DNA from: Methanomicrobia archaeon
GTDB lineage: Archaea > Halobacteriota > Bog-38 > Methanoflorentales > Methanoflorentaceae
Reading direction: 5' to 3'
NCBI GenBank assembly: GCA_015660915.1
Contig: JACTTZ010000003.1
Coordinates: 4,479 to 68,478 of the forward strand
DNA length: 64,000 nucleotides
Part shown: piece after piece, positions 1 to 64,000 of the stretch
Position numbering within the stretch: position 1 is the first letter of the stretch
Layout of the letters: each line of letters starts with the position of its first letter
Translations under genes and position numbers: made by a program
Notes under the pieces: generated by a model
What the model saw: only the letters and a program-made list of their open reading frames with translations
What the model was told of the DNA's origin: nothing
Databases searched by the model: none

Positions 1-35
1 TTCATCCTCAATACAAAACCTACTGTACACGGGGT

Positions 36-1403
36 TTGTGGCCGCCCGATATAACCCCTTACATAGAGTTTGATGAATCAAAAAAACAGATTTCACTGAA
101 ATATCTTCACAGTCCTTTTGACATACATATAAACAAGATATGGAAAGCCCGAATCGATGCAAACTATGAAAGCCCTTCAGTGTATGATTGGCAGAAACAG
201 TGGCACAACATCCGAAATAAGTCTCAATTGCTAACATCTGAGTATATAGAAGCATTTGAAGCGTTGATACTTCAAGACCAAAAAAGATTTAAGAGAAAAG
301 CAAATAAGATCGCGAAGCTCACAGAAGCGATTATTTCCTTTTTAGATGCGGACAGAGAATTTCCGACCAAAATTAATACCGCAATTGACTCAGAAAAGTT
401 CGAAAAAGAACTCAAGGACATCTCGGACTGGGCATCTTTTTGGCGCAGGTTTATCACCCAGCAGCCAACGTCAAGTCAAAATCAGATTAGCTATTTTGAT
501 AGACTTAAATTTGCCATCCAAGACACTTGCAGAGCACTGTTGAGTATGCAAATTGCTTACGACAAAATAGTAGAAGCAACCTTCTCTTACTTCAACGTTT
601 CACGTCTCAAAAATCAGGAAAGAGAGACTTACAACTATTTGTTAAAGATCGTAACTTTTCTTGCCCTAGAACCTGACAAAATAGGTAACATAGCCGCTCC
701 TAAATCAGCGATAAATCAATGGTGGGCTCAGCTGGATAAAAAACGAATTGAAAAGATTAGCGATGTTCTCAACCATCTTGAAAAAGAGCTTCATATGGAA
801 TTTATTAGGCCCTGTTATACAGTTCAACGAGGCGGTCTTCGAGAAACTGCGCTGGGCATGAAGGGGAAAAAATTAGAGCAATTTGATGAAGTTTTTCTCA
901 CGTCTTTGATACAAGGTTTGAGTGATTTAGCTGAAATCGAAATTGATCAGTATTTACTTATGTTCATTGATGATCATAACCGCGTGCAACGGTTTGACGC
1001 GATTTTGCTAACTAAAAGCTGTTTAAGCCACGTAAAAGAATTTAAAGGAACAGCGAAAGAATTCGAATGGGATAATTACAACAAGCCGCGTTTTGTTCCT
1101 TTTCAAGAAGACACGTTACGGTCTCTTCCTGAGGTCACATTCAAAATTGATCCAAGTCTGTTGTTGATGAGGAACATTGTGGTTAATATCTGGCATATAA
1201 CAGAAGTGCGCAGAAGGTTATCTCCAAATGTAGAAGTAGAATCCGCGTGGATGAAAGAATTAGTAGACATTCTTCGTTTGGAATTAAACGACTTTTTAGC
1301 CTCCTTAAAAGCTGAAACTTCCCAAGAAACGTGGAAAGCATACAACGATCTAGTAGAAGCTGTCCTTAGCGGAGATGAATCTTATACATCAGGCTTATTC
1401 TAA
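36..1403 (+). CDS. hypothetical protein on AT-rich island cargo; may start upstream of the window
   Basis: 455-aa ORF with no recognisable catalytic motif. Lys/Glu/Ile-rich and markedly AT-rich compared with core genes. Lies outside (left of) the partial tRNA att-like fragment. Confidence 0.4.
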   Translation: MWPPDITPYIEFDESKKQISLKYLHSPFDIHINKIWKARIDANYESPSVYDWQKQWHNIRNKSQLLTSEYIEAFEALILQDQKRFKRKANKIAKLTEAIISFLDADREFPTKINTAIDSEKFEKELKDISDWASFWRRFITQQPTSSQNQISYFDRLKFAIQDTCRALLSMQIAYDKIVEATFSYFNVSRLKNQERETYNYLLKIVTFLALEPDKIGNIAAPKSAINQWWAQLDKKRIEKISDVLNHLEKELHMEFIRPCYTVQRGGLRETALGMKGKKLEQFDEVFLTSLIQGLSDLAEIEIDQYLLMFIDDHNRVQRFDAILLTKSCLSHVKEFKGTAKEFEWDNYNKPRFVPFQEDTLRSLPEVTFKIDPSLLLMRNIVVNIWHITEVRRRLSPNVEVESAWMKELVDILRLELNDFLASLKAETSQETWKAYNDLVEAVLSGDESYTSGLF

Positions 1404-1603
1404 CAATCTCGTCACTATACACAACTTCGATTTTCTTATTGTGGCCGTATCAACATCGAACTTGCGCTGCTATAGTCGGACTCTATTATGTCTTCGAACG
1501 CACTGTCAACGTTAAACTCAAGAGCGACGCTCTAGCTATGTTTTGCAAGACGTCGGAAAAAGCTGAAGATCGAAAGAGAATGTGATTTGGGGTTATAGCT
1601 CGG

Positions 1604-1921
1604 TTAAACGATACCTTTGCAGACGCACCAGATCTCTCTATCTCTAAATTTAGTAGGGTCGAAAGGCTGAGTATCGTGAGTCAAATCGACTCTTTGAAAG
1701 GTGCTTGAGAAAAGCCTTCGAGCCGTTGAGTATTTTCGTTGCGCATACGGATCGGTGTATTTGCCCAGCAGATAATCACGCAGCGCAATCATATTGTCTT
1801 TGCAAAGCTGGCCGCGCGTCAAGTTCCAAAAAGTCTCCGTACACTTATTCATCCACGGAATTGAAGCCTTGCCGATCCTAGCCACACGAAATGCTCTGTA
1901 ACTTTCCAGCTCTTCTTGCAA
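1604..1921 (-). CDS. hypothetical protein; possibly a remnant of an integrase N-terminal (SAM-like core-binding) domain
   Basis: 105-aa ORF next to the tRNA 3' fragment. Weak resemblance (ALRDYL...STARRLF) to N-terminal helices of tyrosine recombinases. Speculative. Confidence 0.2.
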   Translation of the reverse strand: MQEELESYRAFRVARIGKASIPWMNKCTETFWNLTRGQLCKDNMIALRDYLLGKYTDPYAQRKYSTARRLFSSTFQRVDLTHDTQPFDPTKFRDREIWCVCKGIV

Positions 1922-2056
1922 TATTCAAGGGTAATTAAAGCGAGGTTGTTGGATTCGTTTGAGTTGTTTCTGCCTGAAGATTGTAATGGAGATTCCGACT
2001 TTTATTCAGTTTGCAGACTTGCGTAAAAGAAGCTATTTTTGGGCTTTATATCAAAA

Positions 2057-2108
2057 TTAGCGCCCTGTGGAGGCCACGACGCGGGTTCGAATCTCGCCCT
2101 CGGCCTTT
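2057..2108 (+). repeat. partial tRNA gene, 3' half only (variable region + T-arm GCGGG-TTCGAAT-CTCGC + acceptor 3' strand); probable att site of an integrated element
   Basis: Canonical T-stem/T-loop (GGTTCGAATC) followed by an acceptor 3' strand. No matching 5' acceptor (GCCGAGG) or D-arm within about 100 nt upstream. Confidence 0.5.
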
Positions 2109-2912
2109 GATTTTCTGTTTTCGTTAGAGCTATTAGCTTCGTTTGAAAGAAGAAATGATTTTAGTTCGCTAATCTCCGATTCCAATCTATTAAGCCGCTT
2201 AGTCATCTGATTTTGTTCAAGATTTGCACAAAATTTGCCAACGTGGTCGCCAACAGTAATCGCAAACGCAGGTTCTCCTCCAAGTTCCGTTTTGTAAATG
2301 TTGGCTGTCTTTCCGATTAGTCCTTTGAATTCACGTGGAAGTCGGATCACCGGATATGCGTGAGATGGGGTTGCGCTGTGGGCGCCTATCTTGTGCGTGC
2401 AGATCGGTTGCATACATAGCAGAACGCGCCAAACGTGCATAATTATTGTGATTCGCCGCAGTGCGTTTCAAGGGCTTTTTGCAGCATACCTCGTGCTTTC
2501 GCCACCACGCTTCCGAACGGGCCTCAGAAATCAAAGGAAATCGAAAAAAGAGATAACGGCCTAGGAGATAAGGAATGGGCGATAGGAACACGCTATCAGG
2601 CTATAATCTCTAAGAATGCCCCAATGGTTAACCACGACCAAATAATAATAAAAAAATCACAAAGATTATTGTTCCCCAAAATTGACGTACCGCATATGAA
2701 TCTGCGGCTCTTCGTGATTCGAGAAGTCCTGTCACAGCTACCACTAAAAACTCGCATAGCACAGAAAGAATAAGCATAAAGCTGATAGCACGCGCCATGC
2801 CGGTGCTGACGCCGACGAAACCCGCTTACTCTGGTCTAATGAGCCGCCAAATGCACGTACGCCCTACCTTTGTATTGCTACCGATGGTGTCTACTTTTTA
2901 GCGTACTCCCCA

Positions 2913-5723
2913 GTGATTGCGGACGCGACACTCAAAAACGTCACCCAAGATGATGTCGTCCTCAAAACAATCGAAAAAACGGACTGGACAGAGCTGACGT
3001 CGTCTGAAGTTTGTTACTGGCTTGATCGATATTTTCTTCGCCGCCAAGTCCTACCAGTGACAAGTGAACGCGTAATCCACGATTTCGGCACAAAGAGCCA
3101 CGCTTTTCAGACGACAACAAATCTCCTCGCTGCGCTTTGGCAAGAAGTTGAGTCACAGAGTGTCTATCAGGTAATATACAGCAACTGGGAAAAGTACCTT
3201 CGAATAGTTTACGGGAGTGACGTTTCGGATCAACAACTCTTCATTCGGCACACCTACTTGGCAACACTGGCGAAGCTAATGTCGTGGATGCGTATTAGTG
3301 AAAGTGTAAGCCTGCCACATAGCGATGAAATAATCGAAATACTAGAGGGAAGATTTTTCAGAGTCTATGGGATTGACAACTTTTTAGAAGAGGACTTTTT
3401 TTCGTGGCTTACTCACAAAGAAGCTTCAAAAATAGGCGTTAATGCTGTACGCTGGCTGTTTAGCCTGCTGCAGAACTACAATTTGCACGACTTGTCAGAG
3501 GACGTGCTAAAGACATTATATCAAGAATTGGTAGACCCAGAAACGCGGCACGACCTTGGCGAGTTTTATACGCCAGATTGGTTAGCACATCGCATTGTGA
3601 CGAAACTACTTGATGAGAAACCGGACGGGGCCCTCCTTGATCCTGCATGCGGGTCGGGCACTTTTCTTTATCTCGCCATCAGGGAAAAGCGTGAATGGAT
3701 GTCCGATTCTCCTAAAACCCTGCAACACGTATTAGAGTCGGTATATGGAGCAGATATACACCCTCTTGCCGTGATAATTGCTAAAACAAACTATGTCTTA
3801 GCACTAGGCGATCTGCTGAAAAAGCGAAAAAGCACGATTACAATACCCGTTTATCTGGCAGATACAATTCACTTACCTGAATGGGAAACGCAGCATAAAT
3901 TATCAATGGAGTTCTCGAGCTACCGTGTCGAACTAGATGGAGAAAAAATACGACTGCCCGAACCGCTACTTCAAGACCTCACTCTCTACGATCACGCAAT
4001 TGAGCTGGTAAAGGATTTCGCTGAACAGAATAAGGGCAAAGACGTCGAATCTGGACTTTTTCACAATTTTTTAGAGAAACGACATTTCCCAAAAATAGAC
4101 AATGAAATTCTAGTTGAAGCCCTCTTTGATATGGCGACTATCTTAAAACACTTTATCGAAGCGAACCGTGACACGATATGGGCATATATCCTCAAAAACG
4201 CCTATAAACCATTGTTTTTTATGCAAACGTTCGATTTCGTTGTGGGCAATCCGCCGTGGATAGTGTTACGAACCGCAGAGCCTGCGTATCAAGAGTTCTT
4301 AAAACAACAGGTGATGAAGGAGTACAGATTGTTAACCAAACGCGCAGAGCTGATAACCCATCTGGAAGTAGCCGCTCTTTTTTTAGCAAGAGCGGCAGAT
4401 TTGTATTTGAGACCCAGTGGAAAAATAGCCTTTGTAATTACGAGGAGCATATTTAGCAGCGATCAGCACGACGAACTGCGAAGAGGTACCTTCAGATTAA
4501 GCAATGACCCCGAACAACATCTAGCCTTTCAAGAAGTATGGGATTGTGAAGCAGTTACGCCGCTTTTTAATATCCCTGCATGCGTATTAATCGCAGAAAA
4601 AGGCCAAAATCAAACTCTTTATCCAATCAAAGGGCAAATATTAACTGGAAAACTAAGCCAAAAAAATATGTCACTACAGAGCGCGGCAAAAGAACTGCAC
4701 GTTGAAGATACGCGAATATCACTATGTTTTACTGGGACACGCTCTTTCTGGTCTACTCTTGACTGCAAAGAAAAGAAAGCGGTTAGTCCGTACAAAACGA
4801 AATTCATGCAAGGTGCCACAATCATACCTCGCTCTTCATGGATTGTCGAACCTAGCTCACAAAAATATGGATTTGATGAGTTTCGCCCTATGGTAGAAAC
4901 TGCAGGTTATGCCGTAAAGAAAGCAAAAAAGCCGTATAAGGACTTATTTATAAAAGGCAATATTGAAAGTGACTTCCTTTATACTACACTTTATTCGGAA
5001 GATCTGATTCCTTTTGGACATTTTGACTATCGTTTGACCGTTCTACCCGTTGAACCACAGGCAGATCAATACAAACTTGTTGAATCGGAAGAGGCGCGCT
5101 TGCGCGGGTATTCTGACCTAGCACAATGGGTGGAACGCGCAGAAAAAGAATGGACAAAACGGGGCAGTTCAAAAGTGGGGCGAATGAATGCATTGGAACG
5201 GCTAGATTATCGCCACGGGCTGACAAAACAAAATCCCCAAGCACGGTGGCGAGTAATCTACAACACTTCTGGCACTTATTTAACGGCCGCGGTTATTCAA
5301 AGTGCAGAAGTTAAGAACATATTAGGAGAGAACGACACTAGTACAAAAGGATTTGTTGCAGATCACAAAGTCTACTTTTTCGATCTAAACAACAGAAGCG
5401 AAGCATTTTACTTAGCGTCGATTTTGAATGCACCCATCATCGATAGGCTTATAAAGCCAATGCAGAGCCGAGGGTCGTGGGGGCCGCGAGACATTCACAA
5501 AAAAGTTTTTGAGCTTCCTATCCCGCAATTTGACGCCACGAACGCCGAACATCGCAAGTTGAGCGAATTAGGTGAAGGATGTACGGACAAAGTGCAGAAC
5601 TGGGTGTTAAGCGGAGGAAAAGGAAAAATCAAAAGTATAGGAAAGTTACGCTCAATAGTTCGTGAGATGCTGCAAGAAGAACTAAATGAAATCAATCCGA
5701 TTGTTGTGAGAATTTTGCAGTAG
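2913..5723 (+). CDS. gamma-class N6-adenine DNA methyltransferase, type IIG/IIL-like large single-chain R-M/BREX-PglX-like protein
   Basis: Motifs in order GEFYTP (motif X), LDPACGSGTFL (motif I, AdoMet binding), NPPW (motif IV), followed by a C-terminal region of about 480 aa, presumed TRD. The N-terminal 220 aa have no obvious PD-(D/E)xK nuclease motif. Confidence 0.65.
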   Translation: MIADATLKNVTQDDVVLKTIEKTDWTELTSSEVCYWLDRYFLRRQVLPVTSERVIHDFGTKSHAFQTTTNLLAALWQEVESQSVYQVIYSNWEKYLRIVYGSDVSDQQLFIRHTYLATLAKLMSWMRISESVSLPHSDEIIEILEGRFFRVYGIDNFLEEDFFSWLTHKEASKIGVNAVRWLFSLLQNYNLHDLSEDVLKTLYQELVDPETRHDLGEFYTPDWLAHRIVTKLLDEKPDGALLDPACGSGTFLYLAIREKREWMSDSPKTLQHVLESVYGADIHPLAVIIAKTNYVLALGDLLKKRKSTITIPVYLADTIHLPEWETQHKLSMEFSSYRVELDGEKIRLPEPLLQDLTLYDHAIELVKDFAEQNKGKDVESGLFHNFLEKRHFPKIDNEILVEALFDMATILKHFIEANRDTIWAYILKNAYKPLFFMQTFDFVVGNPPWIVLRTAEPAYQEFLKQQVMKEYRLLTKRAELITHLEVAALFLARAADLYLRPSGKIAFVITRSIFSSDQHDELRRGTFRLSNDPEQHLAFQEVWDCEAVTPLFNIPACVLIAEKGQNQTLYPIKGQILTGKLSQKNMSLQSAAKELHVEDTRISLCFTGTRSFWSTLDCKEKKAVSPYKTKFMQGATIIPRSSWIVEPSSQKYGFDEFRPMVETAGYAVKKAKKPYKDLFIKGNIESDFLYTTLYSEDLIPFGHFDYRLTVLPVEPQADQYKLVESEEARLRGYSDLAQWVERAEKEWTKRGSSKVGRMNALERLDYRHGLTKQNPQARWRVIYNTSGTYLTAAVIQSAEVKNILGENDTSTKGFVADHKVYFFDLNNRSEAFYLASILNAPIIDRLIKPMQSRGSWGPRDIHKKVFELPIPQFDATNAEHRKLSELGEGCTDKVQNWVLSGGKGKIKSIGKLRSIVREMLQEELNEINPIVVRILQ

Positions 5724-5873
5724 TACTCTAGTGACGCGATGCAATAAGATGACGATCATTGGCTGGAATCTCGATGATCGCGTTCCATTTGAGGAGCAAA
5801 AGGAGTTTTTATCCTGTTTTTCATAAACACTTTGGAACAAGCGATTGAACTTGATCCGAGACTTAAGTAGAGC

Positions 5874-6785
5874 CTACTCTTCGGTGAAGAAATCAGAATC
5901 GACTTGTTTTATTTCGTATTCGACGACCTTTGACACCCCGATGCCGTGATCGATCATAAGCTGTGCCAACATATCTCCATTGATAAGAACAACCTTATCC
6001 TCTATTTGCGAGGCATAGTCCGTTGCTTCACGTGAAAAATCAGCCGTAGTAATGAATACGCCTCTGCGTGCGCGCTGACCGTGGAGCGCCCCAACGAACT
6101 TCTGAATCTCCGGTCTGCCGACCGTCGCTTCCCACCTCTTAGCTTGCACGTAGACCACGCCTAACCCCAATGGGTCTTCCTTGATAATGCCATCTATCCC
6201 TTCGTCGCCGCTCTTGCCTAGCGCCTGTCCGGCATCTTTGATTGAGCCGCCATACCCCATCTCAACAAGTAGTTTAACCACTAGTCTCTCAAAAAAGCTA
6301 GGAGAACAGACTTTCAGTTTATCGAGCAGCTCTCTAGCCAAGTTCAGCCTCAGCTCCTGATAGGCATTTTCCATCACCTCAACGGGCGTCTGATCAGGGA
6401 CTTTTGCAGATTCGGCTTCGCCTTCTGTTCTATCTTCTTTTTTCCGCTGCAAGAACCCCACGAATCGCGGATATTGCTTTAAAAACTTGACGTCTATTGT
6501 CTTGGGACTCGCCTTAAGCGCATTTACGCCGTCTTCCGTTATTTTAAAAAAAGAGCGCCTCGTAGAGTCGACCAGCCCTGCTTTTTTTAAGTAAAACAAC
6601 CCCCATCGGACTCTGTTATCAAAAACTTGCTCGTAGCCGCTTGGCAATAGTTCTCTCCTTTCCTGAGTTGATACTTCAAAAACCGAAGCGACGTAGTCGT
6701 ATGCGTCGCTTATCGCGTGCTCTTCCTCATCAGAAGCGTATTGTAAGAGTGGGAGCATTGCTTGTTGGTATTTGGGAATAGCCAT
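5874..6785 (-). CDS. mrr: Mrr-like type IV (modification-dependent) restriction endonuclease
   Basis: N-terminal Mrr_N winged helix (AIPKYQQAMLPLLQ...) plus C-terminal Mrr_cat-like region (GIDGII...VYVQAKRW). Likely true start at the internal Met MAIPKY preceded by GAGGTG. The ORF-track start at 6917 adds a 44-aa Arg-rich extension. Confidence 0.65.
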   Translation of the reverse strand: MAIPKYQQAMLPLLQYASDEEEHAISDAYDYVASVFEVSTQERRELLPSGYEQVFDNRVRWGLFYLKKAGLVDSTRRSFFKITEDGVNALKASPKTIDVKFLKQYPRFVGFLQRKKEDRTEGEAESAKVPDQTPVEVMENAYQELRLNLARELLDKLKVCSPSFFERLVVKLLVEMGYGGSIKDAGQALGKSGDEGIDGIIKEDPLGLGVVYVQAKRWEATVGRPEIQKFVGALHGQRARRGVFITTADFSREATDYASQIEDKVVLINGDMLAQLMIDHGIGVSKVVEYEIKQVDSDFFTEE

Positions 6786-6959
6786 AGCACCTCTTCTCAA
6801 ACATCGTCTCGAAGTATTCTCTGTTCGATATCTCCTAGCTAGATGCAGTAAAACCGTGCGACTGTTAAGACCCCTCAAACTCACAGATTTATTGTGGCGG
6901 TTCTTAAATCGCCGCAAACCAGTTGCTTAGCTGACTTGCTCAGTCTTCTTTGCTTACGT

Positions 6960-7430
6960 TTATTTTTTTTGGCTTGTTTTTTTAGCTTGTGAGATTATCC
7001 GATCGTAATCGCTTTGCGGAATCTGAACCACAGCTTTACCTCTAATAGGGCCAGTCCAGTATGTCTTGTTCGGTAAGAAAGAAAGTCTCAGTATTAAAGG
7101 CTTAAAATCGATGGGTGGTTCAAATACCCTTACAGCTTCCAACCGTAATCTCAACGGAAAAGTTTCATTTGGCGTATTCGGAGGTGTAACGAACAGCTTC
7201 TTGCTGTCTTCGAAGACTGTTGAAGCGATCTCATATTGTGCAACTATCTTCGGTCTTAACGTTTCGCCTGCGCTAATTTCACCTTTCACATAAACTAAGC
7301 ATTGGTCGCCTTTCTTTACTCTGGAGAGCGCATTCTTGTATCGTGCAGAAGCCCCGAGAATATTTGTCTTCTTTGTGATTGTCCAGTTGTCAGAGTTTGT
7401 TACATAGATCCAGTAAGCCATAGCCATCAA
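6960..7430 (-). CDS. EVE (PUA-like) domain protein, putative modified-base reader
   Basis: Starts AYWIYVTNSDNW...; size about 150 aa; PUA-like beta-barrel signature typical of EVE/ASCH proteins. Sits directly beside Mrr. Confidence 0.5.
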   Translation of the reverse strand: MMAMAYWIYVTNSDNWTITKKTNILGASARYKNALSRVKKGDQCLVYVKGEISAGETLRPKIVAQYEIASTVFEDSKKLFVTPPNTPNETFPLRLRLEAVRVFEPPIDFKPLILRLSFLPNKTYWTGPIRGKAVVQIPQSDYDRIISQAKKTSQKK

Positions 7431-7569
7431 ACCGAACCTATGCCCCCGCCGCTATAAAAAAGGCGCGTTGTGCACTTACTTGGGATGCTTGCACTGTTCA
7501 ACGACGAGAGTACCCAGCCAAGTAAAACTCGGCGCACTTGAACACGTAAAAAAAAGAATCGCTTGAATA

Positions 7570-7605
7570 CCCGAGTTTTTCCCGAGTTTTTCCCGAGTTC
7601 TTAGC
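7570..7605. repeat. tandem repeat (cccgagtttttc) x about 3
   Basis: Direct tandem copies are visible in the sequence. Confidence 0.7.
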
Positions 7606-7840
7606 TCCAAAAGTTCCTGTCGTAACCCGTCGGATACCCCCCTCATCCGCTGCTTTCGGGTCGATCGAACGTCTCGTGGCAAGGTCAAATAGATATTAAA
7701 AGCTCGAAATGTTTGCTCGGTTTCGCCATCCAACGCTTCCAAGGCTCGGGATTGTGAGGCTTAGGATTGACACCTACGCGAAGGGCTTTTACATCCATTA
7801 TGTTCTCGAAAATCTCTACAAAGAATTGCCCAAATCCCCG

Positions 7841-7920
7841 TGTTTTTACCGTGTTTTTTCCCTACTTTTACCGACCGTTTGCCGCTGCTTGACCGACACT
7901 TTTTTACCACCTGTTTACCC
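7841..7920. repeat. iteron-like cluster of TTTTACC motifs (at least 4 copies); candidate replication origin of the integrated element
   Basis: Repeated gtgtttttacc / cttttacc / ttttttacc / tgtttaccc within 80 bp in a non-coding stretch near the primase-helicase gene. Confidence 0.35.
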
Positions 7921-8185
7921 TTCCTAAAGACGTTCTGTATGATTCCAAGATACACTTTTCACGTTCGTTCAGCTCAAGGGCAAAGATTCGATCAGAAAAA
8001 GCTTGTGCCCGCTTGACCCTATCGTATCTCGCACTATACCGTTCAAGTTGGCGCAAGGAAAGAGAGAGGCTGTAGGTTTGCCGCAGCTTCTGAAGTGATC
8101 GGGAAGGGCCCATGTCTCGATAAAGGCAAAAAAGCTCATACGCCTTGCTGCGTTCATTGGGTAAACGATCCCATGCTTCGGTCAT
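7904..8185 (-). CDS. hypothetical small protein
   Basis: 93-aa ORF in the island, no motif. Confidence 0.25.
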   Translation of the reverse strand: MTEAWDRLPNERSKAYELFCLYRDMGPSRSLQKLRQTYSLSLSLRQLERYSARYDRVKRAQAFSDRIFALELNEREKCILESYRTSLGRVNRW

Positions 8186-8203
8186 TCAAACGATTCCTTT
8201 ATC

Positions 8204-8449
8204 TCAAGGAGGGCAGCACATAATCGATCTTCTGACGCGGCGAATCTTAATATACCCTGACCGAGCCAATCTGTGAACCCTGTAGTAGAGTTCCTGATAG
8301 GCGGTGTCATAGAACTCTTTGTTGAGATCGGCAAGCGGTACGCACTCTAGATTGTGACCAATAGAAAGCCCCAGAGTGAAACGGGATCTCCTGCAAATCC
8401 GAGCTATGATTTGCTCATCGAGTTCATTGATTTTGTTTTTGTTATTCAC
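8204..8449 (-). CDS. hypothetical small protein (overlaps the primase-helicase start)
   Basis: 81-aa ORF with an 8-nt overlap with the upstream gene, suggesting an operon. Confidence 0.3.
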   Translation of the reverse strand: MNNKNKINELDEQIIARICRRSRFTLGLSIGHNLECVPLADLNKEFYDTAYQELYYRVHRLARSGYIKIRRVRRSIMCCPP

Positions 8450-10580
8450 TTTCGTCCCCTTCTAACAAGAGCGGTTTTCCGCCGGTTAGTTTCAAAAAGA
8501 TCGATGCTGCCGGGCCATTTCCGTTCACGAGCTCGCTGAAGCGGCGCTCGAGGATAATGCGCGACTGTCTATCATCGGCCGAGATGTTATTTTCTTCACA
8601 ATACATCGCGACTGTGAAATTGCAGAGATATTCCGGATCGCGGGGTTCCTTGTAATCGCCATCGGCCAACCATCCGAGCCTTTCGCTTACGTAGCCGTCG
8701 AAGTGTGCCTCCCGGTCGTGGTCGTCTGGTACATGCTTACCACGCGAGCAGTCGGCTATGAGCGTCTGCACTTCCGGATCAGTCTCGGCTAACTTTTTAT
8801 AGAACTGCTCGACGGGGTAGTCGCGCAACCAAGGCTTATCTGCCTTAATGGTCTTGCTCAATTCGGCAGCAAACTCGTTAGTTGTCATGTCGATGGGCCC
8901 AGACCGCGCCTTCTTGAACCCGTTTAGTATCTGCTTGACGTCTTCGACGAGTTCTTTTTCATGTTTTTCACGCTCGCCATTCACCTGAGGGCCTGAAGGC
9001 AATGAACCCATTTTGACTAACTTTTCATGATACCCCTCAGCCGTCATGTAACGAATGTCAAAACCACCTTCATAGCCTTCAGCATTCAGCTCAGCCTTCA
9101 GCGGTGCGGCAACCTCATCGTCATACTCGCCAATATCCCGTAACCGAATCCCTGCCCGCAGATTGCCGCTTTCTTTATGTATGCTCTTAAATCCGAGTTT
9201 CGTAAGATATGAGTAAAAACTCGTCGGCGTCGAGACGTTATGACGCTCCTCGGCGGTCGCGACGTTTCGAAATCGCTCATACAAGGCTTTAGACGTCGAT
9301 TCGGCGCCCGCTTCGACTATGCACTCACTCTCGATAAACGCGGCGAGCGGATTCATAGATTTTTGGTAGTCTTTCCGCGCAGCGTTGACCGAATCCGGCG
9401 GCATAAGGCCGTAGTCTTGCCAATCATAGCACCCCTGCACTAACCACGCAAAAATAGCCTTCTGCGCGTTCTCATCCTCTAAGAGAAATTCTTTGATTTT
9501 CGGGTCGCACTCCTCGAGAGCGATCGGGTTTAAGAACTGCACGATAAAGAACCGATTAAACGACGCATCATCGTCGAAGTCTAATTTCGGCAAGAAATTC
9601 GTCTCGATATAGAATTTTGTGCGCGGATCTATCTTGCGCTGCCTTTTTTCAAACAGGCCTCGGGCACTCTGCGGGTTCCCGCTCGTAACAGCCTTGAGAA
9701 ACGAATCATTGAAGACCATACCCCGAGGCACTTCGCTACACTGCGCGGCACGCACGCCCTCGAGACTAACAAGGTCTGCCCGCGCTCCTCCGGGTTTTTG
9801 TATCGCCTTTGCGAATGTCGATATGTTGACCGGGGCAGCATAATCGCCTAGGGTTTTAAAGATCGCATCTAAAAGCGTTGACTTACGTGCGTTCGCTTCA
9901 CCGTAGAGAACGAACAGGGCCTTGTCTCGATTGATCGCTGTCAATCCTGACCCACAAGCCCGCTGTAAAAACGCGCCTTGCTCGAGTGACAACACTTCGA
10001 TAAGCCGTTCGTACCATTCCGAGCTTACCGTCTCGGGTTCATAGGGCACGGCTGCTATTTTGGTTACCAAGTCGTTGCGATCCGGGTCGCGCAATTCCCG
10101 CGCATTTAAGTCAAGGGTTCCGTTTTGACAGTTGATGAGCCAAGGGTTGGCGTCAAAGTCTTTCGCCATGACTGCGATGCGCGGGTCTGACTGTGCAAGT
10201 TGAATCATCGCGTTTATGCGAAAATTGGAATCACTCTGATACGCCCAGTTCGTCAACCGCTTTTGTGCCGCTTTCCGTTCTTTCGGATCATCCTCATCGA
10301 TGAAACTCGCCTCTGCGTGTATGAGTTTGACCGTTTTTTTGGCCAGTTCTCGAATTTTGAGTGTGACGTCTCGAGGCCATCGCGAGTCATCCCATATGAA
10401 CCACTCACCAATTTCAGCGCAATAACGGATATCATCACCGTACAGAGCAATAAGTCGAAGCGCATTGCCGCCGTCTGTCAAAGGATAACCACACACTACC
10501 CGCACGTCGTTATGTGTGCTGGTTTTGAGGTCAAGCTCAGACAATGTATGCTCACGTATCCCGGGTTGTGATCCGCTCAC
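8442..10580 (-). CDS. plasmid/virus-type replication protein: primase-like N-terminal domain plus D5/SF3-helicase-like NTPase (P4/COG3378 family)
   Basis: N-terminal LTDGGNALRL motif (P4-type primase family). Central Walker-A-like YGEANARKSTLLD with downstream D5_N-like region. 712 aa, typical of MGE primase-helicases. Confidence 0.6.
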   Translation of the reverse strand: MSGSQPGIREHTLSELDLKTSTHNDVRVVCGYPLTDGGNALRLIALYGDDIRYCAEIGEWFIWDDSRWPRDVTLKIRELAKKTVKLIHAEASFIDEDDPKERKAAQKRLTNWAYQSDSNFRINAMIQLAQSDPRIAVMAKDFDANPWLINCQNGTLDLNARELRDPDRNDLVTKIAAVPYEPETVSSEWYERLIEVLSLEQGAFLQRACGSGLTAINRDKALFVLYGEANARKSTLLDAIFKTLGDYAAPVNISTFAKAIQKPGGARADLVSLEGVRAAQCSEVPRGMVFNDSFLKAVTSGNPQSARGLFEKRQRKIDPRTKFYIETNFLPKLDFDDDASFNRFFIVQFLNPIALEECDPKIKEFLLEDENAQKAIFAWLVQGCYDWQDYGLMPPDSVNAARKDYQKSMNPLAAFIESECIVEAGAESTSKALYERFRNVATAEERHNVSTPTSFYSYLTKLGFKSIHKESGNLRAGIRLRDIGEYDDEVAAPLKAELNAEGYEGGFDIRYMTAEGYHEKLVKMGSLPSGPQVNGEREKHEKELVEDVKQILNGFKKARSGPIDMTTNEFAAELSKTIKADKPWLRDYPVEQFYKKLAETDPEVQTLIADCSRGKHVPDDHDREAHFDGYVSERLGWLADGDYKEPRDPEYLCNFTVAMYCEENNISADDRQSRIILERRFSELVNGNGPAASIFLKLTGGKPLLLEGDESE

Positions 10581-11119
10581 GAACGACCTCCGTCGTCGCC
10601 GTCGCCCGAGAGCGAACTCGACTGAGGGTCGTTGCCAAAGCCCAGCAGCTTTCGGAGTTCTTGCATCTCCTTTGCTTTCGTATACTCCACATCAATCGCG
10701 CGCACTTGCGCTATGGTCTCATCAGCGTCTTGGTCACCGAGCGGCTTACGTCGTTGGATCCTGCGGAACAGCGCTAAAAGCAGCCATAACGGTACTTCGT
10801 CAGCGTAGCAATCGTTACGCCACTCAGCCCCAGCGCCGTCTTGATAGTTGATTAGGGCCCGTTCATCGCCGCGTTCAGTCAAATACCAGCTCACATTCTT
10901 ATGCTGCGTGCCAAAGCTCTCGCGCACTCCCTGACGCACGAATATCTGATATTCGTAGAGCAAGTGCTCTGCCGCGTCGTATAGGTCGTTGGACAGCGTG
11001 GCCGTCTCGCCACGTCTCAGCTCTGTCGTGACTTCCTTTAAGCTTCTGTGTGTCTCGCTCTCGTAGTCATCGGCGGGCGTGACATAGCCGCGATTCGGGT
11101 CAAAATATGAACTCGTCAT
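10577..11119 (-). CDS. hypothetical protein
   Basis: ORF translationally coupled (ATGA overlap) to a duplicated 3'-end remnant. Likely ATG start at MTSSYFDP. Confidence 0.35.
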   Translation of the reverse strand: MTSSYFDPNRGYVTPADDYESETHRSLKEVTTELRRGETATLSNDLYDAAEHLLYEYQIFVRQGVRESFGTQHKNVSWYLTERGDERALINYQDGAGAEWRNDCYADEVPLWLLLALFRRIQRRKPLGDQDADETIAQVRAIDVEYTKAKEMQELRKLLGFGNDPQSSSLSGDGDDGGRS

Positions 11120-11169
11120 GCCCTCGCCTCCCACAACCGCTCCATTCTGAATATGAAGCTGTCTAGGTC
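11117..11169. repeat. about 53-bp direct repeat copy 1 (gene-junction cassette: 3' end ...F(I/F)(F/G)RMERLWEAR(A/S)* + ATGA start overlap)
   Basis: About 90% identical to 12004-12055. Confidence 0.8.
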
Positions 11170-11183
11170 GTCGTGAATGTCGG

Positions 11184-12005
11184 TCATGCTCGATGCTCCC
11201 CGTTCGCTATTGCCCATAATTTTTCTCTGTCAACACGTTCAGCCCGAAGTACGCCATAAAAAACAGACGTGTCGTAAAACTCGAAAAGAGCAGCTTCGTA
11301 AAGCTCCCGGAGTGTATAAGGAGGAAGGGCGTCGAGTTCCACCTGCATGAGCTGACCGTAGTCTCGAATGAAGCCGGCTGCACGTGAATCGCCTTTTTTA
11401 CCCGGGTTTACCGGTAAATTATATTCACTTACCTGATCCTCATTGAGCGCAATGCGTTGCACATGGTCAAAGCAGCTGCACCGCTTTTTGAAGTCTCTCA
11501 ATATGTCGACGCCGCTCGGATCGAAATCACCAGCATAAATGAGCACGGCTTGACGGTCATTGTTCGTAACATCCTCGATGATCACATCGACATACGTTTG
11601 CGACGAGTACCCACGAAGCGGGGCGATCGCAACACCGTATGTTTCAAACCACTGCTTCAACTGCGGCACCATGCCGTACTTTTCAACGCCGAGATAGACC
11701 GAGTACTCCTGCCTTTCATCGCGGTTACGGCAGTAGCTCCTAGTGAGCGATTTCAAAGCATCTTGCGGGCTACTGAATCCGCCAAAGCGGTGAATATCGC
11801 GTGTCTGGTCAACTAGCTGCGGAAACTGTCCGTTTCGACGAAGAGCCGCGGTGACCCTACTGAGTCTTTTATACGCGTACTCACTGTTCGGTATCGCGCC
11901 TTCAACGACCAAGCGATAGAACAGTTGTCGGAGAGAGACGCCGGTGTCATAAGAACGCACTATTTCAGCAGCTCGGGTGATGACGCGAGGCCATGAAATG
12001 CTCAT
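11184..12005 (-). CDS. Spo11/Topo VI-A-like 'Mini-A'-type protein (winged helix with Tyr + Toprim)
   Basis: wH motif SLRQLFYRLV (5Y-CAP-like R..Y). Toprim glutamate LGVEKYGMV and DxD motif IYAGDFDPSGVDI. 273 aa, shorter than Topo VI-A. Confidence 0.45.
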   Translation of the reverse strand: MSISWPRVITRAAEIVRSYDTGVSLRQLFYRLVVEGAIPNSEYAYKRLSRVTAALRRNGQFPQLVDQTRDIHRFGGFSSPQDALKSLTRSYCRNRDERQEYSVYLGVEKYGMVPQLKQWFETYGVAIAPLRGYSSQTYVDVIIEDVTNNDRQAVLIYAGDFDPSGVDILRDFKKRCSCFDHVQRIALNEDQVSEYNLPVNPGKKGDSRAAGFIRDYGQLMQVELDALPPYTLRELYEAALFEFYDTSVFYGVLRAERVDREKLWAIANGEHRA

Positions 12006-12226
12006 GACCTCGCCTCCCACAACCGCTCCATTCTGCCTATGAAGCTTTCTAGGTCATAAACGAAGGGTGCTAGTACGAGGTGGTATTCGTCGTCTTCGGT
12101 TTCGACGCGTTCAAGCTCGTAACACAGGTCGCCGTAGAGCTCCTGTGCCCCTATCAAAATCAAAAGAGGGCGCTCTGCATCAAAGCGCTTATCAAAGCGC
12201 AGCCCGTCACTGCTCACCGCGTGCAC
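12002..12226 (-). CDS. hypothetical small protein
   Basis: 74-aa ORF; its stop overlaps the downstream start (ATGA). Its last 16 codons are duplicated at 11120-11170. Confidence 0.35.
   Translation of the reverse strand: MHAVSSDGLRFDKRFDAERPLLILIGAQELYGDLCYELERVETEDDEYHLVLAPFVYDLESFIGRMERLWEARS
12004..12055. repeat. direct repeat copy 2 (see 11117-11169)
   Basis: Covers the 3' end of gene 12002-12226 and the start of 11184-12005. Confidence 0.8.
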
Positions 12227-12714
12227 GAGAAACCTCCGTGTGTCTCTTTTGGAGTCTTAGTCGCCAATGGCACATCGGCTTCCATGTTCTTGCGCTCAGA
12301 ACCACGGCACGTTATTGCGCCTCTACTTCGCCCAGCGAATGGTATACAGCTTCTGTCAAGGTCACGCGGCAATGAGCAAAGGCAGTTAGGTACGCCTTTG
12401 ACCTTCTTTTGGGGATCGGTCAACTTCATGCGTTTGCATGAACGATCCGGATTAAAACTGCGTTCAAAGTCTAAGGGACTCTTTTCAGACTCATCCGGCT
12501 GAAGCCTCATTAGAGGAGCCGGCAAGTTTTTCGAAATTTTGTTTCTTCTAAACATGTTTCTCACTCCAAAAAGCCCAATAAATGGAGAGAGAAACGACCT
12601 TATTTCAAGCGGATATTCTTTATAAAAAGAAACCGCAATTACGTACTACCTAATCTAATCAATTAGGTATGGAGAAACAAGGAATGAGAGGATAGATCGG
12701 GATCTACTCTTACC

Positions 12715-12737
12715 GGCGGAGATCATAACTCTCCGCC
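12715..12737. terminator. perfect 8-bp stem / 7-nt loop hairpin GGCGGAGA-TCATAAC-TCTCCGCC followed by a T-rich tract
   Basis: Inverted repeat seen directly in an intergenic region. Confidence 0.3.
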
Positions 12738-12785
12738 ATCTCTCCATTTTACAGTGCTCTGATTGTTTTTGTTTTGTCTTTCCTC

Positions 12786-13418
12786 CTACGGGTTCGCATT
12801 CTCTGTCGGTCGACGTGTCTTATGCAATGAGAACTCCACAGCCACCGAATCTTCTGCACCTTTCCGAGGCTTTTCCCCACGCTCCACCCGATCAAAAAGT
12901 GCCATAATGTCGCCGTCTTGATCCTTGTAAAGCACCCACACATATGTTAGTGACAAGGGTTCATCGATCGGAAGGCCATCCTCCACCTTCTGAACCGTCG
13001 CAATCCATTTTGAAACGACAGAATTGCAGACATAGCACCAGCTTGATCCAGATTTTAATTGGCTGTACGAAAAACCGATAAGGGGGTCGCTGCTGTGAAT
13101 ACCGTCAGCTTGTACACTAAGACCGAGGCTCTTAGCCACGTCGTCAGCGTGGAGAGAATCCCATACGATTCTGATGAACCTGATGGTAGATTTCCGCACA
13201 GGCCAACGCATAGGATCATGTGTAAGCACCCAAAAAGCAACGATTTCGCCGACCGAATACTCAGGCCAATTGCTTGGCCCGCCTCGACCTTTTCCTTCGC
13301 TCTTGTGGTAACGACGAGGCGCGGTAATGACCCCTTCGTGGGCAAGCTTTCTGATTGTGCTGGAAGCTAAACCAACTCCGTATTTGTGTAAATGAGCCTG
13401 AAGTTCGTCGACTTGCAC
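12786..13418 (-). CDS. hypothetical protein with N-terminal HTH-like segment
   Basis: LASSTIRKLAHEGVI helix-turn-helix-like stretch; the rest is unknown. Confidence 0.3.
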   Translation of the reverse strand: MQVDELQAHLHKYGVGLASSTIRKLAHEGVITAPRRYHKSEGKGRGGPSNWPEYSVGEIVAFWVLTHDPMRWPVRKSTIRFIRIVWDSLHADDVAKSLGLSVQADGIHSSDPLIGFSYSQLKSGSSWCYVCNSVVSKWIATVQKVEDGLPIDEPLSLTYVWVLYKDQDGDIMALFDRVERGEKPRKGAEDSVAVEFSLHKTRRPTENANP

Positions 13419-13546
13419 GCTTCATACTGGGTTTGCTTTTTACTTAAACTTGTTCTCCTATAGAACATGTTCCATACAGAACAAGTTAGTGCTTTCACGG
13501 AAGCCACAGTTTGTTATAAACCCTTGAGTGCTACTTCTTCGACACT

Positions 13547-13836
13547 ATGCAAAAGATCCAAGAATTGTTACCAGATCACAGCACCAGCATCCTAGAGATA
13601 ATCAATGATGCCGCCAATGCTTACAAAGGCGCCATCCCTGATGACCGATGGAAAGAGCCGTACATGTCAGCGAACGAACTGGCCGATGAAATAAGAGCCG
13701 GCGTTCGATTCCACGGGTGGTTTGAAGACGGCTTTTTAGTGGGCATCGCGGGATTCAAAATGTCGGCGGCTTCAGGATCAATAAGCGGGGGTAGCGTGAG
13801 GTTCCCAATGCTTTTTAATCTAGACATCCTCTGTTT
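13547..13836 (+). pseudogene. possible truncated/frame-disrupted acetyltransferase-like ORF
   Basis: The N-terminal 95 aa look protein-like. The tail overlaps the convergent pentapeptide gene and is low-complexity. Confidence 0.2.
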
Positions 13837-15393
13837 TCATCCTTGTCGCTGCTGTTTTTCTCTAAATGCCTGCACAAGTTTGGCTGAGCGTTCCCTGTCG
13901 CCTTTAATTGCTTCTTGCGACACCGCCTTAGCAGGCTCTATTACGTTTTTGTTTATCGATTTGACCAGATCGGCCGTATCTTCATACCAATAGGTATCGA
14001 GAATCATCGTTTCAAGTTTCTTTCGCAAGCCAATCAGCACCATATGCTCTCCCTTCGCTTTTTCTGAGGCGACTCGGATGGGCAGTATAGGCACAGCAGC
14101 GCCCGTATCAGCGATGTGTTGCACCTCGATAGGCACCATCTCAGGGTCAGTAAAGTCAGCGATAACGAACTGCGCCATACGTGCAAGAGTAGATACTGTT
14201 TCGATAAACGTTTGGCTCTCCGGTTTTTCAAAGTCGAATACTACAGGCACATAGTCATGATGACGAAGTTCGTCTCGGACTGCGTCGAGCGTCGGCTTTT
14301 GCTCATCAGTGAAGCGGCCGAGGAGAAGCACGACTTTTGAGGTCATAATATCAATAACATTTCGCAGCTTTTCGTATTTCGTTAGCAAATAGATGAACTG
14401 CGCGACCTCAAGGTCGTCAACGGTGATCACGGGCTCTCGTTCGTATATATTGCTGATGTTCAAGTTTGACTGATCTTTTGGCTTACCTTGAAGGTTCCAC
14501 ACCGAGCTACCGTACACGGCACATCCAGCAAAAATGGCATCCGCGATGGTCGTTTCTACAAAAATTGCCCTCGTGAGATTGGCGTCTGAAAGGTCGGTAC
14601 CTGTCAGATCCGCATTTGAAAGATCGGCAGAATAGAGGGTAGCGTGAGAGAGGTTAGCGTGGGAGAGGACGGCTTTGTAGAGGTGGGCTTCTCGCAAGGT
14701 GGCGCCAGAGAGGTTGGCGTCGGTGAGCTTGGCCTTATAGAGGTGGGCGCGGGTGAGGTCGGCTAACGAGAGGTCGGCGCCCCTCAGATCCGCATTTGAA
14801 AGATATGCGTCGACAAGAATAGCGCCAGAGAGGTTAGCGCCGGAGAGGTGGGCAAAGGAGAGGTGGGCCTCGCTGAGATTAGGCCTCACCTCAGAGTACT
14901 TATCACGCCAACTGTTCCACTCGTCAACGCCTTGTTTCAGAATTTCAAGGTGCGATTCATTTGCCGTAGAAGATCTCACTGCGAGCGTCAGGCCGGCGTC
15001 GGTGAGGTCTGCACCCGTCAGATCCGCATTTGTAATGTTAGCGTTAGAGAGGTCGGCGCCGCTGAGGTCGGCGTTAGAGAGGTCGGCGCCAGAGAGCTCG
15101 GCGTTAGAGAGGTCGGCGCCAGAGAGGTCGGCGCCAGAGAGGTTAGCGTCGGTGAGCTCGGCGTGGGAGAGGTTAGCGCCAGAGAGGTTAGCGCCAGAGA
15201 GGTCGGCGTCGGTGAGGTCGGCGTAGAAGAGGTCGGCTCCGATGAGGTTGGCTTCGTAGAGGTCGGCTTCTGGGAGGTGGGCGCCGCTAAGATCGGGCCT
15301 CACGTCATGGTACTCTTCACGCCAACTGTTCCAGACTTTAAAGCCTTGCTTTAGGATTTCGAGATGTGATTCATTGACCATCGAAGATCTCAC
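13837..15393 (-). CDS. pentapeptide-repeat protein with duplicated N-terminal module and a C-terminal non-repeat alpha/beta domain
   Basis: Long runs of A(D/N)LSGA(N/D)L pentapeptides. Two copies of the module ESHLEILKQG..WNSWR..Y.(D/E)VRP(D/N)LS.AHL. The C-terminal 190 aa are non-repetitive (KVVLLLGRFTDEQ...VPVVFDFEKPE...FVIADFTDPE). Confidence 0.7.
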   Translation of the reverse strand: MRSSMVNESHLEILKQGFKVWNSWREEYHDVRPDLSGAHLPEADLYEANLIGADLFYADLTDADLSGANLSGANLSHAELTDANLSGADLSGADLSNAELSGADLSNADLSGADLSNANITNADLTGADLTDAGLTLAVRSSTANESHLEILKQGVDEWNSWRDKYSEVRPNLSEAHLSFAHLSGANLSGAILVDAYLSNADLRGADLSLADLTRAHLYKAKLTDANLSGATLREAHLYKAVLSHANLSHATLYSADLSNADLTGTDLSDANLTRAIFVETTIADAIFAGCAVYGSSVWNLQGKPKDQSNLNISNIYEREPVITVDDLEVAQFIYLLTKYEKLRNVIDIMTSKVVLLLGRFTDEQKPTLDAVRDELRHHDYVPVVFDFEKPESQTFIETVSTLARMAQFVIADFTDPEMVPIEVQHIADTGAAVPILPIRVASEKAKGEHMVLIGLRKKLETMILDTYWYEDTADLVKSINKNVIEPAKAVSQEAIKGDRERSAKLVQAFREKQQRQG

Positions 15394-15581
15394 TCGTCAA
15401 ATTGGCATAACAGAGTCAGCCATAAGCGCATCCGTCTAACGGTTCACTCCACGTTGCACGCTGCTGCACTTTTTGCTTTGTCAATTCTAGTGGAATTATC
15501 TTAGCTGCTGAAAACTTTATCGGCTTGTGTTCTGCGGCAGTAGCGTGGTTTGAGATGGAGTGGCGTTTGATTTTCGCCGGT

Positions 15582-15720
15582 TTATCTGGAAATTATGAGC
15601 TTAACGTTATTCCAATATTGCATATACACATCATATGCGTGCTCAGGCAGCGGATGCTTATAGTGCTTCCAATCGATACCGCTGACGCCGTGCGTCGTAC
15701 ACGCTCTGACCGACAGAATC
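15582..15720 (-). pseudogene. tyrosine integrase C-terminal remnant (...THGVSGIDWKHYKHPLPEHAYDVYMQYWNNVKL*), no start codon
   Basis: Strong protein/DNA similarity to the C-terminus of the intact integrase 20218-21045. Confidence 0.5.
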
Positions 15721-16030
15721 GTAATGCCGCCCAATAATTTCTGCTCCTTCTTATGTGCGCGCTGTGAGCTAAGGCAAACTTGTCTGCCAAGCTACCTGAA
15801 AATGTGAACCCAGAGATTGATCGCCATAGGTACCATCGTCACTATGATAACCAAGATGACGAACAGTGGCGTTATTTTTGCTTTTCCACGCCAGACAAGA
15901 TAAAAAACAATAGCATCGGTGACTGCGACGATGATGGTAGCGATAATAAGAGCTCTCACAAAGAGGTCGACCATAGTTTTACTGCTCACGCTTCAGTGTT
16001 CATTTGATTCAAAAAACTGTTAGCGACAGT

Positions 16031-16264
16031 TTAGTTGTCTAGGCGGGTATTGTGCCAATATTTTATAAACCCGTAATAAACGTGCTCAGGCAAAGGATGC
16101 TTGTCATGCTTCCAATCTATACCGCTCACGCCATGCGTCATTATGTAAGCACGATTTGACTGATCCCAGCCTATTGCGTCACCGCCCTGCTCGCAAAACT
16201 TGCGCAGATCGCCAAGCACGAAATGCCCCTTAAACTGTGACATCGGAATCTTCTGCCGTTTCAT
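16031..16264 (-). pseudogene. tyrosine integrase C-terminal remnant (box II + catalytic Tyr region)
   Basis: GDLRKFCEQ...WDQSN..Y.(L/M)THGVSGIDWKH.KHPLPEHVY matches the intact integrase C-terminus. Confidence 0.6.
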
Positions 16265-16448
16265 CTATATCCCCAAAAAGCCATGTCGGAAAACAGCTTC
16301 ATCGTCTTTTTTTCTTCGATCGACTCCCCGCCAAAGATGGCGTATTGGAAAGGATTATTCGTTAAGTTCAACAAGAGTCGGTTGCGAACCTTCATGCTGA
16401 ACTGGCAAACCACCAACGACAAGGATCTTTGCCTTAGACGACGCATCT

Positions 16449-16781
16449 GTGAATATGGAACTACCTGCACTAACGCAGTTTATCGCTAACATTAGCGTGG
16501 CGGTCGACGCCGGCTACGATACAAACGTTGCCGAGATACGCGCCCACATCGAACGCGGCGATATCATATCGTTTTTAACAGATATGTGCTGCGCCGATCC
16601 CGTTCTAATGGCAAAGCTCGTGCGTGAGCACTGGGCAACAGAGACTGAGAATGAGCTTAATGAGCTACTCGGTGATGAGTCAGGAGACGAAAAACTTGCG
16701 GGGAGCTTCAATCGAAGCGGCTTATGCTACCTCATCGCGCTTACGACGCGACTGATTGAGCGGCGCTCTTTCAGGGCTTAA
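16449..16781 (+). CDS. hypothetical protein
   Basis: 110-aa ORF, no motif. Confidence 0.25.
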   Translation: MNMELPALTQFIANISVAVDAGYDTNVAEIRAHIERGDIISFLTDMCCADPVLMAKLVREHWATETENELNELLGDESGDEKLAGSFNRSGLCYLIALTTRLIERRSFRA

Positions 16782-17134
16782 ACGCACTTAGGCAGTTCGT
16801 TTTATGAGCGCCATGGATTTACGGTGGTTTCGCGCGAGGAGACGAATGAGCTTCTGCAACAGCACTAGAACATTCTAAGAAGGCAAATCGAGACGTCGGT
16901 TGTGCTTAAGCTAATACTTGCAGATTCCCGCTGAACTGCACCAGTCTTGGGCATCAAAAATGGTCTTCTGGCGGCCAAAGCATGGCCCTAAACTCGCGGT
17001 TGAAAAACATTGCAAAGCTGCATACTGGAGCTTAAACTTTGAAGTGTACATCTTTCCAATACCGTATGTACGCATCATACACATTCTCGACCGAAAGAGT
17101 TTAGTGTTGGTTTTATACTTTTTTTTTCCAAATA

Positions 17135-18406
17135 ATGACGATTATCATAGGGATCAATTTCGGTGCGTATGTGTTATTAGCTGCCGATACACGAGCTACT
17201 CTCCTCAACTTGAGCAACCGCCCATACCGCCGTCGCGATGATCACAAAAAGATTAACAAGACTAGCTCTGGCATAGTCGCAGGTCGAGGTATTGATGAAC
17301 TCCTTGAACTTGTCAATTCCAAGTTTGATGAAATTCATGAGATCATTAGTACTGATGAAGTTCGAAGAATCATAAACAATGAAAGACAACATTTCCGCGA
17401 ACTTTACCCAGAGAACAAACAAGGCATTGAAAACACTGCTTGGATTTTTAGCTATTTAACGTTTAGCGAAGGAACTTTCGACAAAGGCACACCGACTCTT
17501 CGACTAGGCGTCAATGGTCGTGGCATAGACATCATTGGACGTCGCCACATAGTCGACAACTGCCCTTGCGTAATTCCGCCACCCGAGGCAACTAAACAAG
17601 ATGCTAGTTTTATCTTTGACTTTCTGAATGAATCAATAAAGGGCTTCGATCAGTTTAAGACGATAGGCGACAGCATCGAATATCATTGGTCATTAATTGC
17701 CCGTTTAATTCGAACAATTCAGCCTAAGTTTGATAGCATAAGTCGTCATTGTCAGATAGGTGTGCATACACTAGACGGTCATACCGGTATATCTTCAATT
17801 CTAAAAGACACCGATACTAGCGCTTCAATAACTCTGAAGCCACCACCTTCACCGTCGAGCGTCATATCTACCGTGGGACGATTAACTACTCTGACGAACG
17901 AAGCATATGGGTTTAGAATAACATATCCTGTAACTTGGAAAATTGAAGAGGCGCTTTCCGCGTTTGATCCCGTCAGAGTCCGCATCTTCTTACCTACAGA
18001 TGATTACGAGGATAACGTTAGCGTTGCTATGTTCAGTCTCGAGCCAAATACATCGCTTGATGGCGTTATCAAATACAACTTAAATGATATTCGAAACCTT
18101 AACGACATCCGCCTTGTATCAGAAAGAAACTCCACTATCGCTAATCATCCTTCCTACACAGCGGTGTTTGAAGGGATTGTTCCTGTTCAGCTAAGCGAAA
18201 CGTCTCCCGTCGCCCAAGATATAATACATAAAGCGAAACAAATATGCGCGGTGAATAATGACGCGCTTTACGTCGTCACCTACAAAACGGCGCGAGACAA
18301 GTACGACCAGTATTTAGCGCCAGCGCAACGAATCATGGATTCTTTTGTTTTCGTCAGACCACACGATATATTCAAACCGAACAAAAAATGGTTAATTCGA
18401 TACTGA
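17135..18406 (+). CDS. Ntn-hydrolase (proteasome beta / HslV-like) domain protein fused to a C-terminal domain of unknown function
   Basis: N-terminus MTIIIGINFGAYVLLAADTRAT mirrors the proteasome-beta TTIVGIK..GVVLAADTRAT, with Thr2 positioned as a potential N-terminal nucleophile. The C-terminal 200 aa are a beta-rich domain, possibly PsbP/Mog1-like. Confidence 0.4.
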   Translation: MTIIIGINFGAYVLLAADTRATLLNLSNRPYRRRDDHKKINKTSSGIVAGRGIDELLELVNSKFDEIHEIISTDEVRRIINNERQHFRELYPENKQGIENTAWIFSYLTFSEGTFDKGTPTLRLGVNGRGIDIIGRRHIVDNCPCVIPPPEATKQDASFIFDFLNESIKGFDQFKTIGDSIEYHWSLIARLIRTIQPKFDSISRHCQIGVHTLDGHTGISSILKDTDTSASITLKPPPSPSSVISTVGRLTTLTNEAYGFRITYPVTWKIEEALSAFDPVRVRIFLPTDDYEDNVSVAMFSLEPNTSLDGVIKYNLNDIRNLNDIRLVSERNSTIANHPSYTAVFEGIVPVQLSETSPVAQDIIHKAKQICAVNNDALYVVTYKTARDKYDQYLAPAQRIMDSFVFVRPHDIFKPNKKWLIRY

Positions 18407-18609
18407 GAAATGTTCTTCTTAGATCGTATATAGATGCCGAACCTGTGCTCAGGCAGACAGATGTTTACAGCGCGGTAAGGGTTCCAATATGGAGCGTTTC
18501 GCGCTTCTTTTTTCTTGGTTGCACGCCTACGCTATATCCGCACGTGCTTTCATCTAAGTTATCGGTCAGGGCACGGATCGTCTCACGCTAACCGCACATC
18601 CGCCCAATA

Positions 18610-18861
18610 CTAGATATACGTATCATAGACGTTCTCCGGCAATGGGTGTTTGTAGTGCTTCCAATCGATGCCGCTCACCCCGTGCGTCAGGATGTCAGCG
18701 CGATTTGGTTGGATCCACTCGATAATACCAATACTGTTCACGAAACTACACAGATCGTTGGGTAGCGCTTCTGTCAGCGGTAGGATCTGGCAGGGCAGTG
18801 CCGCAGTTTGCGTGCGTACGAGGCACATCGAATGCCACCATCCCCACATTTTTTTCATCAA
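18610..18861 (-). pseudogene. tyrosine integrase C-terminal remnant
   Basis: ...ILTHGVSGIDWKHYKHPLPENVYDTYI* matches the intact integrase. The upstream part is unrelated. Confidence 0.55.
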
Positions 18862-19078
18862 GTCTCAAAAGAAGCCCCTGAACGAAGGAAATTCAAAAAA
18901 GAGATGATGATCGGGGAGTAACTAACAGGCTAGTCTAAACGTAATAACTAGATTTCAAGGTGCCACCTTAATCCAGCCGTGCCCTTATCGCGCGGCTAAA
19001 ATGCTCATTCAAGCGCTTTGATGGGGGGAAACCCTATATCGCGGAACCTTTCATAACCGTGTAAAGGAGGTAAGTAGA

Positions 19079-19489
19079 ATGGTCGCACTACCTGAAAAGG
19101 TAATAGAGAACTTCAACACGTGGAAGGGGCGCGCCCGCGCCGTGTTCGCGACGGTAAGCGATGCGGGCGTACCCAACGTGGTTCCTGTTGGGGCGCTTAT
19201 GGTGAAAGATCCAGAGACGATCCTCATCGGCGACAACTTCTTCAAGAAAACAGCCGAAAACGTGAGGCGACCGAACTGCCATGTGGCCGTAACGTCGTGG
19301 ATCGGCAGGGAGGGCTATCAGGTGAAGGGCACTGGTAACTACGTGACTGACGGCCCCGACTACGAGATGATGAAGCAGTTTATAAAGGCGATCAACCCGA
19401 ACCTGCCAGCTAAGGGCTGCCTCGTGATGAAGGTCACTGAGGTGTTTGACGTCGCGCCCGGGCCGAGCGCGGGAGAGAAGATCGTGTAG
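19079..19489 (+). CDS. pyridoxamine 5'-phosphate oxidase-like FMN/F420-binding split-barrel protein
   Basis: Size about 135 aa; pattern NVVPVG..ILIGDNFF..T..N typical of PNPOx-related small flavin-binding proteins. Confidence 0.55.
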   Translation: MVALPEKVIENFNTWKGRARAVFATVSDAGVPNVVPVGALMVKDPETILIGDNFFKKTAENVRRPNCHVAVTSWIGREGYQVKGTGNYVTDGPDYEMMKQFIKAINPNLPAKGCLVMKVTEVFDVAPGPSAGEKIV

Positions 19490-19908
19490 ATCGGTGTCGA
19501 AAAAATAAGCACTCGTGCAGGCTTTTATGATCCCACAAGTATAGCGCATACGCGTCATATGCATCGCAGCGGATGCTTATGACGTCACCACTCTACGCGT
19601 GAAACTCCGTGGGGCAAGACATCATTGCTTTCGCTGCAATCTGAAATGCTTGGTGATATAACCTCTTATTTTGTTTATAACCCCGACGCTGAAGTCTGTT
19701 ACACTTCCCGGCCGAGGCTTAACAGTCGGTTCACCTTTCGCTACCTGCTCACCGGTTTACACTCTCTTGTAGTGGAAAGCGACAGGCTCGTTACCTTTTA
19801 AATGGACTGGCAAAGCGAGTGCATTTGTCTCAAGATATCAGTTGAACCGAAAGACAAAAAATAACTGAACTCAAAGCGACGAACAAACTAGATCCAGTCT
19901 GCGAATGG

Positions 19909-20196
19909 GTGGGAGGTGAAACATTGCAAAGCGACGAAGAACTGATGAGGTTAGCTCGAAAACGCGCTGAAGACAGGGTTGGATTCTATATACACCTCAC
20001 CATTTACGTCGTGGTGAACCTTTTCCTCGTAGCCGTATGGTGGTTTACAGGCGCGGGGTTCCCGTGGTTTGTCTTTGTGATCGGTTTTTGGGCGATCGGA
20101 TTAGTCGCCCACGGCGCGAGCGTCTTTATGGGGGGTGGAATGACGGATAGGATCACTGAACGCGAATATCAGAAACTCAAACGAGATAAGGAATAG
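19909..20196 (+). CDS. 2TM-domain small membrane protein
   Basis: Two hydrophobic helices after a basic N-terminus (RVGFYIHLTIYVVVNLFLVAVWW...); resembles 2TM family proteins. Confidence 0.4.
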   Translation: MGGETLQSDEELMRLARKRAEDRVGFYIHLTIYVVVNLFLVAVWWFTGAGFPWFVFVIGFWAIGLVAHGASVFMGGGMTDRITEREYQKLKRDKE

Positions 20197-20217
20197 CGAG
20201 CGACCTTTTTAACTGGG

Positions 20218-21045
20218 CTAAGCGTCGAATCTCACATCTTTCCAGTACTTCATGTATACGTCATACACGTTCTCAGGCAGCGGGTGCTTGTAAAATCGCC
20301 AATCGACACCTGAAACGCCGTGAGTGAGTACATAGTTCTTATTCGATTGATCCCACAGCAGAATATCGGATTGTTGCTCACAGAATTTTCTTAGATCTCC
20401 GTTTACTATACGGGCCCCGCTGTTCAACAATCGAACGCCAGTGTGCTTGAGCCACTCCTGAAAGGATAGTTGCTGAAAAACAAATTCATCATCAGGCCGA
20501 TCTTCCAACGCGGGAATCATCGCCTCTACAACTTGCGGATGCAGGGGGCAATAATGCTGCATTCGGATTTTGTCTTGCCACGGAAGCACGTCGACAGCAG
20601 GCTTCTTCGTTTTCACAGCTTCCCTGAACTGGCCGACGGTTAACCGTGCTATTGTTGCCAAAGGCCGCTGCCCAGTGAACGCACCAAACAACGTCAGTGC
20701 TTTGTAATTAAGGCGGTGATAGTCATCTATCCGCCCGACACTATAGGAGAGTTCAATCGCCTTCAGCACATTCTCAACGTCTTCTTTCGTAATGATTCTC
20801 GAAGTGACATGCTTACGCGTTTTGAGCGTTTTAGGCATTTCCAAAAAGAGTTCAAATGCCTGAAAGCGCATGTCGAACGTCGTCTTCGCGAGATACTTCA
20901 AAAGACCTTTGGTGAAATAGAGCACTTTGCGTTTTGAATAGACGCAAGTGTATTTTGTCAGAGTGAAATTGCGCACTGCGTCTATCGTTTCCTTGCTAAC
21001 AGTGCCGTGCGTATGCTTCCAGACGATTTCAGCCGCCTTATTCAT
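20218..21045 (-). CDS. int: tyrosine recombinase / phage-type integrase (intact copy)
   Basis: Catalytic signature in order: R (TGQRPLAT), H..LRKF (box II), HGVSGVDWRFY (His/Trp + Tyr nucleophile). Three co-oriented C-terminal remnants lie nearby. Confidence 0.7.
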   Translation of the reverse strand: MNKAAEIVWKHTHGTVSKETIDAVRNFTLTKYTCVYSKRKVLYFTKGLLKYLAKTTFDMRFQAFELFLEMPKTLKTRKHVTSRIITKEDVENVLKAIELSYSVGRIDDYHRLNYKALTLFGAFTGQRPLATIARLTVGQFREAVKTKKPAVDVLPWQDKIRMQHYCPLHPQVVEAMIPALEDRPDDEFVFQQLSFQEWLKHTGVRLLNSGARIVNGDLRKFCEQQSDILLWDQSNKNYVLTHGVSGVDWRFYKHPLPENVYDVYMKYWKDVRFDA

Positions 21046-21271
21046 CCAGTTGCTGCTCTTCCGGTCAAGGCCTGCTTTACGCCATTTTTTATAACCAATA
21101 AGCTGGTTTCGTGAGAACGTTAATTGAAGTGAGCTAATGTCTTGCCCGTTTACTGATTCAAGTGGAACTCTAATCCGTGCTTTTTCACTCGTTAAAATGG
21201 TTTGAAATAAGCTTTGAGCATCAGAAATGTCTTGCTTTGTCGAAAGAGCACCAAAAAGAGGAGGAGAGCTC

Positions 21272-21350
21272 GACAGGGCTCCATGATAGGCCGCTACACT
21301 ACCCGGGCTTGCGCAAAAATGGTGGTTGCACAGAGCACAACTTACTAGGC
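21272..21350. repeat. about 80-bp imperfect direct repeat copy A (gacagggctc..tgataggccgctac...gcttgcgcaa...tgcacagagc)
   Basis: About 80% identical to 22414-22490; the pair flanks the 21390-22169 gene. Confidence 0.7.
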
Positions 21351-21389
21351 AGGGGATGAAAGATAAAGGTTTCTGCGGAGATTCGGAGC

Positions 21390-22169
21390 GTGCTTCTGCC
21401 TCTGACGTGTTTATCCAATCTGTTCTATGAGTTCTTCCAAGCTCAATATCTCACCTCAACCTTCGAGATGTTATGGAAGCAGGCTGTTCCGGCGAAAGAA
21501 CAAATACAAGAGCTTTGGAGCGGGGACCTCAGCAGGCATAAAGGGCGCGCAAGCGACGATAATACAAATGCAACTGCTCCACTTTTAAGCAGAGGTCTTC
21601 AACCGTTTTTTGCGGTACGTGACTCAAATAAGTCACGCGGCCTTATAAACTCGAAGGTCCTTTTTTTAGCAATGGTCTATAAGACAATCCTTGAAAACGT
21701 GAAGGACATTATAGCTGCCAGTTTAACGGTAGTGGAATCTGCAAAGAACGAAATCATCTGGCTCCTACCACCTCAGATGTTGGTCTTCGCCGGTCAATTC
21801 GGCGTGACTAGCAAATCAAAGGCGCTAATAGAAAAAGGCGGACGAGTAAGGGGCATCACTCAGATTTCAGAAACCGACCTTCGTGTCGTGCGCGAATTGT
21901 TGGACATCGGCGAAGATGTGCGCCACGTCGATCAGTATCGAGGAGAGTTCATGGTGGTTGTAGACAAAACAGAATGCATCAGTTCAATACCTCAGCAGAG
22001 TGTCAATATCGGGGATCTCTCGCTTGATGATCGCGTAGTAGGGTTCTGGACTGATGAGCCAGCCTATGCCGAATACCTTATCACCACCTTTGAAGCTGCG
22101 TGGAAAGAAGCAGTCGATGCAAAAAAGCGCATAGAAGAGCTATTGCAGCAAGATCTGCCGCAGAGTTGA
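21390..22169 (+). CDS. TrmB C-terminal (sugar-binding-like) domain protein lacking an N-terminal HTH; mosaic
   Basis: The C-terminal 170 aa are similar to the C-domains of the TrmB paralogs at 39996, 40840 and 43329. The N-terminal segment TFEMLWKQAVPAKEQIQEL resembles the C-terminal tail of those paralogs. Confidence 0.45.
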   Translation: MLLPLTCLSNLFYEFFQAQYLTSTFEMLWKQAVPAKEQIQELWSGDLSRHKGRASDDNTNATAPLLSRGLQPFFAVRDSNKSRGLINSKVLFLAMVYKTILENVKDIIAASLTVVESAKNEIIWLLPPQMLVFAGQFGVTSKSKALIEKGGRVRGITQISETDLRVVRELLDIGEDVRHVDQYRGEFMVVVDKTECISSIPQQSVNIGDLSLDDRVVGFWTDEPAYAEYLITTFEAAWKEAVDAKKRIEELLQQDLPQS

Positions 22170-22413
22170 TTGTCGACCCTCAGGCCGGCATGACTAGCAA
22201 AGGCTGTTTTTGATTGCGAAGAATCACACATATCATCTCTTTTGAAACTCCGCAGAAGAATGTCAATTGGAACGTCCTGAGGCTTTGCTGCTAGTGTGGA
22301 GCAGGCAAAAATCCCAATTGTGCGTTTACAGCGTAAGCGTATTACTAAGCGGCTGCCCGGCAACACAAAATAGCTGTTAATTCTGCGAAACTGTTTCGAA
22401 AATAGGAGTCCCT

Positions 22414-22490
22414 GACAGGGCTCACTGATAGGCCGCTACTTCCCAAGCTTGCGCAATCGCGGGGGTGCACACAGCCCAGTTGCTAGTCAA
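22414..22490. repeat. direct repeat copy B
   Basis: See 21272-21350. Confidence 0.7.
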
Positions 22491-22557
22491 GCGTTGATTA
22501 CATACTTTCTACGAGTGAGTGCAGGCCGTTAGAAGCAACTTGAAACGAAGTGCGAGC

Positions 22558-23595
22558 TTAGCACACGCGTGGAACGGGATCACCAAGCGGTGCATCAACA
22601 AAGCGAGTTCCGCCGATATGCGTCGTCATCAGGACTTTTTGGCCTTCCTTCACCTCGCCGATTATCGCCGCGTTCTTCCCGTACTTGGTTTTCTTGACTG
22701 CGTGGAGCACTGCTTCGGCGCTCTCCGCCTCCACACCGATGATCGCCTTGCCCTCGTTTGCCACTTCGAGCACATCGATGCCGAGCATTTCGGCAGCTGC
22801 CCTTATCGACGGATTGATCGGCAGCGACTCCTCTTGAATGAGCACCTCGACGCCGCTCTTGTGCGCCATGTCGTTGAGCGCGCTGGCGACGCCACCTCGC
22901 GTGGGGTCCTTCATAGCCGTTATTGCTGTTGAGTCAGCCGCGTCGAGAGCAGCCTTTACGGTGTGCCAGATCGGTGCGACGTCTGAGCGCAGTTCAGTTC
23001 GAAAGTGAAAGTCCTCTCGCTTGGCAAGCACAGCGATTCCGTGATCGCCGATCGTGCCGGTGATGATGAGCTTGTTCCCAGGCTTCAGACCGCAATCCCG
23101 CACCGGCCTTTCAACAAAGCCTATCCCGGCAGTGTTAATGATAATCTTATCGAGCGCGCCTTTTTCCACGACCTTCGTGTCGCCGGTCACGATCGCCGTG
23201 TCAACCTCCTGCGTTGCCTCATCCATCGATGCGACTATCTTGCGCAAATCGCTGATCGCAAATCCATCCTCCATGACGATCGCACTCGTCAGCGCGAGCG
23301 GCGCTGCACCCATCATCGCAAGGTCGTTGACCGTTCCTGAAACCGAGAGCCGCCCAATATCCCCTCCGGGAAAGAAGATCGGCTTGACGACGTGCGTGTC
23401 CGTAGTGAGCACAAGGAAGCCCCCTTGAGCCAGCGGAATAGCAGCCCCGTCATCTAACGATTCTAAGCCAATACCGCCGGCGTTCTTGTTTTTGATCTTC
23501 GTCAGGACGTCGGCGATCAAGGCGTTCATCATCTCTCCGCCCGCGCCGTGGAGCAGGCTGACGTTCTTTTCGACTCTCGCTCGTTCCGATTGCAT
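22558..23595 (-). CDS. hypE: [NiFe]-hydrogenase maturation protein HypE
   Basis: AIR-synthase-related fold; N-terminal LHGAGG and overall HypE pattern. Confidence 0.8.
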   Translation of the reverse strand: MQSERARVEKNVSLLHGAGGEMMNALIADVLTKIKNKNAGGIGLESLDDGAAIPLAQGGFLVLTTDTHVVKPIFFPGGDIGRLSVSGTVNDLAMMGAAPLALTSAIVMEDGFAISDLRKIVASMDEATQEVDTAIVTGDTKVVEKGALDKIIINTAGIGFVERPVRDCGLKPGNKLIITGTIGDHGIAVLAKREDFHFRTELRSDVAPIWHTVKAALDAADSTAITAMKDPTRGGVASALNDMAHKSGVEVLIQEESLPINPSIRAAAEMLGIDVLEVANEGKAIIGVEAESAEAVLHAVKKTKYGKNAAIIGEVKEGQKVLMTTHIGGTRFVDAPLGDPVPRVC

Positions 23596-23615
23596 TGGAT
23601 CAGTCCCCTCGCCGT

Positions 23616-23966
23616 CTAGCTCTCGTCTTCGAGTTCGACTTTGAGATTTTTAATGCAGATGCCCCTGCCCGAAAGCAGCTCGTACATACCGCCGCACTTG
23701 GGGCACAAGTAATCCTCGTCGCCCAACGCGCCTTCAAAGCCGCACTTGCACTTGGCTACTGCAGGAAGTGTCTCGACGTTCATTTCGGCGCCTTCAAAGG
23801 GGCCGCCCTCCGTGATAACTTCAAAGCAGAACTTGAGCTGCTCGGGGTTCACCATCGCGAGCTGACCGACTTCGACGGTTACCGAGATAAGCCGTTTCAC
23901 CGGCTTGCTTGCGACCGTTTCCTTCACGACGTTAACGATCTCGGTCGCGAGGCCAAACTCATGCAT
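23616..23966 (-). CDS. hypA: hydrogenase nickel-insertion protein HypA
   Basis: Starts MHEFGLA; C-terminal CxxC...CxxC zinc site. The track start at 24005 is an upstream in-frame extension. Confidence 0.75.
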   Translation of the reverse strand: MHEFGLATEIVNVVKETVASKPVKRLISVTVEVGQLAMVNPEQLKFCFEVITEGGPFEGAEMNVETLPAVAKCKCGFEGALGDEDYLCPKCGGMYELLSGRGICIKNLKVELEDES

Positions 23967-24189
23967 TTTCCTGCTCGAGCTCTTCCAACTCCTTAAAAAT
24001 CGCAAGCGTTTCGAGCGCAGCTTCCTTGCTGAGCTTCTCTATGGCAAAACCGACATGGATAAGCACATAGTCGCCTGGATGGACGTCTTCGACGAGATCC
24101 AAGTTTATTTCCTGTTCTAGGCCGCCGTAATCGACGACGCCTTTGTTTCCTTCGACCTTAATGACCTCGGCAGGAATTGCAAGACACAT
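23959..24189 (-). CDS. hypC: hydrogenase assembly chaperone HypC
   Basis: N-terminal MCLAIP signature; 76 aa. Confidence 0.8.
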   Translation of the reverse strand: MCLAIPAEVIKVEGNKGVVDYGGLEQEINLDLVEDVHPGDYVLIHVGFAIEKLSKEAALETLAIFKELEELEQENA

Positions 24190-24444
24190 GTAAATTGACT
24201 CCTATAACGAGCAAGAATGCGAAGCCCGTCGCAGCACCGGCTTACAAGAAGAGCGGGGCGTACTTCGTTTCGTTACGTACATCTGTCCCGCGAGCCATAT
24301 ATAGCTTACCTCGCTCCGCTTGGCCACAAACGCGCTAAAAAGTTTTTAAATGAAGCGCTCACTATATCCATTGTCGAGCGACCGGCCGCAAGACGCGTGG
24401 TCCTCTTTAGCTTTTTGTCCGTGTGGAGGCGGAGATATGCCAAT

Positions 24445-25677
24445 ATGAGCGACTCAATCGAATCACTGAAGCGCTACGAGTTTAAGCGCGTCATCGAGAC
24501 CCTCGAAGGCAAAAAAGGACAGGCGACCGAACTCATTACCATCTATATCCCGCCTGACAAACAGATCTCTGACGTTGTAAGCCAGCTGCGCGACGAATAC
24601 GGCCAGGCGTCCAACATCAAATCGAAGAGCACGCGCACCAACGTGCAGAGCGCACTCTCATCGATCACGTCGCGCCTTAAGTACTATCGCTTCCCGCCGT
24701 CCAATGGCCTTGTGATCTTTACGGGGACGATCTCGCTCGGAGGTGACAAGACGACCATGGAAACGCTCGTCGTGGAACCCATTGAACCGATCAAGTCGTA
24801 CCAGTACCGGTGCGACTCGACCTTCAACCTCGAGCCGCTCAAGGAGATGCTCAAAGAAAAGGAGGTATTCGGACTCGTCGTGCTCGACCGAAACGAGGCA
24901 ACGGTCGGCATCCTCAACGGCAAGCGTATTGAGCCGATCAAGCATCTCACATCCGGAGTCCCCGGCAAGCACACAAAGGGCGGCCAATCGCAGCGCCGTT
25001 TCGAACGGCTGCGCCTCATCGCGATCCACGAGTTCTACAAGCGCATCGGTGAGGCTGCCAACAACGAGTTTCTGCAGCATCCCGAACTCAAGGGCGTACT
25101 TATCGGTGGCCCGAGCCCGACCAAAGAAGAGTTCGTCGACGGCGAGTACCTCCACCACGAGCTGCAGCAACGGATTCTGGGGGCATTTGACGCGTCCTAT
25201 ACCGACGAGTTCGGCCTTTCAGAGCTCGTCGAAAACGGCGCTGAGGTGCTACAAGAGCTCGATTTGATGCGCGAAAAGAACGTCGTGGAGCGCTTCCTCA
25301 AAGAGCTCGTGCACGACTCAAACAAGGCGACCTACGGTGAGAGACAGGTGCGAAAAGCGCTCCAGCTAGGCGCCGTTGACACACTCCTCCTCTCAGAGGC
25401 ACTTCGCATCCAGCGCGTGACCAATAGCTGCCCGCTGTGCGGGTTCACGCTCGAAGAGACGATCCGCGGCATAAAGGGGGTGGGTGTATGTCCCAAGTGT
25501 GAGGGCGCTATGGAACGCGTGCACGAAGAAGACGTCGTCGATGAACTTATCCGCCGGGCCGGAGACACGGGAACCTCGGTGGAATTCATCTCAACCGACT
25601 TCAATGAGGGCGAGCAGCTTATGCGAGCATTTGGCGGCATTGCGGCCATCCTTCGCTTTGCGATCGACGAGCACTGA
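24445..25677 (+). CDS. prf1: peptide chain release factor aRF1
   Basis: eRF1 domain order; NIKS-like (SNIKSKSTR) and GGQ motifs. Likely start at MSDSIESLKRYEF. Confidence 0.85.
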   Translation: MSDSIESLKRYEFKRVIETLEGKKGQATELITIYIPPDKQISDVVSQLRDEYGQASNIKSKSTRTNVQSALSSITSRLKYYRFPPSNGLVIFTGTISLGGDKTTMETLVVEPIEPIKSYQYRCDSTFNLEPLKEMLKEKEVFGLVVLDRNEATVGILNGKRIEPIKHLTSGVPGKHTKGGQSQRRFERLRLIAIHEFYKRIGEAANNEFLQHPELKGVLIGGPSPTKEEFVDGEYLHHELQQRILGAFDASYTDEFGLSELVENGAEVLQELDLMREKNVVERFLKELVHDSNKATYGERQVRKALQLGAVDTLLLSEALRIQRVTNSCPLCGFTLEETIRGIKGVGVCPKCEGAMERVHEEDVVDELIRRAGDTGTSVEFISTDFNEGEQLMRAFGGIAAILRFAIDEH

Positions 25678-25687
25678 CGGAGACGCG

Positions 25688-27358
25688 ATGTTTCTCACCT
25701 TTCGCGAGCACGTCAAAAAGCTGCTGACCGAGGCGCTAGGACAGTGCGAGTACCCAAGCAGCGACCTTGCCCTTACTGTTAAGCCCGGCTACGCCGATCT
25801 TACGAGCCTCATCGCGTTCAAGCTCGCGCCCGTCCTTAAGCTCGCGCCGCAAGAGATCGCGCGCAATGTGACGCAGCACCTCGGCTCTGATGAGCTCGTC
25901 GCGCGAGCCGAAGCTTCCGGACCCTACGTGAATTTCTTTGTAAGCGACGACTACCTGCGCCGCACGCTCAGCGCCGTCCTGGAAGAAGATCAGAATTATG
26001 GACGCGTCGACGCAGAGGGTGTGGTGATTCTCGAGCACACCTCCGCGAATCCGAACGGGCCCCTCCACATCGGCCACGTGCGAAACTCAGTCATTGGCGA
26101 CACGCTCGCACGCTGTCTACGCCAAGCAGGGTACCGCGTCGAGACCCAGTACTATGTCAACAACATGGGCCGACAGATCGCGCTCGTCGTTTGGGGCATT
26201 ATGAACTTCGAGCTCAACGGGCAGAGAAAATCGGATCACGCTACAGCCGATATCTACGTCAAGGCGAATGCTGACGTAGAAGTGCACCCCACAAAGCTCG
26301 GTGAGATCCGCCAACTCATGCAGCGCTTTGAGAGCGGCGATCGAGACGTTGCGTGTCTGTTCAAAGACGCGGTTGAGTTCTGTCTACGCGGAATTAACCA
26401 GACTCTTAAGAGCCTCCACGTTTCGCACGACCGCTACGTCTGGGAGAGCGAATTCCTCGACGATATTGACGGCATTATCGATGAACTCAAGAGCCACGGT
26501 GTAGCCGAGAGTGACGGGTCGACGCACGTCGATCTATCATCTTTTGGCATCGGCAAAGATCTCGTCGTGCGACGCTCGGACGGCACGTCGGTGTATGCGA
26601 CGCGCGACATAGCTTACCACGTCTGGAAGGCGGGCCGGTGTAACCGTATGATCGACGTGCTCGGCGCTGACCACAAACTCAACGCTCTCCAAGTGGGCAA
26701 GGTGCTTGAACTCCTCAGCATCAACGCTCCTGAAGTCGTGTTCTTTGAGTTCGTCTCATTGCCCGAGGGCTCAATGAGCACGCGTCGGGGACACTTCGTC
26801 AGCGCAGACGAGGTACTAGAGAAAGTGACCGAAAAGGCGTACGACGAGGTCGACAAGCGGCGTCCGACGTTGTCCGAGCAGGAGAAACGCGCGATCGCGC
26901 AAGCCGTTGGCATCGGCGCAACGCGCTATGACCTGCTCAAGGTATCGACCGACAAACCGATGGTGTTCGACTGGACTGAAGCCCTCGATTTCGAGCGACA
27001 AGGGGGGCCGTTTCTGCAGTACGCACACGCCCGTGCTAGCAATATCCTCAAAAAGACGACATTCGATTACCAATACGAGCCAGAGCTGCTTACTGACGAA
27101 TATGAGATCAAGCTCATCAAGCTGTGCGCACAGTTTCCCGCGGTAATCGAAGACGTCACCGTGAACTTGAGCGTGAGTGTGCTCGCGTCGTATGCGCGCG
27201 AGCTTGCCGAGGCGTTTAACCAATTCTATCGGTTCATGCCCGTGCTCTCCGCCGAACCTGAGATGCGCAGCGCTCGGCTGGCCCTGGTGACGTGCGCACG
27301 GGTCGTGTTGCGAAACGTGCTAAACTGTCTCGGGATTGAACCCGTCGATTCGATGTGA
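25688..27358 (+). CDS. argS: arginine--tRNA ligase
   Basis: Class I aaRS HIGH motif (PNGPLHIGH); ArgRS N-terminal and DALR anticodon-binding domains. Confidence 0.85.
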   Translation: MFLTFREHVKKLLTEALGQCEYPSSDLALTVKPGYADLTSLIAFKLAPVLKLAPQEIARNVTQHLGSDELVARAEASGPYVNFFVSDDYLRRTLSAVLEEDQNYGRVDAEGVVILEHTSANPNGPLHIGHVRNSVIGDTLARCLRQAGYRVETQYYVNNMGRQIALVVWGIMNFELNGQRKSDHATADIYVKANADVEVHPTKLGEIRQLMQRFESGDRDVACLFKDAVEFCLRGINQTLKSLHVSHDRYVWESEFLDDIDGIIDELKSHGVAESDGSTHVDLSSFGIGKDLVVRRSDGTSVYATRDIAYHVWKAGRCNRMIDVLGADHKLNALQVGKVLELLSINAPEVVFFEFVSLPEGSMSTRRGHFVSADEVLEKVTEKAYDEVDKRRPTLSEQEKRAIAQAVGIGATRYDLLKVSTDKPMVFDWTEALDFERQGGPFLQYAHARASNILKKTTFDYQYEPELLTDEYEIKLIKLCAQFPAVIEDVTVNLSVSVLASYARELAEAFNQFYRFMPVLSAEPEMRSARLALVTCARVVLRNVLNCLGIEPVDSM

Positions 27359-27379
27359 AGACAAAGCGAGGCCCTATTC

Positions 27380-28327
27380 ATGCGACGAAGTAAGGCCAAG
27401 GCGTCAGCTCCCCTCTCATACCGAGAGACTCTTGCAAAACAAGGTTATCACGCTATCGGCTGTGGCGGGGCAGTCAAGCCCTGCCTGTGGCTCAAAAAGT
27501 CCCTACGAGACGAGGGCGTGTGCTACAAGGAGCAGTTTTACGGCATTCACGCTCACCGCTGTATACAAATGACGCCGACGCTGCAGTGCAATCAGCAGTG
27601 CCTCCACTGCTGGAGGGCCACCGATCTGGACAAAGCAGAGGAACTCGCGTTTGACGAGCCGCAGACTCTCGTCGATGGCTCGATTGCGGCGCAGAGAAGC
27701 CTTATCTCAGGCTACAAGGGCGCCGCGACGACCAACCTGCAAAAACTTCAAGAGGCTTACGATCCAAGCCAAGTGGCCATATCGCTCAGCGGGGAACCCA
27801 CGCTCTACCCGCACCTCGGCGAGCTTATCAAACGCTACCATCGCGAACACATGACGACCTTCGTTGTTTCCAACGGGAGTCATCCCGAGGTGCTCGAGCA
27901 GATTCGTCCGACTCAACTCTACGTTTCACTAAACAGCCCAGATGAAGCGCACTTCTACGTGATGTGCAAGCCACGAACGCACCGGTTTGAGCAGCTGCTC
28001 GAGTCTTTGCGGGTGCTCGCCGATCATCCGTCCCGCACCGCTGTACGTATCACGCTCGCAAACGAGGTGAACACTTTCGGAGAGCCAGGCTATGCAAAGC
28101 TCATTGAGATGGCCGAACCCGATTACGTCGAAGTCAAATCTTATATGCACCTCGGCTTTTCGAGAAAGCGATTGTCGCGGGCCGCGATGCTGCCGTACGA
28201 AGGTGTTATGTCGTTTGCACAAGACTTTGCGGAAAGAACGGGGTATGCAGTCGCCGCGGGGTCCCCCATTAGTCGCGTTGTTGTACTATCTCAAAGTGGA
28301 TCGATTGAGAGAATTGATACGTCGTGA
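27380..28327 (+). CDS. taw1: tRNA wyosine biosynthesis radical-SAM enzyme TYW1/Taw1
   Basis: Radical-SAM CxxxCxxC (CNQQCLHC) plus the TYW1 family pattern. Confidence 0.75.
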   Translation: MRRSKAKASAPLSYRETLAKQGYHAIGCGGAVKPCLWLKKSLRDEGVCYKEQFYGIHAHRCIQMTPTLQCNQQCLHCWRATDLDKAEELAFDEPQTLVDGSIAAQRSLISGYKGAATTNLQKLQEAYDPSQVAISLSGEPTLYPHLGELIKRYHREHMTTFVVSNGSHPEVLEQIRPTQLYVSLNSPDEAHFYVMCKPRTHRFEQLLESLRVLADHPSRTAVRITLANEVNTFGEPGYAKLIEMAEPDYVEVKSYMHLGFSRKRLSRAAMLPYEGVMSFAQDFAERTGYAVAAGSPISRVVVLSQSGSIERIDTS

Positions 28328-28375
28328 CTTTTCATGCAGAGCATGAACTGCTCTAAGCAGAGAAGCAAGTGATGA

Positions 28376-29080
28376 ATGCTGATGCGAACAAAATCTGATA
28401 TCGAGAAGCTCAAAGGAGAGAAAAGCCTCTACGGGCTAATTAACGCACTCAAGGACGCTGATCCGGACGTTCGGTTGCGCGTCGCTGAAATACTCGGCGA
28501 GTTGAAAGACGAGGTCGCCGCCGGTGCCCTCATCGAAGCGCTAAGCGACGACCGCTGGTCTGTGAGACGCAATGCAGCATGGGCGTTGGGGGAGATCGGT
28601 TCGACACGCGCTATCCCATATCTCATCGGCGCCTTCAGCAAAACGTGGGAGGGGATCGACGCTTATTGCGCTGAAGCGCTTGTAAAAATCGGTCGCCCTG
28701 CGGTCACGCCGTTGCTTCGGGTGATAGAAAGCCCAGACCTAAACACGAGATATTGGTCGATTGAGGCGCTCGGCGAGATGGGTGATACGCGCGCCGTAGA
28801 GCCCCTTATTGCGCTCCTTGCTGATAAGGATGTCATCATACGATATGGCGCAGCAAAAGCGCTCGGTGCTATTGGTGACAGCAAAGCGTTTAACCCACTT
28901 GCACAGCTGCTTGACGATCCGAGCGAGATGGTCAAACGGCTCGCACAAAAGTCCTTGAGCAGAGTGCTCCCTCCGGAATCAGCGCGCAAAGCTGGTCTGC
29001 AATCAGGACGTGTGATAAAACTGATTGTTGTCGTTAAAACAGAAGACGGGACGCTTAAAGAAGTCGAAATTGATTTGTAA
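28376..29080 (+). CDS. HEAT (PBS-lyase-type) repeat protein
   Basis: Repeated DxxVRxxAaxALGeiGdxrAvxpLixaL units. Confidence 0.7.
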   Translation: MLMRTKSDIEKLKGEKSLYGLINALKDADPDVRLRVAEILGELKDEVAAGALIEALSDDRWSVRRNAAWALGEIGSTRAIPYLIGAFSKTWEGIDAYCAEALVKIGRPAVTPLLRVIESPDLNTRYWSIEALGEMGDTRAVEPLIALLADKDVIIRYGAAKALGAIGDSKAFNPLAQLLDDPSEMVKRLAQKSLSRVLPPESARKAGLQSGRVIKLIVVVKTEDGTLKEVEIDL

Positions 29081-29420
29081 TCAGCTCGCGGAACGCGAGA
29101 TATGGATTACGCGAGCATCGAGGGAGATCATTTGCCTCTTACAGCTAATCGTAGAAGGAGGCGTCATCTCGCCACGGCTGCGCAAACGAGTCCAGGAAGC
29201 TTGACCTTGCCGACCCCTGATGCGGCCTTCGTGCGCATTTTGCCTTGCTTGGCCTCAACAAGAGATGCATCGACGATCCTAGCGCCTCAGCGGCGGAGGT
29301 AAGCATTTATACCAGGATGACGTCGTATGCATTTGAATCAGCCGGGCGATCCTGATGAGCTCTGCGTCATTTCCTCGACGCAATCATCAAGTGACACAAT
29401 AGTGCAGAATTGGCGTTGTT

Positions 29421-30071
29421 ATGGCTCACGTGCCCCTTTTTATCGATCTACGAGACAGGCGTATCGTCATATTCGGCGGCGGCCACGTCGGAGAGAGAAA
29501 GGCCAAGATGTTTTGCGCCTACGGGCTAACGAAGGTTGTAAGCACAAGCTTTACCGCTGAATTATTGAAAATGGCAGACAGTGGCCTCATCGATGCGATT
29601 GTGGACGATTTAACAGACGTCAAGAAGTACCTTACAGGGGCGTTCATCGTCGTTCCGGCGACCAACAACCGCACGCTCAACGCTTTCATAGCCGACCAAG
29701 CGAAGGCGATGGACATTCTCGTCAACCAGGTGGATGGCATCGGCGAAGTAATCGTGCCGTCGGTCATCAACAAGGACGACATCCACATCGGGATTTCGAC
29801 GATGGGCAAAAGTCCCGCATCGGCCCTTTTTCTCAGACTGCGCATCGAGGAGCTCATCGAAAGCGTCGCTCTCATGGTCACGCTTCAAGACGAACTGCGC
29901 AACATTTTGAAAAAAGAGATTGACAGCCAGCTGGAGCGAAAGCGCATCCTTGAGGCAATCATCAACGACCAAGAGGTATGGGCTGAACTCGCGCGGAGCT
30001 ACGACGCGGGACTGCAATTGGCACTTAAGATTATAGAAAATGAACGAGTGACGCCTCAGGCAGCGACATAA
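29421..30071 (+). CDS. sirC: precorrin-2 dehydrogenase / sirohydrochlorin ferrochelatase (SirC-like)
   Basis: N-terminal FGGGhVgerKa Rossmann motif typical of the siroheme synthase N-domain. Confidence 0.65.
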   Translation: MAHVPLFIDLRDRRIVIFGGGHVGERKAKMFCAYGLTKVVSTSFTAELLKMADSGLIDAIVDDLTDVKKYLTGAFIVVPATNNRTLNAFIADQAKAMDILVNQVDGIGEVIVPSVINKDDIHIGISTMGKSPASALFLRLRIEELIESVALMVTLQDELRNILKKEIDSQLERKRILEAIINDQEVWAELARSYDAGLQLALKIIENERVTPQAAT

Positions 30072-30082
30072 GGGGTTCGCAC

Positions 30083-31330
30083 GTGAATGGTATCAGCAAC
30101 CTTTCGATCTCGCACAAATGGGCAAGCCTAAACGACTTGGAGTGTGCTCGCATTGATAACGTAGAAGATGCTTTACGAGCAATGCACTCGGCCGGCGGCG
30201 TTAGCGAATGCGTAATCGTGCAGACGTGCAATCGGATTGAGCTCTACCTCAACGTGACCAGCGAATTCGACGCCACAGTATTTGTGGCGCGTTTTTTCCC
30301 ATCCGTACCCCCGGAGCTCATCGCCCACTACGAGTCGCGCGAATCACTTCGACACTTGATGCGACTTGCGTCAGGCCTCGATTCAATGATCGTAGGCGAG
30401 GACCAGATACTCGGCCAGCTCAAGGCGGCGGTCGAAACGGCGAGCAAAGAACGCACGTTAGGGCCCGAGCTGGGCTTAGCATTTTCCAAGGCAATCAAAG
30501 TCGGCAAGCGTGTGCGGACCGAGACGCAGATCAACCGCGGCTCAGTCTCCGTTGGCTCTGCAGCGGTCGATCTCGCAGAGCGGGTGATGGGCACCCTCGA
30601 GGACAAGGCGATTCTGAGCATCGGAGCAGGTGAGCTGGGAACGCTCGTGGCTGTCGCGCTCGCCGAACGAGAACTGAAGGCGATGTTTGTGTCGAACCGG
30701 ACCTTCCGGCGCGCGCAGACCCTGGCCAAGAGGCTTGGCGGCACCGCTATCCGATTTGACAAGATAGAGGAGTACCTATGCGAAGCTGATCTGGTGATAA
30801 GCGCCACCGCCGCGCCGCACTACATACTGACGCGTGAGCAGGTCAGCCAAGCGATGCAGCGGCGAAACGGCCAGTCATTGGTCATTATAGACATCGCCAA
30901 TCCGCGTGACGTTGAAGAGGCCGTAGCGACGCTCGACAACGTCGACCTTCATAACATCGATGACCTGCGAAAGATCACCGAACACAACCTCAAGAAGCGA
31001 CGTTCTGAGATCGGCAAAGTGGTCGCAATTATCAACCAAGAGCTCAACCTGCTCGAAGAGCAATACAAGAAAGACCGCGCTAACGAGCTTATTGCGAGCC
31101 TGTACAAGAACGCCGAGGAGCTCCGGGCACGCGAGCTCGAAAAAGCGCACAACCGCCTGCGAAGCGACGGGGACCTGAGCAAGCACGAGCAGATTTTAGA
31201 CGACCTTACCGCTTCGATCGTCAACAAACTGCTCTTCGAGCTCACCGCATCGCTCAGAGAAGCAGCGGCTAATGATGATGAAGACCTCATGCGCTCCGCG
31301 CACAAGCTGTTTAGACGAAAGGGTGATTAG
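30083..31330 (+). CDS. hemA: glutamyl-tRNA reductase
   Basis: HemA family catalytic Cys region (CNRIELY) and NAD(P)-binding domain. Confidence 0.85.
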   Translation: MNGISNLSISHKWASLNDLECARIDNVEDALRAMHSAGGVSECVIVQTCNRIELYLNVTSEFDATVFVARFFPSVPPELIAHYESRESLRHLMRLASGLDSMIVGEDQILGQLKAAVETASKERTLGPELGLAFSKAIKVGKRVRTETQINRGSVSVGSAAVDLAERVMGTLEDKAILSIGAGELGTLVAVALAERELKAMFVSNRTFRRAQTLAKRLGGTAIRFDKIEEYLCEADLVISATAAPHYILTREQVSQAMQRRNGQSLVIIDIANPRDVEEAVATLDNVDLHNIDDLRKITEHNLKKRRSEIGKVVAIINQELNLLEEQYKKDRANELIASLYKNAEELRARELEKAHNRLRSDGDLSKHEQILDDLTASIVNKLLFELTASLREAAANDDEDLMRSAHKLFRRKGD

Positions 31331-32290
31331 TTGGCCAGTCGACCAGCGCGGCTTCGAAAGAAGGGCGTTAGCACGTTGGTACGAGAGACGTCACTGCTCC
31401 CTCGCGATCTGATATGCCCGCTATTCGTCGATGAAAACGCGCAAAAGCCTGTGCCAATCCCATCCCTGCCGGGGTTTTTTCGTCACACTGTCGAAACGGC
31501 TGTATCCGAGGTCGATGCGATCTGGGAACTCGGTATTCCTGCGGTCATAGTGTTCGGGGTACCACGCCACAAAAACGACACCGGGAGCTCTGCGCTCAGC
31601 GGCATCGTGCAAGACACTATCAGCGCAATAAAGTCAGACGTGCCGGAAGCCACGGTCATTGCCGACACATGCTTGTGCGAGTATACGAGCCACGGACACT
31701 GCGGCATCGTCAACGAAGCAGGTGCGATCCTTAACGGGCCGACCCTCGAAATGTTGCGTCGGATCGCAACGTCATATGCACGCGCCGGGGTCGATATCGT
31801 CGCGCCTTCCGGGATGATCGACGGGATGGTCGGCGCGATACGCACGCAACTCAACGAGGAGGGGTTTGATGGCGTCGCCATCATGCCGTACGCGGCGAAG
31901 TACTGCTCAAGCTTCTACGCACCATTTCGCGACGCCGTGGATTCAGGATGCGCGTTTGGAGATCGGTCGACACACCAGATGGATCCAGCGAACAGCGACG
32001 AAGCGGTTCGCGAAGTGCGTCTGGACCTAGAAGAGGGTGCCGACATTATCATGATCAAGCCCGCGCTGCCTTATCTCGATATCATCTATCGCATCAAAAA
32101 GACCTTCGGCGTTCCAGTCGCTGCATACAGCGTCAGCGGGGAGTACGCCATGCTACGCTCAGCGATTGATAACGGGCATTTGACGGATGATTCCATCTAT
32201 GAGACGTTGCTTTCGATAAAGCGTGCCGGAGCCGATATGATCGTTACCTATTTTGCTAAGGAGGCGGCAAAGAAACTGGCCTCAGAGTGA
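31331..32290 (+). CDS. hemB: porphobilinogen synthase (ALAD)
   Basis: HemB TIM-barrel family pattern. Confidence 0.85.
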   Translation: MASRPARLRKKGVSTLVRETSLLPRDLICPLFVDENAQKPVPIPSLPGFFRHTVETAVSEVDAIWELGIPAVIVFGVPRHKNDTGSSALSGIVQDTISAIKSDVPEATVIADTCLCEYTSHGHCGIVNEAGAILNGPTLEMLRRIATSYARAGVDIVAPSGMIDGMVGAIRTQLNEEGFDGVAIMPYAAKYCSSFYAPFRDAVDSGCAFGDRSTHQMDPANSDEAVREVRLDLEEGADIIMIKPALPYLDIIYRIKKTFGVPVAAYSVSGEYAMLRSAIDNGHLTDDSIYETLLSIKRAGADMIVTYFAKEAAKKLASE

Positions 32291-33591
32291 ATGGAATGCC
32301 GATGCAAACAGACGAGTCTGAGAGATTATACAACAAAGCCCTGAAGCTTATGCCCGGTGGCGTTTCAAGCCCAGTGCGGGCGATCGACCCCTACCCGTTT
32401 TACGTCCAGAGGGCAAGCGATTCGCGAATATGGGATGTGGACGGCAACCTGTACATCGATTACTGCATGGGCTACGGCCCACTCATTCTCGGCCACGCTC
32501 GCCCTGCCGTGCAGACGGCGGTTGCCGAACAACTGAAACTGGGGTGGGACTATGGCACCCCCATTAAAGCGGAGATTGACCTCGCAGAGCGCATTCAAGA
32601 GGATTTCCCCTCAATGGAGATGCTTCGATTCGTATCGACGGGAACCGAGGCCACAATGAGCGCCCTTCGCGCCGCTCGCGGGTTTACTGGGAAAGATACG
32701 TTCGTAAAAATTGAAGGAAGTTACCACGGCGCCCATGACGCGGTGCTCGTCAAGCCTGGATCGGCGGCGATCTCCACCGCTAGCTCACTCGGGGTGCCTG
32801 CCGCCGCTGTAAAAAACACCGTTCAAGTCCCATTTAACGACATAGAAGCATTGTCATACGCCTTAGAAAAAGTCGATGCGGCGTGCCTCATGATAGAGCC
32901 CGTGATGGGAAACATAGGTCCCGTGCTGCCCGAGGAGACCTACCTAGCGGACGTAAGAAAAGTCACCGAAGAGAACGAGACGCTCTTGATATTTGACGAG
33001 GTGATTACCGGATTCCGATTGTGCATCGGAGGCGCACAGTGTCTTTTCGGCGTCACTCCTGACCTGACCACCTTAGGAAAAATTGTTGGTGGCGGATTTC
33101 CGATTGGGGTGTTCGGGGGCAAAAAAGAGATTATGGAATGCGTCGCCCCGTCCGGAGGCGTTTTTAACGCAGGGACTTTCAGCGGTCATCCCGTTTCACT
33201 CGTAGCAGGCCTAGCGACGCTCAACGTGCTTAACGAGGAGGGCTACCGACGCGTGAATGGCCTAGGCGACCTCCTCAGAAGGATGCTCGTTGACCTGCTC
33301 GCAGAACTGGATATTCGCTTCGTGGTGCAAGGGATAGGCACGATGTTCCAGGTCTTTTTCACCGACAAGCCGGTCAGAAACTATCAAGATGCGCTCGCCT
33401 GCGACGTTAACAGGTACAACAAACTTGCTGCCTTCATGCGCGAGGAGGGCATCTTCTTAGCCCCTTCGCAATACGAGACTAATTTCATCTCGCTTGCCCA
33501 CTCAAACGAAGACCTGGAGTACACCATTCGCGCGTACGCAAACGCGTTCGAACGGCTTTACAGCCTTGACGTCGACACCCCCGGCTATTAA
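32287..33591 (+). CDS. hemL: glutamate-1-semialdehyde 2,1-aminomutase
   Basis: Class III aminotransferase pattern. Confidence 0.85.
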   Translation: MNGMPMQTDESERLYNKALKLMPGGVSSPVRAIDPYPFYVQRASDSRIWDVDGNLYIDYCMGYGPLILGHARPAVQTAVAEQLKLGWDYGTPIKAEIDLAERIQEDFPSMEMLRFVSTGTEATMSALRAARGFTGKDTFVKIEGSYHGAHDAVLVKPGSAAISTASSLGVPAAAVKNTVQVPFNDIEALSYALEKVDAACLMIEPVMGNIGPVLPEETYLADVRKVTEENETLLIFDEVITGFRLCIGGAQCLFGVTPDLTTLGKIVGGGFPIGVFGGKKEIMECVAPSGGVFNAGTFSGHPVSLVAGLATLNVLNEEGYRRVNGLGDLLRRMLVDLLAELDIRFVVQGIGTMFQVFFTDKPVRNYQDALACDVNRYNKLAAFMREEGIFLAPSQYETNFISLAHSNEDLEYTIRAYANAFERLYSLDVDTPGY

Positions 33592-33627
33592 TCCCCCCGA
33601 ATAACGACAGCGAACAACGGAAAGAGC

Positions 33628-34527
33628 GTGATCAACATATTGCGCATTGGCACCAGAGGCAGCAAACTCGCGTTGATTCAAGCTAGGACGGTCAGGAGCT
33701 TACTCGCAACGAACGGCGTTGAAAGTGAACTCGTGATCGTCAAAACGAGCGGCGACAGTTTTAGCGACAAGCCCTTCCGAGAGGCGGGCACCGGCGCTTT
33801 CGTGCGCGAGATCGATGACCGCATGCTCGCAGGCGACATCGATATCGCCGTGCACAGCATGAAAGACGTGCCTACAAAAAGGCCAGAGGAGATAAGTATT
33901 TGTGCTGTATTGCCCCGTGCAGTGCCGTATGACGTTTTGATCTTCGAGCGTCCGTTGCGTGATGGGGCCATAATAGGCACCTCGAGCTTGCGACGACAGG
34001 CGCAACTGGCGCGATACTACCCCCTCTACAATCGCAAACAAATTCGGGGCAACATCGACACGCGGATGAGAAAACTAAGGGCAAGCGAGTTCGACGCGGT
34101 GATTCTCGCCGAGGCAGGGCTCGAGCGTCTCGGCATCCGAATCAACAAGAAACGCCTCCCGTTCATTCCTTCGCCAAACCAAGGAATCATCGCCGTGATG
34201 GCGAATCGGGGAGTCGACGAGTTCGATGTTGTTGCTAAACTCAACGACAAGCGCACCTTCATTGAAGGCATGGTAGAGCGCATCATAATGGAGGCTTTAG
34301 GAGGTGGGTGCTTAGTCCCTCTCGGCATCTTTGCGCAAGTCGAAGGTGAATCGGTATCCGCCGTTGCCGAGGTGCTCTCGCTCGACGGCCAACGCGCGGT
34401 GCGTCTCACTGACCGCATGCCTGTCGACAGTTACGAGCGCACCTCACAAGCATTTGCCCAGCAAATAAAAGAACGTGGGGGTGACACGTTAATTGCCGAA
34501 GCTATAGCAATCGGTTTCGGCGCCTGA
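33628..34527 (+). CDS. hemC: porphobilinogen deaminase (hydroxymethylbilane synthase)
   Basis: HemC family N-terminal IGTRGSKLAL. Confidence 0.85.
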   Translation: MINILRIGTRGSKLALIQARTVRSLLATNGVESELVIVKTSGDSFSDKPFREAGTGAFVREIDDRMLAGDIDIAVHSMKDVPTKRPEEISICAVLPRAVPYDVLIFERPLRDGAIIGTSSLRRQAQLARYYPLYNRKQIRGNIDTRMRKLRASEFDAVILAEAGLERLGIRINKKRLPFIPSPNQGIIAVMANRGVDEFDVVAKLNDKRTFIEGMVERIIMEALGGGCLVPLGIFAQVEGESVSAVAEVLSLDGQRAVRLTDRMPVDSYERTSQAFAQQIKERGGDTLIAEAIAIGFGA

Positions 34528-34534
34528 TTGACAC

Positions 34535-35311
34535 ATGAACCCGAAAGACAGGTCTGAAGGAAAAGTATTCTTGGTAGGGGCGGGGCCGGGTGACCCCGAC
34601 CTATTGACCCGAAAAGCCGAACGCGTTATAAAAGAAGCTGACGTGGTGCTCTACGACAAGCTCGTCGATGAGCGCGTTATAGCGCTTGTTCCCAAAAAGG
34701 CGACGCTCATAGACGTCGGCAAGGACCCGAACCGCCACAAGGTGCCGCAGCACAAGATCAATGATCTGCTTGTTAGATATGCGCGAACGGGCAAAAGGGT
34801 AGTGCGGCTCAAGGGCGGCGACCCCTTCGTATTCGGCCGCGGTGGCGAGGAGGCCGAGGAGTTGGTCGCCCACGGAATCGAGGTGGAGGTCGTCCCCGGC
34901 ATTTCTTCGGCCGTGGCGGTTCCTGCGTACGCCGGCATCCCGGTCACGCACCGCGACTACGCGTCCACCTTTACCGTCGTCACCGGCCACGAGGCAGCAG
35001 GCAACGAGCTGCCTTGGGACATTCTCGCTCAGCTTGACGGCACCCTTGTGATTCTGATGGGTGTAAGCACCCTCGCAGAAAACGTTGCCAATCTAATCGC
35101 TTTTGGAAAGCCCGCGCAAACGCCGGCGGCGATCATTGCACAGGGAACGACCCGCAGCCAAAAAATCGTCGTAGGTACCTTGGATGACATCGCGCTCAAG
35201 GCTGAAGCAGCTCACGTAGATGCTCCCGCGGTGCTAGTTATCGGCGACGTGGTAAAGCTCACACACATACTGAAACCGCAAGATGCAAACGCTGGCAATC
35301 ATTCGACCTGA
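34535..35311 (+). CDS. cobA: uroporphyrinogen-III C-methyltransferase (SUMT)
   Basis: VFLVGAGPGDPDLLT tetrapyrrole-methylase signature. Confidence 0.8.
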   Translation: MNPKDRSEGKVFLVGAGPGDPDLLTRKAERVIKEADVVLYDKLVDERVIALVPKKATLIDVGKDPNRHKVPQHKINDLLVRYARTGKRVVRLKGGDPFVFGRGGEEAEELVAHGIEVEVVPGISSAVAVPAYAGIPVTHRDYASTFTVVTGHEAAGNELPWDILAQLDGTLVILMGVSTLAENVANLIAFGKPAQTPAAIIAQGTTRSQKIVVGTLDDIALKAEAAHVDAPAVLVIGDVVKLTHILKPQDANAGNHST

Positions 35312-36056
35312 GGAACAGCTGAAGGATTCGAAAAAGATCGTGGAATCCTTCGGGTTCCGACCGCTCGCAGTCTCTATCATCGACATCGTACCGTTACGGG
35401 ACCCACTCTGGCCTGCTTTCTTGGACGAGCTCAAAGTAGGCAACATCGACTATGTGATACTGACGAGCGCCAACGGTGCAAGGAGTTGCGCGAAGCTTGG
35501 ACTGAACGCAGCAAGCATCCCGGCATCGACGTGCGTCGTGGCCATAGGACCAACAACCAGAACTGCACTGCTTAAAGAGCATCTCCGCGTTGATCTTATG
35601 CCGTCAGAGTACAGCTCACGCGGAATCGTTCAGATGCTCAACCACCTTACCCGAAAAAACGTTTGGGTCTTGCGGAGCGCTTTTGGGAGTTCCGAACTGA
35701 TCGAAGGGCTCCAGAATAACGGTGCTACTGTCAAAGAACTCGTGCTGTACACGCTCAAGAAGCGCTGCGGGCAGCCGCAGCGAGACTTTATAGCGAAAGT
35801 AACAGAGGGTGACGTGGCCGGCGTACTCTTTACGAGCGCCATGACAGTACACGCTTTCTTTGACTGTGCTGACCGAACGGGAACACGTAAGCGACTTACG
35901 GCACGACTGGCGAATCAACTCGTTGGCGCCATAGGAAAACCAACAGCCGAGGCGCTTTATGCAAACGAGGTTCAGGTCAATGCCGTGCCAGAAAAAGCAA
36001 CATTCCGTGAGCTCGTTTCGACGGTTCATTTGGCTTTGAACAATCGAGCATTATAG
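35283..36056 (+). CDS. hemD: uroporphyrinogen-III synthase
   Basis: Size and position after cobA; weak HemD-family pattern. Confidence 0.6.
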   Translation: MQTLAIIRPEEQLKDSKKIVESFGFRPLAVSIIDIVPLRDPLWPAFLDELKVGNIDYVILTSANGARSCAKLGLNAASIPASTCVVAIGPTTRTALLKEHLRVDLMPSEYSSRGIVQMLNHLTRKNVWVLRSAFGSSELIEGLQNNGATVKELVLYTLKKRCGQPQRDFIAKVTEGDVAGVLFTSAMTVHAFFDCADRTGTRKRLTARLANQLVGAIGKPTAEALYANEVQVNAVPEKATFRELVSTVHLALNNRAL

Positions 36057-36074
36057 TGCATCCAAAGAGTCCCC

Positions 36075-36962
36075 ATGGATATACTTTTAGCCGAGTACGC
36101 AAGCGCAATGGTGCCCAGCCTCGCAGAAGAGGGGCGTGCGATGTTACACACGCTCGAAGCAGGCTTTCAAAAATGCGGGCACTCCGTGCACGTGCCATGG
36201 CTGCAGAAGGGCGACGCCAGCGCTTTTTATGCGCAGATAGAGCGACTTGCACGAACGTGTGACGCGGGACTCGTCATCGCTCCCGACTACCTCCTTCACG
36301 ATCTTACTGCGCTTATTGAACGACACACGACGAATCTCGGGTGTCCCGCAGAGGCAGTCCAGAAAGCGGCTGACAAACTCGCCGCGTCTGTGGTTCTTTC
36401 GCAAGGATCGCTGACCGTTCCTGAAATAAACCCCCCTACAGGCCCATATGTGTTAAAGCCACGCGAGGGCTGTGGCGCAGAGGGAATTCACATCGTCGAA
36501 ACGTTCGAAGCAAACGGCATCGACGAGAACACGTTCGTCTCGAGGTTCGTCACTGGAGATCACATCAGCGTCAGTCTTATCATCGGAAGAACTGTGCTCC
36601 CTCTATCGATCAACAAGCAGCATATTCGCATCGATGAGACTATCCATTATCTAGGTAACACGACACCGTATTCCGTTCCGAACGCGAGCGAAGTCATCGA
36701 TCAGGCCTCGAGAGCCGCGCAGTTGCTGGGGTGCGAAGGGTACGTCGGCGTTGACATCGTGTTGCAGTCCGACGGCGTCGTGAATATCGTCGATGTGAAT
36801 CCGCGTCCGACGACGGCGATAGTAAGCGTCGACAAGGTGATCGGCAACGTAGCGGATCTAATTCTCAAAGCGCGATTAGGAGAAGAATTGCCAACGGTTC
36901 TGAAACCGCACGGCATACACACTTTCTTAAGAACCAGCTGCGGCAGCAACCGCCTTCTTTAA
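36075..36962 (+). CDS. ATP-grasp family ligase (RimK/MptN-like)
   Basis: About 295 aa, ATP-grasp pattern. Paired with the downstream hydantoinase-like gene as in methanopterin-related loci. Confidence 0.5.
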   Translation: MDILLAEYASAMVPSLAEEGRAMLHTLEAGFQKCGHSVHVPWLQKGDASAFYAQIERLARTCDAGLVIAPDYLLHDLTALIERHTTNLGCPAEAVQKAADKLAASVVLSQGSLTVPEINPPTGPYVLKPREGCGAEGIHIVETFEANGIDENTFVSRFVTGDHISVSLIIGRTVLPLSINKQHIRIDETIHYLGNTTPYSVPNASEVIDQASRAAQLLGCEGYVGVDIVLQSDGVVNIVDVNPRPTTAIVSVDKVIGNVADLILKARLGEELPTVLKPHGIHTFLRTSCGSNRLL

Positions 36963-36968
36963 ACTGCT

Positions 36969-37946
36969 ATGACCCAAGGCGAAACAATCGGAATCGACAT
37001 CGGTGGAGCAAACACAAAAGTAGCCTCTACCAGCGGGACCGCGAGAAGCTTTTATATGCCCCTATGGAGGGAGAACGACCTCGCGGGCTTGTTGAAGAGC
37101 GTGAAAGACGAGTTTCGACCGGAGCGCGTGGGGATCGTGATTACAGGCGAATTAGCCGACGCTTTTACCAGCAAGAAAGAAGGGATTTGCTCAATAGCGT
37201 CTGCTGTCAACTCAGTCTTTACGAAGCCGTGCTATCTAAACATTCGCGGGCAGCTTACGCCTGCCATCGCAGAGAGAGACGCGCTTTTATACGCTGCGTC
37301 AAACTGGACGGCCTCGGCCGCCTTTCTTGCAAAAAGTTCCCAAGATTGCATATTCGCAGACGTAGGGAGCACAACAAGCGACGTCATTCCTATAAAGAAT
37401 GGCAAGCCGGTCACCCTGATGACCGACTTTGAACGGTTGCGGGAGCACGAACTCATCTACATGGGTGTGCTGAGAACCAACATCGCGGCCCTTTTGCGCT
37501 TTGTCAACCTTAATGGCAAGAAGTACAGGCTCTGCTCAGAACTGTTCACCATCACCGCAGACGCGCACCGCATTCTAGGAAACATCGATGAGTCGGATTA
37601 CACTTGTGACACGCCAGATTCTCAATCACGCAATCTTGAAGCATGTTATCGAAGAATCTCGCGACTCGTGCTTTGTGACGTAGACGAGCTTGGCAGGCAA
37701 AATGCACACGAAGTTGCCAAGCAGGTGGAGCGAACCCAGATCAATGACCTTGCCGACGCACTCGCGTTTCAGGCACGAAAATTCGAGTTAAACACGGTCA
37801 TCGGCGCAGGTCTCGGCGAGTTTCTCGTAGCCAAGGCTGCCTTGAAGGCACAACTTGAATGTCGATTGCTCTCGCGGCAATACGGCCGCGAGCTTTCGAA
37901 CATGTTCCCGGCATTTGCGGTTGCACAGTTGGTCCAACACGCGTAG
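36969..37946 (+). CDS. hydantoinase/oxoprolinase-like ASKHA-fold protein (H4MPT-pathway-associated family)
   Basis: N-terminal GIDIGGANTK phosphate-1 motif of the ASKHA superfamily. Confidence 0.45.
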   Translation: MTQGETIGIDIGGANTKVASTSGTARSFYMPLWRENDLAGLLKSVKDEFRPERVGIVITGELADAFTSKKEGICSIASAVNSVFTKPCYLNIRGQLTPAIAERDALLYAASNWTASAAFLAKSSQDCIFADVGSTTSDVIPIKNGKPVTLMTDFERLREHELIYMGVLRTNIAALLRFVNLNGKKYRLCSELFTITADAHRILGNIDESDYTCDTPDSQSRNLEACYRRISRLVLCDVDELGRQNAHEVAKQVERTQINDLADALAFQARKFELNTVIGAGLGEFLVAKAALKAQLECRLLSRQYGRELSNMFPAFAVAQLVQHA

Positions 37947-38159
37947 CTTACTGCAAACGAATCAGTCTCGAACCGCCACTAACCTCAAAACTGCCTGCAT
38001 CCTCTTGACTCGTGCTTCCCTTAAAGAGTTCTTTTTTTAACTTCAGCATCGAAACGCCGTTTGTCGAAGCGTTGTCGTGTATGCATATGTGTGACAAACA
38101 AATGTACTCACGCGGCCTTATACCGTTTTTTGCCTTTCTTGGACCTAGAGGCAACGATC

Positions 38160-38333
38160 ATGGTGACAACGGATACAGGGTGCTACTACGGCGTTCACTT
38201 TGGATGCCTCTGCGCCGCGCGCGATCCCAACTGTCGACGCTGCGCAGAACGCCTCACAAACGCAGTGAATTACTCACTGCAACCGGGTGGAAGCACAGTC
38301 GACGCACCACGCACGGAAAATGCGTCGTGTTGA
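38160..38333 (+). CDS. small 4-Cys protein, paralog of 48576-48920
   Basis: C-x7-C-x8-C-x2-C with the shared motif PNCRrCAeRLTnAVN. Confidence 0.4.
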   Translation: MVTTDTGCYYGVHFGCLCAARDPNCRRCAERLTNAVNYSLQPGGSTVDAPRTENASC

Positions 38334-38382
38334 CGCTGCCACAGAATGTACGGCAAAATAGGAAGCAAGGCAAAACGAGGAG

Positions 38383-39663
38383 ATGACGATGTCAGGCGTG
38401 TTGTCCGTTTCGAACGCTTATGATGGAGCATCGCCCCTGAACAGCTTGGAAACTGTCATACAAAAGCTCAGCGAATTCGGGCTCAGCGAAAAGGAAGCAC
38501 AGCTTTACGTGTACTTGCTGAAGTATGGTCCAAAGCGCGCAGGGGATCTTGCGCGGTCTCTGAAAACGTATCGTCTAGGGGTCTATCGAAAACTAGCAGG
38601 CCTCATCGATAAGGCGCTTGTGACCACAAAGAGAGCGAGCCCCGCCGTGTATACAGCGGTGGACCTTGCCGAAGCGCTTGACGCCGTAATAGCCTCCCGC
38701 CAGCGCGAGCTTCGCTTAGTAGAGGACATTAAGAGCGATCTAGTCGCCCTTGTGAACGGCAGGCACCCGCTGGCAGCCGACGACTCTCTTCCAACAACGC
38801 TTGCGAATGGCGACGAGCAAGTGCTCGTACAACTGTTGAGCGTATTCGGACTTAGCGATAAGGAGGCGCAGCTCTACGTGCACCTTCTTAAGTACGGTCC
38901 GAAGCGCGCGGGGGATCTTGCGCGGTCGCTCAAGACGTACCGTGAAGACGTGTACCGGAGGTGTGCGCGATTGATTGACGAAGGTATGATAGTGAAAGGC
39001 GTAAAGGATAAGGCACGCTACGCACCAGTCGAGCTAGATCAAGCTCTTGACGGCGCGCTCAGGGCCCACCAGAACGAGCTTCGCCGCTTAGAAAGGGCCA
39101 AGCAGGAGCTAATCGAAGAGACGAACGTCATCCTCAACAGAGGATCGAGCAGCGCTCCCGAGTTCAAGAATCTTGACACTGTCGGGGAAGTAGTCACTGC
39201 AATCTCGCAGCTCATTAACTCGGCAGAGACTTCCATTATCTTCGCTGCACATCAACGATTCAGCCCCCTATCAATGGGGGGCTTCTTGGATCACCTAAAA
39301 TGTGCCATTGGGCGCGACGTGCGTGTCCGTGGTGTGCTTGATATCTCGCCTAGGAATTCTTCTGCGGGGCGCGCGTATATAAGCTGTGGCGTTGAACTGC
39401 GGAATATAAACCCGTACAAAGGCATCACGATGGTTATGGCCGACCGCAAGCAGAGCGTCAGCCTCATCCACGCCGATATGAAGAGCGCTTTTTCGTTGGA
39501 TGAAAAAGTCGCGGCAATATGGAGCAACAGCGTTGCGCAATCAGAATTCCTTACTAGCGCGTTTGAGACGGCCTGGGAACAAGCCGTTGGCGCGGAAGAA
39601 TACTTGAATAAGCTACTGCGGCAAGAACGTCCATCACTAGAGTCCGCCCCAACCACCTACTAG
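38383..39663 (+). CDS. TrmB-family transcriptional regulator with tandemly duplicated N-terminal wHTH
   Basis: Two copies of FGLSeKEAQLYV.LLKYGPKRAGDLARSLKTYR (TrmB N-domain), then a TrmB_C-like domain. The DNA shows an internal repeat of about 130 bp at roughly 38440-38580 and 38810-38950. Confidence 0.6.
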   Translation: MTMSGVLSVSNAYDGASPLNSLETVIQKLSEFGLSEKEAQLYVYLLKYGPKRAGDLARSLKTYRLGVYRKLAGLIDKALVTTKRASPAVYTAVDLAEALDAVIASRQRELRLVEDIKSDLVALVNGRHPLAADDSLPTTLANGDEQVLVQLLSVFGLSDKEAQLYVHLLKYGPKRAGDLARSLKTYREDVYRRCARLIDEGMIVKGVKDKARYAPVELDQALDGALRAHQNELRRLERAKQELIEETNVILNRGSSSAPEFKNLDTVGEVVTAISQLINSAETSIIFAAHQRFSPLSMGGFLDHLKCAIGRDVRVRGVLDISPRNSSAGRAYISCGVELRNINPYKGITMVMADRKQSVSLIHADMKSAFSLDEKVAAIWSNSVAQSEFLTSAFETAWEQAVGAEEYLNKLLRQERPSLESAPTTY

Positions 39664-39995
39664 GACGCTTCAACTTAGGCACTGATATGTGACTGAACGA
39701 GAACACTATTTGCTTACTACAGCGAATTCTGCACACCACTATGTGTTTCTCAGCAGTTTGCTTTTGCTTGCTGAGACGTTCGAAATGTTGTGAAAACAGT
39801 CAGTTCCAGCGGCAGAGCGGATTCAAGAGCTATTAGAACGAGGGCCGCCGCAGACGTGAAGCACGAGCGAGGGCACTTGGCAACGAGAACGCATAATGTT
39901 GCGTGCCGCTCACTTAGACTCAGCTCCTAGCATAGCCCACATGAAGGAAATGATGTCACGCAACTTTATAAACCCCTAATCATTTCTCTTTCTTA

Positions 39996-40454
39996 ATGGT
40001 TAAAGAAACAATTATTGAAACTGTGAAAGATGCCATAGCAGTGACTTCGACTATAGTAGAATCTGCAGAGAGAGAGCTCGCCTGGCTTCTTCCAGCGCCT
40101 ATGTTGGTGATGGGCGCGCAATACAACATTCAATCGAAAGGCCTGATACAAAAAGGTGGACGAGTGCGCGGAATAACCACGATCTCATCACCATATGTCG
40201 AAACCGTACGCGAACTCCTCGACACGGGCGTAGACGTGCGTCATCTTGAAAACTACACGGGCTCGTTTATGCTCGTCGCAGACAAAAGCCAAAGCATTAG
40301 TTCGATTCACCTCAACGTCGAAGATCTCTCACTTGATGACAAGATCGTTGCATTCTGGACTGATGATGCTGACTACGCCGAGTACCTGCTTGCAAACTTC
40401 GAAACGGTCTGGGCAGAAAGTACTGATGCGCAAAAGCGGATCCACGAATTTTAG
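39996..40454 (+). CDS. TrmB C-terminal domain protein (stand-alone)
   Basis: Matches the C-domains of 40840 and 43329 (ELLDtGvdVRHl..Y.G.fm.V.Dk.qs.SsI...WTDd.dYA.YLl..FE). Confidence 0.45.
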   Translation: MVKETIIETVKDAIAVTSTIVESAERELAWLLPAPMLVMGAQYNIQSKGLIQKGGRVRGITTISSPYVETVRELLDTGVDVRHLENYTGSFMLVADKSQSISSIHLNVEDLSLDDKIVAFWTDDADYAEYLLANFETVWAESTDAQKRIHEF

Positions 40455-40839
40455 AGAAAGATCCCGACAAATAGAGCGCACGGAGCGCAAGCAGCTCCAC
40501 GCTGATCAAGCTATTTCATATGCTAGTTCTAAGACTTGCTGCGACCCGTGTTAGACCATGTTTTACAAAAACACTCGGCATTCGGATAATTTCGCCAACA
40601 GGTGGAGTTTAACTAATAAGGAGCTATCCTAACCCGCCCCGCGAGTTTGCGGGACTCAGATGATGATTTGACAATTATTCTCATTATTATTTTGATAATT
40701 CCATTAGCCTAGCATAATCACACAACGAAAGAAGAGCTCAAGCGGCCCTTAGAACGATCAGACGTCTGTATGACAAAATAAAACAGTATGGGCTAAAACT
40801 AAGACGGCAACTTTTATCTACGCCCTATCATATCTTTTT

Positions 40840-41679
40840 GTGATGGACGATGACGCGGAATTTATTACTCGTCTGATCGGCTTCGGGCTTAGTGAAAAGG
40901 AGGCACAGACCTATCTTCACTTGCTCAAGTACGGTCCCAAGACGCCCTCGCCGCTCGCGAAGTCACTCAAGACATACCGTGAAGACGTGCACCGGACGCT
41001 CACCAGTCTCATCGAAAAGGGTATGGTGCGCCCCTCACTCGACGCTCCAACGATCTACGCCGCAGTGAACGTCGACACCGCTCTCGCGGCTGCGCTCAAA
41101 AAGCACGAGAGCGAGCTGCACGAGATGGAAGCGCGAAAACGAGAGCTCGAGGAGCTCTCAGAGCGACAGCGTTTTCCGAGCTCAGACGAGCATGCCACTT
41201 TCAAGATTATCAAGAGCGTCAAGGAAGTCGTCGCTGCTGCCTCAACTCTCATATCCTCTGCAAAAAACGGATTCTTGTACATCGTTCCCTCTGAAATGCT
41301 CGTTATCACCTCTTTGCTAGGGGTAAACGCAGAAGCCGAAAAGCTCATAGAGCGAGGGGGGTATATTAGGGGAATTAGTGAAGTTAAGTATGCGGATATA
41401 GCGCCCGCTCAAGAGGTCCTGGACATTGGCGAAGAATTGCGGCACTATGACAGTTATGGGGGGATATATTTCGCGGTAGTAGATAGCAAGCAAAGCGTTA
41501 GCGCGATCAACGTCGATATCAACCGGATCTCACTGAATGAACCCGTTTCACTGCTCTGGACCGATGATCCGACTTACGCTAAATATCTCACAGCTACCTT
41601 TGACACGTTGTGGGAACAATCCATCCCCGCGAGCGAGCAAATCGAGAAACTTCTGCTACGAGGACCTCCGAAAGCCTAA
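40840..41679 (+). CDS. TrmB-family transcriptional regulator
   Basis: N-terminal wHTH (RLIGFGLSEKEAQTYLHLLKYGPKTPSPLAKSLKTYRED) plus TrmB C-domain. Confidence 0.6.
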   Translation: MMDDDAEFITRLIGFGLSEKEAQTYLHLLKYGPKTPSPLAKSLKTYREDVHRTLTSLIEKGMVRPSLDAPTIYAAVNVDTALAAALKKHESELHEMEARKRELEELSERQRFPSSDEHATFKIIKSVKEVVAAASTLISSAKNGFLYIVPSEMLVITSLLGVNAEAEKLIERGGYIRGISEVKYADIAPAQEVLDIGEELRHYDSYGGIYFAVVDSKQSVSAINVDINRISLNEPVSLLWTDDPTYAKYLTATFDTLWEQSIPASEQIEKLLLRGPPKA

Positions 41680-41800
41680 GCGAGCCTTGCGCCACATCCT
41701 TGCTGCCTCCGTTAGTCAGCATCGTCAGAAATGAGGTTGAGCGACGCAACGGCGTCACAGGTTAATAAGCTCCGAGAGCCTCATCAGCACAGGTGTAAAC

Positions 41801-43018
41801 ATGAGGGACGAGTATGACGTCATTGTGGTCGGGGCGGGTCCAGGAGGGTCTACTGCAGCACGCACCGCTGCCGAGACGTGCGATGTGCTGCTGATTGAAA
41901 AGCGTCAGGAGATCGGTGCGCCGGTGCGCTGCGCAGAGGCAGTTCTTAAGAGCGCGTTAGTAGGATTAGTGTACCCAGATAAGAAGTGGATTTCGAGCTA
42001 CATCCGTAGGTACCGAATCTTCGCTCCTGATGGCACGATGCTTGACATATCGGCGGAAGCGATGGGCATTGAGGGCGAGCTCGCGTACATCCTTGAACGC
42101 AAGATTTTCGATCGCGAGCTCGCGAAAGACGCGGCGCGGGCCGGTGCTGACGTCATGGTGCGCACCCGCGCTACGGGGCTCATCATAGAAGACGGGGTAG
42201 TGAACGGCGTGAAAATCAAAAGGCTTGGAGAGAGTCTCGAGGTACGCTCAAAGGTCGTGATAGGTGCAGATGGCGTGGAGTCACAGGTCGGCCGATGGGC
42301 TGGGATCAATACTGCGTTTAAGCTCAAAGACGTTGGGATCGGCGTTCAGTACCTAATGACTAATGTCGATGTGGCAGAAGACTCTTGCGACGTCTACGTC
42401 GGCTCGCGAGCAGCGGGAGGCTATGCTTGGGTTTTTCCTAAGGGCGAAAAACTAGCAAACGTAGGGCTTGGTATGCCAGCGAGCATGCTAAACGGGAGCA
42501 AGCCGATAGATTATTTGAACAAGTTTGTCTCGAAACAGTTTCCGGAGGGACAGCAGCTTGGCCTTATCATGGGAAGTGGTCCCTCCAGCGATGAGCTCAA
42601 AACTGTAATATGCAACGGACTGATGCTGGTAGGTGACGCCGCACACCATTGCGATCCTCTGAGCGGTGGCGGTATTACTAACGCAATGGAAGGCGGAAAA
42701 ATAGCAGGCAACGTTGCGAGCAAAGCAGTGCAGCAACGAGACTCTTCAGTTCGCGTTCTTAAGGAATATGAAGATACGCGGCGTGGATCGCTTTTCGGTA
42801 AGCTACAAAAACACAACTACAGAATCAAAGAGTTTGTAGTAACCTTGTCTGATAATGAGCTAAGCAAGCTTATACGGTCATTGAAGGGCATAAGACCGCA
42901 AGAGATCAATTTTGCAAGCGTCGTGCGCTTAGTTGCAGCGAATCCGAAGGTCCTGCTTGTTATGCACGATCTGGCGCGTTTGAAAGAGCTTGCAGACGCG
43001 CTAACGGAGAAACGTTAA
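41801..43018 (+). CDS. geranylgeranyl reductase family FAD-dependent oxidoreductase
   Basis: YDVIVVGAGPGGS FAD-binding motif; GGYAWVFPKG; GDAAHH..P..GGGI. Confidence 0.8.
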   Translation: MRDEYDVIVVGAGPGGSTAARTAAETCDVLLIEKRQEIGAPVRCAEAVLKSALVGLVYPDKKWISSYIRRYRIFAPDGTMLDISAEAMGIEGELAYILERKIFDRELAKDAARAGADVMVRTRATGLIIEDGVVNGVKIKRLGESLEVRSKVVIGADGVESQVGRWAGINTAFKLKDVGIGVQYLMTNVDVAEDSCDVYVGSRAAGGYAWVFPKGEKLANVGLGMPASMLNGSKPIDYLNKFVSKQFPEGQQLGLIMGSGPSSDELKTVICNGLMLVGDAAHHCDPLSGGGITNAMEGGKIAGNVASKAVQQRDSSVRVLKEYEDTRRGSLFGKLQKHNYRIKEFVVTLSDNELSKLIRSLKGIRPQEINFASVVRLVAANPKVLLVMHDLARLKELADALTEKR

Positions 43019-43328
43019 ACGCTCTACGACAACGGCCTGTGTACGACTGCCGAAAGCACTTTGCGCCTTATTTTGAAATGTAGGCAATGCTGAGGCCCCT
43101 GATAATAAAATTCTCGAGCGTTCTCGAGCAACCCCCTATGACCGAGTGTCTGGTTGATCTGGCATTTATTCTCGTCCCGTTGCTGATAAGGCCCCTTGGC
43201 CAAGCATACCCTAAAGAACGAAAGCAGAGCGTAAGACGTGTTTTCCCGGAACGATTAGATATCTAATTGATCTAACAAATCAACAGTATACAATCAAACA
43301 AAGCAACTTTTATCTACGGCCTATTATC

Positions 43329-44174
43329 ATGCTTTGTTGCATGGATGACGAAGCAGAGTTTGTAACTCGTCTGATCGGCTTCGGGCTTAGCGAAAAGGAA
43401 GCACAGACCTACCTTTATTTGCTCAAGTACGGCCCCAAGACCCCTTCTCCCCTCGCAAAATCCTTGAAGACATACCGTGAGGACGTGCACCGCACACTTA
43501 CTAGTCTCATCGAGAAGGGCATGGTACGTCCGTCGCTCGACGCGCCAACGATCTATGCGGCGGTGGACCTCGACACTGCCATTGACTCTGCAGTAAAAAA
43601 GCACGAAAGTGAACTGCGTGAGATGGAAGTGCGAAAGCAGGAGCTTCACGAGCTTTCAGAGCGGCAGCGGTTCAGACCTTCTGACGAAGTCTCGACGTTC
43701 AAAATCGTTAAAAGCATGAAGGAACTCATTAGTATCTCTGTCCCCGTCGCAGCTGCATGCCAAAATGAATTCGTTATAGTAACTCCTGAAGAAATGATCG
43801 GTATCGCTTCGCTGTTCGTATTAGACGAAGTCGAGAAGATGATAGGGCGCGGAGTGAGCTTCAGAATGCTGACCGATATATCGTACTCCGGAATTGAGTT
43901 AATTAAAGAAGCGTTGCAAGTTGGGGAGGAGGTACGCCACTTACACGAATATCACGGGGTGTATTTGGCTGTACTGGACAGAAAAACTTGTTGGCACGGT
44001 ATTAACATGGATATCAAGCATATCTCGCTCAATCAACCCGTTGCAGTACTCTTTACCGATGATCCTAACTACGCTCAATACCTGTTAGCCACTTTTGAAA
44101 TGCTGTGGAAACAGTCAATTCCCGCCGAACAGCGAATTGAAGAACTACAAAAACAAGGCCCACCACCGGTTTGA
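43329..44174 (+). CDS. TrmB-family transcriptional regulator (paralog of 40840)
   Basis: The N-terminal 100 aa are about 90% identical to 40840-41679. The upstream 40 bp are also duplicated. Confidence 0.6.
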   Translation: MLCCMDDEAEFVTRLIGFGLSEKEAQTYLYLLKYGPKTPSPLAKSLKTYREDVHRTLTSLIEKGMVRPSLDAPTIYAAVDLDTAIDSAVKKHESELREMEVRKQELHELSERQRFRPSDEVSTFKIVKSMKELISISVPVAAACQNEFVIVTPEEMIGIASLFVLDEVEKMIGRGVSFRMLTDISYSGIELIKEALQVGEEVRHLHEYHGVYLAVLDRKTCWHGINMDIKHISLNQPVAVLFTDDPNYAQYLLATFEMLWKQSIPAEQRIEELQKQGPPPV

Positions 44175-44206
44175 CTGGCTTGCTGCGCAGCATCTACAAA
44201 GTAAAG

Positions 44207-45184
44207 TCACCTGTCGTTTTTCAGCACGTGCAAGTAGTAGCACGCAATCTGCCTTCGCACGCTTGTGGGCATCAGCAATAACTGCGGAAGATGTCTGACG
44301 ACGTCAAACGGAAGGACCTTGTTGATAGCTCTCGCAAAAGTAGCATGATTGAAGTAGTGGCGCGCATTGGATTCCTGCGCCTCCAAGGACGGAAGAACAT
44401 ACGTCGATAGATCCTGAGCTATAACGATTGAGAACTCCTTTCGCATAGCATCCTCAACGTTGTCAATGCGTTCAAACGTTTCAAGCACAGAGCCTCTGTA
44501 AATGAGCTTCCACATGGTTTTTTCCGACTCACTCAGCGGGATTGCGCGATTTCTCGTGTACGGGTCAAAAATAATGAAAAAGCCACCCTTTGTTAATTTC
44601 TTCTTCACCTCACGCAGGACTTCTAATTTCTGAGTCGAGTAACACAAGGCCTCAATGACAAAGACGATATCGTACGAATTACCCTTGAACTGGCTTAAAT
44701 TATGGTAGTCCCCAAAACAAAAGTGCAAATTTGGTATCGTTGTGAAACTTCTCAAAGGTTTGTTGGAAATATCAATCGCGTCAAAGGCCACGTGAGGGTT
44801 CCGCCTCGCAAGGTATGCGGAGTTGGTACCTAGCCCGTAGCCAAGTTCGAGCACCTTTTTAGCGTTGTTGTCCTGAATATACGTGTCAACTATTCTTGCT
44901 TGTTCCCTGAAATCCCCTTTTTTGCGTTTCCCGTCGTAGCTAATTCCGCAATGGATAAATCCCTCAAAATTCCATGCCAGTCTATAAGAACGTTTGTTCA
45001 TCAGATAATAGTTGATAATTTGTGACTTGTCGCGCGGTGCGTCAATAATACGTGGTATGTCGAATATCTTACGAATCTGCGCAAGATATAACTCAAGATT
45101 ATCATCTTGTTCGACAATATGCTCGCGCGCTGTGGAATCAGTTGTGAATTCAGTGGTTTTGCACTCGGTGGTTTCTTCACCCAT
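44207..45184 (-). CDS. class I SAM-dependent methyltransferase
   Basis: VLELGYGLGTNSAYLA motif I (GxGxG) and the overall class I MTase pattern. Confidence 0.65.
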   Translation of the reverse strand: MGEETTECKTTEFTTDSTAREHIVEQDDNLELYLAQIRKIFDIPRIIDAPRDKSQIINYYLMNKRSYRLAWNFEGFIHCGISYDGKRKKGDFREQARIVDTYIQDNNAKKVLELGYGLGTNSAYLARRNPHVAFDAIDISNKPLRSFTTIPNLHFCFGDYHNLSQFKGNSYDIVFVIEALCYSTQKLEVLREVKKKLTKGGFFIIFDPYTRNRAIPLSESEKTMWKLIYRGSVLETFERIDNVEDAMRKEFSIVIAQDLSTYVLPSLEAQESNARHYFNHATFARAINKVLPFDVVRHLPQLLLMPTSVRRQIACYYLHVLKNDR

Positions 45185-45185
45185 T

Positions 45186-46067
45186 TCACTGGAACCCCCA
45201 GACAGCTACCGTAAGCGCGTAAACAGCGCTGGCGGCCCCCACAAGATAAGGGAAATACAAAGTAAACATAACCAACTGCTTTCTTACGTTTAAAAGGTCT
45301 GGCGCCCTAAGCAGAGATAAGGCAGTAAAGATTCCGATGGCTCCCCAGATTGCTATGGGAATTAAGTACGCGTCGCCCACAACCCTGACAACAAATGGAA
45401 AGGGCGATGTTAAAACGGAAAGAAGCAGAAAAAGGGCGCCAACAATCGCCGCTATACGTATACCGCGCTTGATGGCCAAGGTGGGGTATCCCACTTTCAA
45501 ATCACCGTCCACAGTTAGGACGTCCTTTAGGACGTTCAGGCCGATGGCGGCTGCAGCAATCATCCCAACAAACGAGAGAGCGGCAATATCGATGGTTTTA
45601 AACACGACTGCCCCTGCAAAGAGCGCTATAGTTGCCCCCAAGTATCCCATCACAAGGTTGCTTAAAAACCCAGAAATCCGCTTGAACACGCGCGGATACA
45701 ACAAAAAAAGGACAACGTTAAGCGCGACAATTCCAAAGGCCAGAACGTTGATCGCATACGACGCGAGCAGCCCAGCAAAAAAGGTCAATGCGGAAAACTG
45801 CGCTGCTCTTATGGGAGAGATCCGGTTTGACGGAATAACTCTTTCGGGATGGGTAAGCCAATCCGACTCGCAGTCAAAGTAATCATTGATGGCTGCACCC
45901 CCAGCAACTACGAGCGACACGGTAAGAATGGCTAAAACCATCGAAACTAGATCGCCGAAACCTTTTTGGAACGTTAATATCAAGAGCACGCAGAGAAGGT
46001 CCAGCATAAGAATATAAGGAACCCTGATTAGACTGACATAAGCCTTCAATTTAGCAGCGAATTGCAT
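45186..46067 (-). CDS. UbiA-family aromatic/isoprenoid prenyltransferase (DGGGP-synthase-like)
   Basis: Polytopic membrane protein with a NDYFDCESD Asp-rich motif. Confidence 0.7.
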   Translation of the reverse strand: MQFAAKLKAYVSLIRVPYILMLDLLCVLLILTFQKGFGDLVSMVLAILTVSLVVAGGAAINDYFDCESDWLTHPERVIPSNRISPIRAAQFSALTFFAGLLASYAINVLAFGIVALNVVLFLLYPRVFKRISGFLSNLVMGYLGATIALFAGAVVFKTIDIAALSFVGMIAAAAIGLNVLKDVLTVDGDLKVGYPTLAIKRGIRIAAIVGALFLLLSVLTSPFPFVVRVVGDAYLIPIAIWGAIGIFTALSLLRAPDLLNVRKQLVMFTLYFPYLVGAASAVYALTVAVWGFQ

Positions 46068-46539
46068 TATTTTCCGAAAAACTTCTTTGATACGCTGTAT
46101 AAGTAAATTCTCATATGGACTCGCTGCTTAAGTCGCTGCCAACGTCATCAGAAACTAGGTTAACTAGCCCGCGCGCGCAAATCCGTTCTGCCGGTGAGCA
46201 CAAAGGAACACCCCAAAAAAGCCAAAATGCCCCGTGATTAGCGATGCACGCGCAAGTGAGGCGTTCAAACACCGAGAAATTTCAGATTGCACGAACGAGA
46301 CCGTTGAAAAGACCTGTTTAGAGCAAGAGTGGTTCAACCTTCGCAAAACTGCCATGATCCAACGAAGCATTTAAATGCGAAAGCTTATCGTTGGCCTGTT
46401 TCTCCTTATGTGCGCCACAACGCGATAGATGCTCAGAGCGTTCTTAAAACGGTGCCCACATTTCTATCAACTGCTCCGAACGACTAACGGATGTGCGTTT
46501 TTTATCGCCGATCCGCACGAATGTGCAGCCAGAGACAGG

Positions 46540-47742
46540 ATGATGAGAGACGAGTATGACGTAATAGTGGTGGGGGCGGGCCCAGCAGGTTCCATCGCTG
46601 CCCAACACGCGGCCGCCCAGTGCGATGTGCTGCTTGTCGAAAAACGACAGGCTATCGGGGAGCCTATAAGATGTGCGGAAGGTGTCCCTCTTTGGCAATC
46701 GCCCATTTTTCCAAAGTCATTTAGCGAATATGTGCAGCCAGATCCAAACTGGATTGCTAGTGAGGTTCGACGAATCCGAGCCACCAGTCCCGATGGCACG
46801 ACTATTGAAGTGTCTTCAGAAACGTTTGGAGTCGACGGGCCGCTTGCCTTTATCATCGAGCGAAAACTCTTCGATCGACAACTTGCCAAAGACGCAGCAC
46901 GGGCGGGGGCCGATATAATGGTGCGCACTCGCGCGTCAGGGCTCATTATTGACGAGAACGTGGTTAAAGGCGTCCGGGCAAACAGGCTTGGTGACGAATT
47001 TGAGCTGACGGCTAAGGTTGTAATCGCTGCAGATGGCTTGGAATCACAAGTTGGTCGATGGGGCGGCATCAATACTTCCCTCGAAGCCAAAGATATCGCG
47101 AGCTGCGCCCAGTATTACGCGGAAAATGTCGACGTATCCCAGGAAACTGTCGACCTCTACTATGGCTCGAATATTGGAGGCGGCTACGCGTGGGTATTTC
47201 CCAAAGGTGACAAAACAGCAAATGTAGGGCTCGCTGTTCCTGGAAGCAGATGCGGTGCTAAGCGGCCAATAGACTATCTTGATGAGTTTGCGGCGAAGCG
47301 CTTCCCTAGTGCTCAGCCTATCGGACTTATACTGGGTGGCATCGCCATCAGCAACGAGCTTCGCACGATCGTGCGAAACGGACTGATGCTTGTTGGTGAC
47401 GCCGCGCACCACACTGATCCACTGACGGGTGGGGGCATTGTCCCAGCGCTGGAGAGCGGGACTATTGCAGGCAAAGTTGCGAGCAAAGCCGTCCGTAAGA
47501 ACGACCCCTCAGAGAGAGTGCTTCGCGAATACCAAACTGAGTATAATCATTCATTTGGCACTATGCGGAGGCTTAGGTACAGTTGCAAGGAGTTGGCCGT
47601 AAGCCTTTCCGATGAAGAAATAAACAGGGTGATGCGGGTACTTAATGGTATCCAACCCGGAGAACTGAGTCTGAAGAGCATTACAATGCGTTTTCTAAGA
47701 AAGGATCCGCGGCTTCTGTTAAAGGCAAGACAACTAGTCTAG
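46540..47742 (+). CDS. geranylgeranyl reductase family oxidoreductase (paralog of 41801)
   Basis: MMRDEYDVIVVGAGPAGS; GGYAWVFPKGDKTANVGL; GDAAHHTDPLTGGGI. The track start at 46429 adds an unlikely 37-aa extension. Confidence 0.8.
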   Translation: MMRDEYDVIVVGAGPAGSIAAQHAAAQCDVLLVEKRQAIGEPIRCAEGVPLWQSPIFPKSFSEYVQPDPNWIASEVRRIRATSPDGTTIEVSSETFGVDGPLAFIIERKLFDRQLAKDAARAGADIMVRTRASGLIIDENVVKGVRANRLGDEFELTAKVVIAADGLESQVGRWGGINTSLEAKDIASCAQYYAENVDVSQETVDLYYGSNIGGGYAWVFPKGDKTANVGLAVPGSRCGAKRPIDYLDEFAAKRFPSAQPIGLILGGIAISNELRTIVRNGLMLVGDAAHHTDPLTGGGIVPALESGTIAGKVASKAVRKNDPSERVLREYQTEYNHSFGTMRRLRYSCKELAVSLSDEEINRVMRVLNGIQPGELSLKSITMRFLRKDPRLLLKARQLV

Positions 47743-48429
47743 CTATTCTTCGTTTTCCCGTTTTCTGCACATTCATATATGTCGCGGGGGTATCAATTGT
47801 CGACTGCGGGCCCTTGATAGGCACAAAAGCGAAAAAAGTTGTTTTCCTGGTTTTGCGGTCGCTTGTGACTGTGACAACAGTTTTCGTGAACTTACGGAAA
47901 CCAAACGTCGTCAGCTAACGCGTAATAATGCAGCTTAGCGCCTTATAGCAACCAAGTGAATTTTCGCGACGTAGTTACGCTTACGTGGGAGTAAGAAAAT
48001 ATTAGCGCGGCAATTCGAAAGTAAGATCTTGACTACTGCCGCGGATGGGGACATTATCGAAATGAACACTAGAATTAAACGTCCTCTTGTTGGCAATAAC
48101 GGCTATTTTTCGAGCTGCAGGCAGGACAAATTAAACCGTGGGACGAGCGAGCGGAACGCGTAGCAAACCTCACTCACAAAACCGCCTGCCGCCATGTGGG
48201 TGCTAAATTTCCGCCTACACTCGTGAGAAATCCAAGGGGGTGAAAGAAAACCCGCCTGCTAGACTACGGCACCTAGCCTCAGCGGAATCGACGGCACACG
48301 ACGGGTATGTCTTCCTCTACAGTTGGGCGCGGATGTGACGCGAGCTTGTTGTCACACTTTCGTACACGTAGGATGCCTCACGCGGCCTAAAGAAACATTT
48401 TTGCGCAGGTTGAAGTGGAGGTGACCGTG

Positions 48430-48576
48430 ATGGTAAACAAGGAACAGACGAAACTTGAACGCGACATTGCCATTATAGAGCAGACGCTTCGTGCGATGAT
48501 CGAGATTGATTCTGCAGTAGCTCAAGCGCCCGCAGATGACACTCGGCAGAGCACCGATTACGCCACACTAATGTAA
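48430..48576 (+). CDS. small ORF (48 aa) translationally coupled (ATGTAATGA) to the downstream 4-Cys protein gene
   Basis: Start and stop are visible; the overlap is suggestive. No motif. Confidence 0.25.
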   Translation: MVNKEQTKLERDIAIIEQTLRAMIEIDSAVAQAPADDTRQSTDYATLM

Positions 48577-48920
48577 TGACCACTGAAAACAGTGTGTGCT
48601 TCTATGGGCTTCGCGTCGGCTGCCCTAGTGCATCGAATCCTAACTGTCGAACGTGCGCAGATCGTTTGACACACGCTGTCAATGAGATGCTGCGCTCGAC
48701 TGGACGTAGTGCTCGAATAAGCAAAAACGCTACCGAACCTCTAATCGATGAAGCCTCAGAACGTCTCACAAAGAAATGGCGTGTCGATCAACTGCGTGAC
48801 AGAGCCCAACTAAACTTCGCGCTGTTGACTGCCCGGACAAGGCTTGCCACTCTGCGCGAGCGGACTCTGACCAGCAGTCTTTCCGAACGTGACATTTTGC
48901 GGTGGCTTGGAGGCCGCTGA
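48576..48920 (+). CDS. small 4-Cys protein (paralog of 38160-38333) with an Arg-rich C-terminal tail
   Basis: CFYGLRVGCPSASNPNCRTCADRLTHAVN. Confidence 0.4.
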   Translation: MTTENSVCFYGLRVGCPSASNPNCRTCADRLTHAVNEMLRSTGRSARISKNATEPLIDEASERLTKKWRVDQLRDRAQLNFALLTARTRLATLRERTLTSSLSERDILRWLGGR

Positions 48921-49314
48921 AGCTGTAGTATTGTGTGACTCGTGATTGACAAGGGTGCGTAGCCACCTCAAGTAAAGTCATCCCAGTGCTTCTTGTCCTA
49001 ATGACCAAGCGGCTATCTGCCGTAGTCACGAGAAACAAGCAATTTATCAACAACTTTTTCCCTAGGACAGCCTCCTTATTGCAAATCGCAAACATGTCCT
49101 TTTATAGGTAGACTCTAAGATCTTTTAGTCCATAGTCACATCAAGAGTGGCCTGGAACGCACATGCGTTGTCTGCAACAATGAAGCGTGTTGAACGACGA
49201 CGTTTGGTGTGGGTGGCCGTGAGCGATCCTCGACGGGCACCTTAAACCTGCGAAAGCCGAATAAGATCTCTAATCGCGGAAAAAACCGCAAAATTGTGAA
49301 ATAAGGGTGAAAGT

Positions 49315-50877
49315 ATGCCAACCGGAATTGTGCTTGGCGGCGGGGGAACGCTAGGCGATTTTCAAGTCGGAGTTTTGAAGTACCTCTACAAGAAGGGCGT
49401 TCTGCCACATATCAAATGTGTCTGCGGCACGTCAATTGGCGCAATCAACGCTGCGATAATCGCAACGGGTGACGGGTGCACCGCAAGACTCGAAAAGTAC
49501 TGGGAGGAGGACGTAAACTCCCGCGTGGACCTAATTCCGCAGCACGAATGGTCAGACACCTTAGGCCCTCTGCTGGAAGCGATCTTTCGGGGCGTGGTTG
49601 GTTCGTGGGTGTACGCGATGGGCTGTCTTGCGCTCGACTCAGAGCACACATTCAGCGACTTTAGGGGCGCAATCAAGGACATGGAAGAAATGTTCGAGCT
49701 TGCTCGCAAGCAACGTGCGCTTTACTCAGCGGAGCTTCTCGAAAAAAAGATGTATGATGATACGCAAGATCTCGACAAAGCCCTGAAATCAGATATAGCA
49801 CTGCGCATTTACGCAACAGACCTTAAAACGGGGGCTTGCACGTGTTTCCACAACAAAGCTTGCAAAATCGATCCTGAGAAGAAAAGGGGAGGTCGTAAAG
49901 AATACGTCCTTTGCGACTCGCGCGAGAAGCTCGTCAAGGCCGCCCTAGCCTCTTCAGCGATTCCAGGGATATTTTCTCCCGCCGAGGTGGACTGCAACTG
50001 GTATATCGACGGTTCGGCCCGAGAAGTCGTCCCTGTCGCGGGGGCGGTCGAGTGCGAGGCCGATGAGATCTATGCCATTCTCTGTCTGCCTCGTCTCACT
50101 CCGGGGGAAGACTCAGTTGTGGATTACGCGACCGAGGACTGGAGCACGAGCAGCGTTTTCGACATCCGCACTGAGGACTTTAGCACGAATTGCATGGATT
50201 GGAGCAGCAAGGGGGATCGTGATTTGATCGACATAGCAAACCGCACAGCAGCAATTGTGTTAGATGAGCTCACCACCGGCGATCTTGAAGCTGCGAAGCA
50301 AAGCGATAAGCCAATCAAATGTCTGAAAGTCATCGACCCCCTAGTCCCCGTTCACGGATTTGCACAGTTGAATATCGGCCTTTTGAAAATCAACATCGAC
50401 CAGGGCCACATGCGCGCTTTCGATGAGCTAGACGCCCCAAAAGCTGAGCGCAAGCGATGTAAGCAGCTGACGAAAGAGATAACGTCTCGACGGGTTGCCA
50501 TCTGGCGAGACGAACACAAACTCATCGAACAATGGGCGCAAGCGACGAAGCAGTGGCCGCTTAAGGGATTATATCCGATGCGGATCCTCTGCTTACCACT
50601 TATGCTATGCGGTTGGGACGAAATCGGCGCAGTGGACACAACGATTCTGTCGGAGATCCGCAGGCAAAAGAAAGAACTGAAGCGATTTGCCGAAGAAAGA
50701 CTGAAACTTGTTGGAATTACGTCGCTACCTGAAAACTATAAGGATATTTACCGAAATTGGGAACCGCACGACTTGCACCACGAGATGGAAGACATACCGC
50801 TCCCGCGAACTCCGTGGGATCGCCTCGACCTCGGCCGCTTGGGCACTGAGGTGATTCCCAAAGAAGAGCTGCCGTAG
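49315..50877 (+). CDS. patatin-like phospholipase with a long C-terminal extension
   Basis: GGGGTLGDFQ (oxyanion GGxR/K-like), GTSIGA (GxSxG nucleophile), and DGS/DGG Asp of the dyad. The patatin domain is about 250 aa, followed by an unrelated region of about 270 aa. Confidence 0.7.
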   Translation: MPTGIVLGGGGTLGDFQVGVLKYLYKKGVLPHIKCVCGTSIGAINAAIIATGDGCTARLEKYWEEDVNSRVDLIPQHEWSDTLGPLLEAIFRGVVGSWVYAMGCLALDSEHTFSDFRGAIKDMEEMFELARKQRALYSAELLEKKMYDDTQDLDKALKSDIALRIYATDLKTGACTCFHNKACKIDPEKKRGGRKEYVLCDSREKLVKAALASSAIPGIFSPAEVDCNWYIDGSAREVVPVAGAVECEADEIYAILCLPRLTPGEDSVVDYATEDWSTSSVFDIRTEDFSTNCMDWSSKGDRDLIDIANRTAAIVLDELTTGDLEAAKQSDKPIKCLKVIDPLVPVHGFAQLNIGLLKINIDQGHMRAFDELDAPKAERKRCKQLTKEITSRRVAIWRDEHKLIEQWAQATKQWPLKGLYPMRILCLPLMLCGWDEIGAVDTTILSEIRRQKKELKRFAEERLKLVGITSLPENYKDIYRNWEPHDLHHEMEDIPLPRTPWDRLDLGRLGTEVIPKEELP

Positions 50878-51239
50878 ACCCGCACGCGCGAGACGCTCTG
50901 AGCTAGGACGCAAGAGTTGATAGTTATGCGACCGAGTCTGCGTCTGCGCGCCGAAACGCGTTCGCACGCGGGCCGAGATGCTCGCAAACGACTCTCGTCG
51001 GCACGCCCGTAGCCTATGAGCGCTAGAATTCGCTGCCGTTGTCGTAACTCTTGCTTCGCTGAAGGAAATGTGAGAGAATGCTCAGATCAAATTGGACGCA
51101 AAAGACGATGCTGGTGAAACCCGCTTGCGATCCCTCACGGTCTCGGATCACAAGTCGAGCAGCAGAATCAGATGCTCAACAACGGAAAACGCCCGCCGTC
51201 CGAACGGCCCTCTTCCGTCGACAGTTATAGCGGGACAAA

Positions 51240-51842
51240 ATGACGCGCACCGTGCTTAAGGTCGGAGGCAGTCTACTCGCAGTCTCCAAAGAGTTGATTG
51301 ACTACTTGATAGAGGCTCACGTGAACGCAGTAGTGGTACCCGGCGGGGGGCCATTTGCACAGACGGTCCGACGCTATGCGGATCGCACCAACGAGACTGC
51401 CGCCCACTGGATGGCAGTTCTCGCAATGAATCAGTATGGATTCTATATGGCAGCTCCAGGAGCGACACTAGTCGAGAAGCTGAGCGCGCTTGAACACGGA
51501 ATTTGCATTTTTTTACCTTTCAAGATGTTATACGACAAAGATCCGCTGCCCCACTCTTGGAATGTCACCTCCGACTCCGTCGCTGGCTGGGTTGCCCACG
51601 AGCTCAAGGCCAATCTCGTGATAGCGACGGACGTCGACGGAATCGTTTTTTCCAATAAGTTGGTTTCGCGTGTTTCGGCGAGCGAACTCAGGGCGCAAAC
51701 GTGCGTCGATGCGTTTCTGCCGCAGCTCTTGGCTATCCACAACCGAGATTGCACGATCGTGAATGGTCATCACTTTCAACGTGTCGTCGCCGCGATTCAG
51801 GGACGCGAAACGGTCGGCACGACGATTATCGGACGAAAGTAG
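51240..51842 (+). CDS. amino-acid-kinase-family protein (MfnE-like small kinase)
   Basis: LKVGGSLL N-terminal motif and VVVPGGG. About 200 aa, matching the short archaeal AAK-family kinases. Confidence 0.5.
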   Translation: MTRTVLKVGGSLLAVSKELIDYLIEAHVNAVVVPGGGPFAQTVRRYADRTNETAAHWMAVLAMNQYGFYMAAPGATLVEKLSALEHGICIFLPFKMLYDKDPLPHSWNVTSDSVAGWVAHELKANLVIATDVDGIVFSNKLVSRVSASELRAQTCVDAFLPQLLAIHNRDCTIVNGHHFQRVVAAIQGRETVGTTIIGRK

Positions 51843-51931
51843 TTAATAAAGGTCCTTGCTCTATAGAGTAGAAGCAACCTTTACTGGCGATTCTCACTAA
51901 TCATAGAAACGCGACCGGAGACGATGAAAAC

Positions 51932-52087
51932 ATGGAAAAGACGTGTATATCGTGCGGTGCACGGATGGCCAAGGACAGCGGCATATCGTACCCGTGCCCC
52001 TCGTGCGGAGAGATCATCACGCGATGCAAGAAATGTAAGAAGCTGAGCAATCCGTATCGATGCACGTGTGGTTTCGGAGGCCCTTAA
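51932..52087 (+). CDS. small zinc-ribbon protein (51 aa) upstream of EF-1beta
   Basis: Two CxxC pairs (CISCG ... CPSCG ... CKKCKK ... CTCG). Its stop abuts the EF1B start. A conserved archaeal arrangement. Confidence 0.5.
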   Translation: MEKTCISCGARMAKDSGISYPCPSCGEIITRCKKCKKLSNPYRCTCGFGGP

Positions 52088-52357
52088 ATGGGGGAAGTAG
52101 CAGTACAGCTTAAGATAATGCCAAACGGCCCTGACGTTGATCTGAAAGGTCTCAGCAGTCGAATTACTTCTCAGGTCGCGCCGTACGGACGACTGTACAG
52201 CTGCGAGGTGCAACCCATCGCGTTTGGACTCAAGGCGTTGATGCTCACGGTTATCGTTGAAGACAAAGAAGGCGGAACTGAAGCTTTAGAAGCCTCCATA
52301 TCGGAAATCAACGAGGTAGAAAGCGTTCAAGCCGGCGCCGTGACCAGAATGCTGTGA
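52088..52357 (+). CDS. ef1b: translation elongation factor aEF-1beta
   Basis: Family N-terminus M.EVAVQLKIMP... Confidence 0.8.
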   Translation: MGEVAVQLKIMPNGPDVDLKGLSSRITSQVAPYGRLYSCEVQPIAFGLKALMLTVIVEDKEGGTEALEASISEINEVESVQAGAVTRML

Positions 52358-52387
52358 CGTGTGGCCGACCGCGCCTGTACGCAGCAA

Positions 52388-52471
52388 TGCACCGACCGGG
52401 ATTCGAACCCGGGTTGTGGGCTTTCTTCACGCGTTGGAAGGCCCAAGTCATAACCGCTAGACCATCGGTGC
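52388..52471 (-). tRNA. tRNA-Gly(UCC) with a 12-nt intron 3' of the anticodon
   Basis: Manual fold: acceptor GCACCGA/TCGGTGC, anticodon arm TGGGC-CUUCCAA-GCCCA, T-arm CCGGG-TTCGAAT-CCCGG. TATA-like ATTAATATA about 30 nt upstream. Confidence 0.7.
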
Positions 52472-52521
52472 GCGACGCAAAACTACTTTAACAGAACGTA
52501 TATTAATGCTTTGCACGACGT

Positions 52522-52830
52522 GTGCGGAAAATGTCCCGACGAAGGAAGAGAAAGGCGTTTATTAACGACATCGTTTTGCAACGTGTAGAGCGTCTCTTCG
52601 ACGCGGCTTTCGTCGAGTTTCCCGCTCACACGCAAAGAAGTGATCGCTACGTTGAGCTAGCTCGGAAGCTAGCAATGAAGCACAGGGTGCCTCTCGGAAA
52701 GACGTACAAAATGCGTTTTTGCAGAAGTTGCGGGGCATATTTCGTATACGGAACGAATGCACGCGTTCGCATAAAAGACAAGCGAACGGTTATCACATGC
52801 TTGAGGTGTCACGACCTAAGGCGCTATTGA
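52522..52830 (+). CDS. rnp4: RNase P protein component Rpp21/Rnp4
   Basis: Basic N-terminus and C-terminal CxxC...CxxC zinc ribbon in the Rpp21 arrangement. Confidence 0.7.
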   Translation: MRKMSRRRKRKAFINDIVLQRVERLFDAAFVEFPAHTQRSDRYVELARKLAMKHRVPLGKTYKMRFCRSCGAYFVYGTNARVRIKDKRTVITCLRCHDLRRY

Positions 52831-52848
52831 ATAAGGGTTCACCACCAG

Positions 52849-53163
52849 ATGACCAGAAGAAGCGAGACGCAAAAACTCAAGGCGCTCTCCATGGAGCTCG
52901 TCCCGACGCTTTGGGTCGGCAAGAATGGCGCGAATGAGGCAATCGTGCACGAGCTGCAGGAGCAACTCAAGCTACGCAAGATGGTCAAAGTGAGGATCCT
53001 TAGGACTGCGTTGTTCGAATCAAGTCGCGATGAGATCGCGCATGAACTTGGGCAAGCGTCGGGTGCGCAGTTGGTCGATTTAAAAGGCGCCACCGCCGTG
53101 TATCTTTCGCCGTACCGCGTCAAAAAGACGCCGAAAAACAGCTTCGCGCATCAGAGAAAATGA
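52849..53163 (+). CDS. YhbY/CRS1-type RNA-binding domain protein
   Basis: LVPTLWVGKNG...V.ELQEQLK..KMVKVR pattern of the CRM domain. Confidence 0.5.
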   Translation: MTRRSETQKLKALSMELVPTLWVGKNGANEAIVHELQEQLKLRKMVKVRILRTALFESSRDEIAHELGQASGAQLVDLKGATAVYLSPYRVKKTPKNSFAHQRK

Positions 53164-53223
53164 TATAAGTAAAAAAGACGTAAAGTCGCTCATTCCAGCA
53201 AGAAGTCTAATTTTGGAGATTAA

Positions 53224-53643
53224 ATGACCACATTGTACGATGTTTCCGCAAGCAAACTTATCGAACTGACCGCAACGAAGCTAAAGGGTGATGAACGATT
53301 TACGCCCCCAGAATGGGCTGCGTGGGTAAAGACGGGGATGCACAAGGAGCATCCACCACAAAACGATGATTGGTGGTACGTGCGCTGCGCCGCGCTTTTA
53401 AGGCGCATTGCAATCGACGGCCCCGTCGGCACCCAGCGACTCCGCTCAGTCTACGGAGGCAAGACCGACAACGCGTCAAGGCCTGAGCGTTTCGTCAAGG
53501 GCAGCGGTTCAATAATTCGAAAAGCGATGCAGCAGCTCGAAATCGCGGGGTTTGTAAGAACGACCCCGAAAGGCCGCGAGATCTCGTCAGAGGGTCGGTC
53601 GTTCTTAGACAACAGCGCGCACGAGCTCTTACAAAGCGCATAG
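53224..53643 (+). CDS. rps19e: ribosomal protein S19e
   Basis: Family pattern (P.W..WVKTG...E.PP...WWY.R.A..LR.). Confidence 0.8.
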
Positions 53644-53664
53644 CCGACGCGGAGCATAATAATT

Positions 53665-53994
53665 ATGGACGATGACCTTGAACAGATACGGAAACGGCGC
53701 CTCGAACAACTCCAAGCGCAGCAGAGCGGTTTGCAAGGGCCGTCCACCGACGAGATAGAGCAAGCACAGGCCCGACGAAGTGCGCTCCTGCGACAGGTGC
53801 TCACGCCAGAAGCGCGCGAACGGCTCAGCAGCATAAGACTTACTCGTCCCGACTTTGCGGACTCCGTTGAGTCACAGCTTCTCGCGCTTTACCAAAGCGG
53901 AAAATTGACCGGACAGATCACCGACGAACAGCTCAAGCAACTTCTCAAACAAATCACCCCCAAGAAACAGAACATACGCATCACGCGCAGATGA
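53665..53994 (+). CDS. PDCD5/TFAR19-like DNA-binding protein
   Basis: LEQIRKRRLEQLQAQ N-terminus and family size. Confidence 0.65.
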   Translation: MDDDLEQIRKRRLEQLQAQQSGLQGPSTDEIEQAQARRSALLRQVLTPEARERLSSIRLTRPDFADSVESQLLALYQSGKLTGQITDEQLKQLLKQITPKKQNIRITRR

Positions 53995-54578
53995 AAGCCG
54001 GCGTTTTGTTCAGCGGGGGCAAAGATAGCGCGCTCGCGGCAGTTCTTCTCAGCCCTTTTGCGCAAATTGAACTTGTAACGATGTCCTTCGGAATCGTGCC
54101 GAACGACGCAGCTGCAGTGGCGCGCGCACTCGGGTTCCCCCACGTAACGATCGGCCTCGAACAAGAACTCGCAAAGACGTCCGTCGATGCGATGATCAAG
54201 GACGGGTACCCCAACAGGGGCATCAATCAAGTGCACCAAACGGCGCTTGAACGTGCATCGGAACGCTATCACTTTGTGGCTGATGGCACGCGCCGCGACG
54301 ACAAGGCTCCGCTCTTGACCTTGCGGGAGGCGCGAAGTCTGGAGGATCGCTTGCGCGTCGACTACGTCAGGCCACTGCTCGGTTATGGACGACGGGCGAT
54401 TGACGCTCTTGCCGCGGAGCATCTCGAGGTCATCTACGGCGAGTGTATCTCGTTCGACTATGAAGTCGAACTGAGGCAACTTATGGCGATTTCGTACGGC
54501 CACGAAGCTGTGAATCGCGTTTTCCCGAAAAAGCATCTCCAATCGAAGGTCACAAAACGAAAAAACGCGTTTTTCTGA
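53991..54578 (+). CDS. PP-loop ATP pyrophosphatase (diphthine--ammonia ligase Dph6-like)
   Basis: LFSGGKDS PP-loop at the N-terminus. Confidence 0.6.
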   Translation: MKAGVLFSGGKDSALAAVLLSPFAQIELVTMSFGIVPNDAAAVARALGFPHVTIGLEQELAKTSVDAMIKDGYPNRGINQVHQTALERASERYHFVADGTRRDDKAPLLTLREARSLEDRLRVDYVRPLLGYGRRAIDALAAEHLEVIYGECISFDYEVELRQLMAISYGHEAVNRVFPKKHLQSKVTKRKNAFF

Positions 54579-54687
54579 GCATTGGGGGCGTAAACAATTA
54601 TTAACGATGAGCGGGTATAGGCTACTCTGATCGGAATATGTTTAAAGTGCCGAGCAACCCAACGACTTCAGCCACAGAGGGACTGCA

Positions 54688-54840
54688 ATGAGCAAAGTAA
54701 CAAAAGGGAAGAAGAAGCGGCTCGCGAAAGCGACAAAGCAGAACAGACGTGTGCCAGCGTGGGTGATTGTACGGACAAACCGCACCGTAAACACCCATCC
54801 GAAGAGAAGGCATTGGAGACGCAGTAACCTTAAGGTGTGA
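54688..54840 (+). CDS. rpl39e: ribosomal protein L39e
   Basis: [32 protein letters not shown]...; 50 aa (below the ORF-track cutoff). Confidence 0.8.
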
Positions 54841-54846
54841 TCGTTC

Positions 54847-55128
54847 ATGGCGAAAGACACGAAAATAGAGGAAGAGCGTGTGTACACCATACCACTGAGA
54901 GGAGTAAAACACACGCCCAGGTGGAGACGCAGCAAGAAGGCGATGTCAGAAATTCGCCAGTATCTCGCCCATCATTTGAGCGCGGAGCCAGACAAAGTTA
55001 AACTCGACCGATCGATCAATGAGAGAGTTTGGGAAAGGGGCTCGAGCAATCCGCCGAACAAGATCACTGTGCGAGCAATGAAATTCGACGACGGCATCGT
55101 CGAGGCAGAACTCGCGACCGAATCGTAA
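54847..55128 (+). CDS. rpl31e: ribosomal protein L31e
   Basis: Family pattern (ERVYTIPLR...). Confidence 0.8.
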   Translation: MAKDTKIEEERVYTIPLRGVKHTPRWRRSKKAMSEIRQYLAHHLSAEPDKVKLDRSINERVWERGSSNPPNKITVRAMKFDDGIVEAELATES

Positions 55129-55170
55129 GCGAGCGTACCGACCAGCAAACGTACGTCTCGAGGCTGCAAC

Positions 55171-55839
55171 GTGGTCAAGCGCATCACTTTAGGCGGAAGT
55201 GCCGTGCTCGGCGTTTTTGGGACGTGTACAGAAGACTTCTTGCTCACTGCGCCGCCAACGACCGATGAAGAGCAGCTAAACTTCTCACAGGAACTAGAGG
55301 TGCTCACTGTCCCGCTTCTCGTAGGCTCGAGTTCGGTTGTCGGGTCGCTCGTGGCTGGAAACTCGAACGGATTTGTTGTTTCCGGTATTGCAATGAGACA
55401 TGAAATAGCGCTACTCGAAGCACGTGCCGAAGGCTTGAACGTGCGAAAGCTCCCTGGGAGAATCAATGCGGCAGGAAACGTCATCCTCACAAACGACACC
55501 GCAGCGCTGATACACCCCGGCTTGATCGCTCGCGCTGAGCGGGTCATTTCCGAGACCTTAGGTGTAGACGTGCAGCGCGGAACGGTAGCCAGCTTAAAAA
55601 CGGTCGGTATGGCTGCGTGCGCCACCAACAAAGGCGTTTTAGCGCATCCAAAGGCGACGGAGGGTGAGCTATCGGAAATGGACGAGACGTTTGGCGTTCC
55701 TGTCAACATCGGCACCGTGAACTACGGCTCCCCGTTAGTAGGTTCTGCACTCCTCGCGAACACGAAGGGCTACGTCGTCGGTCACGAGAGCACAGGAATC
55801 GAGCTCGGACGGATCGAGGACTCATTAGGGTTTCTGTAA
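55171..55839 (+). CDS. eif6: translation initiation factor 6 (aIF6)
   Basis: Pentameric repeat pattern of the eIF6 family (ITLGGSAVLGVF...). Confidence 0.85.
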   Translation: MVKRITLGGSAVLGVFGTCTEDFLLTAPPTTDEEQLNFSQELEVLTVPLLVGSSSVVGSLVAGNSNGFVVSGIAMRHEIALLEARAEGLNVRKLPGRINAAGNVILTNDTAALIHPGLIARAERVISETLGVDVQRGTVASLKTVGMAACATNKGVLAHPKATEGELSEMDETFGVPVNIGTVNYGSPLVGSALLANTKGYVVGHESTGIELGRIEDSLGFL

Positions 55840-55968
55840 ACCGTCAAAAGCACCTAGCATCCACTGCGCCACGTGGTTTGGATACCTATTTAACCGATAA
55901 CCTCGCGAATAACTCAGTGATCAAGTGAGTGCTCGACGCGAGCATGTCAGCCTCATACGCAGACGCCA

Positions 55969-56196
55969 ATGGCGTACAAAACGCCCCTATTGATGGATGA
56001 TTTAAGCATGGAAAGAAAAACCTTTCAAATAATAGGTTCCTTCAAAGCAGGACGTTCGTGGGAACGCTTTACAAAAGAAGTCTCGAGCAACAACGAGAAA
56101 AATGCCGCCGAAAAGCTCTATTCGCTCATTGGAAGCGAGCACGGCTTGAAGCGGAACCTTATTCGAATTGAATCTATTGAAGTTGAAAACGAGTGA
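55969..56196 (+). CDS. rplX: ribosomal protein LX (L18Ae)
   Basis: Size, and position between eIF6 and prefoldin alpha. Confidence 0.65.
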   Translation: MAYKTPLLMDDLSMERKTFQIIGSFKAGRSWERFTKEVSSNNEKNAAEKLYSLIGSEHGLKRNLIRIESIEVENE

Positions 56197-56200
56197 TATC

Positions 56201-56632
56201 ATGGCGAGCGAACAAGAAGTACGCGTGATATTAAGCCAGCTACAACAATCCGAGGCAGAAGCCCGTGCCTACGAACAGCAGATGGAAATCGTCAGCTTCA
56301 CCATCAGCGAGATAGAAAATGCAGTCGTCGCCGTGGAAGCGCTGTCGAAACCTGATATCGGCAAAGAGACGCTTATACCAATTGGGGCAAACTCGTTCGT
56401 GTATGGCACCATCCCCCAGACAAACAGGGTTATAATTGGACTTGGCGCGAACGTCTCCGCCGAGGTGGACGTCACGGACGCCGTGTCATACCTCACTGAG
56501 CGAAAGAAAAAACTCACTGAAATGCAAGGACAGTTCGCCGCTCGACTTAACCAGATCGGCTCTCAAATCTACTCACTCCAATCGAAGTTGCAGACGGTTC
56601 AGTCGCAGTTAAAGGCAACACCAGATGTTTGA
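56201..56632 (+). CDS. pfdA: prefoldin alpha subunit
   Basis: Coiled-coil / beta-hairpin / coiled-coil pattern. Starts MASEQEV directly after the LX stop. Confidence 0.7.
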   Translation: MASEQEVRVILSQLQQSEAEARAYEQQMEIVSFTISEIENAVVAVEALSKPDIGKETLIPIGANSFVYGTIPQTNRVIIGLGANVSAEVDVTDAVSYLTERKKKLTEMQGQFAARLNQIGSQIYSLQSKLQTVQSQLKATPDV

Positions 56633-57746
56633 AGGCTTAAGGCAACGGCTCAGTCAATTTAGAGAGAGCGTTAGCACTAAAGAACGCGAGCTTGATAATG
56701 AGGGAATCGAAGCCACTGCGAGTGAAGCACCGCCTTCTGATACAACTTTAAGAGAGCCCTCGCGCGAACCTGAAGCACCAAAAGCAACAAGCGCTGAGCC
56801 TGTTCAACCTGCTTCTAAATCTGCCGAAGAGCTGACGCAGCGCATTGAACCAAATGATGGCAAAAAGTCCAAAAGCGGCAAGTCCTTTTTTGAACGAGAA
56901 ATCAAAGATAAAGACCTTGAAGAGTCTCTTTGGGACCTTGAGATTGCCCTCCTTGAAAGCGATGTCGCTGTATCGGTCTCTGAAGAGATCATTGAGAATG
57001 TAAAAAAAGAGCTGGTCGGTACAAAAAGAAAATGGCGCCAAGACATCGGTGCTCTCGTCGAACAGGCGCTTCGCAACGGAATCTTACAGGTGCTCGATGT
57101 CAATGGCCTCGATTTCGATGAAATCATTAAAAACACTCCAAAACCTATCACCATTGTATTCACCGGAATAAATGGAACAGGGAAGACCACAACCATCGCA
57201 AAAGTGGCATACCGCCTCAAAAATCAGGGCTATAGCGTCGTGCTCGCTGCAGGGGACACGTATCGGGCCGGGGCTCTTGAACAGATTGAGCGCCACGCCG
57301 AGAGATTAGGAGTGAAGCTCGTCAAACACCAACAGGGCGCTGACCCTGCCGCAGTAATCTATGATGCCGTGCAGTATGCGCGAGCGAAACATAAGGACGT
57401 CGTCCTCGCAGATACCGCCGGGAGGATCCACACTAACGTCAACCTGATGAATCAGCTCAAAAAAATTGAGCGAGTCATAGACGCAGATTTAGTGGTCTTT
57501 GTCGACGAAGCGCTCGCGGGCAACGACGCCGTAGAGCGTGCTCTCCAGTTCAATACGGCAATGGCCATCGATGGATCGATTCTTACTAAGGTGGATGCCG
57601 ATTCGAAAGGGGGCACCGCCATCTCGATAGCGCACACAACGAGCAAGCCAATCCTGTTTTTGGGCATAGGACAGAATTACGAAGACATCGTCAAGTTTGA
57701 CCCCCAGTGGCTTTTGACTAGACTGTTCGACGAGGCGGACACGTAA
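56625..57746 (+). CDS. ftsY: signal recognition particle receptor FtsY
   Basis: SRP-GTPase G-domain (GINGTGKTTT, DTAGR). Confidence 0.9.
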   Translation: MFEGLRQRLSQFRESVSTKERELDNEGIEATASEAPPSDTTLREPSREPEAPKATSAEPVQPASKSAEELTQRIEPNDGKKSKSGKSFFEREIKDKDLEESLWDLEIALLESDVAVSVSEEIIENVKKELVGTKRKWRQDIGALVEQALRNGILQVLDVNGLDFDEIIKNTPKPITIVFTGINGTGKTTTIAKVAYRLKNQGYSVVLAAGDTYRAGALEQIERHAERLGVKLVKHQQGADPAAVIYDAVQYARAKHKDVVLADTAGRIHTNVNLMNQLKKIERVIDADLVVFVDEALAGNDAVERALQFNTAMAIDGSILTKVDADSKGGTAISIAHTTSKPILFLGIGQNYEDIVKFDPQWLLTRLFDEADT

Positions 57747-59066
57747 ATGGTAATGGAGAACTTAGGCAGCTCGCTTCGCGACACGCTCAAGAAACTAGCT
57801 CGAGCTAATCGCATCGACGAAAAAACGCTCAATGAAGTCGTAAAGGATATTCAACGTGCGCTCCTCAGCGCTGACGTCAACGTCGCTCTCGTGCAGCAGC
57901 TGTCGAAGCGCATTAAAGAAAGAGCGTTGAAGGAGGAGCTCTCGGGGAAACTGAACCCTCGTCAACACGTCATCAACATAGTATACCAAGAGCTTGTTGC
58001 GCTCCTTGGTGAGCCGATAACGGTACCACTCACCCGTCACACCGTGATCTTGGTCGGGCTTCAGGGCAGCGGCAAGACGACGACTACGGTGAAGCTTGCG
58101 CGATTTTTTCAGAAAAAGGGCTTGAAAGCCGCGGTCATCTGCGCTGACACCTTCCGCCCGGGGGCGTATGACCAGCTCTCACAGCTGTGTGAGCGGATCG
58201 ACGTCGCTTTTTACGGCGAATCAGAGAACACCAACGCGGTCGAAATAACGGCCCACGGCATCGCTGAGCTCAAACGCCACGACGTTATCCTCGTCGATAC
58301 AGCGGGACGCCACGCACTCGAATCAGACCTCGTTCTCGAGATGAAGGCCATCAACGACATAGCGAACGCTGACCAGCGCTTCCTGGTGCTCGACTCTGGC
58401 ATAGGTCAGCAGGCGAGCGAGCAAGCGCGAGCGTTTAACGCAGCGATCGGCTTAACAGGCGTCATTGTGACGAAGCTCGATGGAACAGCGAAAGGAGGTG
58501 GCGCACTTTCAGCAGTTGCGGAGGTTGGAACAGGCATAGCGTTCATCGGCACGGGCGAAACCATAGATGACTTCGAAAAGTTCGAACCGGACCGATTCAT
58601 CTCTCGGCTGCTCGGAATGGGGGATATTAAGACCTTGGTCGAAATGATCGAAGAAGAACCTCCCATCGAGACAGAAGAAGCAGAGGCGATGCTCAAAGGC
58701 GATTTTACGCTGAAAGATATGTACAAACAAATGAAAGCGATTAGTAAGATGGGTCCCCTCACTAAAATCGTCCAAATGCTTCCGCTTGGATCACTCGGTG
58801 TCGATATCCCCGACACTGCGCTTCAATCGACGAAAGAAACGCTAGACCATTTTAAAGTAGTCATGGATTCGATGACTGATGAAGAGCTCGAACATCCGCG
58901 CATTATTCGCAGTTCACGCATCAAGCGGATCGCGCGCGGCTCGGGCGTCCCTTCTGATAACGTGCGTGAGCTCCTAAAATATCACAAAATGATGCAGAGA
59001 ACGTTGAAAGGCGTTCGCTCGCAAAAAGACATGCAAAAGTTCTTGAGGAAACAAGGGCTCAAGTGA
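57747..59066 (+). CDS. srp54: signal recognition particle protein SRP54
   Basis: N-, G- (GLQGSGKTTT, DTAGR) and M-domains. Confidence 0.9.
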   Translation: MVMENLGSSLRDTLKKLARANRIDEKTLNEVVKDIQRALLSADVNVALVQQLSKRIKERALKEELSGKLNPRQHVINIVYQELVALLGEPITVPLTRHTVILVGLQGSGKTTTTVKLARFFQKKGLKAAVICADTFRPGAYDQLSQLCERIDVAFYGESENTNAVEITAHGIAELKRHDVILVDTAGRHALESDLVLEMKAINDIANADQRFLVLDSGIGQQASEQARAFNAAIGLTGVIVTKLDGTAKGGGALSAVAEVGTGIAFIGTGETIDDFEKFEPDRFISRLLGMGDIKTLVEMIEEEPPIETEEAEAMLKGDFTLKDMYKQMKAISKMGPLTKIVQMLPLGSLGVDIPDTALQSTKETLDHFKVVMDSMTDEELEHPRIIRSSRIKRIARGSGVPSDNVRELLKYHKMMQRTLKGVRSQKDMQKFLRKQGLK

Positions 59067-59372
59067 CAAAATGTGTGGAGATGCGAACATCAGAGAAGTT
59101 GAAGCAATTCGGTTTTTCGCTTTTCATAGGCCTCGCTAGTGATAAAACCTTTCTCACGTAACACATCGAGCTTTTCTATTTGCTCGATTATGTCCTCTTT
59201 CATGCTTTGATGCTTCTCTTCGTTAGCCATCGTGTTTCGGATAGCCTTTATGAACGATAAACTTTATGTATTTTCACACGTAATAATATATTCTTTTTTG
59301 CTTGCACCCTTCACGTAGACGTTAACCCAAGAAGTGGTACACGCGTAGCGTGTAAAAGCAGTACTTTGAACA

Positions 59373-59468
59373 AGCCGCCGGAGGGATTTGAACCCTCGAT
59401 CTGCTGATACTTCTTTGAGCGGTGCTCAAATACGAATCAGCCGCTATGCCGAGCTTAGCCACGGCGGC
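59373..59468 (-). tRNA. tRNA-Thr(CGU) with a 22-nt intron (hairpin UUUGAGC...GCUCAAA) after position 37
   Basis: Manual fold: acceptor GCCGCCG/CGGCGGC, D-stem GCTA/TAGC, anticodon stem GCTGA/TCAGC with loop UUCGUAA, T-arm GAGGG-TTCAAAT-CCCTC. Confidence 0.6.
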
Positions 59469-59488
59469 CACGCATAGTATGTTTAGAC

Positions 59489-59500
59489 ATATATAAATGC
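59489..59500 (-). promoter_or_regulatory. TATA box (TTTATATA, with upstream AAAGCA BRE-like) for tRNA-Thr
   Basis: AT-rich TATA about 22 nt upstream of the tRNA 5' end on the coding strand. Confidence 0.35.
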
Positions 59501-59905
59501 TTTACACGTTCAGCTGGACAAACTCTCGATAGCGGGTTCACATTAAGACCGAGCACGAGAAAAAGATGGCTCGCGCGCTACAGCTGATACGCCCCTGCAG
59601 CTTGCTTAGCAAACAGCGCTCCTACGCACCCAGTTTCATGAACCCTTAATCCTGAAATAGGAAGGAGAGACGTTGATAACCGCAACGTCAATCTGGCACC
59701 AGCTGACGCATAACCGCAGGCCGCTCATAACCCCCACAAAATCTCGGGCTATCCAAAACTATTATGGAAAACGTTAACTGTATTACCTGACTGTGTCGCT
59801 CTTGTCACGGCGAACCTCATAACCACCTAGCGGTTCTTGAAATAGACGTGCGACGCCACCAAGACAACCTCGTTGTTTTGCATACAGATGACGAATCAAA
59901 GCGCG

Positions 59906-61111
59906 ATGAAGACAATCGATTCCATCTTAGTCCGATACGGCGAAATTGGGATCAAAAGCGACAGAGTTAGGAGCCGCTATGAGCACACGCTCGTTAACAA
60001 CATAGAAAAAGCATTAGACTTTTGCGAAATTCCGCATGATGCTGTTGTTAGAGATTTTGGCCGCATTTTTGTCCATACGCAACACGCGGCAGCAGCTCCG
60101 GCGGTAGCACGTGTTTTTGGGGTGGTCTCAGTTAGCCCCGTCCAGACGAGCATAGCGACGTTAGACGCTATGAAAGACGCAGCCTTGCGAATCATATCGC
60201 CGCTGCTTACGGGGGAAAAATCCTTTGGAATTCGGCCACGTCGAACAGGAACGCACGACTACACTAGTAAAGACATTGGCGTCACTGTCGGACGCGCGAT
60301 TGAAAAAGCCACAGGCGCACCCGTGCGGTTGACAAAACCAGATGTCCCGTTATTTATCGAAGTTAGGGCGGAGCGCGCTTATATCTACACAGAGGTTATC
60401 CGCGGAGTCGGAGGCCTGCCGCTCGGAACCCAAGGAAAAGTGGTCGCCCTCATCTCAGGTGGTATCGATTCACCAGTCGCAGCGTGGCTCATGATGAAGC
60501 GCGGTTGCACGATCGTCCCTTTGTTTTTTGACTGTGAGCCCTACACAAGCGACGCCGGACGCGAGCGGGCACTGGGTGTTGTCAAAGCACTCGCGGTGTG
60601 GGCGGGACGCCCGTTAGATCTCGCTATAGTGCAACACGGCGGTAGTTTAGGTCAGTTTAGGAAGCTGGCCCCACGAGCAACCTGCATACTTTGCAAACGC
60701 ATGATGTATAGGATCGCCGCATCGATCGCGAAAGCAACTAGAGCGCACGGTATTGTGACTGGAGAGAGCATTGGACAGGTTGCAAGCCAAACGACCCAAA
60801 ATCTCTTAGCAATCGACCAAGCTTCCGATGCCCCCGTTTACCGTCCACTTATAGGCCTCGATAAGACGGAAAGCATTAAGTTGGCGCGACGTATCGGAAC
60901 ATACCCTTTGTCGACGGCTGGTCATCCTGCAGTTTGCGGGGCTGCGCACCGACACCCGACTACTAATGCGGATCTTGCCGAACTGAAGGCATTAGAGACA
61001 CAACTACCGCTACGCGAACTGACCGCCGCGGCATCAAAAAGCCTCACTTGGCAACGTATCTTCCCCGAAAAGTCATTTCGATGGGTTTTGTGCCCCGAGC
61101 GAAAAGCGTAG
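59906..61111 (+). CDS. thiI: tRNA 4-thiouridine synthase ThiI (THUMP + PP-loop)
   Basis: SGGIDSPVAAW PP-loop and ferredoxin-like/THUMP N-terminal region. Confidence 0.8.
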   Translation: MKTIDSILVRYGEIGIKSDRVRSRYEHTLVNNIEKALDFCEIPHDAVVRDFGRIFVHTQHAAAAPAVARVFGVVSVSPVQTSIATLDAMKDAALRIISPLLTGEKSFGIRPRRTGTHDYTSKDIGVTVGRAIEKATGAPVRLTKPDVPLFIEVRAERAYIYTEVIRGVGGLPLGTQGKVVALISGGIDSPVAAWLMMKRGCTIVPLFFDCEPYTSDAGRERALGVVKALAVWAGRPLDLAIVQHGGSLGQFRKLAPRATCILCKRMMYRIAASIAKATRAHGIVTGESIGQVASQTTQNLLAIDQASDAPVYRPLIGLDKTESIKLARRIGTYPLSTAGHPAVCGAAHRHPTTNADLAELKALETQLPLRELTAAASKSLTWQRIFPEKSFRWVLCPERKA

Positions 61112-61203
61112 TGGCCTAACGCGTCTCGTTGCGCCTAAGCTGCTATTTGCGACCTTCTTGCGTTTCATTGAGCGCTCACACACGGCAATGTGCGCTGCGT
61201 TTT

Positions 61204-61524
61204 TCATTTTGAAAGATCGGTCCAACTTTGCGTGACTTCGTCGAACGCCCTCTGCAGGTATTTCTCTTGTAATAAGCGGTCGACATCCGCCTCGAGCAGG
61301 TTTGCGATTGAAAGCGCGCAAAATATGACGTCAACAACCTCTTCTGTGGCAGTCGCTTCCTGACGTCGTACCGCAGTCGCAAGCTCGCCACATTCTTCTA
61401 AGAGGACCGAAAGAAGAAAGAGTGGACCCGACGCCCTGTCGATCGTGCCGTACCTGACCTTGATTTGCTCCTGTATGTCTGCAAGATCCATCTTAACTTC
61501 GCGATGCGGCCAAGCGGACGTCAT
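61204..61524 (-). CDS. MazG-like nucleotide pyrophosphohydrolase domain protein
   Basis: E..ELA.A all-alpha NTP-PPase pattern (EECGELATAV...EE..D). Confidence 0.55.
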   Translation of the reverse strand: MTSAWPHREVKMDLADIQEQIKVRYGTIDRASGPLFLLSVLLEECGELATAVRRQEATATEEVVDVIFCALSIANLLEADVDRLLQEKYLQRAFDEVTQSWTDLSK

Positions 61525-61699
61525 CGACGCGAATCGTTTTCCTTCCAGCGTGCTGTGCCAATATCAAAGCGCGTTCAGTCAAATCAATTACGTAGTTTTC
61601 CATAACGTTAGCAAGGGCTTCCGCTGCCTCTTGGCTTACCCGTTCCGCGCCCGCCTTTCGGATAATTCTGTCAACGGGAGCGATAGGTAGTTCAGTCAT
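61493..61699 (-). CDS. archaeal histone (HMf family)
   Basis: 68 aa; histone-fold signature LPIAPV.RIIRKAGAERVS..A...L.....TIRV.DV.LA. Confidence 0.8.
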   Translation of the reverse strand: MTELPIAPVDRIIRKAGAERVSQEAAEALANVMENYVIDLTERALILAQHAGRKTIRVDDVRLAASRS

Positions 61700-61762
61700 T
61701 TTGGCCTCCTAACTTTTTTTTTGCTTCCAGTTTAGCACGCGAGCGTCATTGTGCTCCTTTCG

Positions 61763-62257
61763 CTACTTGAAGCTAGTATACTGCCAATCCCACGGCTGTC
61801 CACAACGCTGATCCTGCGCACTTCCATTTATGAGTGCGGGACACACGGTGGGATCGTTCCAAGGGCGCCGCTCCTCGTCAGGTGCCGCGTAGTCGTAGAG
61901 CTTGTTAACGAAGTATACCAGATATGCTCGCTGTTCGCCGAGGACTTTGAATCCGTGCCAATACTGCCCGGGAATACGTACTGATTGTGAAACGTCGCTG
62001 GTGAGAATGATCTCGTTTAGTTCTGCAGTAGTATCGTCAAATGCACAAAGCTTAATCGCACCGTGCAAAATGACGAATTGGTCGGTCTGTCCCCGAGTAT
62101 GCCGATGCCACGCCCGGACGACGCCGGGGTAGGTGATGGAGAAATTGCATTGCTGCAGTGAATCATCGCCTATCCAATCTTGCCTGACTAGTTCTGTGAA
62201 GAATCCTCGCTCGTCTGCGTGTTTGATGAGTGGTCTCGTCTCAACCCCTCGAAGCAT
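61763..62257 (-). CDS. rmlC: dTDP-4-dehydrorhamnose 3,5-epimerase-like cupin
   Basis: RmlC family pattern (RGFF.E....W, H.H....DQ). Confidence 0.65.
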   Translation of the reverse strand: MLRGVETRPLIKHADERGFFTELVRQDWIGDDSLQQCNFSITYPGVVRAWHRHTRGQTDQFVILHGAIKLCAFDDTTAELNEIILTSDVSQSVRIPGQYWHGFKVLGEQRAYLVYFVNKLYDYAAPDEERRPWNDPTVCPALINGSAQDQRCGQPWDWQYTSFK

Positions 62258-62325
62258 AACTGAACTCTGCGCTCCTAGTTTAACTTGTTTGCGTTATGGC
62301 GCCGCGTATCTTCAATCGCAGGGCG

Positions 62326-63288
62326 CTACGTCAAGGCTCGTCCGAACAGCAGCACGACCGCGAGTATGAAGGTGAACATCGATGTGAAGAGCATGACGTT
62401 TACCGCGCGCCTGACGGTGGCCCTAGTGGTATCTTCTTTGCCTTCGCCAATTTCGTAGCTTGAAGGCTTAGTCAGCGTCACGCCTAAGCCTCCTGCGAAT
62501 AGGGCAACCGGGATCCCCGAGTTGATCGCGCGCTTCTTATGTCGGTCCCGTTTTAATACTGACCACGCCAAACTGCAGGCCGTTTTGCCTGACATCACGC
62601 GAAACCCGAGCAGCATGGGAATAACTGCGAGGCGAGTCGGAAGGTAGTTGAGGAAGTCGTCCAGTCGGGCTGAAAACAGCCCTGCGTGCTCCCTATTATC
62701 TCTATAGCCAAGCATTGAATCGAGCGTGTTCACGGCACGATAACATAGGGCGCCGACGACGCCAAAAACGGCAAAGAACAGGAGAGGAGAAACGACGCTG
62801 TCAACGGTGTTCTCCGCGACTGATTCACATACGCTCGAAAGGATACGCTCGCGATTGAGACCCTCTCTGTCCCGGCTGACGAGTGCTCGCAGTCGGAAGC
62901 GAGCCGCCTCGATGTCTGTGTAAGCCAGATCCGTCACGCAGAGGGCTTCTTTTTGCAGCGTAAATATAGTGAAGGAGGCCTTGAGCAGGTAAGCACTCAG
63001 CCCAACGTAAAGCAGCAGTAAAGCACTGTTTGCGCTTGCGATGCGATAGCCGAGCAATTGAAAAAGCGCCACAGGCACGGCAAAACTAACAATCACGACT
63101 GCGGCTGCTGCCGTTCCCTTAAGTCTTTGAGTGCGTTCGGTTCCCTTATACAGACCTTTCTCGAGTGCTGCAACGATTCGCCCCATCCAGACGACAGGAT
63201 GGACTTTTGCGGGAGGTTCGCCGACAAATGCGTCAAGCGCCAAGGCAACAAAAAGGATCGAGATCTGGACTAGAAGCCAAGAAAGCAT
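62326..63288 (-). CDS. cbiB: adenosylcobinamide-phosphate synthase CbiB/CobD
   Basis: Membrane protein with the CobD family N-terminus (DAFVGEPPAKVHPVVWMG). Confidence 0.8.
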   Translation of the reverse strand: MLSWLLVQISILFVALALDAFVGEPPAKVHPVVWMGRIVAALEKGLYKGTERTQRLKGTAAAAVVIVSFAVPVALFQLLGYRIASANSALLLLYVGLSAYLLKASFTIFTLQKEALCVTDLAYTDIEAARFRLRALVSRDREGLNRERILSSVCESVAENTVDSVVSPLLFFAVFGVVGALCYRAVNTLDSMLGYRDNREHAGLFSARLDDFLNYLPTRLAVIPMLLGFRVMSGKTACSLAWSVLKRDRHKKRAINSGIPVALFAGGLGVTLTKPSSYEIGEGKEDTTRATVRRAVNVMLFTSMFTFILAVVLLFGRALT

Positions 63289-63291
63289 TTC

Positions 63292-64000
63292 TCACAATCC
63301 AATGATTGAATACAGCGCTTCCATGTCGACGTGTTGCTGCACTACCCGAGCCAACTCATTAAAGGGATCCCCATCGTAATCGGAGTGCGGAGCACGTTGC
63401 GAAGTCGTTGAGAGCGAGAGCGCCTTATGGCGCACGTGTTGTCGCCGCTGCGAATGTCTTGAGTGCAGATATTCATACAAAACTGAGCGAAAATTGTCGT
63501 TGTGGAACAAGCCGTGCAAGTAGGTGCCCAAAACGAGGCCTTTTTCATCCTGCGCCCCATCATCACTGAATATCGGGAAAGCACTTGTAGTGGTACCCAT
63601 ATGAATTTCGTATCCTCGTATCGTATTGTTTCGCAAGCGGTCGAGCAGTGGCCCGTTTCCTGTAACGTATTTTTCCACCTGTTTCGTCTCTTTCCTACGC
63701 GAGTTAAAAACGGTATGGACGTGCAGCAGCCGTAACCCTTCTATCGCTTTGCTTTCGTTTTTCGTGCCCTCAAAGCCCTCATCAGTTATAGTCTCACCGA
63801 GCATCTGAAATCCACCACAGATGCCAATGATCGGGATTGTTCCCGCACTCGCTAAGATCTGCTTATCCATCCCCGACCGGCGCACTGCGGCCAAATCGTC
63901 AATGGTGTTTTTTGTGCCGGGAATAATCAACGCGTCTGGAGAACCAAGATCGCCGTCTAGCGAGACATATCGGATTTGGGCAATGGCTTCGAGGGGTTCA
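63292..64000 (-). CDS. cbiP: cobyric acid synthase CobQ/CbiP, C-terminal (GATase) part; the gene continues beyond the window
   Basis: GICGGFQMLG class-I glutamine amidotransferase motif. The ORF is open to the window edge. Confidence 0.7.
   Translation of the reverse strand, partial: EPLEAIAQIRYVSLDGDLGSPDALIIPGTKNTIDDLAAVRRSGMDKQILASAGTIPIIGICGGFQMLGETITDEGFEGTKNESKAIEGLRLLHVHTVFNSRRKETKQVEKYVTGNGPLLDRLRNNTIRGYEIHMGTTTSAFPIFSDDGAQDEKGLVLGTYLHGLFHNDNFRSVLYEYLHSRHSQRRQHVRHKALSLSTTSQRAPHSDYDGDPFNELARVVQQHVDMEALYSIIGL

Follow-up and report, generated by a model that had tools for sequence, protein, structure and literature searches.

A composite island in the tRNA-Asp(GTC) gene of a peat archaeon, very probably built by SSV-type split-integrase elements

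SSV-type (type I, 'suicidal') archaeal integrases were reportedly described by She et al. in 2002. Their attachment site lies within the integrase ORF, so that integration cuts the gene and leaves its two parts, int(C) and int(N), at opposite borders of the element. This site forms part of a tRNA gene, which may run with or against the integrase frame; target tRNAs differ between related integrases, and the N- and C-moieties are apparently exchangeable. Three suicidal families are known, SSV1, pTN3 and pT26-2 (Badel et al. 2020, PMC7253208; review PMC8371274), all of them with PF16795 (Phage_integr_3) in common (review PMC8371274). They are described as essentially hyperthermophilic, with five Methanosarcinales exceptions (PMC7253208; PMC8371274), and carriage of a tRNA 5' half plus promoter region was recorded in 1 of 73 cases by Badel et al. 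(PMC7253208).

We analysed a 64,000-nt stretch of DNA (the window) from a peat archaeon, Bog-38-like and labelled 'Halobacteriota/Euryarchaeota archaeon'. Positions 1-22497 are most of a ~26-kb island in tRNA-Asp(GTC), adjoining hypE, and we hold it very probable that this is a composite built by split-integrase (SSV-type) elements, with older, nested and stub layers. The builders would be integrative, plasmid-like elements whose backbone includes a D5 primase-helicase and whose tyrosine integrase has its own attachment site inside its reading frame. All the SSV-type traits described above recur here, from the site within the integrase ORF to the apparently exchangeable moieties. In contrast to the known families, the window family matches no Pfam model, PF16795 included, and no phage or plasmid record by tblastn; it has GDLR at the KxxR position of SSV1-type enzymes, occurs abundantly in mesophilic peat archaea of the "Bog-38" type, includes a whole sub-lineage carrying a tRNA 5' half with its promoter region, and forms arrays of 3' stubs. 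The integrase fold is seen in an AlphaFold2 model (mean pLDDT 79), together with a match to the phrog_216 integrase (E = 5e-6) and family-conserved R201, K233, R293, H316 and Y326. Given the missing Pfam match and GDLR in place of KxxR, kinship with the known suicidal families is not established, and the likeness could be convergent.

Element E-A and the occupied tRNA-Asp site

The right-hand part of the island comprises the following features:
20218-21268, minus strand: Int-A(C), C-moiety of the split integrase of element E-A, 350 codons
21269-21406, minus strand: attL of E-A, a 138-nt direct repeat
21407-22403, no strand assigned: remnant of an older A-type element, with a TrmB-like gene and a few Int(N) codons beside the repeat
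21390-22169, plus strand: TrmB-like gene, part of that remnant
22404-22497, minus strand: decayed native attachment site, chromosomal tRNA-Asp upstream region and 5' half

The initial annotation had read 20218-21045 as an intact integrase. This 275-aa ORF, opened by an in-frame ATG at 21045, turns out to be the C-moiety of a split gene, as homology and the open frame continue past its start to 21268, with no stop codon or frameshift across 350 codons and no ATG, GTG or TTG in that frame from 21046 to 21342. The adjacent repeat consists of 98 nt of tRNA-Asp upstream, promoter-like sequence and nt 1-40 of tRNA-Asp(GTC). It is identical at 137 of 138 positions to a second copy at window -3782..-3645, which together with Int-A(N) lies directly against the functional tRNA-Asp, 3.7 kb before the window starts. 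Joining Int-A(N) (taken from contig L009) to the window Int-A(C) via the repeat yields an uninterrupted 489-aa ORF. Moreover, contiguous full-length homologs exist (P0014, 502 aa, 99% coverage; P0027, P0001, P0002, P0006), and in many full-length homologs the tRNA-Asp 5' half appears in translation as 'ASPGSVAAYHGALS'. The copies on the hypE side and on the Int(N) side in L014 have in common ~67 nt of upstream sequence and the tRNA 5' half.

The absence of stop codons and frameshifts from Int-A(C), and the single difference between the repeat copies, might suggest that the 275-aa ORF, started at ATG 21045 or by read-through from the tRNA promoter region, is expressed and active, making the island self-mobilisable. 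We regard this as unlikely, since the ATG product would be without ~75 family-conserved residues, the nearly invariant L47, L49, Y59, R63, G66 and W74 among them, and without the entire N-moiety, and in vitro studies of other suicidal integrases employed complete proteins (PMC8371274). The arrangement was also identical in 24 of the 24 contigs read, so that excision was not observed. Neither an excised circular form nor a rejoined Int-A copy at >73% identity was found; E-A is thus a candidate for current mobility only, and an unproven one.

Beyond attL, an older A-type element would have decayed to ~1 kb (21407-22403), its few Int(N) codons lying where residues 93-145 of ORF163 align to 21429-21271. 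The right edge, first placed at 21350, moves to 22497, where the decayed native site (22404-22497), altered by substitutions and indels, forms the outer border; L014 and L090 have the same flank on its hypE side. As the window starts inside a 1317-aa gene, the island runs on ~3.7 kb leftward. The drop in composition noted at the outset holds: G+C is 0.472 in 1-22497 and 0.529 in the remainder (means of 1-kb windows, 0.471 vs 0.528; Mann-Whitney p = 8e-7), and is uneven within the island.

The view of the region as an accreted mobile-element and defence island, not core chromosome, is borne out by the empty site that the initial annotation proposed seeking in relatives. In L090, a close relative (hypE 92% identical at the nucleotide level), hypE is followed after ~100 nt by an intact tRNA-Asp, which places a ~26-kb insertion there in the window genome; L090 follows the window collinearly from 23499 to 22414 and thereafter the sequence that precedes the window. 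The site is variable, being filled by islands of 4-12 kb in L014, L015, L016, L017 and L020, and the window arrangement recurs in no fewer than 24 contigs, drawn from independent samples.

Integrase 3' stubs and interleaved cargo

Left of Int-A(C), stubs mapped with the family HMM alternate with cargo genes, the plus-strand block at 16449..20196 having each gene convergent on an integrase 3' end:
15597-15698, minus strand: stub f5, final ~34 codons with the catalytic Tyr motif (HMM 268-301, i-E = 1e-18)
15792-15989, minus strand: small hydrophobic ORF of membrane type, immediately downstream from f4
16043-16318, minus strand: stub f4, final ~92 codons, uninterrupted by stops (HMM 209-300, i-E = 1e-42)
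16449-16781, plus strand: 110-aa ORF
17041-17088, minus strand: stub f3, last 16-20 codons (HMM 286-301, E = 0.001)
17135-18406, plus strand: PsbP-like protein, 423 aa
18592-18783, minus strand: stub f2, final ~57-70 codons with one stop codon (HMM 244-300, i-E = 5e-25)
19079-19489, plus strand: PNPOx-like protein
19567-19641, minus strand: stub f1, ~25 codons with stops, the most degraded (E = 8.5e-4, i-E = 5.6e-5)
19909-20196, plus strand: 2TM-domain protein

Three C-terminal integrase fragments and a weak trace at 19567-19638 had been seen initially and are recovered by the HMM, which maps f2 to 18592-18759; the fifth stub, 17041-17088, had been missed. Across the family, a census of 151 loci gave 152 3'-terminal stubs against 157 full copies, with 13 5'-terminal and 6 internal fragments, a 3' bias inflated to an unquantified degree because short stubs are detectable only at the most conserved part of the protein.

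The layout, an integrase gene followed by co-oriented short repeated elements alternating with single cargo genes, resembles integron cassette arrays. The stubs might therefore reflect integron-like cassette capture, with a site in the integrase 3' end at which each incoming cassette brings a new 3' end and pushes the old one downstream. Indeed, every stub keeps the natural stop codon and has lost its 5' end, there are as many stubs as full genes, with co-oriented arrays of them at 36 loci or more, those of the window are each paired with one convergent gene, and one cassette, made up of a small membrane gene and a stub, is found again in several genomes (84-93% nucleotide matches in L013, L023, L027, L031, L142, L159 and L160). 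This same cassette, however, bears stubs of 18 to 92 codons depending on the genome, and stub 5' boundaries are scattered, not at one site (HMM positions 209, 244, 261, 268 and 286 in the window; a broad 180-300 across the family). Along the integrase gene, synonymous-site identity stays level (0.31-0.46 overall, 0.43-0.46 at the 3' end), which gives no sign of a DNA-level site there, and in other loci the genes lying between stubs do not share one orientation. Unlike attC-like elements, the repeated units are decayed integrase coding pieces with variable 5' ends. Boundaries, synonymous-site identity and HMM mapping thus yield no evidence of a recombination site within the stubs, and capture of this kind seems to us improbable.

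Most likely, the five stubs are instead a third layer, the remains of earlier tandem integrations. Deletions would have taken the internal att site along with the adjoining Int(N) and the greater part of the older Int(C), locking the adjacent cargo into the island. A look for att direct repeats beside each integrase fragment had been proposed; no att or Int(N) remnant was found beside any window stub, and the deletion model draws no support from that side. Stubs lying farther from the intact Int(C) are not more decayed.

A nested element at a tRNA-His-type site

The left end of the window holds the integrase pseudogene of a nested element, E-H, and part of its cargo:
1-1403, plus strand: 3' third of a Cap4-nuclease and nSTAND NTPase gene, defence-type, cargo of E-H
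1604-2061, minus strand: truncated Int-H(C), N-proximal part of the integrase C-moiety
2062-2117, plus strand: attHis, tRNA-His(GTG) nt 31-74 and 12 nt downstream, right-hand repeat of E-H
2118-2440, minus strand: Int-H(N), N-moiety of a tRNA-His-specific integrase; ORF 2057-2440 reads through attHis

The Cap4/nSTAND gene encodes 1317 aa and starts ~2.55 kb left of the window (L009 4538-8491); its product has recorded PF14130 and PF25199 and an N-terminal LmuA/DUF4297 match (E = 1e-6). Int-H(N), attHis and Int-H(C) follow one another in a single frame, which is the attP configuration, with attHis antisense to it. Int-H(N) has homologs in Int-A(N), Int-B(N) and the N-terminal parts of the full-length P0027 and P0078, and the intact homolog P0078 spans the junction, aligning continuously across 2115-1796. 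Int-H(C) shows protein homology at 1658-1918 (residues 59-145 of int372, E = 2.5e-11) and four stop codons in 1922-2061. The fragment at 1658-1918 did not figure in the initial annotation.

Nucleotides 31-74 of the tRNA-His(GTG) genes of the relatives L022, L074 and L061 match window 2062-2105 with 100% identity; the 5' half is absent, and neither ARAGORN nor Rfam calls a tRNA there. The lone tRNA 3' part reported at 2057-2108 is thereby confirmed. A second copy of the 55-56-nt repeat, 93% identical, lies at window -3269..-3215, 5.3 kb away. Strain L088 has a single copy without the intervening 5.3 kb, but its Int-H(N) flank is a diverged allele, so that L088 falls short of a clean isogenic empty site for E-H. 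As a second layer, the 5.3-kb SSV-type E-H would have entered an element-borne tRNA-His-type site and brought the Cap4-nuclease/STAND gene, its integrase being truncated later.

Most tRNA-targeting elements integrate via an intact integrase and leave a displaced tRNA 3' repeat. Read in this usual mode, the island would be a classical one, with an intact, non-split integrase at 20218-21045, whose ORF has an ATG and lacks stop codons, and with the existing tRNA 3' fragment at 2057-2108 as its displaced att. Like pNOB8-type (type II) integrases and classical bacterial tRNA islands, the locus does show direct repeats from tRNA-gene integration and cargo and defence genes piled up at a hot spot. 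In those systems, however, the integrase gene stays intact beside a repeat of the tRNA 3' part, whereas here it is split and the E-A repeat is a tRNA 5' half with its upstream region. We give this reading very little credence: the 75 codons preceding the ATG are in frame and hold conserved integrase sequence that reaches into the tRNA-Asp 5' half; the N-moiety sits at the opposite island end, and the two halves rejoin into one ORF; the integrase has neither a tRNA-His gene nor another tRNA-His fragment nearby; the tRNA-His-type repeats flank the Cap4-STAND module only, with the fragment at 2057-2108 inside the E-H integrase pseudogene; and the empty site is tRNA-Asp.

That there was no insertion at all, the region being ancestrally variable or mis-assembled and the repeats a local duplication of the tRNA-Asp 5' part, is the least credible reading, for although G+C reaches 0.53 at 10-11 kb and all data are metagenome assemblies, the same structure was assembled independently from many samples by different assemblers (JGI, ENA, NCBI MAG), L090 is empty, other relatives hold different contents at the site, and complementary halves of one ORF stand at both ends.

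Backbone, defence genes and the shared tRNA-Asp

The mobile-element and defence character of the remaining genes, first recognised by inspection, is upheld by profile matches:
2913-5723, plus strand: type IIG-like N6-adenine methyltransferase, 936 aa (N6_Mtase, Eco57I)
5874-6917, minus strand: Mrr-type restriction endonuclease, type IV, modification-dependent (Mrr_N, Mrr_cat; mREase_IV, E = 1.4e-85)
6960-7430, minus strand: EVE-domain protein (PF01878, E = 3.8e-17)
7904-13418, minus strand: replication/backbone module of E-A, including an 81-aa ORF and a 185-aa protein
7904-8185, minus strand: small terminase-like/HTH protein of the module
8442-10580, minus strand: D5_N primase-helicase of the module (phrog_1156 primase, 4e-90)
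11184-12020, minus strand: topoisomerase mini-A-like protein of the module (phrog_6247, 3.9e-45)
12786-13418, minus strand: 210-aa protein of the module
13837-15393, minus strand: pentapeptide-repeat protein, 518 aa, cargo (PF00805, E = 2e-76)

The methyltransferase matches REase_MTase_IIG (E = 2.6e-94) at profile positions 289-1060 only and may possibly have restriction activity as well. The E-A module, which also matches phrog_6299 (1.4e-15), recalls pT26-2-like and pTN3-like plasmids in its backbone of primase-helicase, mini-A-like topoisomerase and tyrosine integrase with variable cargo, a likeness of composition; the integrase itself matches no deposited plasmid at nucleotide or protein level. 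A similar primase-helicase/mini-A module is reported from an Asgard plasmid (PMC11529989).

A second split-integrase element, E-B, lies outside the window on the 3' side of the same tRNA-Asp and carries the same module, diverged in sequence. Its flanks are an exact 56-nt repeat of the tRNA-Asp 3' part, across which its integrase halves rejoin into a 455-aa ORF; B-type relatives carry the translated tRNA-Asp 3' half within the integrase. The E-A and E-B repeats share nt 29-40, the anticodon stem-loop and likely crossover region. The tRNA-Asp expressed now would consist of an element-supplied promoter and 5' half joined to an element-supplied 3' half. Island-making split integrases are known mainly from hot-spring and deep-sea archaea; here such an island, with a nested element, very probably stands in the genome of a peat archaeon.

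An integrated island at the tRNA-Asp gene

The region is a real, multi-layered integrated island at a tRNA-Asp(GTC) gene beside hypE. That it represents integrated DNA rather than chromosome, as the initial annotation had proposed, is borne out by its composition and by an empty site. Indeed, the G+C content is 0.472 in positions 1-22497 and 0.529 in the remainder of the window (1-kb windows differ, p = 8e-7), and the empty site sought in relatives is present at tRNA-Asp in L090, where an intact tRNA-Asp gene lies about 100 nt beyond hypE (92% nucleotide identity). Window positions 23499-22414 are collinear with L090, which then jumps to the tRNA-Asp region lying left of the window; about 26 kb are therefore inserted in the window genome relative to L090. 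The same hypE/tRNA-Asp site is occupied by islands of 4-12 kb in the relatives L014, L015, L016, L017 and L020. Thus, the island had been sensed correctly and its attachment logic misread, the site being tRNA-Asp and the integrase a split gene. In what follows, Int(N) and Int(C) denote the N- and C-moieties of an integrase split at integration; sequence left of the window, with negative coordinates, was taken from metagenome contigs with identical proteins (L009; window position = L009 position - 7088).

In L014, the repeat copy next to hypE and the one next to Int(N) have in common about 67 nt upstream of the tRNA, together with its 5' half, and the attachment block therefore includes native upstream sequence. 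A TATA-like AAAGCTTTATTAT motif lies within this native part, which we infer to be the tRNA-Asp promoter. Positions 22404-22497 align to the hypE-side flank of L014 and L090, with substitutions and indels in the tRNA part. We read this segment as the original tRNA-Asp 5' half, displaced and left by an older integration, and the TrmB-like gene (21390-22169), with the few codons left of an older Int(N), as the remains of that older element. The right border, first placed near 21350, thus lies at 22497, in this decayed native attachment site. Four paralogs of the TrmB-like protein (29-56% identical) are clustered at 39172-44165, in a stretch of lower G+C content (0.45-0.48 at 40-41 kb and 43-45 kb), and the same family is found inside arrays of integrase 3' remnants (stubs) in L028, L033, L037 and L058.

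Gene matches point to several genes of known defence types, putatively active as such in this host, clustered on this mobile region, as in a defence island. The mobile-element content noticed at first sight (primase-helicase, N6-methyltransferase, Mrr, EVE and Mini-A-like protein) is upheld by domain and profile matches.

Gene matches in the island
2913-5723, type IIG-like N6-methyltransferase (type IIG RE/MTase-like match, 2.6e-94)
5874-6917, Mrr type IV restriction enzyme (match, 1.4e-85)
6960-7430, EVE (domain match)
8442-10580, D5_N primase-helicase
11184-12020, topoisomerase mini-A-like protein
STAND NTPase with Cap4 nuclease (LmuA-like N-terminus match, 1e-6)

Of the 1100 positions of the PADLOC profile, the type IIG-like protein matches only 289-1060, and it may be a methyltransferase only, devoid of the N-terminal nuclease domain. 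Among the backbone genes, a 63-nt direct repeat (89% identical; 11107-11169 and 11993-12055) spans the 5' ends of the adjacent genes 10577-11134 and 11184-12020 together with the sequence upstream of each; their proteins both start with MGGE(G/V)M. Moreover, a 148-aa plus-strand ORF (13547-13993) overlaps the 3' end of a pentapeptide-repeat gene on the opposite strand; it has no Pfam match and is gene-called in several contigs.

A split integrase of a Pfam-less family

The integrase at 20218-21045, initially annotated as intact, is half of a split gene. A homolog left of the window aligns to 21282-20233, starting 75 codons ahead of the ATG at 21045, and the frame upstream of this ATG is open and free of start codons. 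This minus-strand frame, the Int(C) of Int-A, emerges from a copy of the tRNA-Asp upstream region and nucleotides 1-40 of tRNA-Asp(GTC). Left of the window, a complete tRNA-Asp gene is preceded by a 163-codon ORF that runs through the same upstream region in the same frame. The two sites share a 138-nt repeat with one mismatch (21269-21406 and -3782 to -3645), which ends at tRNA-Asp position 40, and joining the left-hand and window ORFs through it gives an uninterrupted ORF of 489 aa. With the rejoined protein as query, contiguous full-length relatives of 502, 449, 443 and 434 aa were found; many full-length relatives carry ASPGSVAAYHGALS, the translated tRNA-Asp 5' half.

A second element at the same tRNA, E-B, lies outside the window and has the same backbone genes as window positions 7904-13418. 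Its int-B gene, left of the window, has 372 codons and begins within the tRNA-Asp 3' half. In L088, a 173-kb contig with an identical int-B, an exact 56-nt repeat (tRNA-Asp nucleotides 29-74 plus 11 nt downstream) occurs in two copies 10.6 kb apart, and the two moieties joined through it form a 455-aa ORF. Nucleotides 29-40 of tRNA-Asp are present in both the 138-nt and the 56-nt repeat and are likely the common crossover region. In L016 (OY969693.1), a closed chromosome, the contiguous full-length integrase P0006 (N, att, C; 10001-11445) lies 4 kb upstream of a second Int(N) (15679-16133) abutting tRNA-Asp, an arrangement that looks like a tandem integration which rebuilt an intact suicidal integrase.

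In both Int-A and Int-B, attP is thus inside an ORF that can be rejoined from its two moieties, and the border repeats are tRNA-derived, as are those of 55-56 nt (tRNA-His nucleotides 31-74 and downstream sequence) of the nested element described below. An att inside the ORF, with splitting of the gene on integration, is what defines SSV-type (type I, "suicidal") archaeal integrases (PMC7253208, PMC8371274). In pNOB8-type (type II) integrases, by contrast, the gene stays intact and att is outside the ORF, whereas here the Int(C) frame of Int-A enters the repeat and its N-moiety is about 25 kb away.

The mechanism is the same as in the SSV, pTN3 and pT26-2 types, but signs of membership in their clade were not found. 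Phage_integr_3 (PF16795) is stated to be common to the SSV, pTN3-like and pT26-2-like families (PMC8371274), whereas it is absent here at E up to 10 (three proteins) and at E up to 0.1 (44 family members). The SSV1-type signature is R...KxxR...Y, whereas the consensus here is NGDLRKF, with Gly in the K position (GDLR for KxxR); the residue three before R293 is Gly (NGDLRK) and not H, K or Y as in the superfamily signature R...(H/K/Y)xxR...(H/W)...Y. Modelling of the integrase predicts a core-binding and a catalytic domain in a two-domain tyrosine recombinase fold. In the 44-sequence alignment R201 and K233 are invariant and R293, H316 and Y326 are conserved in at least 90%, their roles being assigned by motif position only. 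No Pfam family reaches threshold for the integrase, PF00589 being touched by only 3 of the 44 members (E about 0.01), and Pfam gave nothing for the 275-aa ORF. Searches of PDB sequences and of phage and plasmid records with the integrase gave no match; phrog_216 integrase was matched with E = 5e-6. In a one-genome-per-species scan, the family is present in many copies in the closed peat MAGs OY970393, OY969693, OY969924 and OY970258, and also occurs in Methanoregula, Methanospirillum and Archaeoglobus. In a limited literature search, no paper was found on a 'Bog-38' integrase or on this family in peat archaea.

The tRNA-His segment and a nested element

The lone tRNA 3' half without a 5' half, noticed from the outset, derives from tRNA-His. 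Positions 2062-2105 are 100% identical to nucleotides 31-74 of tRNA-His(GTG) genes in related genomes and span the anticodon loop, variable loop, T-arm, acceptor strand and discriminator C. The fragment was not called as a tRNA by ARAGORN or Rfam, the sole tRNA genes in the window being two at its far right, and an Rfam search of 1800-2400 with E up to 10 gave only a T-arm-sized match of the tmRNA/tRNA clan. The intact tRNA that was expected to match 2057-2108 is absent from the window, where the fragment is single-copy (3 mismatches or fewer allowed) and the two tRNA genes do not match it. These two genes, on the minus strand at 52388-52471 (84 nt) and 59372-59469 (98 nt), match the Rfam tRNA model with 55 bits each; ARAGORN gives them four-base 'anticodons' and no assignment, and they are probably intron-containing archaeal tRNAs.

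On the minus strand, ORF127 (2440-2057; an Int(N) homolog), the antisense tRNA-His segment and an integrase fragment follow each other in one frame, with four stop codons between; an N-proximal integrase fragment is located at 1658-1918. The intact 429-aa homolog P0078 aligns without break across this Int(N)/tRNA-His/integrase junction, which identifies Int-H as an unsplit integrase pseudogene, in the attP configuration. The 55-nt tRNA-His segment recurs 5.3 kb further left with 93% identity, and the two copies enclose a small RHH-type ORF, a 1317-aa Cap4-nuclease/STAND gene and a truncated integrase C-moiety. The window starts inside the 1317-aa gene, so ORF 36-1403 is a partial gene. L088 carries a single tRNA-His-type copy, identical to that of the window, and lacks the 5.3 kb; the right flank of its copy matches sequence beyond the left copy. 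We read the 5.3-kb element, E-H, as an SSV-type insertion nested at an att site that another element had brought in, with the caveat that L088 has a diverged allele on the Int(N) side. The N-moieties found ahead of an antisense tRNA-His-type segment (L088 20034-20315; L009 3925-4095 with 3819-3873; window 2057-2440) are of two kinds, one marked by 'YPxxRLP' and the other ribbon-helix-helix-like (MSKxxRLxEDVYxALKAR). Three times, such a unit of N-moiety and tRNA-His-type segment lies directly upstream of the Int(N) that abuts tRNA-Asp.

Integrase stubs and serial integration

Integrase pieces were located by repeat search, tblastn and a family HMM. The C-terminal fragments reported in the initial annotation were all recovered and their number was one too low, an extra stub being present at 17041-17088. 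All five stubs of the window run to the natural C-terminus and stop codon, their first HMM positions lie between 209 and 286, and each follows a convergent plus-strand gene. A family census of 151 loci, in which detection favours the conserved C-terminus, yielded 157 full Int(C), 152 3'-terminal stubs, 13 5'-terminal and 6 internal fragments; co-oriented arrays held at least two stubs in 36 cases and at least three in 21.

We favor the reading that the stubs would result from decay after tandem integrations, in which the tolerated deletions would be those that take away the internal att along with the adjoining Int(N) and the greater part of the older Int(C), and not those that reach into neighbouring cargo. 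Stub decay does not scale with array position. Beside the stubs of the window, no Int(N), RHH-type N-moiety or att remnant was found, nor were the att repeats that had been anticipated next to each integrase fragment. Array variants were not found in the same population, the PNPOx-cassette arrangement being identical in 24/24 contigs examined. Four independent assemblies (L005-L008, including the NCBI MAG GCA_049523195.1) end at positions equivalent to about 19600-20010, which is 200-600 bp past the 3' end of the integrase and in or just beyond the 2TM gene; this suggests strain heterogeneity at that point, though every continuing contig has the same array.

A recombination site in the integrase 3' end was rejected because the boundaries of the stubs are scattered and the gene has a flat profile of synonymous-site identity; likewise, the cassette formed by the small membrane gene 15792-15989 and a stub has stubs of 18-92 codons in different genomes, which argues against such a site, and no excess of synonymous conservation is seen. 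An integron, with attI by the integrase gene and attC around cassettes, does not describe units that are integrase coding remnants with variable 5' ends.

Suicidal integrases have been presented as a hyperthermophilic-archaeal adaptation with a single origin and one marking Pfam domain (PMC8371274), and tRNA 5'-end targeting has one published precedent among 73 integrases (PMC7253208). Taken jointly, our results raise the tentative possibility, to which we give somewhat less than even weight, that self-splitting integrases are not a hyperthermophile speciality and that a separate Pfam-less family prevails in the mobilome of archaea from cold, acidic peat (Bog-38-type, Methanoregula, Methanospirillum). 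Within this family, the ORFs of sister lineages would hold different parts of one tRNA gene, either its promoter and 5' half or its 3' half, and a host tRNA gene could then become wholly element-supplied. Cargo and defence genes would regularly be locked into the chromosome by serial suicidal integrations and subsequent deletions that remove att, a route with arrays of 3' stubs as its signature.

To conclude, the locus displays the growth of a defence island layer by layer, through tandem integration, nested integration into an element-borne att and decay, and integrase-stub arrays may serve as an annotation marker of such histories in MAGs. A Pfam-less self-splitting family with many copies per genome in mesophilic peat archaea implies either a greatly widened clade or a second origin. 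Moreover, in A-type elements a protein-coding frame encloses the promoter region of a tRNA gene along with its 5' half, a testable gene-in-gene case; if the upstream part is indeed the promoter, the element must drive the expression of an essential tRNA.

Follow-up and report, generated by a model that had tools for sequence, protein, structure and literature searches.

The 64,000-nucleotide stretch of DNA analysed here (the window) carries a defence cluster that lies in the low-GC debris of an integrated element in a Halobacteriota archaeon. The explanation that we favour as a whole, with a probability of about 80%, is that of a mosaic defence island made up of three independent pieces: the remnant of a type IIG restriction-modification (RM) gene, an EVE–Mrr cassette and a Cap4-nuclease/STAND NTPase gene. 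The 936-aa open reading frame (ORF) is not a native architecture: it comes from a DrdV/MmeI-like type IIG gene, of which the 3' 86% is left. All parts belong to known families, and the mosaic is an ordinary one. The sequence-only reading had described a defence cluster of a type IIG-like N6-adenine methyltransferase (MTase; 2913–5723, plus strand), an Mrr-like endonuclease (5874–6917, minus strand) and an EVE protein (6960–7430, minus strand). All three ORFs were present, with Mrr and EVE intact, although the relationship between them turned out to be different from the one proposed.

Table 1. Features of the defence island and its surroundings (window coordinates).
Feature	Position	Strand	Basis or remark
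Cap4-nuclease/nSTAND NTPase, last 455 of 1317 aa	36..1403	+	Gene cut by window edge; TTG at 36 not the real start
Integrase-like gene, N-terminal fragment	1604..1921	-	Residues 2-63 37% identical to N-terminus of the 275-aa ORF 20218-21045 (tblastn); mobile-element debris
tRNA-like 3' fragment	2060..2108	+	Anticodon-loop-like CTGTGGA, T-arm GCGGGTTCGAATCTCGC, acceptor strand; direct reading of the sequence
Breakpoint (2823) and in-frame, start-less relic of the type IIG gene (codons ~120-148)	2823..2912	+	blastn, tblastn
Type IIG/IIL RM gene, 5'-truncated, 936 aa	2913..5723	+	Helical linker, gamma-class N6-adenine MTase, target-recognition domain (TRD), C-terminal region; nuclease part missing
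Older EVE gene relic, last ~13 codons and stop	5732..5771	-	Window 5601-5771 aligns with L005 13133-13304
EVE–Mrr two-gene cassette, one conserved block	5861..7467	-	L091/L092/L095, 80% identity over 1621 nt
Mrr-family type IV restriction endonuclease, 303 aa, intact	5874..6785	-	Pfam, PADLOC; ORF itself 5874-6917, 347 aa
Standalone EVE (UPF0310) modified-base reader, 155 aa, intact	6960..7427	-	Start 7427; Pfam, NCBIfam, PDB
TTTTTTATA box, candidate archaeal promoter of EVE–Mrr	7449..7461	-	About 22-34 nt upstream of EVE ATG
Replication module of integrated element	7904..13418	-	D5_N Pfam E=1e-33; TIGR01613; PHROG primase E=4e-90, phrog_6247, phrog_6299
Integrase-like 275-aa ORF	20218..21045	-	PHROG phrog_216 integrase, E=3.4e-6; near right-hand repeat
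147-bp repeat, tRNA-Asp 5' part and its upstream region	21266..21411		98% identical to L001 3302-3447

Anatomy and truncation of the type IIG gene

The MTase ORF contains the motifs GEFYTP (aa 216–221, nt 3558–3575), DPACGSGTFL (aa 243–252, nt 3639–3668) and NPPW (aa 446–449, nt 4248–4259), and matched the Pfam families N6_Mtase, Eco57I and MmeI_Mtase. Its type IIG-like character was borne out by the PADLOC profile REase_MTase_IIG (PDLC03630, E=2.6e-94), to which residues 139–903 aligned at positions 289–1060 of 1100; a full-length relative matched the same profile from position 49, the window protein only from 289. An AF2 model of a full-length relative had DrdV (7lo5) as its best match (E=6e-11), and the whole-protein fold matches comprised DrdV, BrxX/PglX, LlaBIII/LlaGI, MmeI, BsaXI and BpuSI. 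As the type IIG/IIL enzymes DrdV, MmeI and BpuSI do, the window gene runs from a helical linker through a gamma-class N6-adenine MTase to a C-terminal target-recognition region. Unlike them, it lacks the N-terminal ~148 residues found in all full-length relatives, and therefore cannot be a restriction enzyme. Its family also differs in having an N-terminal motif D-x8-E-x-E with no clear D...ExK, and gave no Pfam match to MmeI_N, MmeI_TRD or MmeI_C.

Among the 120 homologues listed (119 of which differ from the query), nearly all are 1030–1130 aa long, versus 936 aa here, at 53–61% identity; four are short (877–927 aa). Two full-length alleles of 1084 aa, P0122 and P0131, share a 90% cluster with the window protein and sit at a chromosomal locus in sister populations. 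P0122 is 92% identical over residues 149–1084 (the shared 936), and P0131 is closer still, differing at 61 of the 936 residues. The window gene is thus a truncated allele of a gene that persists at full length in sister populations, and not the complete type IIG or PglX-like single-chain enzyme for which it had been taken. By blastn, homology to the full-length allele begins at window position 2823, corresponding to position 10354 of locus L005, 353 nt into that gene, while tblastn placed homologue residue 117–120 at position 2826. The upstream in-frame stop is at 2757, and there is no ATG, GTG or TTG between there and 2913, where the GTG is an internal Val codon of the full-length gene; in the model of the full-length relative, an ORF starting here opens within a beta-strand of the lost domain. 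The missing N-terminus was encoded nowhere else in the window or in L001.

As the sequence-only reading had said, the N-terminus of the MTase ORF is devoid of a nuclease motif. The lost ~119 codons carry a nearly invariant G-x2-D-N-L-F-G-N-x3-E-F-E, a putative nuclease motif, with hardly any variation at D86, E95 and E97 across the family. The assignment of the lost domain as a nuclease is putative: the model of the isolated domain had low confidence at the motif, a PDB search with it returned no significant match, hhalign against the MmeI_N domain gave E=0.15, and no residue in it could be identified as the canonical PD-(D/E)xK Lys. A recombination breakpoint at nt 2823 took away the promoter and the first ~119 codons, and translation of the remnant, if any, would start from the internal Val codon GTG 2913. 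Retained are the helical linker, the gamma-class N6-adenine MTase, the target-recognition region and the C-terminal region; having lost the nuclease-motif codons and the promoter, the remnant should give a product unable to cleave DNA or to restrict.

The EVE–Mrr cassette and the older EVE gene

Disruption of the Mrr and EVE genes had earlier been named as evidence against the cluster; both are intact. Mrr matched Pfam Mrr_N (98 bits), Mrr_cat (125 bits, profile positions 3–115 of 115) and PADLOC mREase_IV (E=1.4e-85, positions 1–316 of 317). Its start is almost certainly ATG 6785, since Mrr_N begins at residue 50 of the 347-aa ORF and the gene callers in four metagenomes picked this codon; an SD-like GGTG (6788–6791) lies 3–6 nt upstream. 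The protein shares with E. coli-type Mrr a full-length Mrr_N and Mrr_cat architecture with the catalytic-core motif GIDG ... VQAKRW (nt 6132–6209), but differs in being archaeal, in having no close solved structure and in sharing a cassette with a standalone EVE gene that precedes it. EVE matched its Pfam family (E=3.8e-17), NCBIfam PRK00809 (157 bits, cut-off 139) and the structures 2p5d (MJECL36, E=1.4e-40) and 1wmm (PH1033).

In L091, L092 and L095 the EVE–Mrr block abuts a type I RM system, and Mrr homologues flank EVE in L099 too. Homology of EVE loci from other contexts reaches 7466–7486 and includes the TTTTTTATA box, a TATA-like element that, judged by its sequence, is likely to be the promoter of the EVE–Mrr unit; the arrangement of the two genes is consistent with a single transcription unit. 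Upstream of this box, a T8 run (7548–7555) probably ends the preceding primase operon. The pair constitutes a portable type IV cassette, in which Mrr would cut foreign-modified DNA and EVE would serve as the modified-base reader.

Directly after the MTase stop lies the relic of an older EVE gene, which was convergent with the IIG gene. The aligned stretch of L005 contains the 3' end of the EVE gene of that locus, with its stop at 13264, and the relic reads IPANDRHLIAS.. before the stop, versus IPASDYNLIVPS in L005. The EVE–Mrr cassette replaced most of this older gene. Since the juxtaposition of the MTase with Mrr and EVE comes from a cassette replacement, adjacency alone is no sign of a designed three-gene system, and the earlier grouping of the three genes into one module on that basis is not supported. 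As a module of two, Mrr and EVE fared better: the genes are intact, adjacent, co-directional and recurrent as a DNA-level cassette.

State of the remnant and readings of the trio

The remnant has about an even chance of being a solitary m6A methyltransferase, and a nearly even one of being a very young pseudogene. A specific version of the former, which we hold tentatively, is a domesticated "Trojan horse": the integrated element would keep a nuclease-less IIG copy for protective methylation, so that its own and the host DNA would be methylated at the same or similar sites and shielded in cells whose chromosomal RMMBL-EVE hotspot carries the full-length allele. The presence of P0122 and P0131 at the chromosomal locus of sister populations is in keeping with this, as are the retention of all MTase motifs in an intact 2.8-kb frame with a dN/dS of 0.12 and the location in mobile-element DNA. 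Mobile elements are well known to carry orphan MTases in such a protective role (review PMC12707154). The window MTase resembles them in having no cognate nuclease and residing in integrated-element DNA, but derives from a decapitated type IIG gene, not a dedicated MTase, and its expression and activity are putative. A nuclease-deletion mutant of the related single-chain LlaGI folds and binds DNA (PDB 5ffj). However, no promoter or SD-like sequence is evident before GTG 2913, which, together with a start inside a beta-strand, weakens the option of an active solitary MTase. Furthermore, the C-terminal 40% of the remnant, a part that probably includes the TRD, accounts for 49 of the 79 nonsynonymous differences, so that the remnant and the full-length allele may not have the same specificity, and an intact Mrr in the same cell would be hazardous if it recognised the product.

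The same lack of expression signals fits a young pseudogene, which lost its 5' part incidentally to the insertions, deletions and cassette replacement that made the island, or was counter-selected upon the arrival of Mrr, a scenario that likewise falls somewhat short of even odds. The remnant would then be silent, and only EVE–Mrr and the STAND protein would defend the cell. The promoter, start codon and ~119 codons are gone at a sharp breakpoint between integrase and tRNA fragments, and in the related EVE loci (L091, L099) frameshifts are common in RM and Mrr genes, an indication that such cassettes often decay in this lineage. On the other hand, the 936 codons contain no stop or frameshift; if the raised nonsynonymous ratio of this branch (given below) came from a neutral phase, a rough estimate would already predict one to three disabling mutations. 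The uninterrupted 2.8-kb ORF and an overall dN/dS of 0.12 against the full-length allele (dS 0.31) weaken the option of a dead relic, although this dN/dS is no gauge of post-truncation selection, since the truncated allele is near-identical in all six fetched contigs (100% over at least the first 12.4 kb, except for a single mismatch, in L002, and a single 30-nt indel, in L003). Substitution counts point both ways. The nonsynonymous:synonymous ratio of codon changes was 24:41 on the truncated terminal branch versus 19:63 and 25:95 on the others, a modest, roughly twofold rise over the full-length branches (44:158; Fisher p=0.02, or p=0.10 versus the closest allele alone), which favours a pseudogene over protective methylation. 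Polarised amino-acid changes, however, were not in excess in the truncated lineage, either overall (26 versus 34 in the full-length lineage) or at conserved sites (5 versus 6).

A three-gene writer-reader-nuclease system, in which the MTase would mark DNA, EVE would read the mark and Mrr would be steered to or held off the marked DNA, appears very improbable. In its favour, the three genes are adjacent, and both N6-adenine RM enzymes and Mrr recur as neighbours of EVE homologues; moreover, Bell, Wolf and Koonin (2020) proposed a role for standalone EVE proteins in guiding adjacent restriction enzymes to modified DNA (PMC7641849). However, the trio was seen at one clonal locus only, where it arose by the EVE–Mrr block replacing the older EVE, and its MTase gene, which lacks expression signals, converges on the other two. 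The parts also occur separately, as full-length IIG and EVE without Mrr (L005, L175) and as EVE–Mrr without the window IIG (L091), and 0 of 80 bacterial loci with full-length IIG homologues had EVE or Mrr nearby.

Nor is EVE specifically a partner of Mrr, as had been suggested, its homologues being found more often beside N6-adenine RM enzymes. An N6_Mtase/Eco57I gene, often also with HSDR_N_2, lay within three genes of EVE in 31 of the 80 metagenome loci fetched (46 of which exceeded 5 kb), and was the immediate downstream neighbour in 18 of those 31. This agrees with, and extends, an association already published for archaea, where standalone EVE adjoins type I RM and COG1743/DUF499/SNF2-nuclease systems (Bell et al. 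2020, PMC7641849). The window EVE belongs to the same family as the archaeal proteins of that study (MJECL36, PH1033), and both contexts were recovered among the fetched loci. In contrast, a type IIG-like fused nuclease-MTase or Mrr is the neighbour in the window and in most close homologues; neither "Mrr" nor "type IIG" appears as a word in the paper.

The STAND NTPase gene and the integrated element

The AT-rich 455-aa ORF upstream of the MTase had been put forward as a further component of the cluster. We reject this, as it is the tail of a separate gene: the same DNA in L001 contains a 1317-aa gene (4538–8491) whose end lies, as it does in the window, 1510 nt ahead of the MTase ORF. The 1317-aa protein matched Pfam Cap4_nuclease (48.5 bits, cut-off 26.2), and scored 30.7 bits with nSTAND_NTPase5, under the cut-off of 34. 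The order of Cap4-type nuclease, STAND NTPase and long C-terminal region is that of Avs-like antiviral STAND NTPases, but no PADLOC Avs model matched, and there was only a weak match to an LmuA-type nuclease (E=1e-6). We suggest that it is an independent gene of the abortive-infection type, with the window ORF representing its sensor end.

The GC content of the island is 0.39–0.48, and that of the 455-aa ORF 0.385, compared to 0.53 (0.529) in the host part. The 147-bp repeat is the right border of a ~25-kb variable, integrated region that holds the cluster; its copy in L001 overlaps a tRNA-Asp (3272–3345) ~3.7 kb to the left of the window start. A sister strain (L176) is collinear with the window from 22414 rightwards (98.7%) and has other cargo beyond 18852. 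Within these borders, the replication module encodes a terminase-small-like protein of 93 aa, a D5_N/P4-family primase of 712 aa, and ORFs of 81, 185, 278 and 210 aa. Fragments of the 275-aa integrase-like ORF lie elsewhere in the window, four copies of its C-terminal part and one of its N-terminal part. The tRNA-like fragment is probably the relic of an old att site. Neither ARAGORN nor Rfam detected a complete tRNA at this position, and the window holds a single match to the 25-nt T-arm/acceptor pattern, against a chance expectation of 0. On the minus strand, a 118-aa ORF (2057–2413) overlaps the fragment.

A truncated type IIG gene

The sequence-only reading had described a large N6-adenine methyltransferase (MTase), an Mrr-like endonuclease and an EVE-domain protein, and all three ORFs were present at the coordinates assigned to them, with motifs and Pfam, PADLOC and NCBIfam families in agreement. 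This description was right; the interpretation, a modification-dependent restriction module to which a 455-aa ORF might contribute, was right in part only. All parts of the cluster belong to known kinds, and the main value of the present analysis is corrective: the gene, annotated as and resembling a large stand-alone MTase, is judged from its sequence to be a type IIG restriction enzyme that has been decapitated, and an intact allele still circulates in sister strains.

Features of the defence cluster and its surroundings (window coordinates)
Feature	Position	Strand	Description
MTase ORF	2913-5723	+	936 aa; Pfam N6_Mtase, Eco57I and MmeI_Mtase, all above cut-offs
Mrr ORF	5874-6917	-	Pfam Mrr_N and Mrr_cat
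EVE ORF	6960-7430	-	Pfam EVE
EVE relic	5732-5771		last 13 EVE codons, within 48 nt matching the full-length-allele locus; unrelated DNA beyond
Integrase-like ORF	20218-21045		complete
Integrase fragments	1604-1921, 15597-15695, 16037-16312, 18589-18726, 19567-19641		one N-terminal and four C-terminal; paralogous copies
tRNA-like 3' fragment	2060-2108		

The 936-aa protein carries GEFYTP at residue 216, DPACGSGTFL at residue 243 and NPPW at residue 446, and shows the motif order X–I (FxGxG)–IV (NPPY/W) of gamma-class N6-adenine MTases. PADLOC matched it to the type IIG REase-MTase model PDLC03630 (E = 2.6e-94), against only E = 1e-11 for PglX of BREX, for which the NCBIfam score was 37 bits versus a cut-off of 400. 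Both BREX PglX and MADS MAD2 were rejected as weak matches to the MTase core only, with their partner genes absent; no BREX domains (PglZ, BrxC, BrxL) were found among the neighbouring genes.

Residues 139–903 aligned to positions 289–1060 of the 1100 in PDLC03630, indicating that about 150 N-terminal residues are missing, and among the matches listed, relatives at 53–61% identity were nearly all 1030–1130 aa long. By tblastn, homology in the window opens at nt 2820–2826, equivalent to residue ≈117–129 of the homologues and in the ORF's own frame. This frame extends back to a stop at 2757 and contains no ATG, GTG or TTG until the GTG at 2913, which encodes the Val of a conserved "YSPV" and corresponds to residue 149 of the full-length relatives. 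Two full-length, 1084-aa alleles (P0122 and P0131) fall into the same 90%-identity cluster as the window protein, to which P0122 is 92% identical over residues 149–1084. At the DNA level, window positions 2823–5771 are 91% identical to positions 10354–13304 of the sister-population locus L005, with unrelated sequence to the left of the match; homology therefore begins 353 nt inside the full-length gene. No separate or frameshifted ORF for the missing N-terminus was found, either in the window or in 7 kb more of upstream sequence (contig L001), and the lost part, including its D86/E95/E97 motif, is not encoded elsewhere in these 71 kb.

The match to the type IIG profile continues to position 1060, and the target-recognition and C-terminal region is contiguous with the MTase and collinear with the 1080–1100-aa relatives to the last residue. 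The protein shares this region and the MTase motifs with type IIG/IIL enzymes, but lacks the endonuclease domain that these carry in the same polypeptide, placed at the N-terminus in this family, and its product is predicted to be unable to restrict.

In the family alignment, the lost segment contains the nearly invariant residues G83, D86, L88–N91, E95, F96 and E97. In a full-length relative, the match to the PADLOC type IIG profile begins at position 49, showing that the profile covers the lost domain. When a full-length relative was modelled with AlphaFold (pLDDT 68), the best structural match was DrdV (7lo5, E = 6e-11, with an alignment spanning the entire length); BrxX/PglX came next, and then the type ISP enzymes LlaBIII and LlaGI, MmeI, BsaXI and BpuSI. 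An AF2 model of the lost domain in isolation, which had low confidence at residues 58–94, gave no significant PDB match, and a Pfam search of the domain gave no match. When aligned to a bona fide MmeI_N with hhalign, the motifs were roughly in register, with the Asp one position out (E = 0.15). The acidic motif is conserved, and the lost domain is a putative PD-(D/E)xK nuclease.

Is the remnant still used? The 936 codons contain no stop or frameshift, and comparison with the full-length allele gave a dN/dS of 0.12 at a dS of 0.31. With bacterial relatives as the outgroup, 26 derived amino-acid changes fell on the truncated lineage and 34 on the full-length lineage (5 and 6, respectively, at conserved sites). 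When codon changes were polarised using two full-length alleles, the ratio of nonsynonymous to synonymous changes was modestly raised on the window branch (24:41, compared to 19:63 and 25:95 on the other branches; Fisher's test gave p = 0.10 for the comparison with the closest allele and 0.02 for that with the two together). Ahead of the GTG at 2913 there is neither a recognisable TATA box at a usable distance nor anything SD-like. Six contigs carrying the truncated allele were fetched, and all are 100% identical to the window except for a single mismatch in L002 and a 30-nt indel in L003; this near-identity means that selection since the truncation is not measurable from population variants. 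One apparent protein variant, P0121, differs from the window protein (P0001) by a single residue, yet its contigs match the window DNA exactly, which suggests that the difference is merely another translation of the GTG start. As in orphan MTases of mobile elements, the cognate nuclease is absent and the gene is located in integrated-element DNA. Taking the sequence data together, we give roughly equal odds to a solitary m6A MTase and a young pseudogene. The locus provides a clean natural example of how solitary MTases can arise from single-chain restriction–modification (RM) genes.

The EVE–Mrr cassette

By family, the Mrr ORF is predicted to encode an intact Mrr type IV restriction endonuclease. 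PADLOC matched it to type IV mREase over positions 1–316 of 317 (E = 1.4e-85), and the Pfam matches, at 98 bits for the winged-helix Mrr_N and 125 bits for the PD-(D/E)xK-type catalytic domain Mrr_cat (positions 3–115 of 115), were uninterrupted. The real start is the ATG at 6785, giving 303 aa and preceded by GGTG at 3–6 nt; an identical protein call was made on 58 contigs. The EVE ORF, with its real start at 7427 and a TTTTTTATA box 22–34 nt before the ATG, covers positions 1–144 of 145 in the Pfam EVE profile and scored 157 bits in NCBIfam PRK00809 (cut-off 139). Among solved structures, its nearest relatives are the archaeal UPF0310 proteins MJECL36 (2p5d, E = 1.4e-40, residues 3–145) and PH1033, and by fold and family it is an EVE/UPF0310 (PUA-like) predicted modified-base reader.

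The full-length alleles lie in a chromosomal locus with the order RMMBL hydrolase (−), type IIG (+), EVE (−), in which the EVE stop is found 8–9 nt past the type IIG stop. The 48 nt that follow the MTase stop in the window still match this arrangement and include the relic of an EVE gene (table). A block at 5861–7467 is 80% identical, in one piece, to three other EVE loci (L091, L092 and L095), where a frameshifted Mrr comes after EVE and a type I RM system directly adjoins the two genes. A further EVE locus, L099, has the order Mrr (79–90% identical, frameshifted), EVE, type IIG fragments. The relic and the conserved block together indicate that an EVE→Mrr cassette replaced most of the original EVE gene, and the juxtaposition of MTase and Mrr is a product of this cassette exchange. 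What is added here includes the truncation with its living full-length allele, and the EVE–Mrr cassette with its EVE relic; the locus illustrates the swapping of RM, type IV and EVE cassettes at archaeal hotspots.

One such chromosomal hotspot was seen in sister populations, where RMMBL hydrolase and EVE genes flank varying RM cargo (L005 13264–19400, L093, L096 and L175). L005 and L175 carry members of this type IIG family as cargo, and L093 carries an HSDR_N-type IIG together with a TaqI_C protein; adjoining EVE in L005 there are also a type II REase/MTase pair and HerA-NurA. Upstream of the predicted EVE promoter in the window, a 49-nt stretch (7552–7600) contains three GGGAAAAACTC repeats followed by a T8 run. 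In sister strain L176, a sequence located 350 nt ahead of an unrelated MmeI-family gene has 94% identity to this stretch, which may be a terminator, a regulatory site or a recombination site common to both.

EVE neighbourhoods

Standalone EVE proteins have been described alongside type I RM systems, "mostly found in archaea", and also beside a COG1743/DUF499/SNF2-nuclease system, and EVE has been proposed to guide the nuclease towards modified DNA (Bell, Wolf and Koonin 2020, PMC7641849); the text of that paper mentions neither Mrr nor type IIG. We sampled EVE homologues at 80 metagenomic loci (41–82% identity; 46 of the 80 longer than 5 kb). An N6_Mtase/Eco57I protein was encoded within three genes of EVE at 31 of these loci, and was the immediate downstream neighbour in 18 of the 31. 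This neighbour often carries an HSDR_N_2 nuclease domain, marking it as type IIG-like. On inspection of the table of loci, nearly all members of the close EVE clade (at least 54% identity) with usable flanks had an N6_Mtase/Eco57I neighbour. HsdS, SNF2 helicase, DUF499, a COG1743-like MTase, UvrD and the RMMBL gene also recurred, and the orientation of EVE and its neighbour was mixed (co-directional, convergent and divergent). These data modestly extend the known archaeal association of EVE with type I RM to type IIG-like enzymes and Mrr.

By tblastn, neither EVE nor Mrr was found near the full-length homologues of this type IIG family at any of 80 bacterial genome loci. This rules out type IIG–EVE or type IIG–Mrr adjacency as a general rule; the pairing is lineage-specific and belongs to the archaeal EVE clade rather than to the type IIG family. 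The two archaeal loci with type IIG and EVE share DNA-level ancestry. A more ambitious scheme would make the standalone UPF0310-type EVE proteins of Halobacteriota portable reader subunits for adjoining type IIG, type I or Mrr enzymes; here, the remnant would be the "writer", EVE would read its mark, and Mrr would be kept off self DNA or directed, a natural triad formed by cassette exchange. We consider this scheme very improbable. The EVE/type IIG-like and EVE/Mrr pairs are tractable for learning what these reader proteins do.

Immediately upstream of the type IIG gene, 46 of the 80 bacterial loci have a ≈97-aa ORF (e.g., L071 4793–5086), whose sole domain is UPF0758_N, the RadC N-terminal helix-hairpin-helix (Pfam E = 6.9e-17). 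This conserved small partner is absent from the archaeal type IIG alleles.

Setting in an integration-prone region

The 455-aa ORF, proposed as a further component of the cluster, is instead the tail of a separate 1317-aa gene; the same DNA continues leftwards in contigs L001–L004, and the TTG at 36 is a window-edge artefact. The 1317-aa gene matched Cap4_nuclease above the cut-off and nSTAND_NTPase5 below it (30.7 bits, cut-off 34). Among PADLOC models, no Avs model matched, and there was just a weak LmuA-type nuclease match. Avs-like STAND NTPases combine an N-terminal effector nuclease, a STAND NTPase and a C-terminal sensor, and by its domain matches the gene is a predicted STAND-type defence gene in its own right.

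The HypE and integrase-like proteins of the window are listed in GenBank as "Halobacteriota archaeon" MAG proteins. The defence genes have a GC content of 0.39–0.48, compared to 0.53 for the host part, and a P4/D5-type primase module and a small-terminase-like gene lie to the right of the cluster. A 147-bp repeat, consisting of the 5' 44 nt of tRNA-Asp and ≈100 nt upstream, links the tRNA-Asp 3.7 kb left of the window (L001 3272–3447) with window positions 21266–21411, 25 kb away, and a third, partial copy of ≈66 nt is found at 22404–22479. Repeats of the 5' rather than the 3' half of a tRNA are unusual at att sites. The 1.07 kb between the last two copies (21340–22413), which includes a TrmB-like ORF, is absent from sister strain L176. 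From 22414 on to the right, that strain is 98.7% identical to the window, and it also has the integrase-proximal 2.5 kb in common; farther out, its cargo differs and includes a genuine MmeI-family enzyme, placing the cluster in a variable, integration-prone region. The integrase fragments, alongside the complete ORF, resemble integrase genes split by SSV-type integration in archaea, which suggests repeated integration events. Several fragments and nested repeats rule out a simple att-bounded prophage, and make the borders of the region only approximate.

Rfam found no RNA family over 1300–8300. A 56-aa ORF (2628–2798, −), whose start is 25 nt away from the truncation breakpoint, encodes a peptide with two apparent transmembrane helices. 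Nearby, ≈60 nt (2514–2574) are 84–87% identical to sequences in EVE loci L096, L098 and L108; in these three loci the 118-aa ORF at 2057–2413 has homologues too. At 13837–15393 (−), a 518-aa pentapeptide-repeat protein is encoded by DNA with 15-nt periodic repeats and differs by the 30-nt indel between metagenomes (L003); pentapeptide proteins neighbour EVE in L093 too. ARAGORN called tRNAs with impossible four-base anticodons at 52388–52471 (84 nt) and 59372–59469 (96 nt); both match the Rfam tRNA family over the full model, and are probably intron-containing archaeal tRNAs.

Follow-up and report, generated by a model that had tools for sequence, protein, structure and literature searches.

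Duplicated gene junction as the probable insertion scar of a Topo mini-A gene in a replication operon of uncultured Halobacteriota proviruses

The 64-kb stretch of archaeal DNA analyzed here (the window) contains a direct repeat that is a real scar of a Topo mini-A gene spliced into a tightly coupled gene pair. What remains in the window is probably part of a replication operon from a provirus or mobile genetic element (MGE) family of uncultured Halobacteriota (Methanomicrobia-type) archaea. Comparison of its sequence with related loci suggests that Mini-A was inserted once into the junction between a small gene (geneX) and a conserved gene encoding a 180-aa protein (gene180), leaving the last 17 geneX codons on both sides; the probability of this whole account is put at about 0.78. 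The genes lie on the minus strand in the order geneX (74 aa), Mini-A (273 aa), a 23-codon open reading frame (ORF), gene180, and the D5_N helicase, with ATGA at the first three junctions and GTGA at the last. The features are as follows.

12214..12564, minus strand: 116-aa ORF, first gene of the overlapping operon, with a 13-nt overlap with geneX
12002..12226, minus strand: geneX, 74-aa small protein, aligned with its counterparts in L004, L007, L008, L009, and L016
12002..12055, minus strand: junction copy A, the last 17 geneX codons, a GGGAGG Shine-Dalgarno (SD)-like motif, and the ATGA overlap with Mini-A
11184..12005, minus strand: inserted Topo mini-A gene, encoding a standalone Topo VI-A homolog of 273 aa (PHROG 6247)
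11116..11187, minus strand: 23-codon ORF, MTDIHD plus DLDSFIFRMERLWEARA, a 6-codon linker fused to an orphan geneX 3' end
11116..11169, minus strand: junction copy B, 17 orphaned C-terminal codons of a geneX with GGGAGG and the ATGA overlap with gene180
10577..11119, minus strand: gene180, conserved 180-aa protein, always directly upstream of the D5_N helicase
8442..10580, minus strand: D5_N/SF3-type replicative helicase ("primase" in PHROGs), 712 aa

The junctions of this operon are all -4 overlaps (ATGA or GTGA) with an SD-like GGAGG upstream, including that between the gene180 stop and the helicase start. The 116-aa ORF, which is called as 113 aa in metagenome annotations, had no Pfam or PHROG match, and gene180 gave a confident predicted model that had no PDB match. 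geneX is a member of a small family that is normally located immediately upstream of gene180. The surroundings of Mini-A in the window include the D5_N helicase and a TerS-like 93-aa protein, and the relative L004 encodes a large terminase.

A repeat search of the window returned a 63-nt direct repeat (11107-11169 and 11993-12055, 89% identity, spacing of 886 nt), of which 54 nt are homologous (11116-11169 and 12002-12055, identical at 50 of 54 positions); the remaining 9 nt fall within the opening codons of two genes that are not related to each other, and their likeness seems to be due to chance. This bears out the sequence-only reading, which had described a duplicated junction of about 53 bp at 11117-11169 and 12004-12055. 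That reading had also placed 16 codons, a GGAGG ribosome binding site (RBS), and an ATGA overlap in each copy; the latter two are present, as GGGAGG and as an ATGA formed by the small-ORF stop and the next-gene start, whereas the codons number 17. On the minus strand both copies encode D-L-(E/D)-S-F-I-(G/F)-R-M-E-R-L-W-E-A-R-(S/A)-stop. The exact core of 28 nt, CCTCGCCTCCCACAACCGCTCCATTCTG, occurs twice in the 64-kb window, where no further match was found at up to 3 mismatches, and its chance expectation is 0 (100 shuffles). The 16-nt RBS/ATGA part by itself has only two exact matches in the window, both of them the repeat copies, and is therefore not a generic motif of this genome. An assembly artefact is ruled out because the 2.1-kb region is 100% identical across 8 independently assembled metagenome contigs.

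The comparison covered about 29 distinct gene180 loci, which belong to elements of uncultured Halobacteriota/Methanomicrobia, and 23 Mini-A loci. A word-index search with geneX found only geneX itself, and its family was recovered through synteny; a genome-collection scan with Mini-A alone and a viral-contig scan with the gene180 profile returned no match. In L004 (the closest gene180 relative, at about 80 to 81% amino acid identity), L007, L008, and L016, gene180 directly follows a full-length geneX-type gene, with which it shares 4 nt (ATGA/GTGA), and Mini-A is absent. By tblastn, the window element and L009 are the only ones of the roughly 29 distinct loci in which Mini-A adjoins gene180, and the second junction copy is likewise restricted to these two (z = 31 and 8.8), being absent from the other 27 or so, where z did not exceed 3.1. 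The flanking genes are thus adjacent in relatives that do not have the insert, and the duplication co-occurs with the insert. The proposal that Mini-A had entered between two coupled genes with duplication of their junction is upheld by this comparison, which recovered, as had been suggested, arrangements both with (L009) and without the gene.

The L009 breakpoints are identical to those of the window. Its Mini-A is 78% identical to that of the window and is followed by the same short ORF of 23 codons (VTDMRHDLDGFMSGMGRLQEAGV), whose start overlaps the Mini-A stop, with GTGA and ATGA where the window has ATGA and ATGA. Across the Mini-A 3' end and linker the two elements agree at 30 of 36 nt, and in both of them GACCTAG marks where the likeness to geneX starts. 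L009 is a 3.6-kb contig and the sole independent relative with this arrangement, so that a single ancient event rests on two elements. Copy B runs straight on into gene180 and matches the single junction of L004 at 46 of 58 positions, as many as it matches copy B of L009; this contiguity and orthology argue that copy B belongs to the resident element and not to an incoming gene, as its original geneX 3' end and original junction. An orphan 3' end had been proposed here. Copy B is indeed detached from its geneX, but it is not simply dead, since it is joined in frame to a start codon that shares the ATGA at 11184-11187 with the Mini-A stop, and its own stop overlaps the gene180 start (ATGA, 11116-11119).

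[quoted passage not shown] 2019/2020, PMC7671362). The window protein, a standalone Topo VI-A homolog of about 270 aa, agrees with this description in size and homology, catalytic Tyr, Toprim, and provirus-like context. It matches PHROG 6247 "DNA topoisomerase" (E value of 3.8e-45), and the top Foldseek matches of its AF2 model (pLDDT 89.6) were Topo VI-A (1d3y; E value of 1.8e-5, probability of 1.00) and Methanosarcina mazei Topo VI. In an alignment of 41 sequences, conservation is 90% or more at the positions of the catalytic Tyr context (R26-Q-L-F-Y30), and the metal-binding Toprim residues E108, D160, D162, and G165 (D160xD162xxG165) are invariant. The Mini-A neighbors contained no GHKL match that would indicate a Bergerat-fold B subunit. 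The T2BI box differs from the published signature in reading Q221-V-E-L-D-A-L227, with V in place of W and ELDAL kept, and QVELDAL is also the consensus of the 40 closest relatives of the window Mini-A.

In this family, geneX is translationally coupled to gene180 by the 4-nt ATGA overlap and gene180 to the D5_N helicase, and Mini-A would have recombined into the first of these junctions in an ancestor shared by L009 and the window element. In two other backbones (L010 and L011), Mini-A likewise has ATGA coupling at both of its ends, directly with a primase/helicase gene; the insert would therefore have come with coupling-ready ends, bringing its own ATGA-type overlaps and about 6 codons of the following donor sequence, so that the last 17 geneX codons, the SD motif, and ATGA were placed on both sides of it. 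No donor locus for Mini-A was identified. Homology-facilitated illegitimate recombination and Campbell-type single-crossover integration are established bacterial recombination routes, and the most economical histories would be the former or the Campbell-type integration of a circle with a single copy of the junction. By either route the left join would be made through homology of the geneX 3' end and the right join would be an in-frame illegitimate fusion, and the homologous segment would become a direct repeat flanking the insert, as in the bacterial cases; at this locus the mechanism is inferred from the scar only.

The same anatomy might be explained by two geneX-type genes that once flanked Mini-A, the second having arrived downstream of Mini-A or by an earlier tandem duplication, with the distal gene internally deleted to its first 6 and last 17 codons; the repeat would then be left over from two paralogs instead of having been created by the insertion. 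The remnant ORF begins MTDI or VTDM and a gene downstream of Mini-A in L066 begins MSDL, and the L066 protein has a weak, nonsignificant hhalign match to the geneX profile (25 columns, E value of 0.034, probability of 1.5%). This match lies away from the protein C terminus, however, and the small ORFs adjoining Mini-A in L011 and L066 showed no significant homology to geneX. No full-length second geneX was found among the approximately 29 gene180 loci and 23 Mini-A loci, and the resident position of copy B also speaks against this history, which we consider unlikely. Considerably less probable is an actively mobile Mini-A cassette whose repeat is an attachment site or target duplication made by site-specific recombination, by transposition, or by DNA cleavage by Mini-A itself (whose catalytic core is of the Spo11/Topo VI-A kind). 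Mini-A does retain its catalytic Tyr and Toprim metal-binding residues, and its presence does not agree with the trees of gene180 and geneX; but in other backbones none of 20 usable Mini-A loci was found to have flanking direct repeats (L058 was left out of the scoring, and L011 has a 17-nt match that is not at the gene ends), and flanking repeats were rejected as a general Mini-A signature. Terminal inverted repeats are absent (9500-13500 has a single inverted repeat, within the helicase gene), as are any integrase or transposase in the insert or beside it and any recombinase domain among the Mini-A neighbors. The 54-nt duplication is exactly a gene 3' end, unlike a staggered-cut transposition product, and the window element is invariant, with Mini-A present in all contigs read; exact look-ups of gene180 and geneX found no Mini-A-less allele among the longest 24 contigs each. 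Like integron cassettes and transposons, the insert lies between direct repeats, but the repeat is resident coding sequence and no attC-like structure accompanies it. The sequence-only reading had spoken of cassette shuffling, of which the recombination footprint stands, whereas dedicated cassette machinery and a general repeat signature do not.

Selection on the remnant itself offers a further alternative, that of a functional microprotein of 23 (or 33) aa, a truncated geneX paralog retained for its peptide activity. The ORF is open and its start and stop overlaps are present in both the window and L009, and gene callers annotate a 33-aa product, starting at the ATG at 11217, in metagenome contigs. 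That codon is ACG in L009 and so is not conserved, and the 23-codon ORF does not include the conserved central ADxxDxEYCLLLSN core of the geneX family. Only 12 of 23 residues are identical between window and L009, compared with 78% for Mini-A, and with 3 synonymous and 13 nonsynonymous changes dN/dS is about 1 (1.1). When neutral histories with 16 substitutions were simulated, the ORF stayed open in about 62% of them, and the open frame was rejected as a sign of selection. The remnant peptide evolves neutrally, free of purifying selection, while the overlaps with both neighbors are kept, and a microprotein is very improbable. Scarcely credible is a chance match or generic RBS/promoter motif. 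The last approximately 15 nt (GAGGCG.G.GCATGA) do resemble the sequence that precedes Mini-A in the backbones L010 and L011, which are not related and where it likewise ends in ...EARA*, and this likeness indicates that part of the 3' end is constrained by the SD motif and spacing. The overall identity and the twice-occurring exact core refute such a motif, which the sequence-only reading had named as its alternative, and the repeat spans 17 codons of a recognizable protein-family C terminus, well past the SD motif.

The insertion account is also supported by the relative divergence of the copies. Copies A and B differ at 4 of 54 sites in the window and at 16 of 54 in L009, which argues that the window copies were later homogenized, whereas orthologous copies differ between the two elements at 11 (B-B) and 20 (A-A) of 54. 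The insertion therefore appears to be old and common to L009, and the near identity of the window copies, including the 28-nt exact core, would reflect later gene conversion, or excision and reinsertion through the repeat, rather than recent insertion. Concerted evolution of the two copies is evident; the direction of conversion is one that we infer. The window gene180 is closer to that of L004, which has no Mini-A (81% amino acid identity, dS of 0.57), than to that of L009 (67%, dS of 1.17), Mini-A has a dS of 0.62 between window and L009, and geneX groups L004 with L009; this mosaic pattern (Fisher P values of 0.037 and 1e-5) involves short segments (78 codons of gene180) and partly saturated dS values. 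The mosaicism shows recombination around the geneX/gene180 junction. No repeat-recombined variant of the window element, lacking Mini-A, was seen among the contigs read, and any present-day recombination at the repeat is hypothetical. A repeat-recombined junction would be expected to carry the geneX-specific 5' sequence GCACCCTTCGTTTATGACCTAGA, a junction of about 31 to 34 nt, and the gene180-specific ATGACGAGTTCATATTTTGACCC; the reciprocal circle junction would have the Mini-A 3' end ...GAGCATGACCGACATTCACGAC, the junction, and then ATGAGCATTTCATGGCC.

Archaeal termination-reinitiation coupling needs overlaps or very short gaps, according to the abstracts of PMC6728339 and PMC10666635. The operon has the -4 overlaps and SD-like GGAGG of the geometry reported there to couple experimentally in Haloferax, and -4 overlaps are found at both ends of the 23-codon ORF and are kept in L009. 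Since these overlaps tie the ORF to the Mini-A stop at one end and to the gene180 start at the other, double reinitiation is possible: ribosomes leaving Mini-A would reinitiate twice, giving coupled translation of gene180 and the helicase. The ORF would thus probably relay translational coupling from Mini-A to gene180. The abstracts of these two papers do not describe relay use of an intervening ORF, and the putative relay differs from their systems in being an ORF with a neutral peptide between two real genes.

Gene borders of lambdoid phages carry "boundary" or "linker" sequences, and tailed phages acquire single genes by moron-type insertion at mosaic junctions. As in those junctions, the locus has a single accessory gene between genes that are adjacent in relatives, incongruent flank phylogenies, and a short conserved gene-border sequence on both sides that may serve as a homologous recombination substrate. 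It differs in belonging to an archaeal (Halobacteriota) provirus family, in a duplicated boundary that is coding (17 codons plus SD motif), and, unlike classical morons, in an insert that has no promoter or terminator of its own and forms part of a series of stop/start overlaps of 4 nt. A broader scheme in which Mini-A genes are self-contained ATGA-ended cassettes that hop between archaeal virus replication operons at coupling junctions, possibly aided by their own Spo11-like cleavage, and leave behind neutral relay mini-ORFs through which the replication genes downstream stay expressed, with the repeat as a reusable excision/integration site, is improbable. The repeat is otherwise an ordinary recombination scar, a known kind of mosaic-junction footprint in viral genome shuffling.

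Topo mini-A is widespread in viruses and MGEs, and its exchange among archaeal MGEs was already suggested by phylogenies; this locus provides a concrete, base-resolved example of one acquisition. The insertion site lies directly upstream of the gene180-helicase replication pair, on the same side of the replicative helicase/primase as in other backbones, and this supports a replication-linked role for Mini-A. The overlap chain of the operon is preserved by the in-frame remnant ORF, and the locus is a simple natural setting in which relay-type coupling of translation could be tested in archaea.

The genes of this region all lie on the minus strand and are listed here in window positions, 5' to 3' along that strand.

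Genes around the inserted Topo mini-A gene
12564-12214, minus, 116-aa ORF; 13-nt overlap with geneX
12226-12002, minus, geneX, a small gene of 74 aa; ATGA junction to Mini-A
12005-11184, minus, Mini-A, 273 aa; ATGA (11187-11184) to the 23-codon ORF
11187-11116, minus, 23-codon ORF MTDIHDDLDSFIFRMERLWEARA, a 6-codon linker plus a geneX tail; ATGA (11119-11116) to gene180
11119-10577, minus, gene180, a conserved 180-aa gene; GTGA junction to the helicase
10580-8442, minus, D5_N/SF3 helicase, 712 aa; followed by small ORFs and a TerS-like 93-aa gene

A repeat scan recovered a 63-nt direct repeat (11107-11169 and 11993-12055, 89% identity) and no other long repeat within 9.5-13.5 kb. The homologous portion comprises 54 nt, 50 of them identical, in copy A on the geneX/Mini-A side (12002-12055) and copy B on the gene180 side (11116-11169); the remaining 9 nt lie within the opening codons of two genes that are unrelated. 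Each copy consists of the 17 final codons of a geneX-type ORF, with GGGAGG inside, plus ATGA. The duplicated junction on both sides of Mini-A described by the sequence-only reading is therefore confirmed, and chance or a generic ribosome binding or promoter motif is refuted: the 64-kb window has just two occurrences of the 28-nt exact core, even with up to 3 mismatches allowed (0 expected from shuffles), and the 16-nt SD-ATGA end by itself likewise has just two exact copies, those of the repeat. An assembly artefact is ruled out because the 2.1-kb locus is 100% identical across 8 independently assembled metagenome contigs.

The inserted 273-aa gene is Topo mini-A, a standalone homolog of the Topo VI A subunit. 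It matches PHROG 6247, "DNA topoisomerase" (E value of 3.8e-45), and its AF2 model (pLDDT of 89.6) is most similar to the A subunit of Topo VI (1d3y, M. mazei Topo VI). An alignment of 41 sequences shows that R26xxF-Y30, E108, and D160xD162xxG165 are kept; these are features by which Mini-A is defined (PMC7671362). The discriminating C-terminal box is partly matched, with QVELDAL in place of xWELDAL.

Arrangements with and without Mini-A were found among related elements. In L004, L007, L008, and L016, a geneX-type ORF overlaps gene180 by ATGA or GTGA with no Mini-A between them; the C termini of these ORFs are ADDLYSFISGIERLQEGRV (L004) and ALDDFTSRTERLQEGGV (L007), each followed by the stop codon, and contain DDTADFVFRMDL (L008) and AIDGFRFRGGE (L016). 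The L004 gene180 is 80% identical to that of the window. Of about 29 distinct gene180 loci from elements of uncultured Halobacteriota/Methanomicrobia, just two have Mini-A upstream of gene180, namely the window element and L009. The latter is a 3.6-kb contig with a Mini-A protein 78% identical to the window's. A second upstream copy of the junction is likewise confined to these two (z = 31 and 8.8; z <= 3.1 in all others), as is a repeat flanking Mini-A among 23 Mini-A loci on many backbones, so that insert and duplication co-occur perfectly and are lineage specific. The proposed insertion of Mini-A between translationally coupled genes, with duplication of their junction, is thus supported.

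The order in L009 is geneX (70 aa), GTGA, Mini-A, GTGA, VTDMRHDLDGFMSGMGRLQEAGV with its stop codon, ATGA, and gene180. Its breakpoints equal those of the window, its short ORF has a start codon overlapping the end of Mini-A at the stop, the Mini-A 3' end and 6-codon linker match at 30/36 nt, and similarity to geneX starts at the same GACCTAG in both. By sequence comparison, a single ancestral insertion common to both elements is the parsimonious explanation.

Copy B agrees with the sole junction of L004 and with its counterpart, copy B, in L009 (46/58 in each case) and runs on into gene180, which identifies it as the original 3' end of the resident geneX. The part of geneX that precedes copy A is likewise of resident type: the L009 version agrees with that of L004 at 33/36 nt immediately before the junction and at 64% of amino acids overall. 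The layout, a complete geneX followed by Mini-A with its linker and then a repeated geneX tail, is as would be expected from homology-anchored illegitimate recombination; alternatively, a circle bearing one junction copy could have integrated by a single crossover. A dedicated cassette mechanism that moves Mini-A is unlikely, as no terminal inverted repeats or recombinase were found at or near the insert and none of the 20 usable Mini-A loci on other backbones had flanking repeats. The 23-codon ORF could conceivably be an internally deleted second geneX copy: it begins MTDI, and the gene following Mini-A in L066 begins MSDL and has a profile match to geneX, albeit a nonsignificant one. Two full geneX copies were found in no locus examined, however, and copy B is clearly part of the junction of the resident element.

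The repeat has a later history of its own. Over 54 nt, copies A and B differ at 4 positions in the window and at 16 in L009; between elements, the B copies differ at 11 and the A copies at 20. Independent divergence since a shared insertion predicts about 15 differences within an element, a figure that L009, but not the window, fits. Derived states (TGG for Trp, GCG AGG) lacking in L004, L007, and L009 are shared by the two window copies, which were therefore homogenized in the window lineage, either through gene conversion or through excision and reinsertion via the repeat. Copy B has the L004-like state at 3 of the 4 sites differing between the window copies, weakly favoring conversion from B to A.

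The first 78 codons of gene180 are closer between the window and L004 (81% amino acid identity, dS of 0.57) than between the window and L009 (67%, dS of 1.17), and dS for Mini-A between the window and L009 is 0.62. For geneX, L004 and L009 share 64% of amino acids, and the window shares 46% with L004 and 41% with L009. Synonymous-site contrasts (Fisher) gave a P value of 0.037 for Mini-A versus gene180 and of 1e-5 for Mini-A versus geneX. These short segments suggest that Mini-A either was lost precisely in the lineages leading to L004 and L007 or moved between backbones, and recombination at or near the junction is needed either way. Exact proteins were listed in about 100 (Mini-A), 109 (gene180), and 53 (geneX) metagenome blocks; the 24 longest contigs examined per protein all had the same arrangement, with no repeat-recombined allele lacking Mini-A.

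The 23-codon ORF has accumulated 3 synonymous and 13 nonsynonymous changes between the window and L009 (dN/dS of about 1.1), so the peptide is not selected and a functional micropeptide is unlikely. It nevertheless keeps its frame, the start overlapping the Mini-A stop, an SD-like GGAGG, and the terminal ATGA; in simulations, 62% of neutral histories keep an ORF this short open. The longer, annotated 33-aa ORF of the window is not conserved, its ATG being ACG in L009. On the other backbones of L010 and L011, Mini-A likewise has ATGA coupling at either end, there directly to a primase/helicase gene, and work on Haloferax shows that termination-reinitiation coupling requires genes that overlap or are separated by a very short gap (PMC6728339, PMC10666635). 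Because of the retained overlaps and frame, this coupling of Mini-A, and the Haloferax geometry, the remnant is probably a relay through which translation of gene180 and the helicase stays coupled to that of the genes upstream. The insertion proposed by the sequence-only reading thus stands, refined to an old event whose copies were later homogenized and whose remnant is a probable relay ORF.

Other likenesses were seen near Mini-A. Upstream of it in L010 (~4860-4880) and L011 (~3025-3042), the 15 nt GGAGGCGCG(G/C)GCATGA are nearly as in the window junction, and the small ORF there, on these unrelated backbones, also ends EARA before its stop; this could reflect convergence of SD and spacing or a short Mini-A-associated leader moving with the gene. 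L011 also has a 17-nt direct repeat (GCAACCCAAAGAGACGC and GCAACTCAAAGAGACGC, approximately 2845-2861 and 3988-4004; z = 6.3) about 180 nt upstream and 130 nt downstream of Mini-A, possibly by chance.

There are 77 detectable gene180 relatives; Methanomicrobia MAGs, Halobacteriota MAGs, and peat metagenomes contain relatives of this gene, and the conserved core across loci is gene180 followed by the D5_N helicase. A gene180-type protein of ~170 aa lies directly upstream of this helicase in 22 of the Halobacteriota/Methanomicrobia mobile element loci compared; in the others, either the contig ends earlier or an N-terminal helicase match is lacking in the downstream gene. Two relatives (P0026 and P0029, 253-262 aa) carry a fused N-terminal HTH. 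The AF2 model of gene180 is confident (pLDDT of 82) and found no match in a PDB fold comparison; the protein may be an uncharacterized replication accessory protein.

On the 5' side of the operon lies a 210-aa gene (12786-13418) to which genes in L004 (2590-3414), L014, L019, L021, and L024 are weakly homologous (21-30% identity). The 210-aa gene shares the orientation of gene180 in the window, whereas the homologs are divergent from gene180, which suggests an inversion or another module order. Just past the 210-aa gene, and beside the element in all metagenome copies, is a pentapeptide-repeat gene (518 aa, 13837-15393, minus strand), whose repeat composition produces long antisense ORFs.

Directly next to the replication module lie EVE, Mrr, and type IIG restriction-modification genes, in place of which L004 has terminase and structural genes; the element appears to be a fixed remnant of a provirus. 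The adjoining block (1-7430) is of low GC content (40-46%) and defense type, and the replication module seems to be truncated against it.

Defense-type genes adjoining the provirus remnant
36-1403, C-terminal part of an nSTAND NTPase/Cap4-nuclease protein of >1200 aa; domains recognized in L001
2913-5723, type IIG-like N6_Mtase/Eco57I gene, 936 aa
5874-6917, Mrr
6960-7430, EVE-domain protein

The window also encodes arginyl-tRNA synthetase and aRF1, whose exact sequence clusters with proteins from "Halobacteriota archaeon" MAGs. The mechanical aRF1 ORF (24217-25677) has 486 aa versus 410 aa in cluster members, so the true start is probably ~76 codons downstream. ARAGORN reported two "tRNA-???" genes, 52388-52471 (84 nt) and 59372-59469 (98 nt), with 4-base anticodon loops tcca and cgta, which may be intron-containing archaeal tRNAs misparsed under bacterial settings.

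The event at this locus is well resolved and of a known kind, the insertion of a gene by recombination at the boundary between modules of a viral genome; the setting here is a provirus family of archaea, and the cargo is Topo mini-A.
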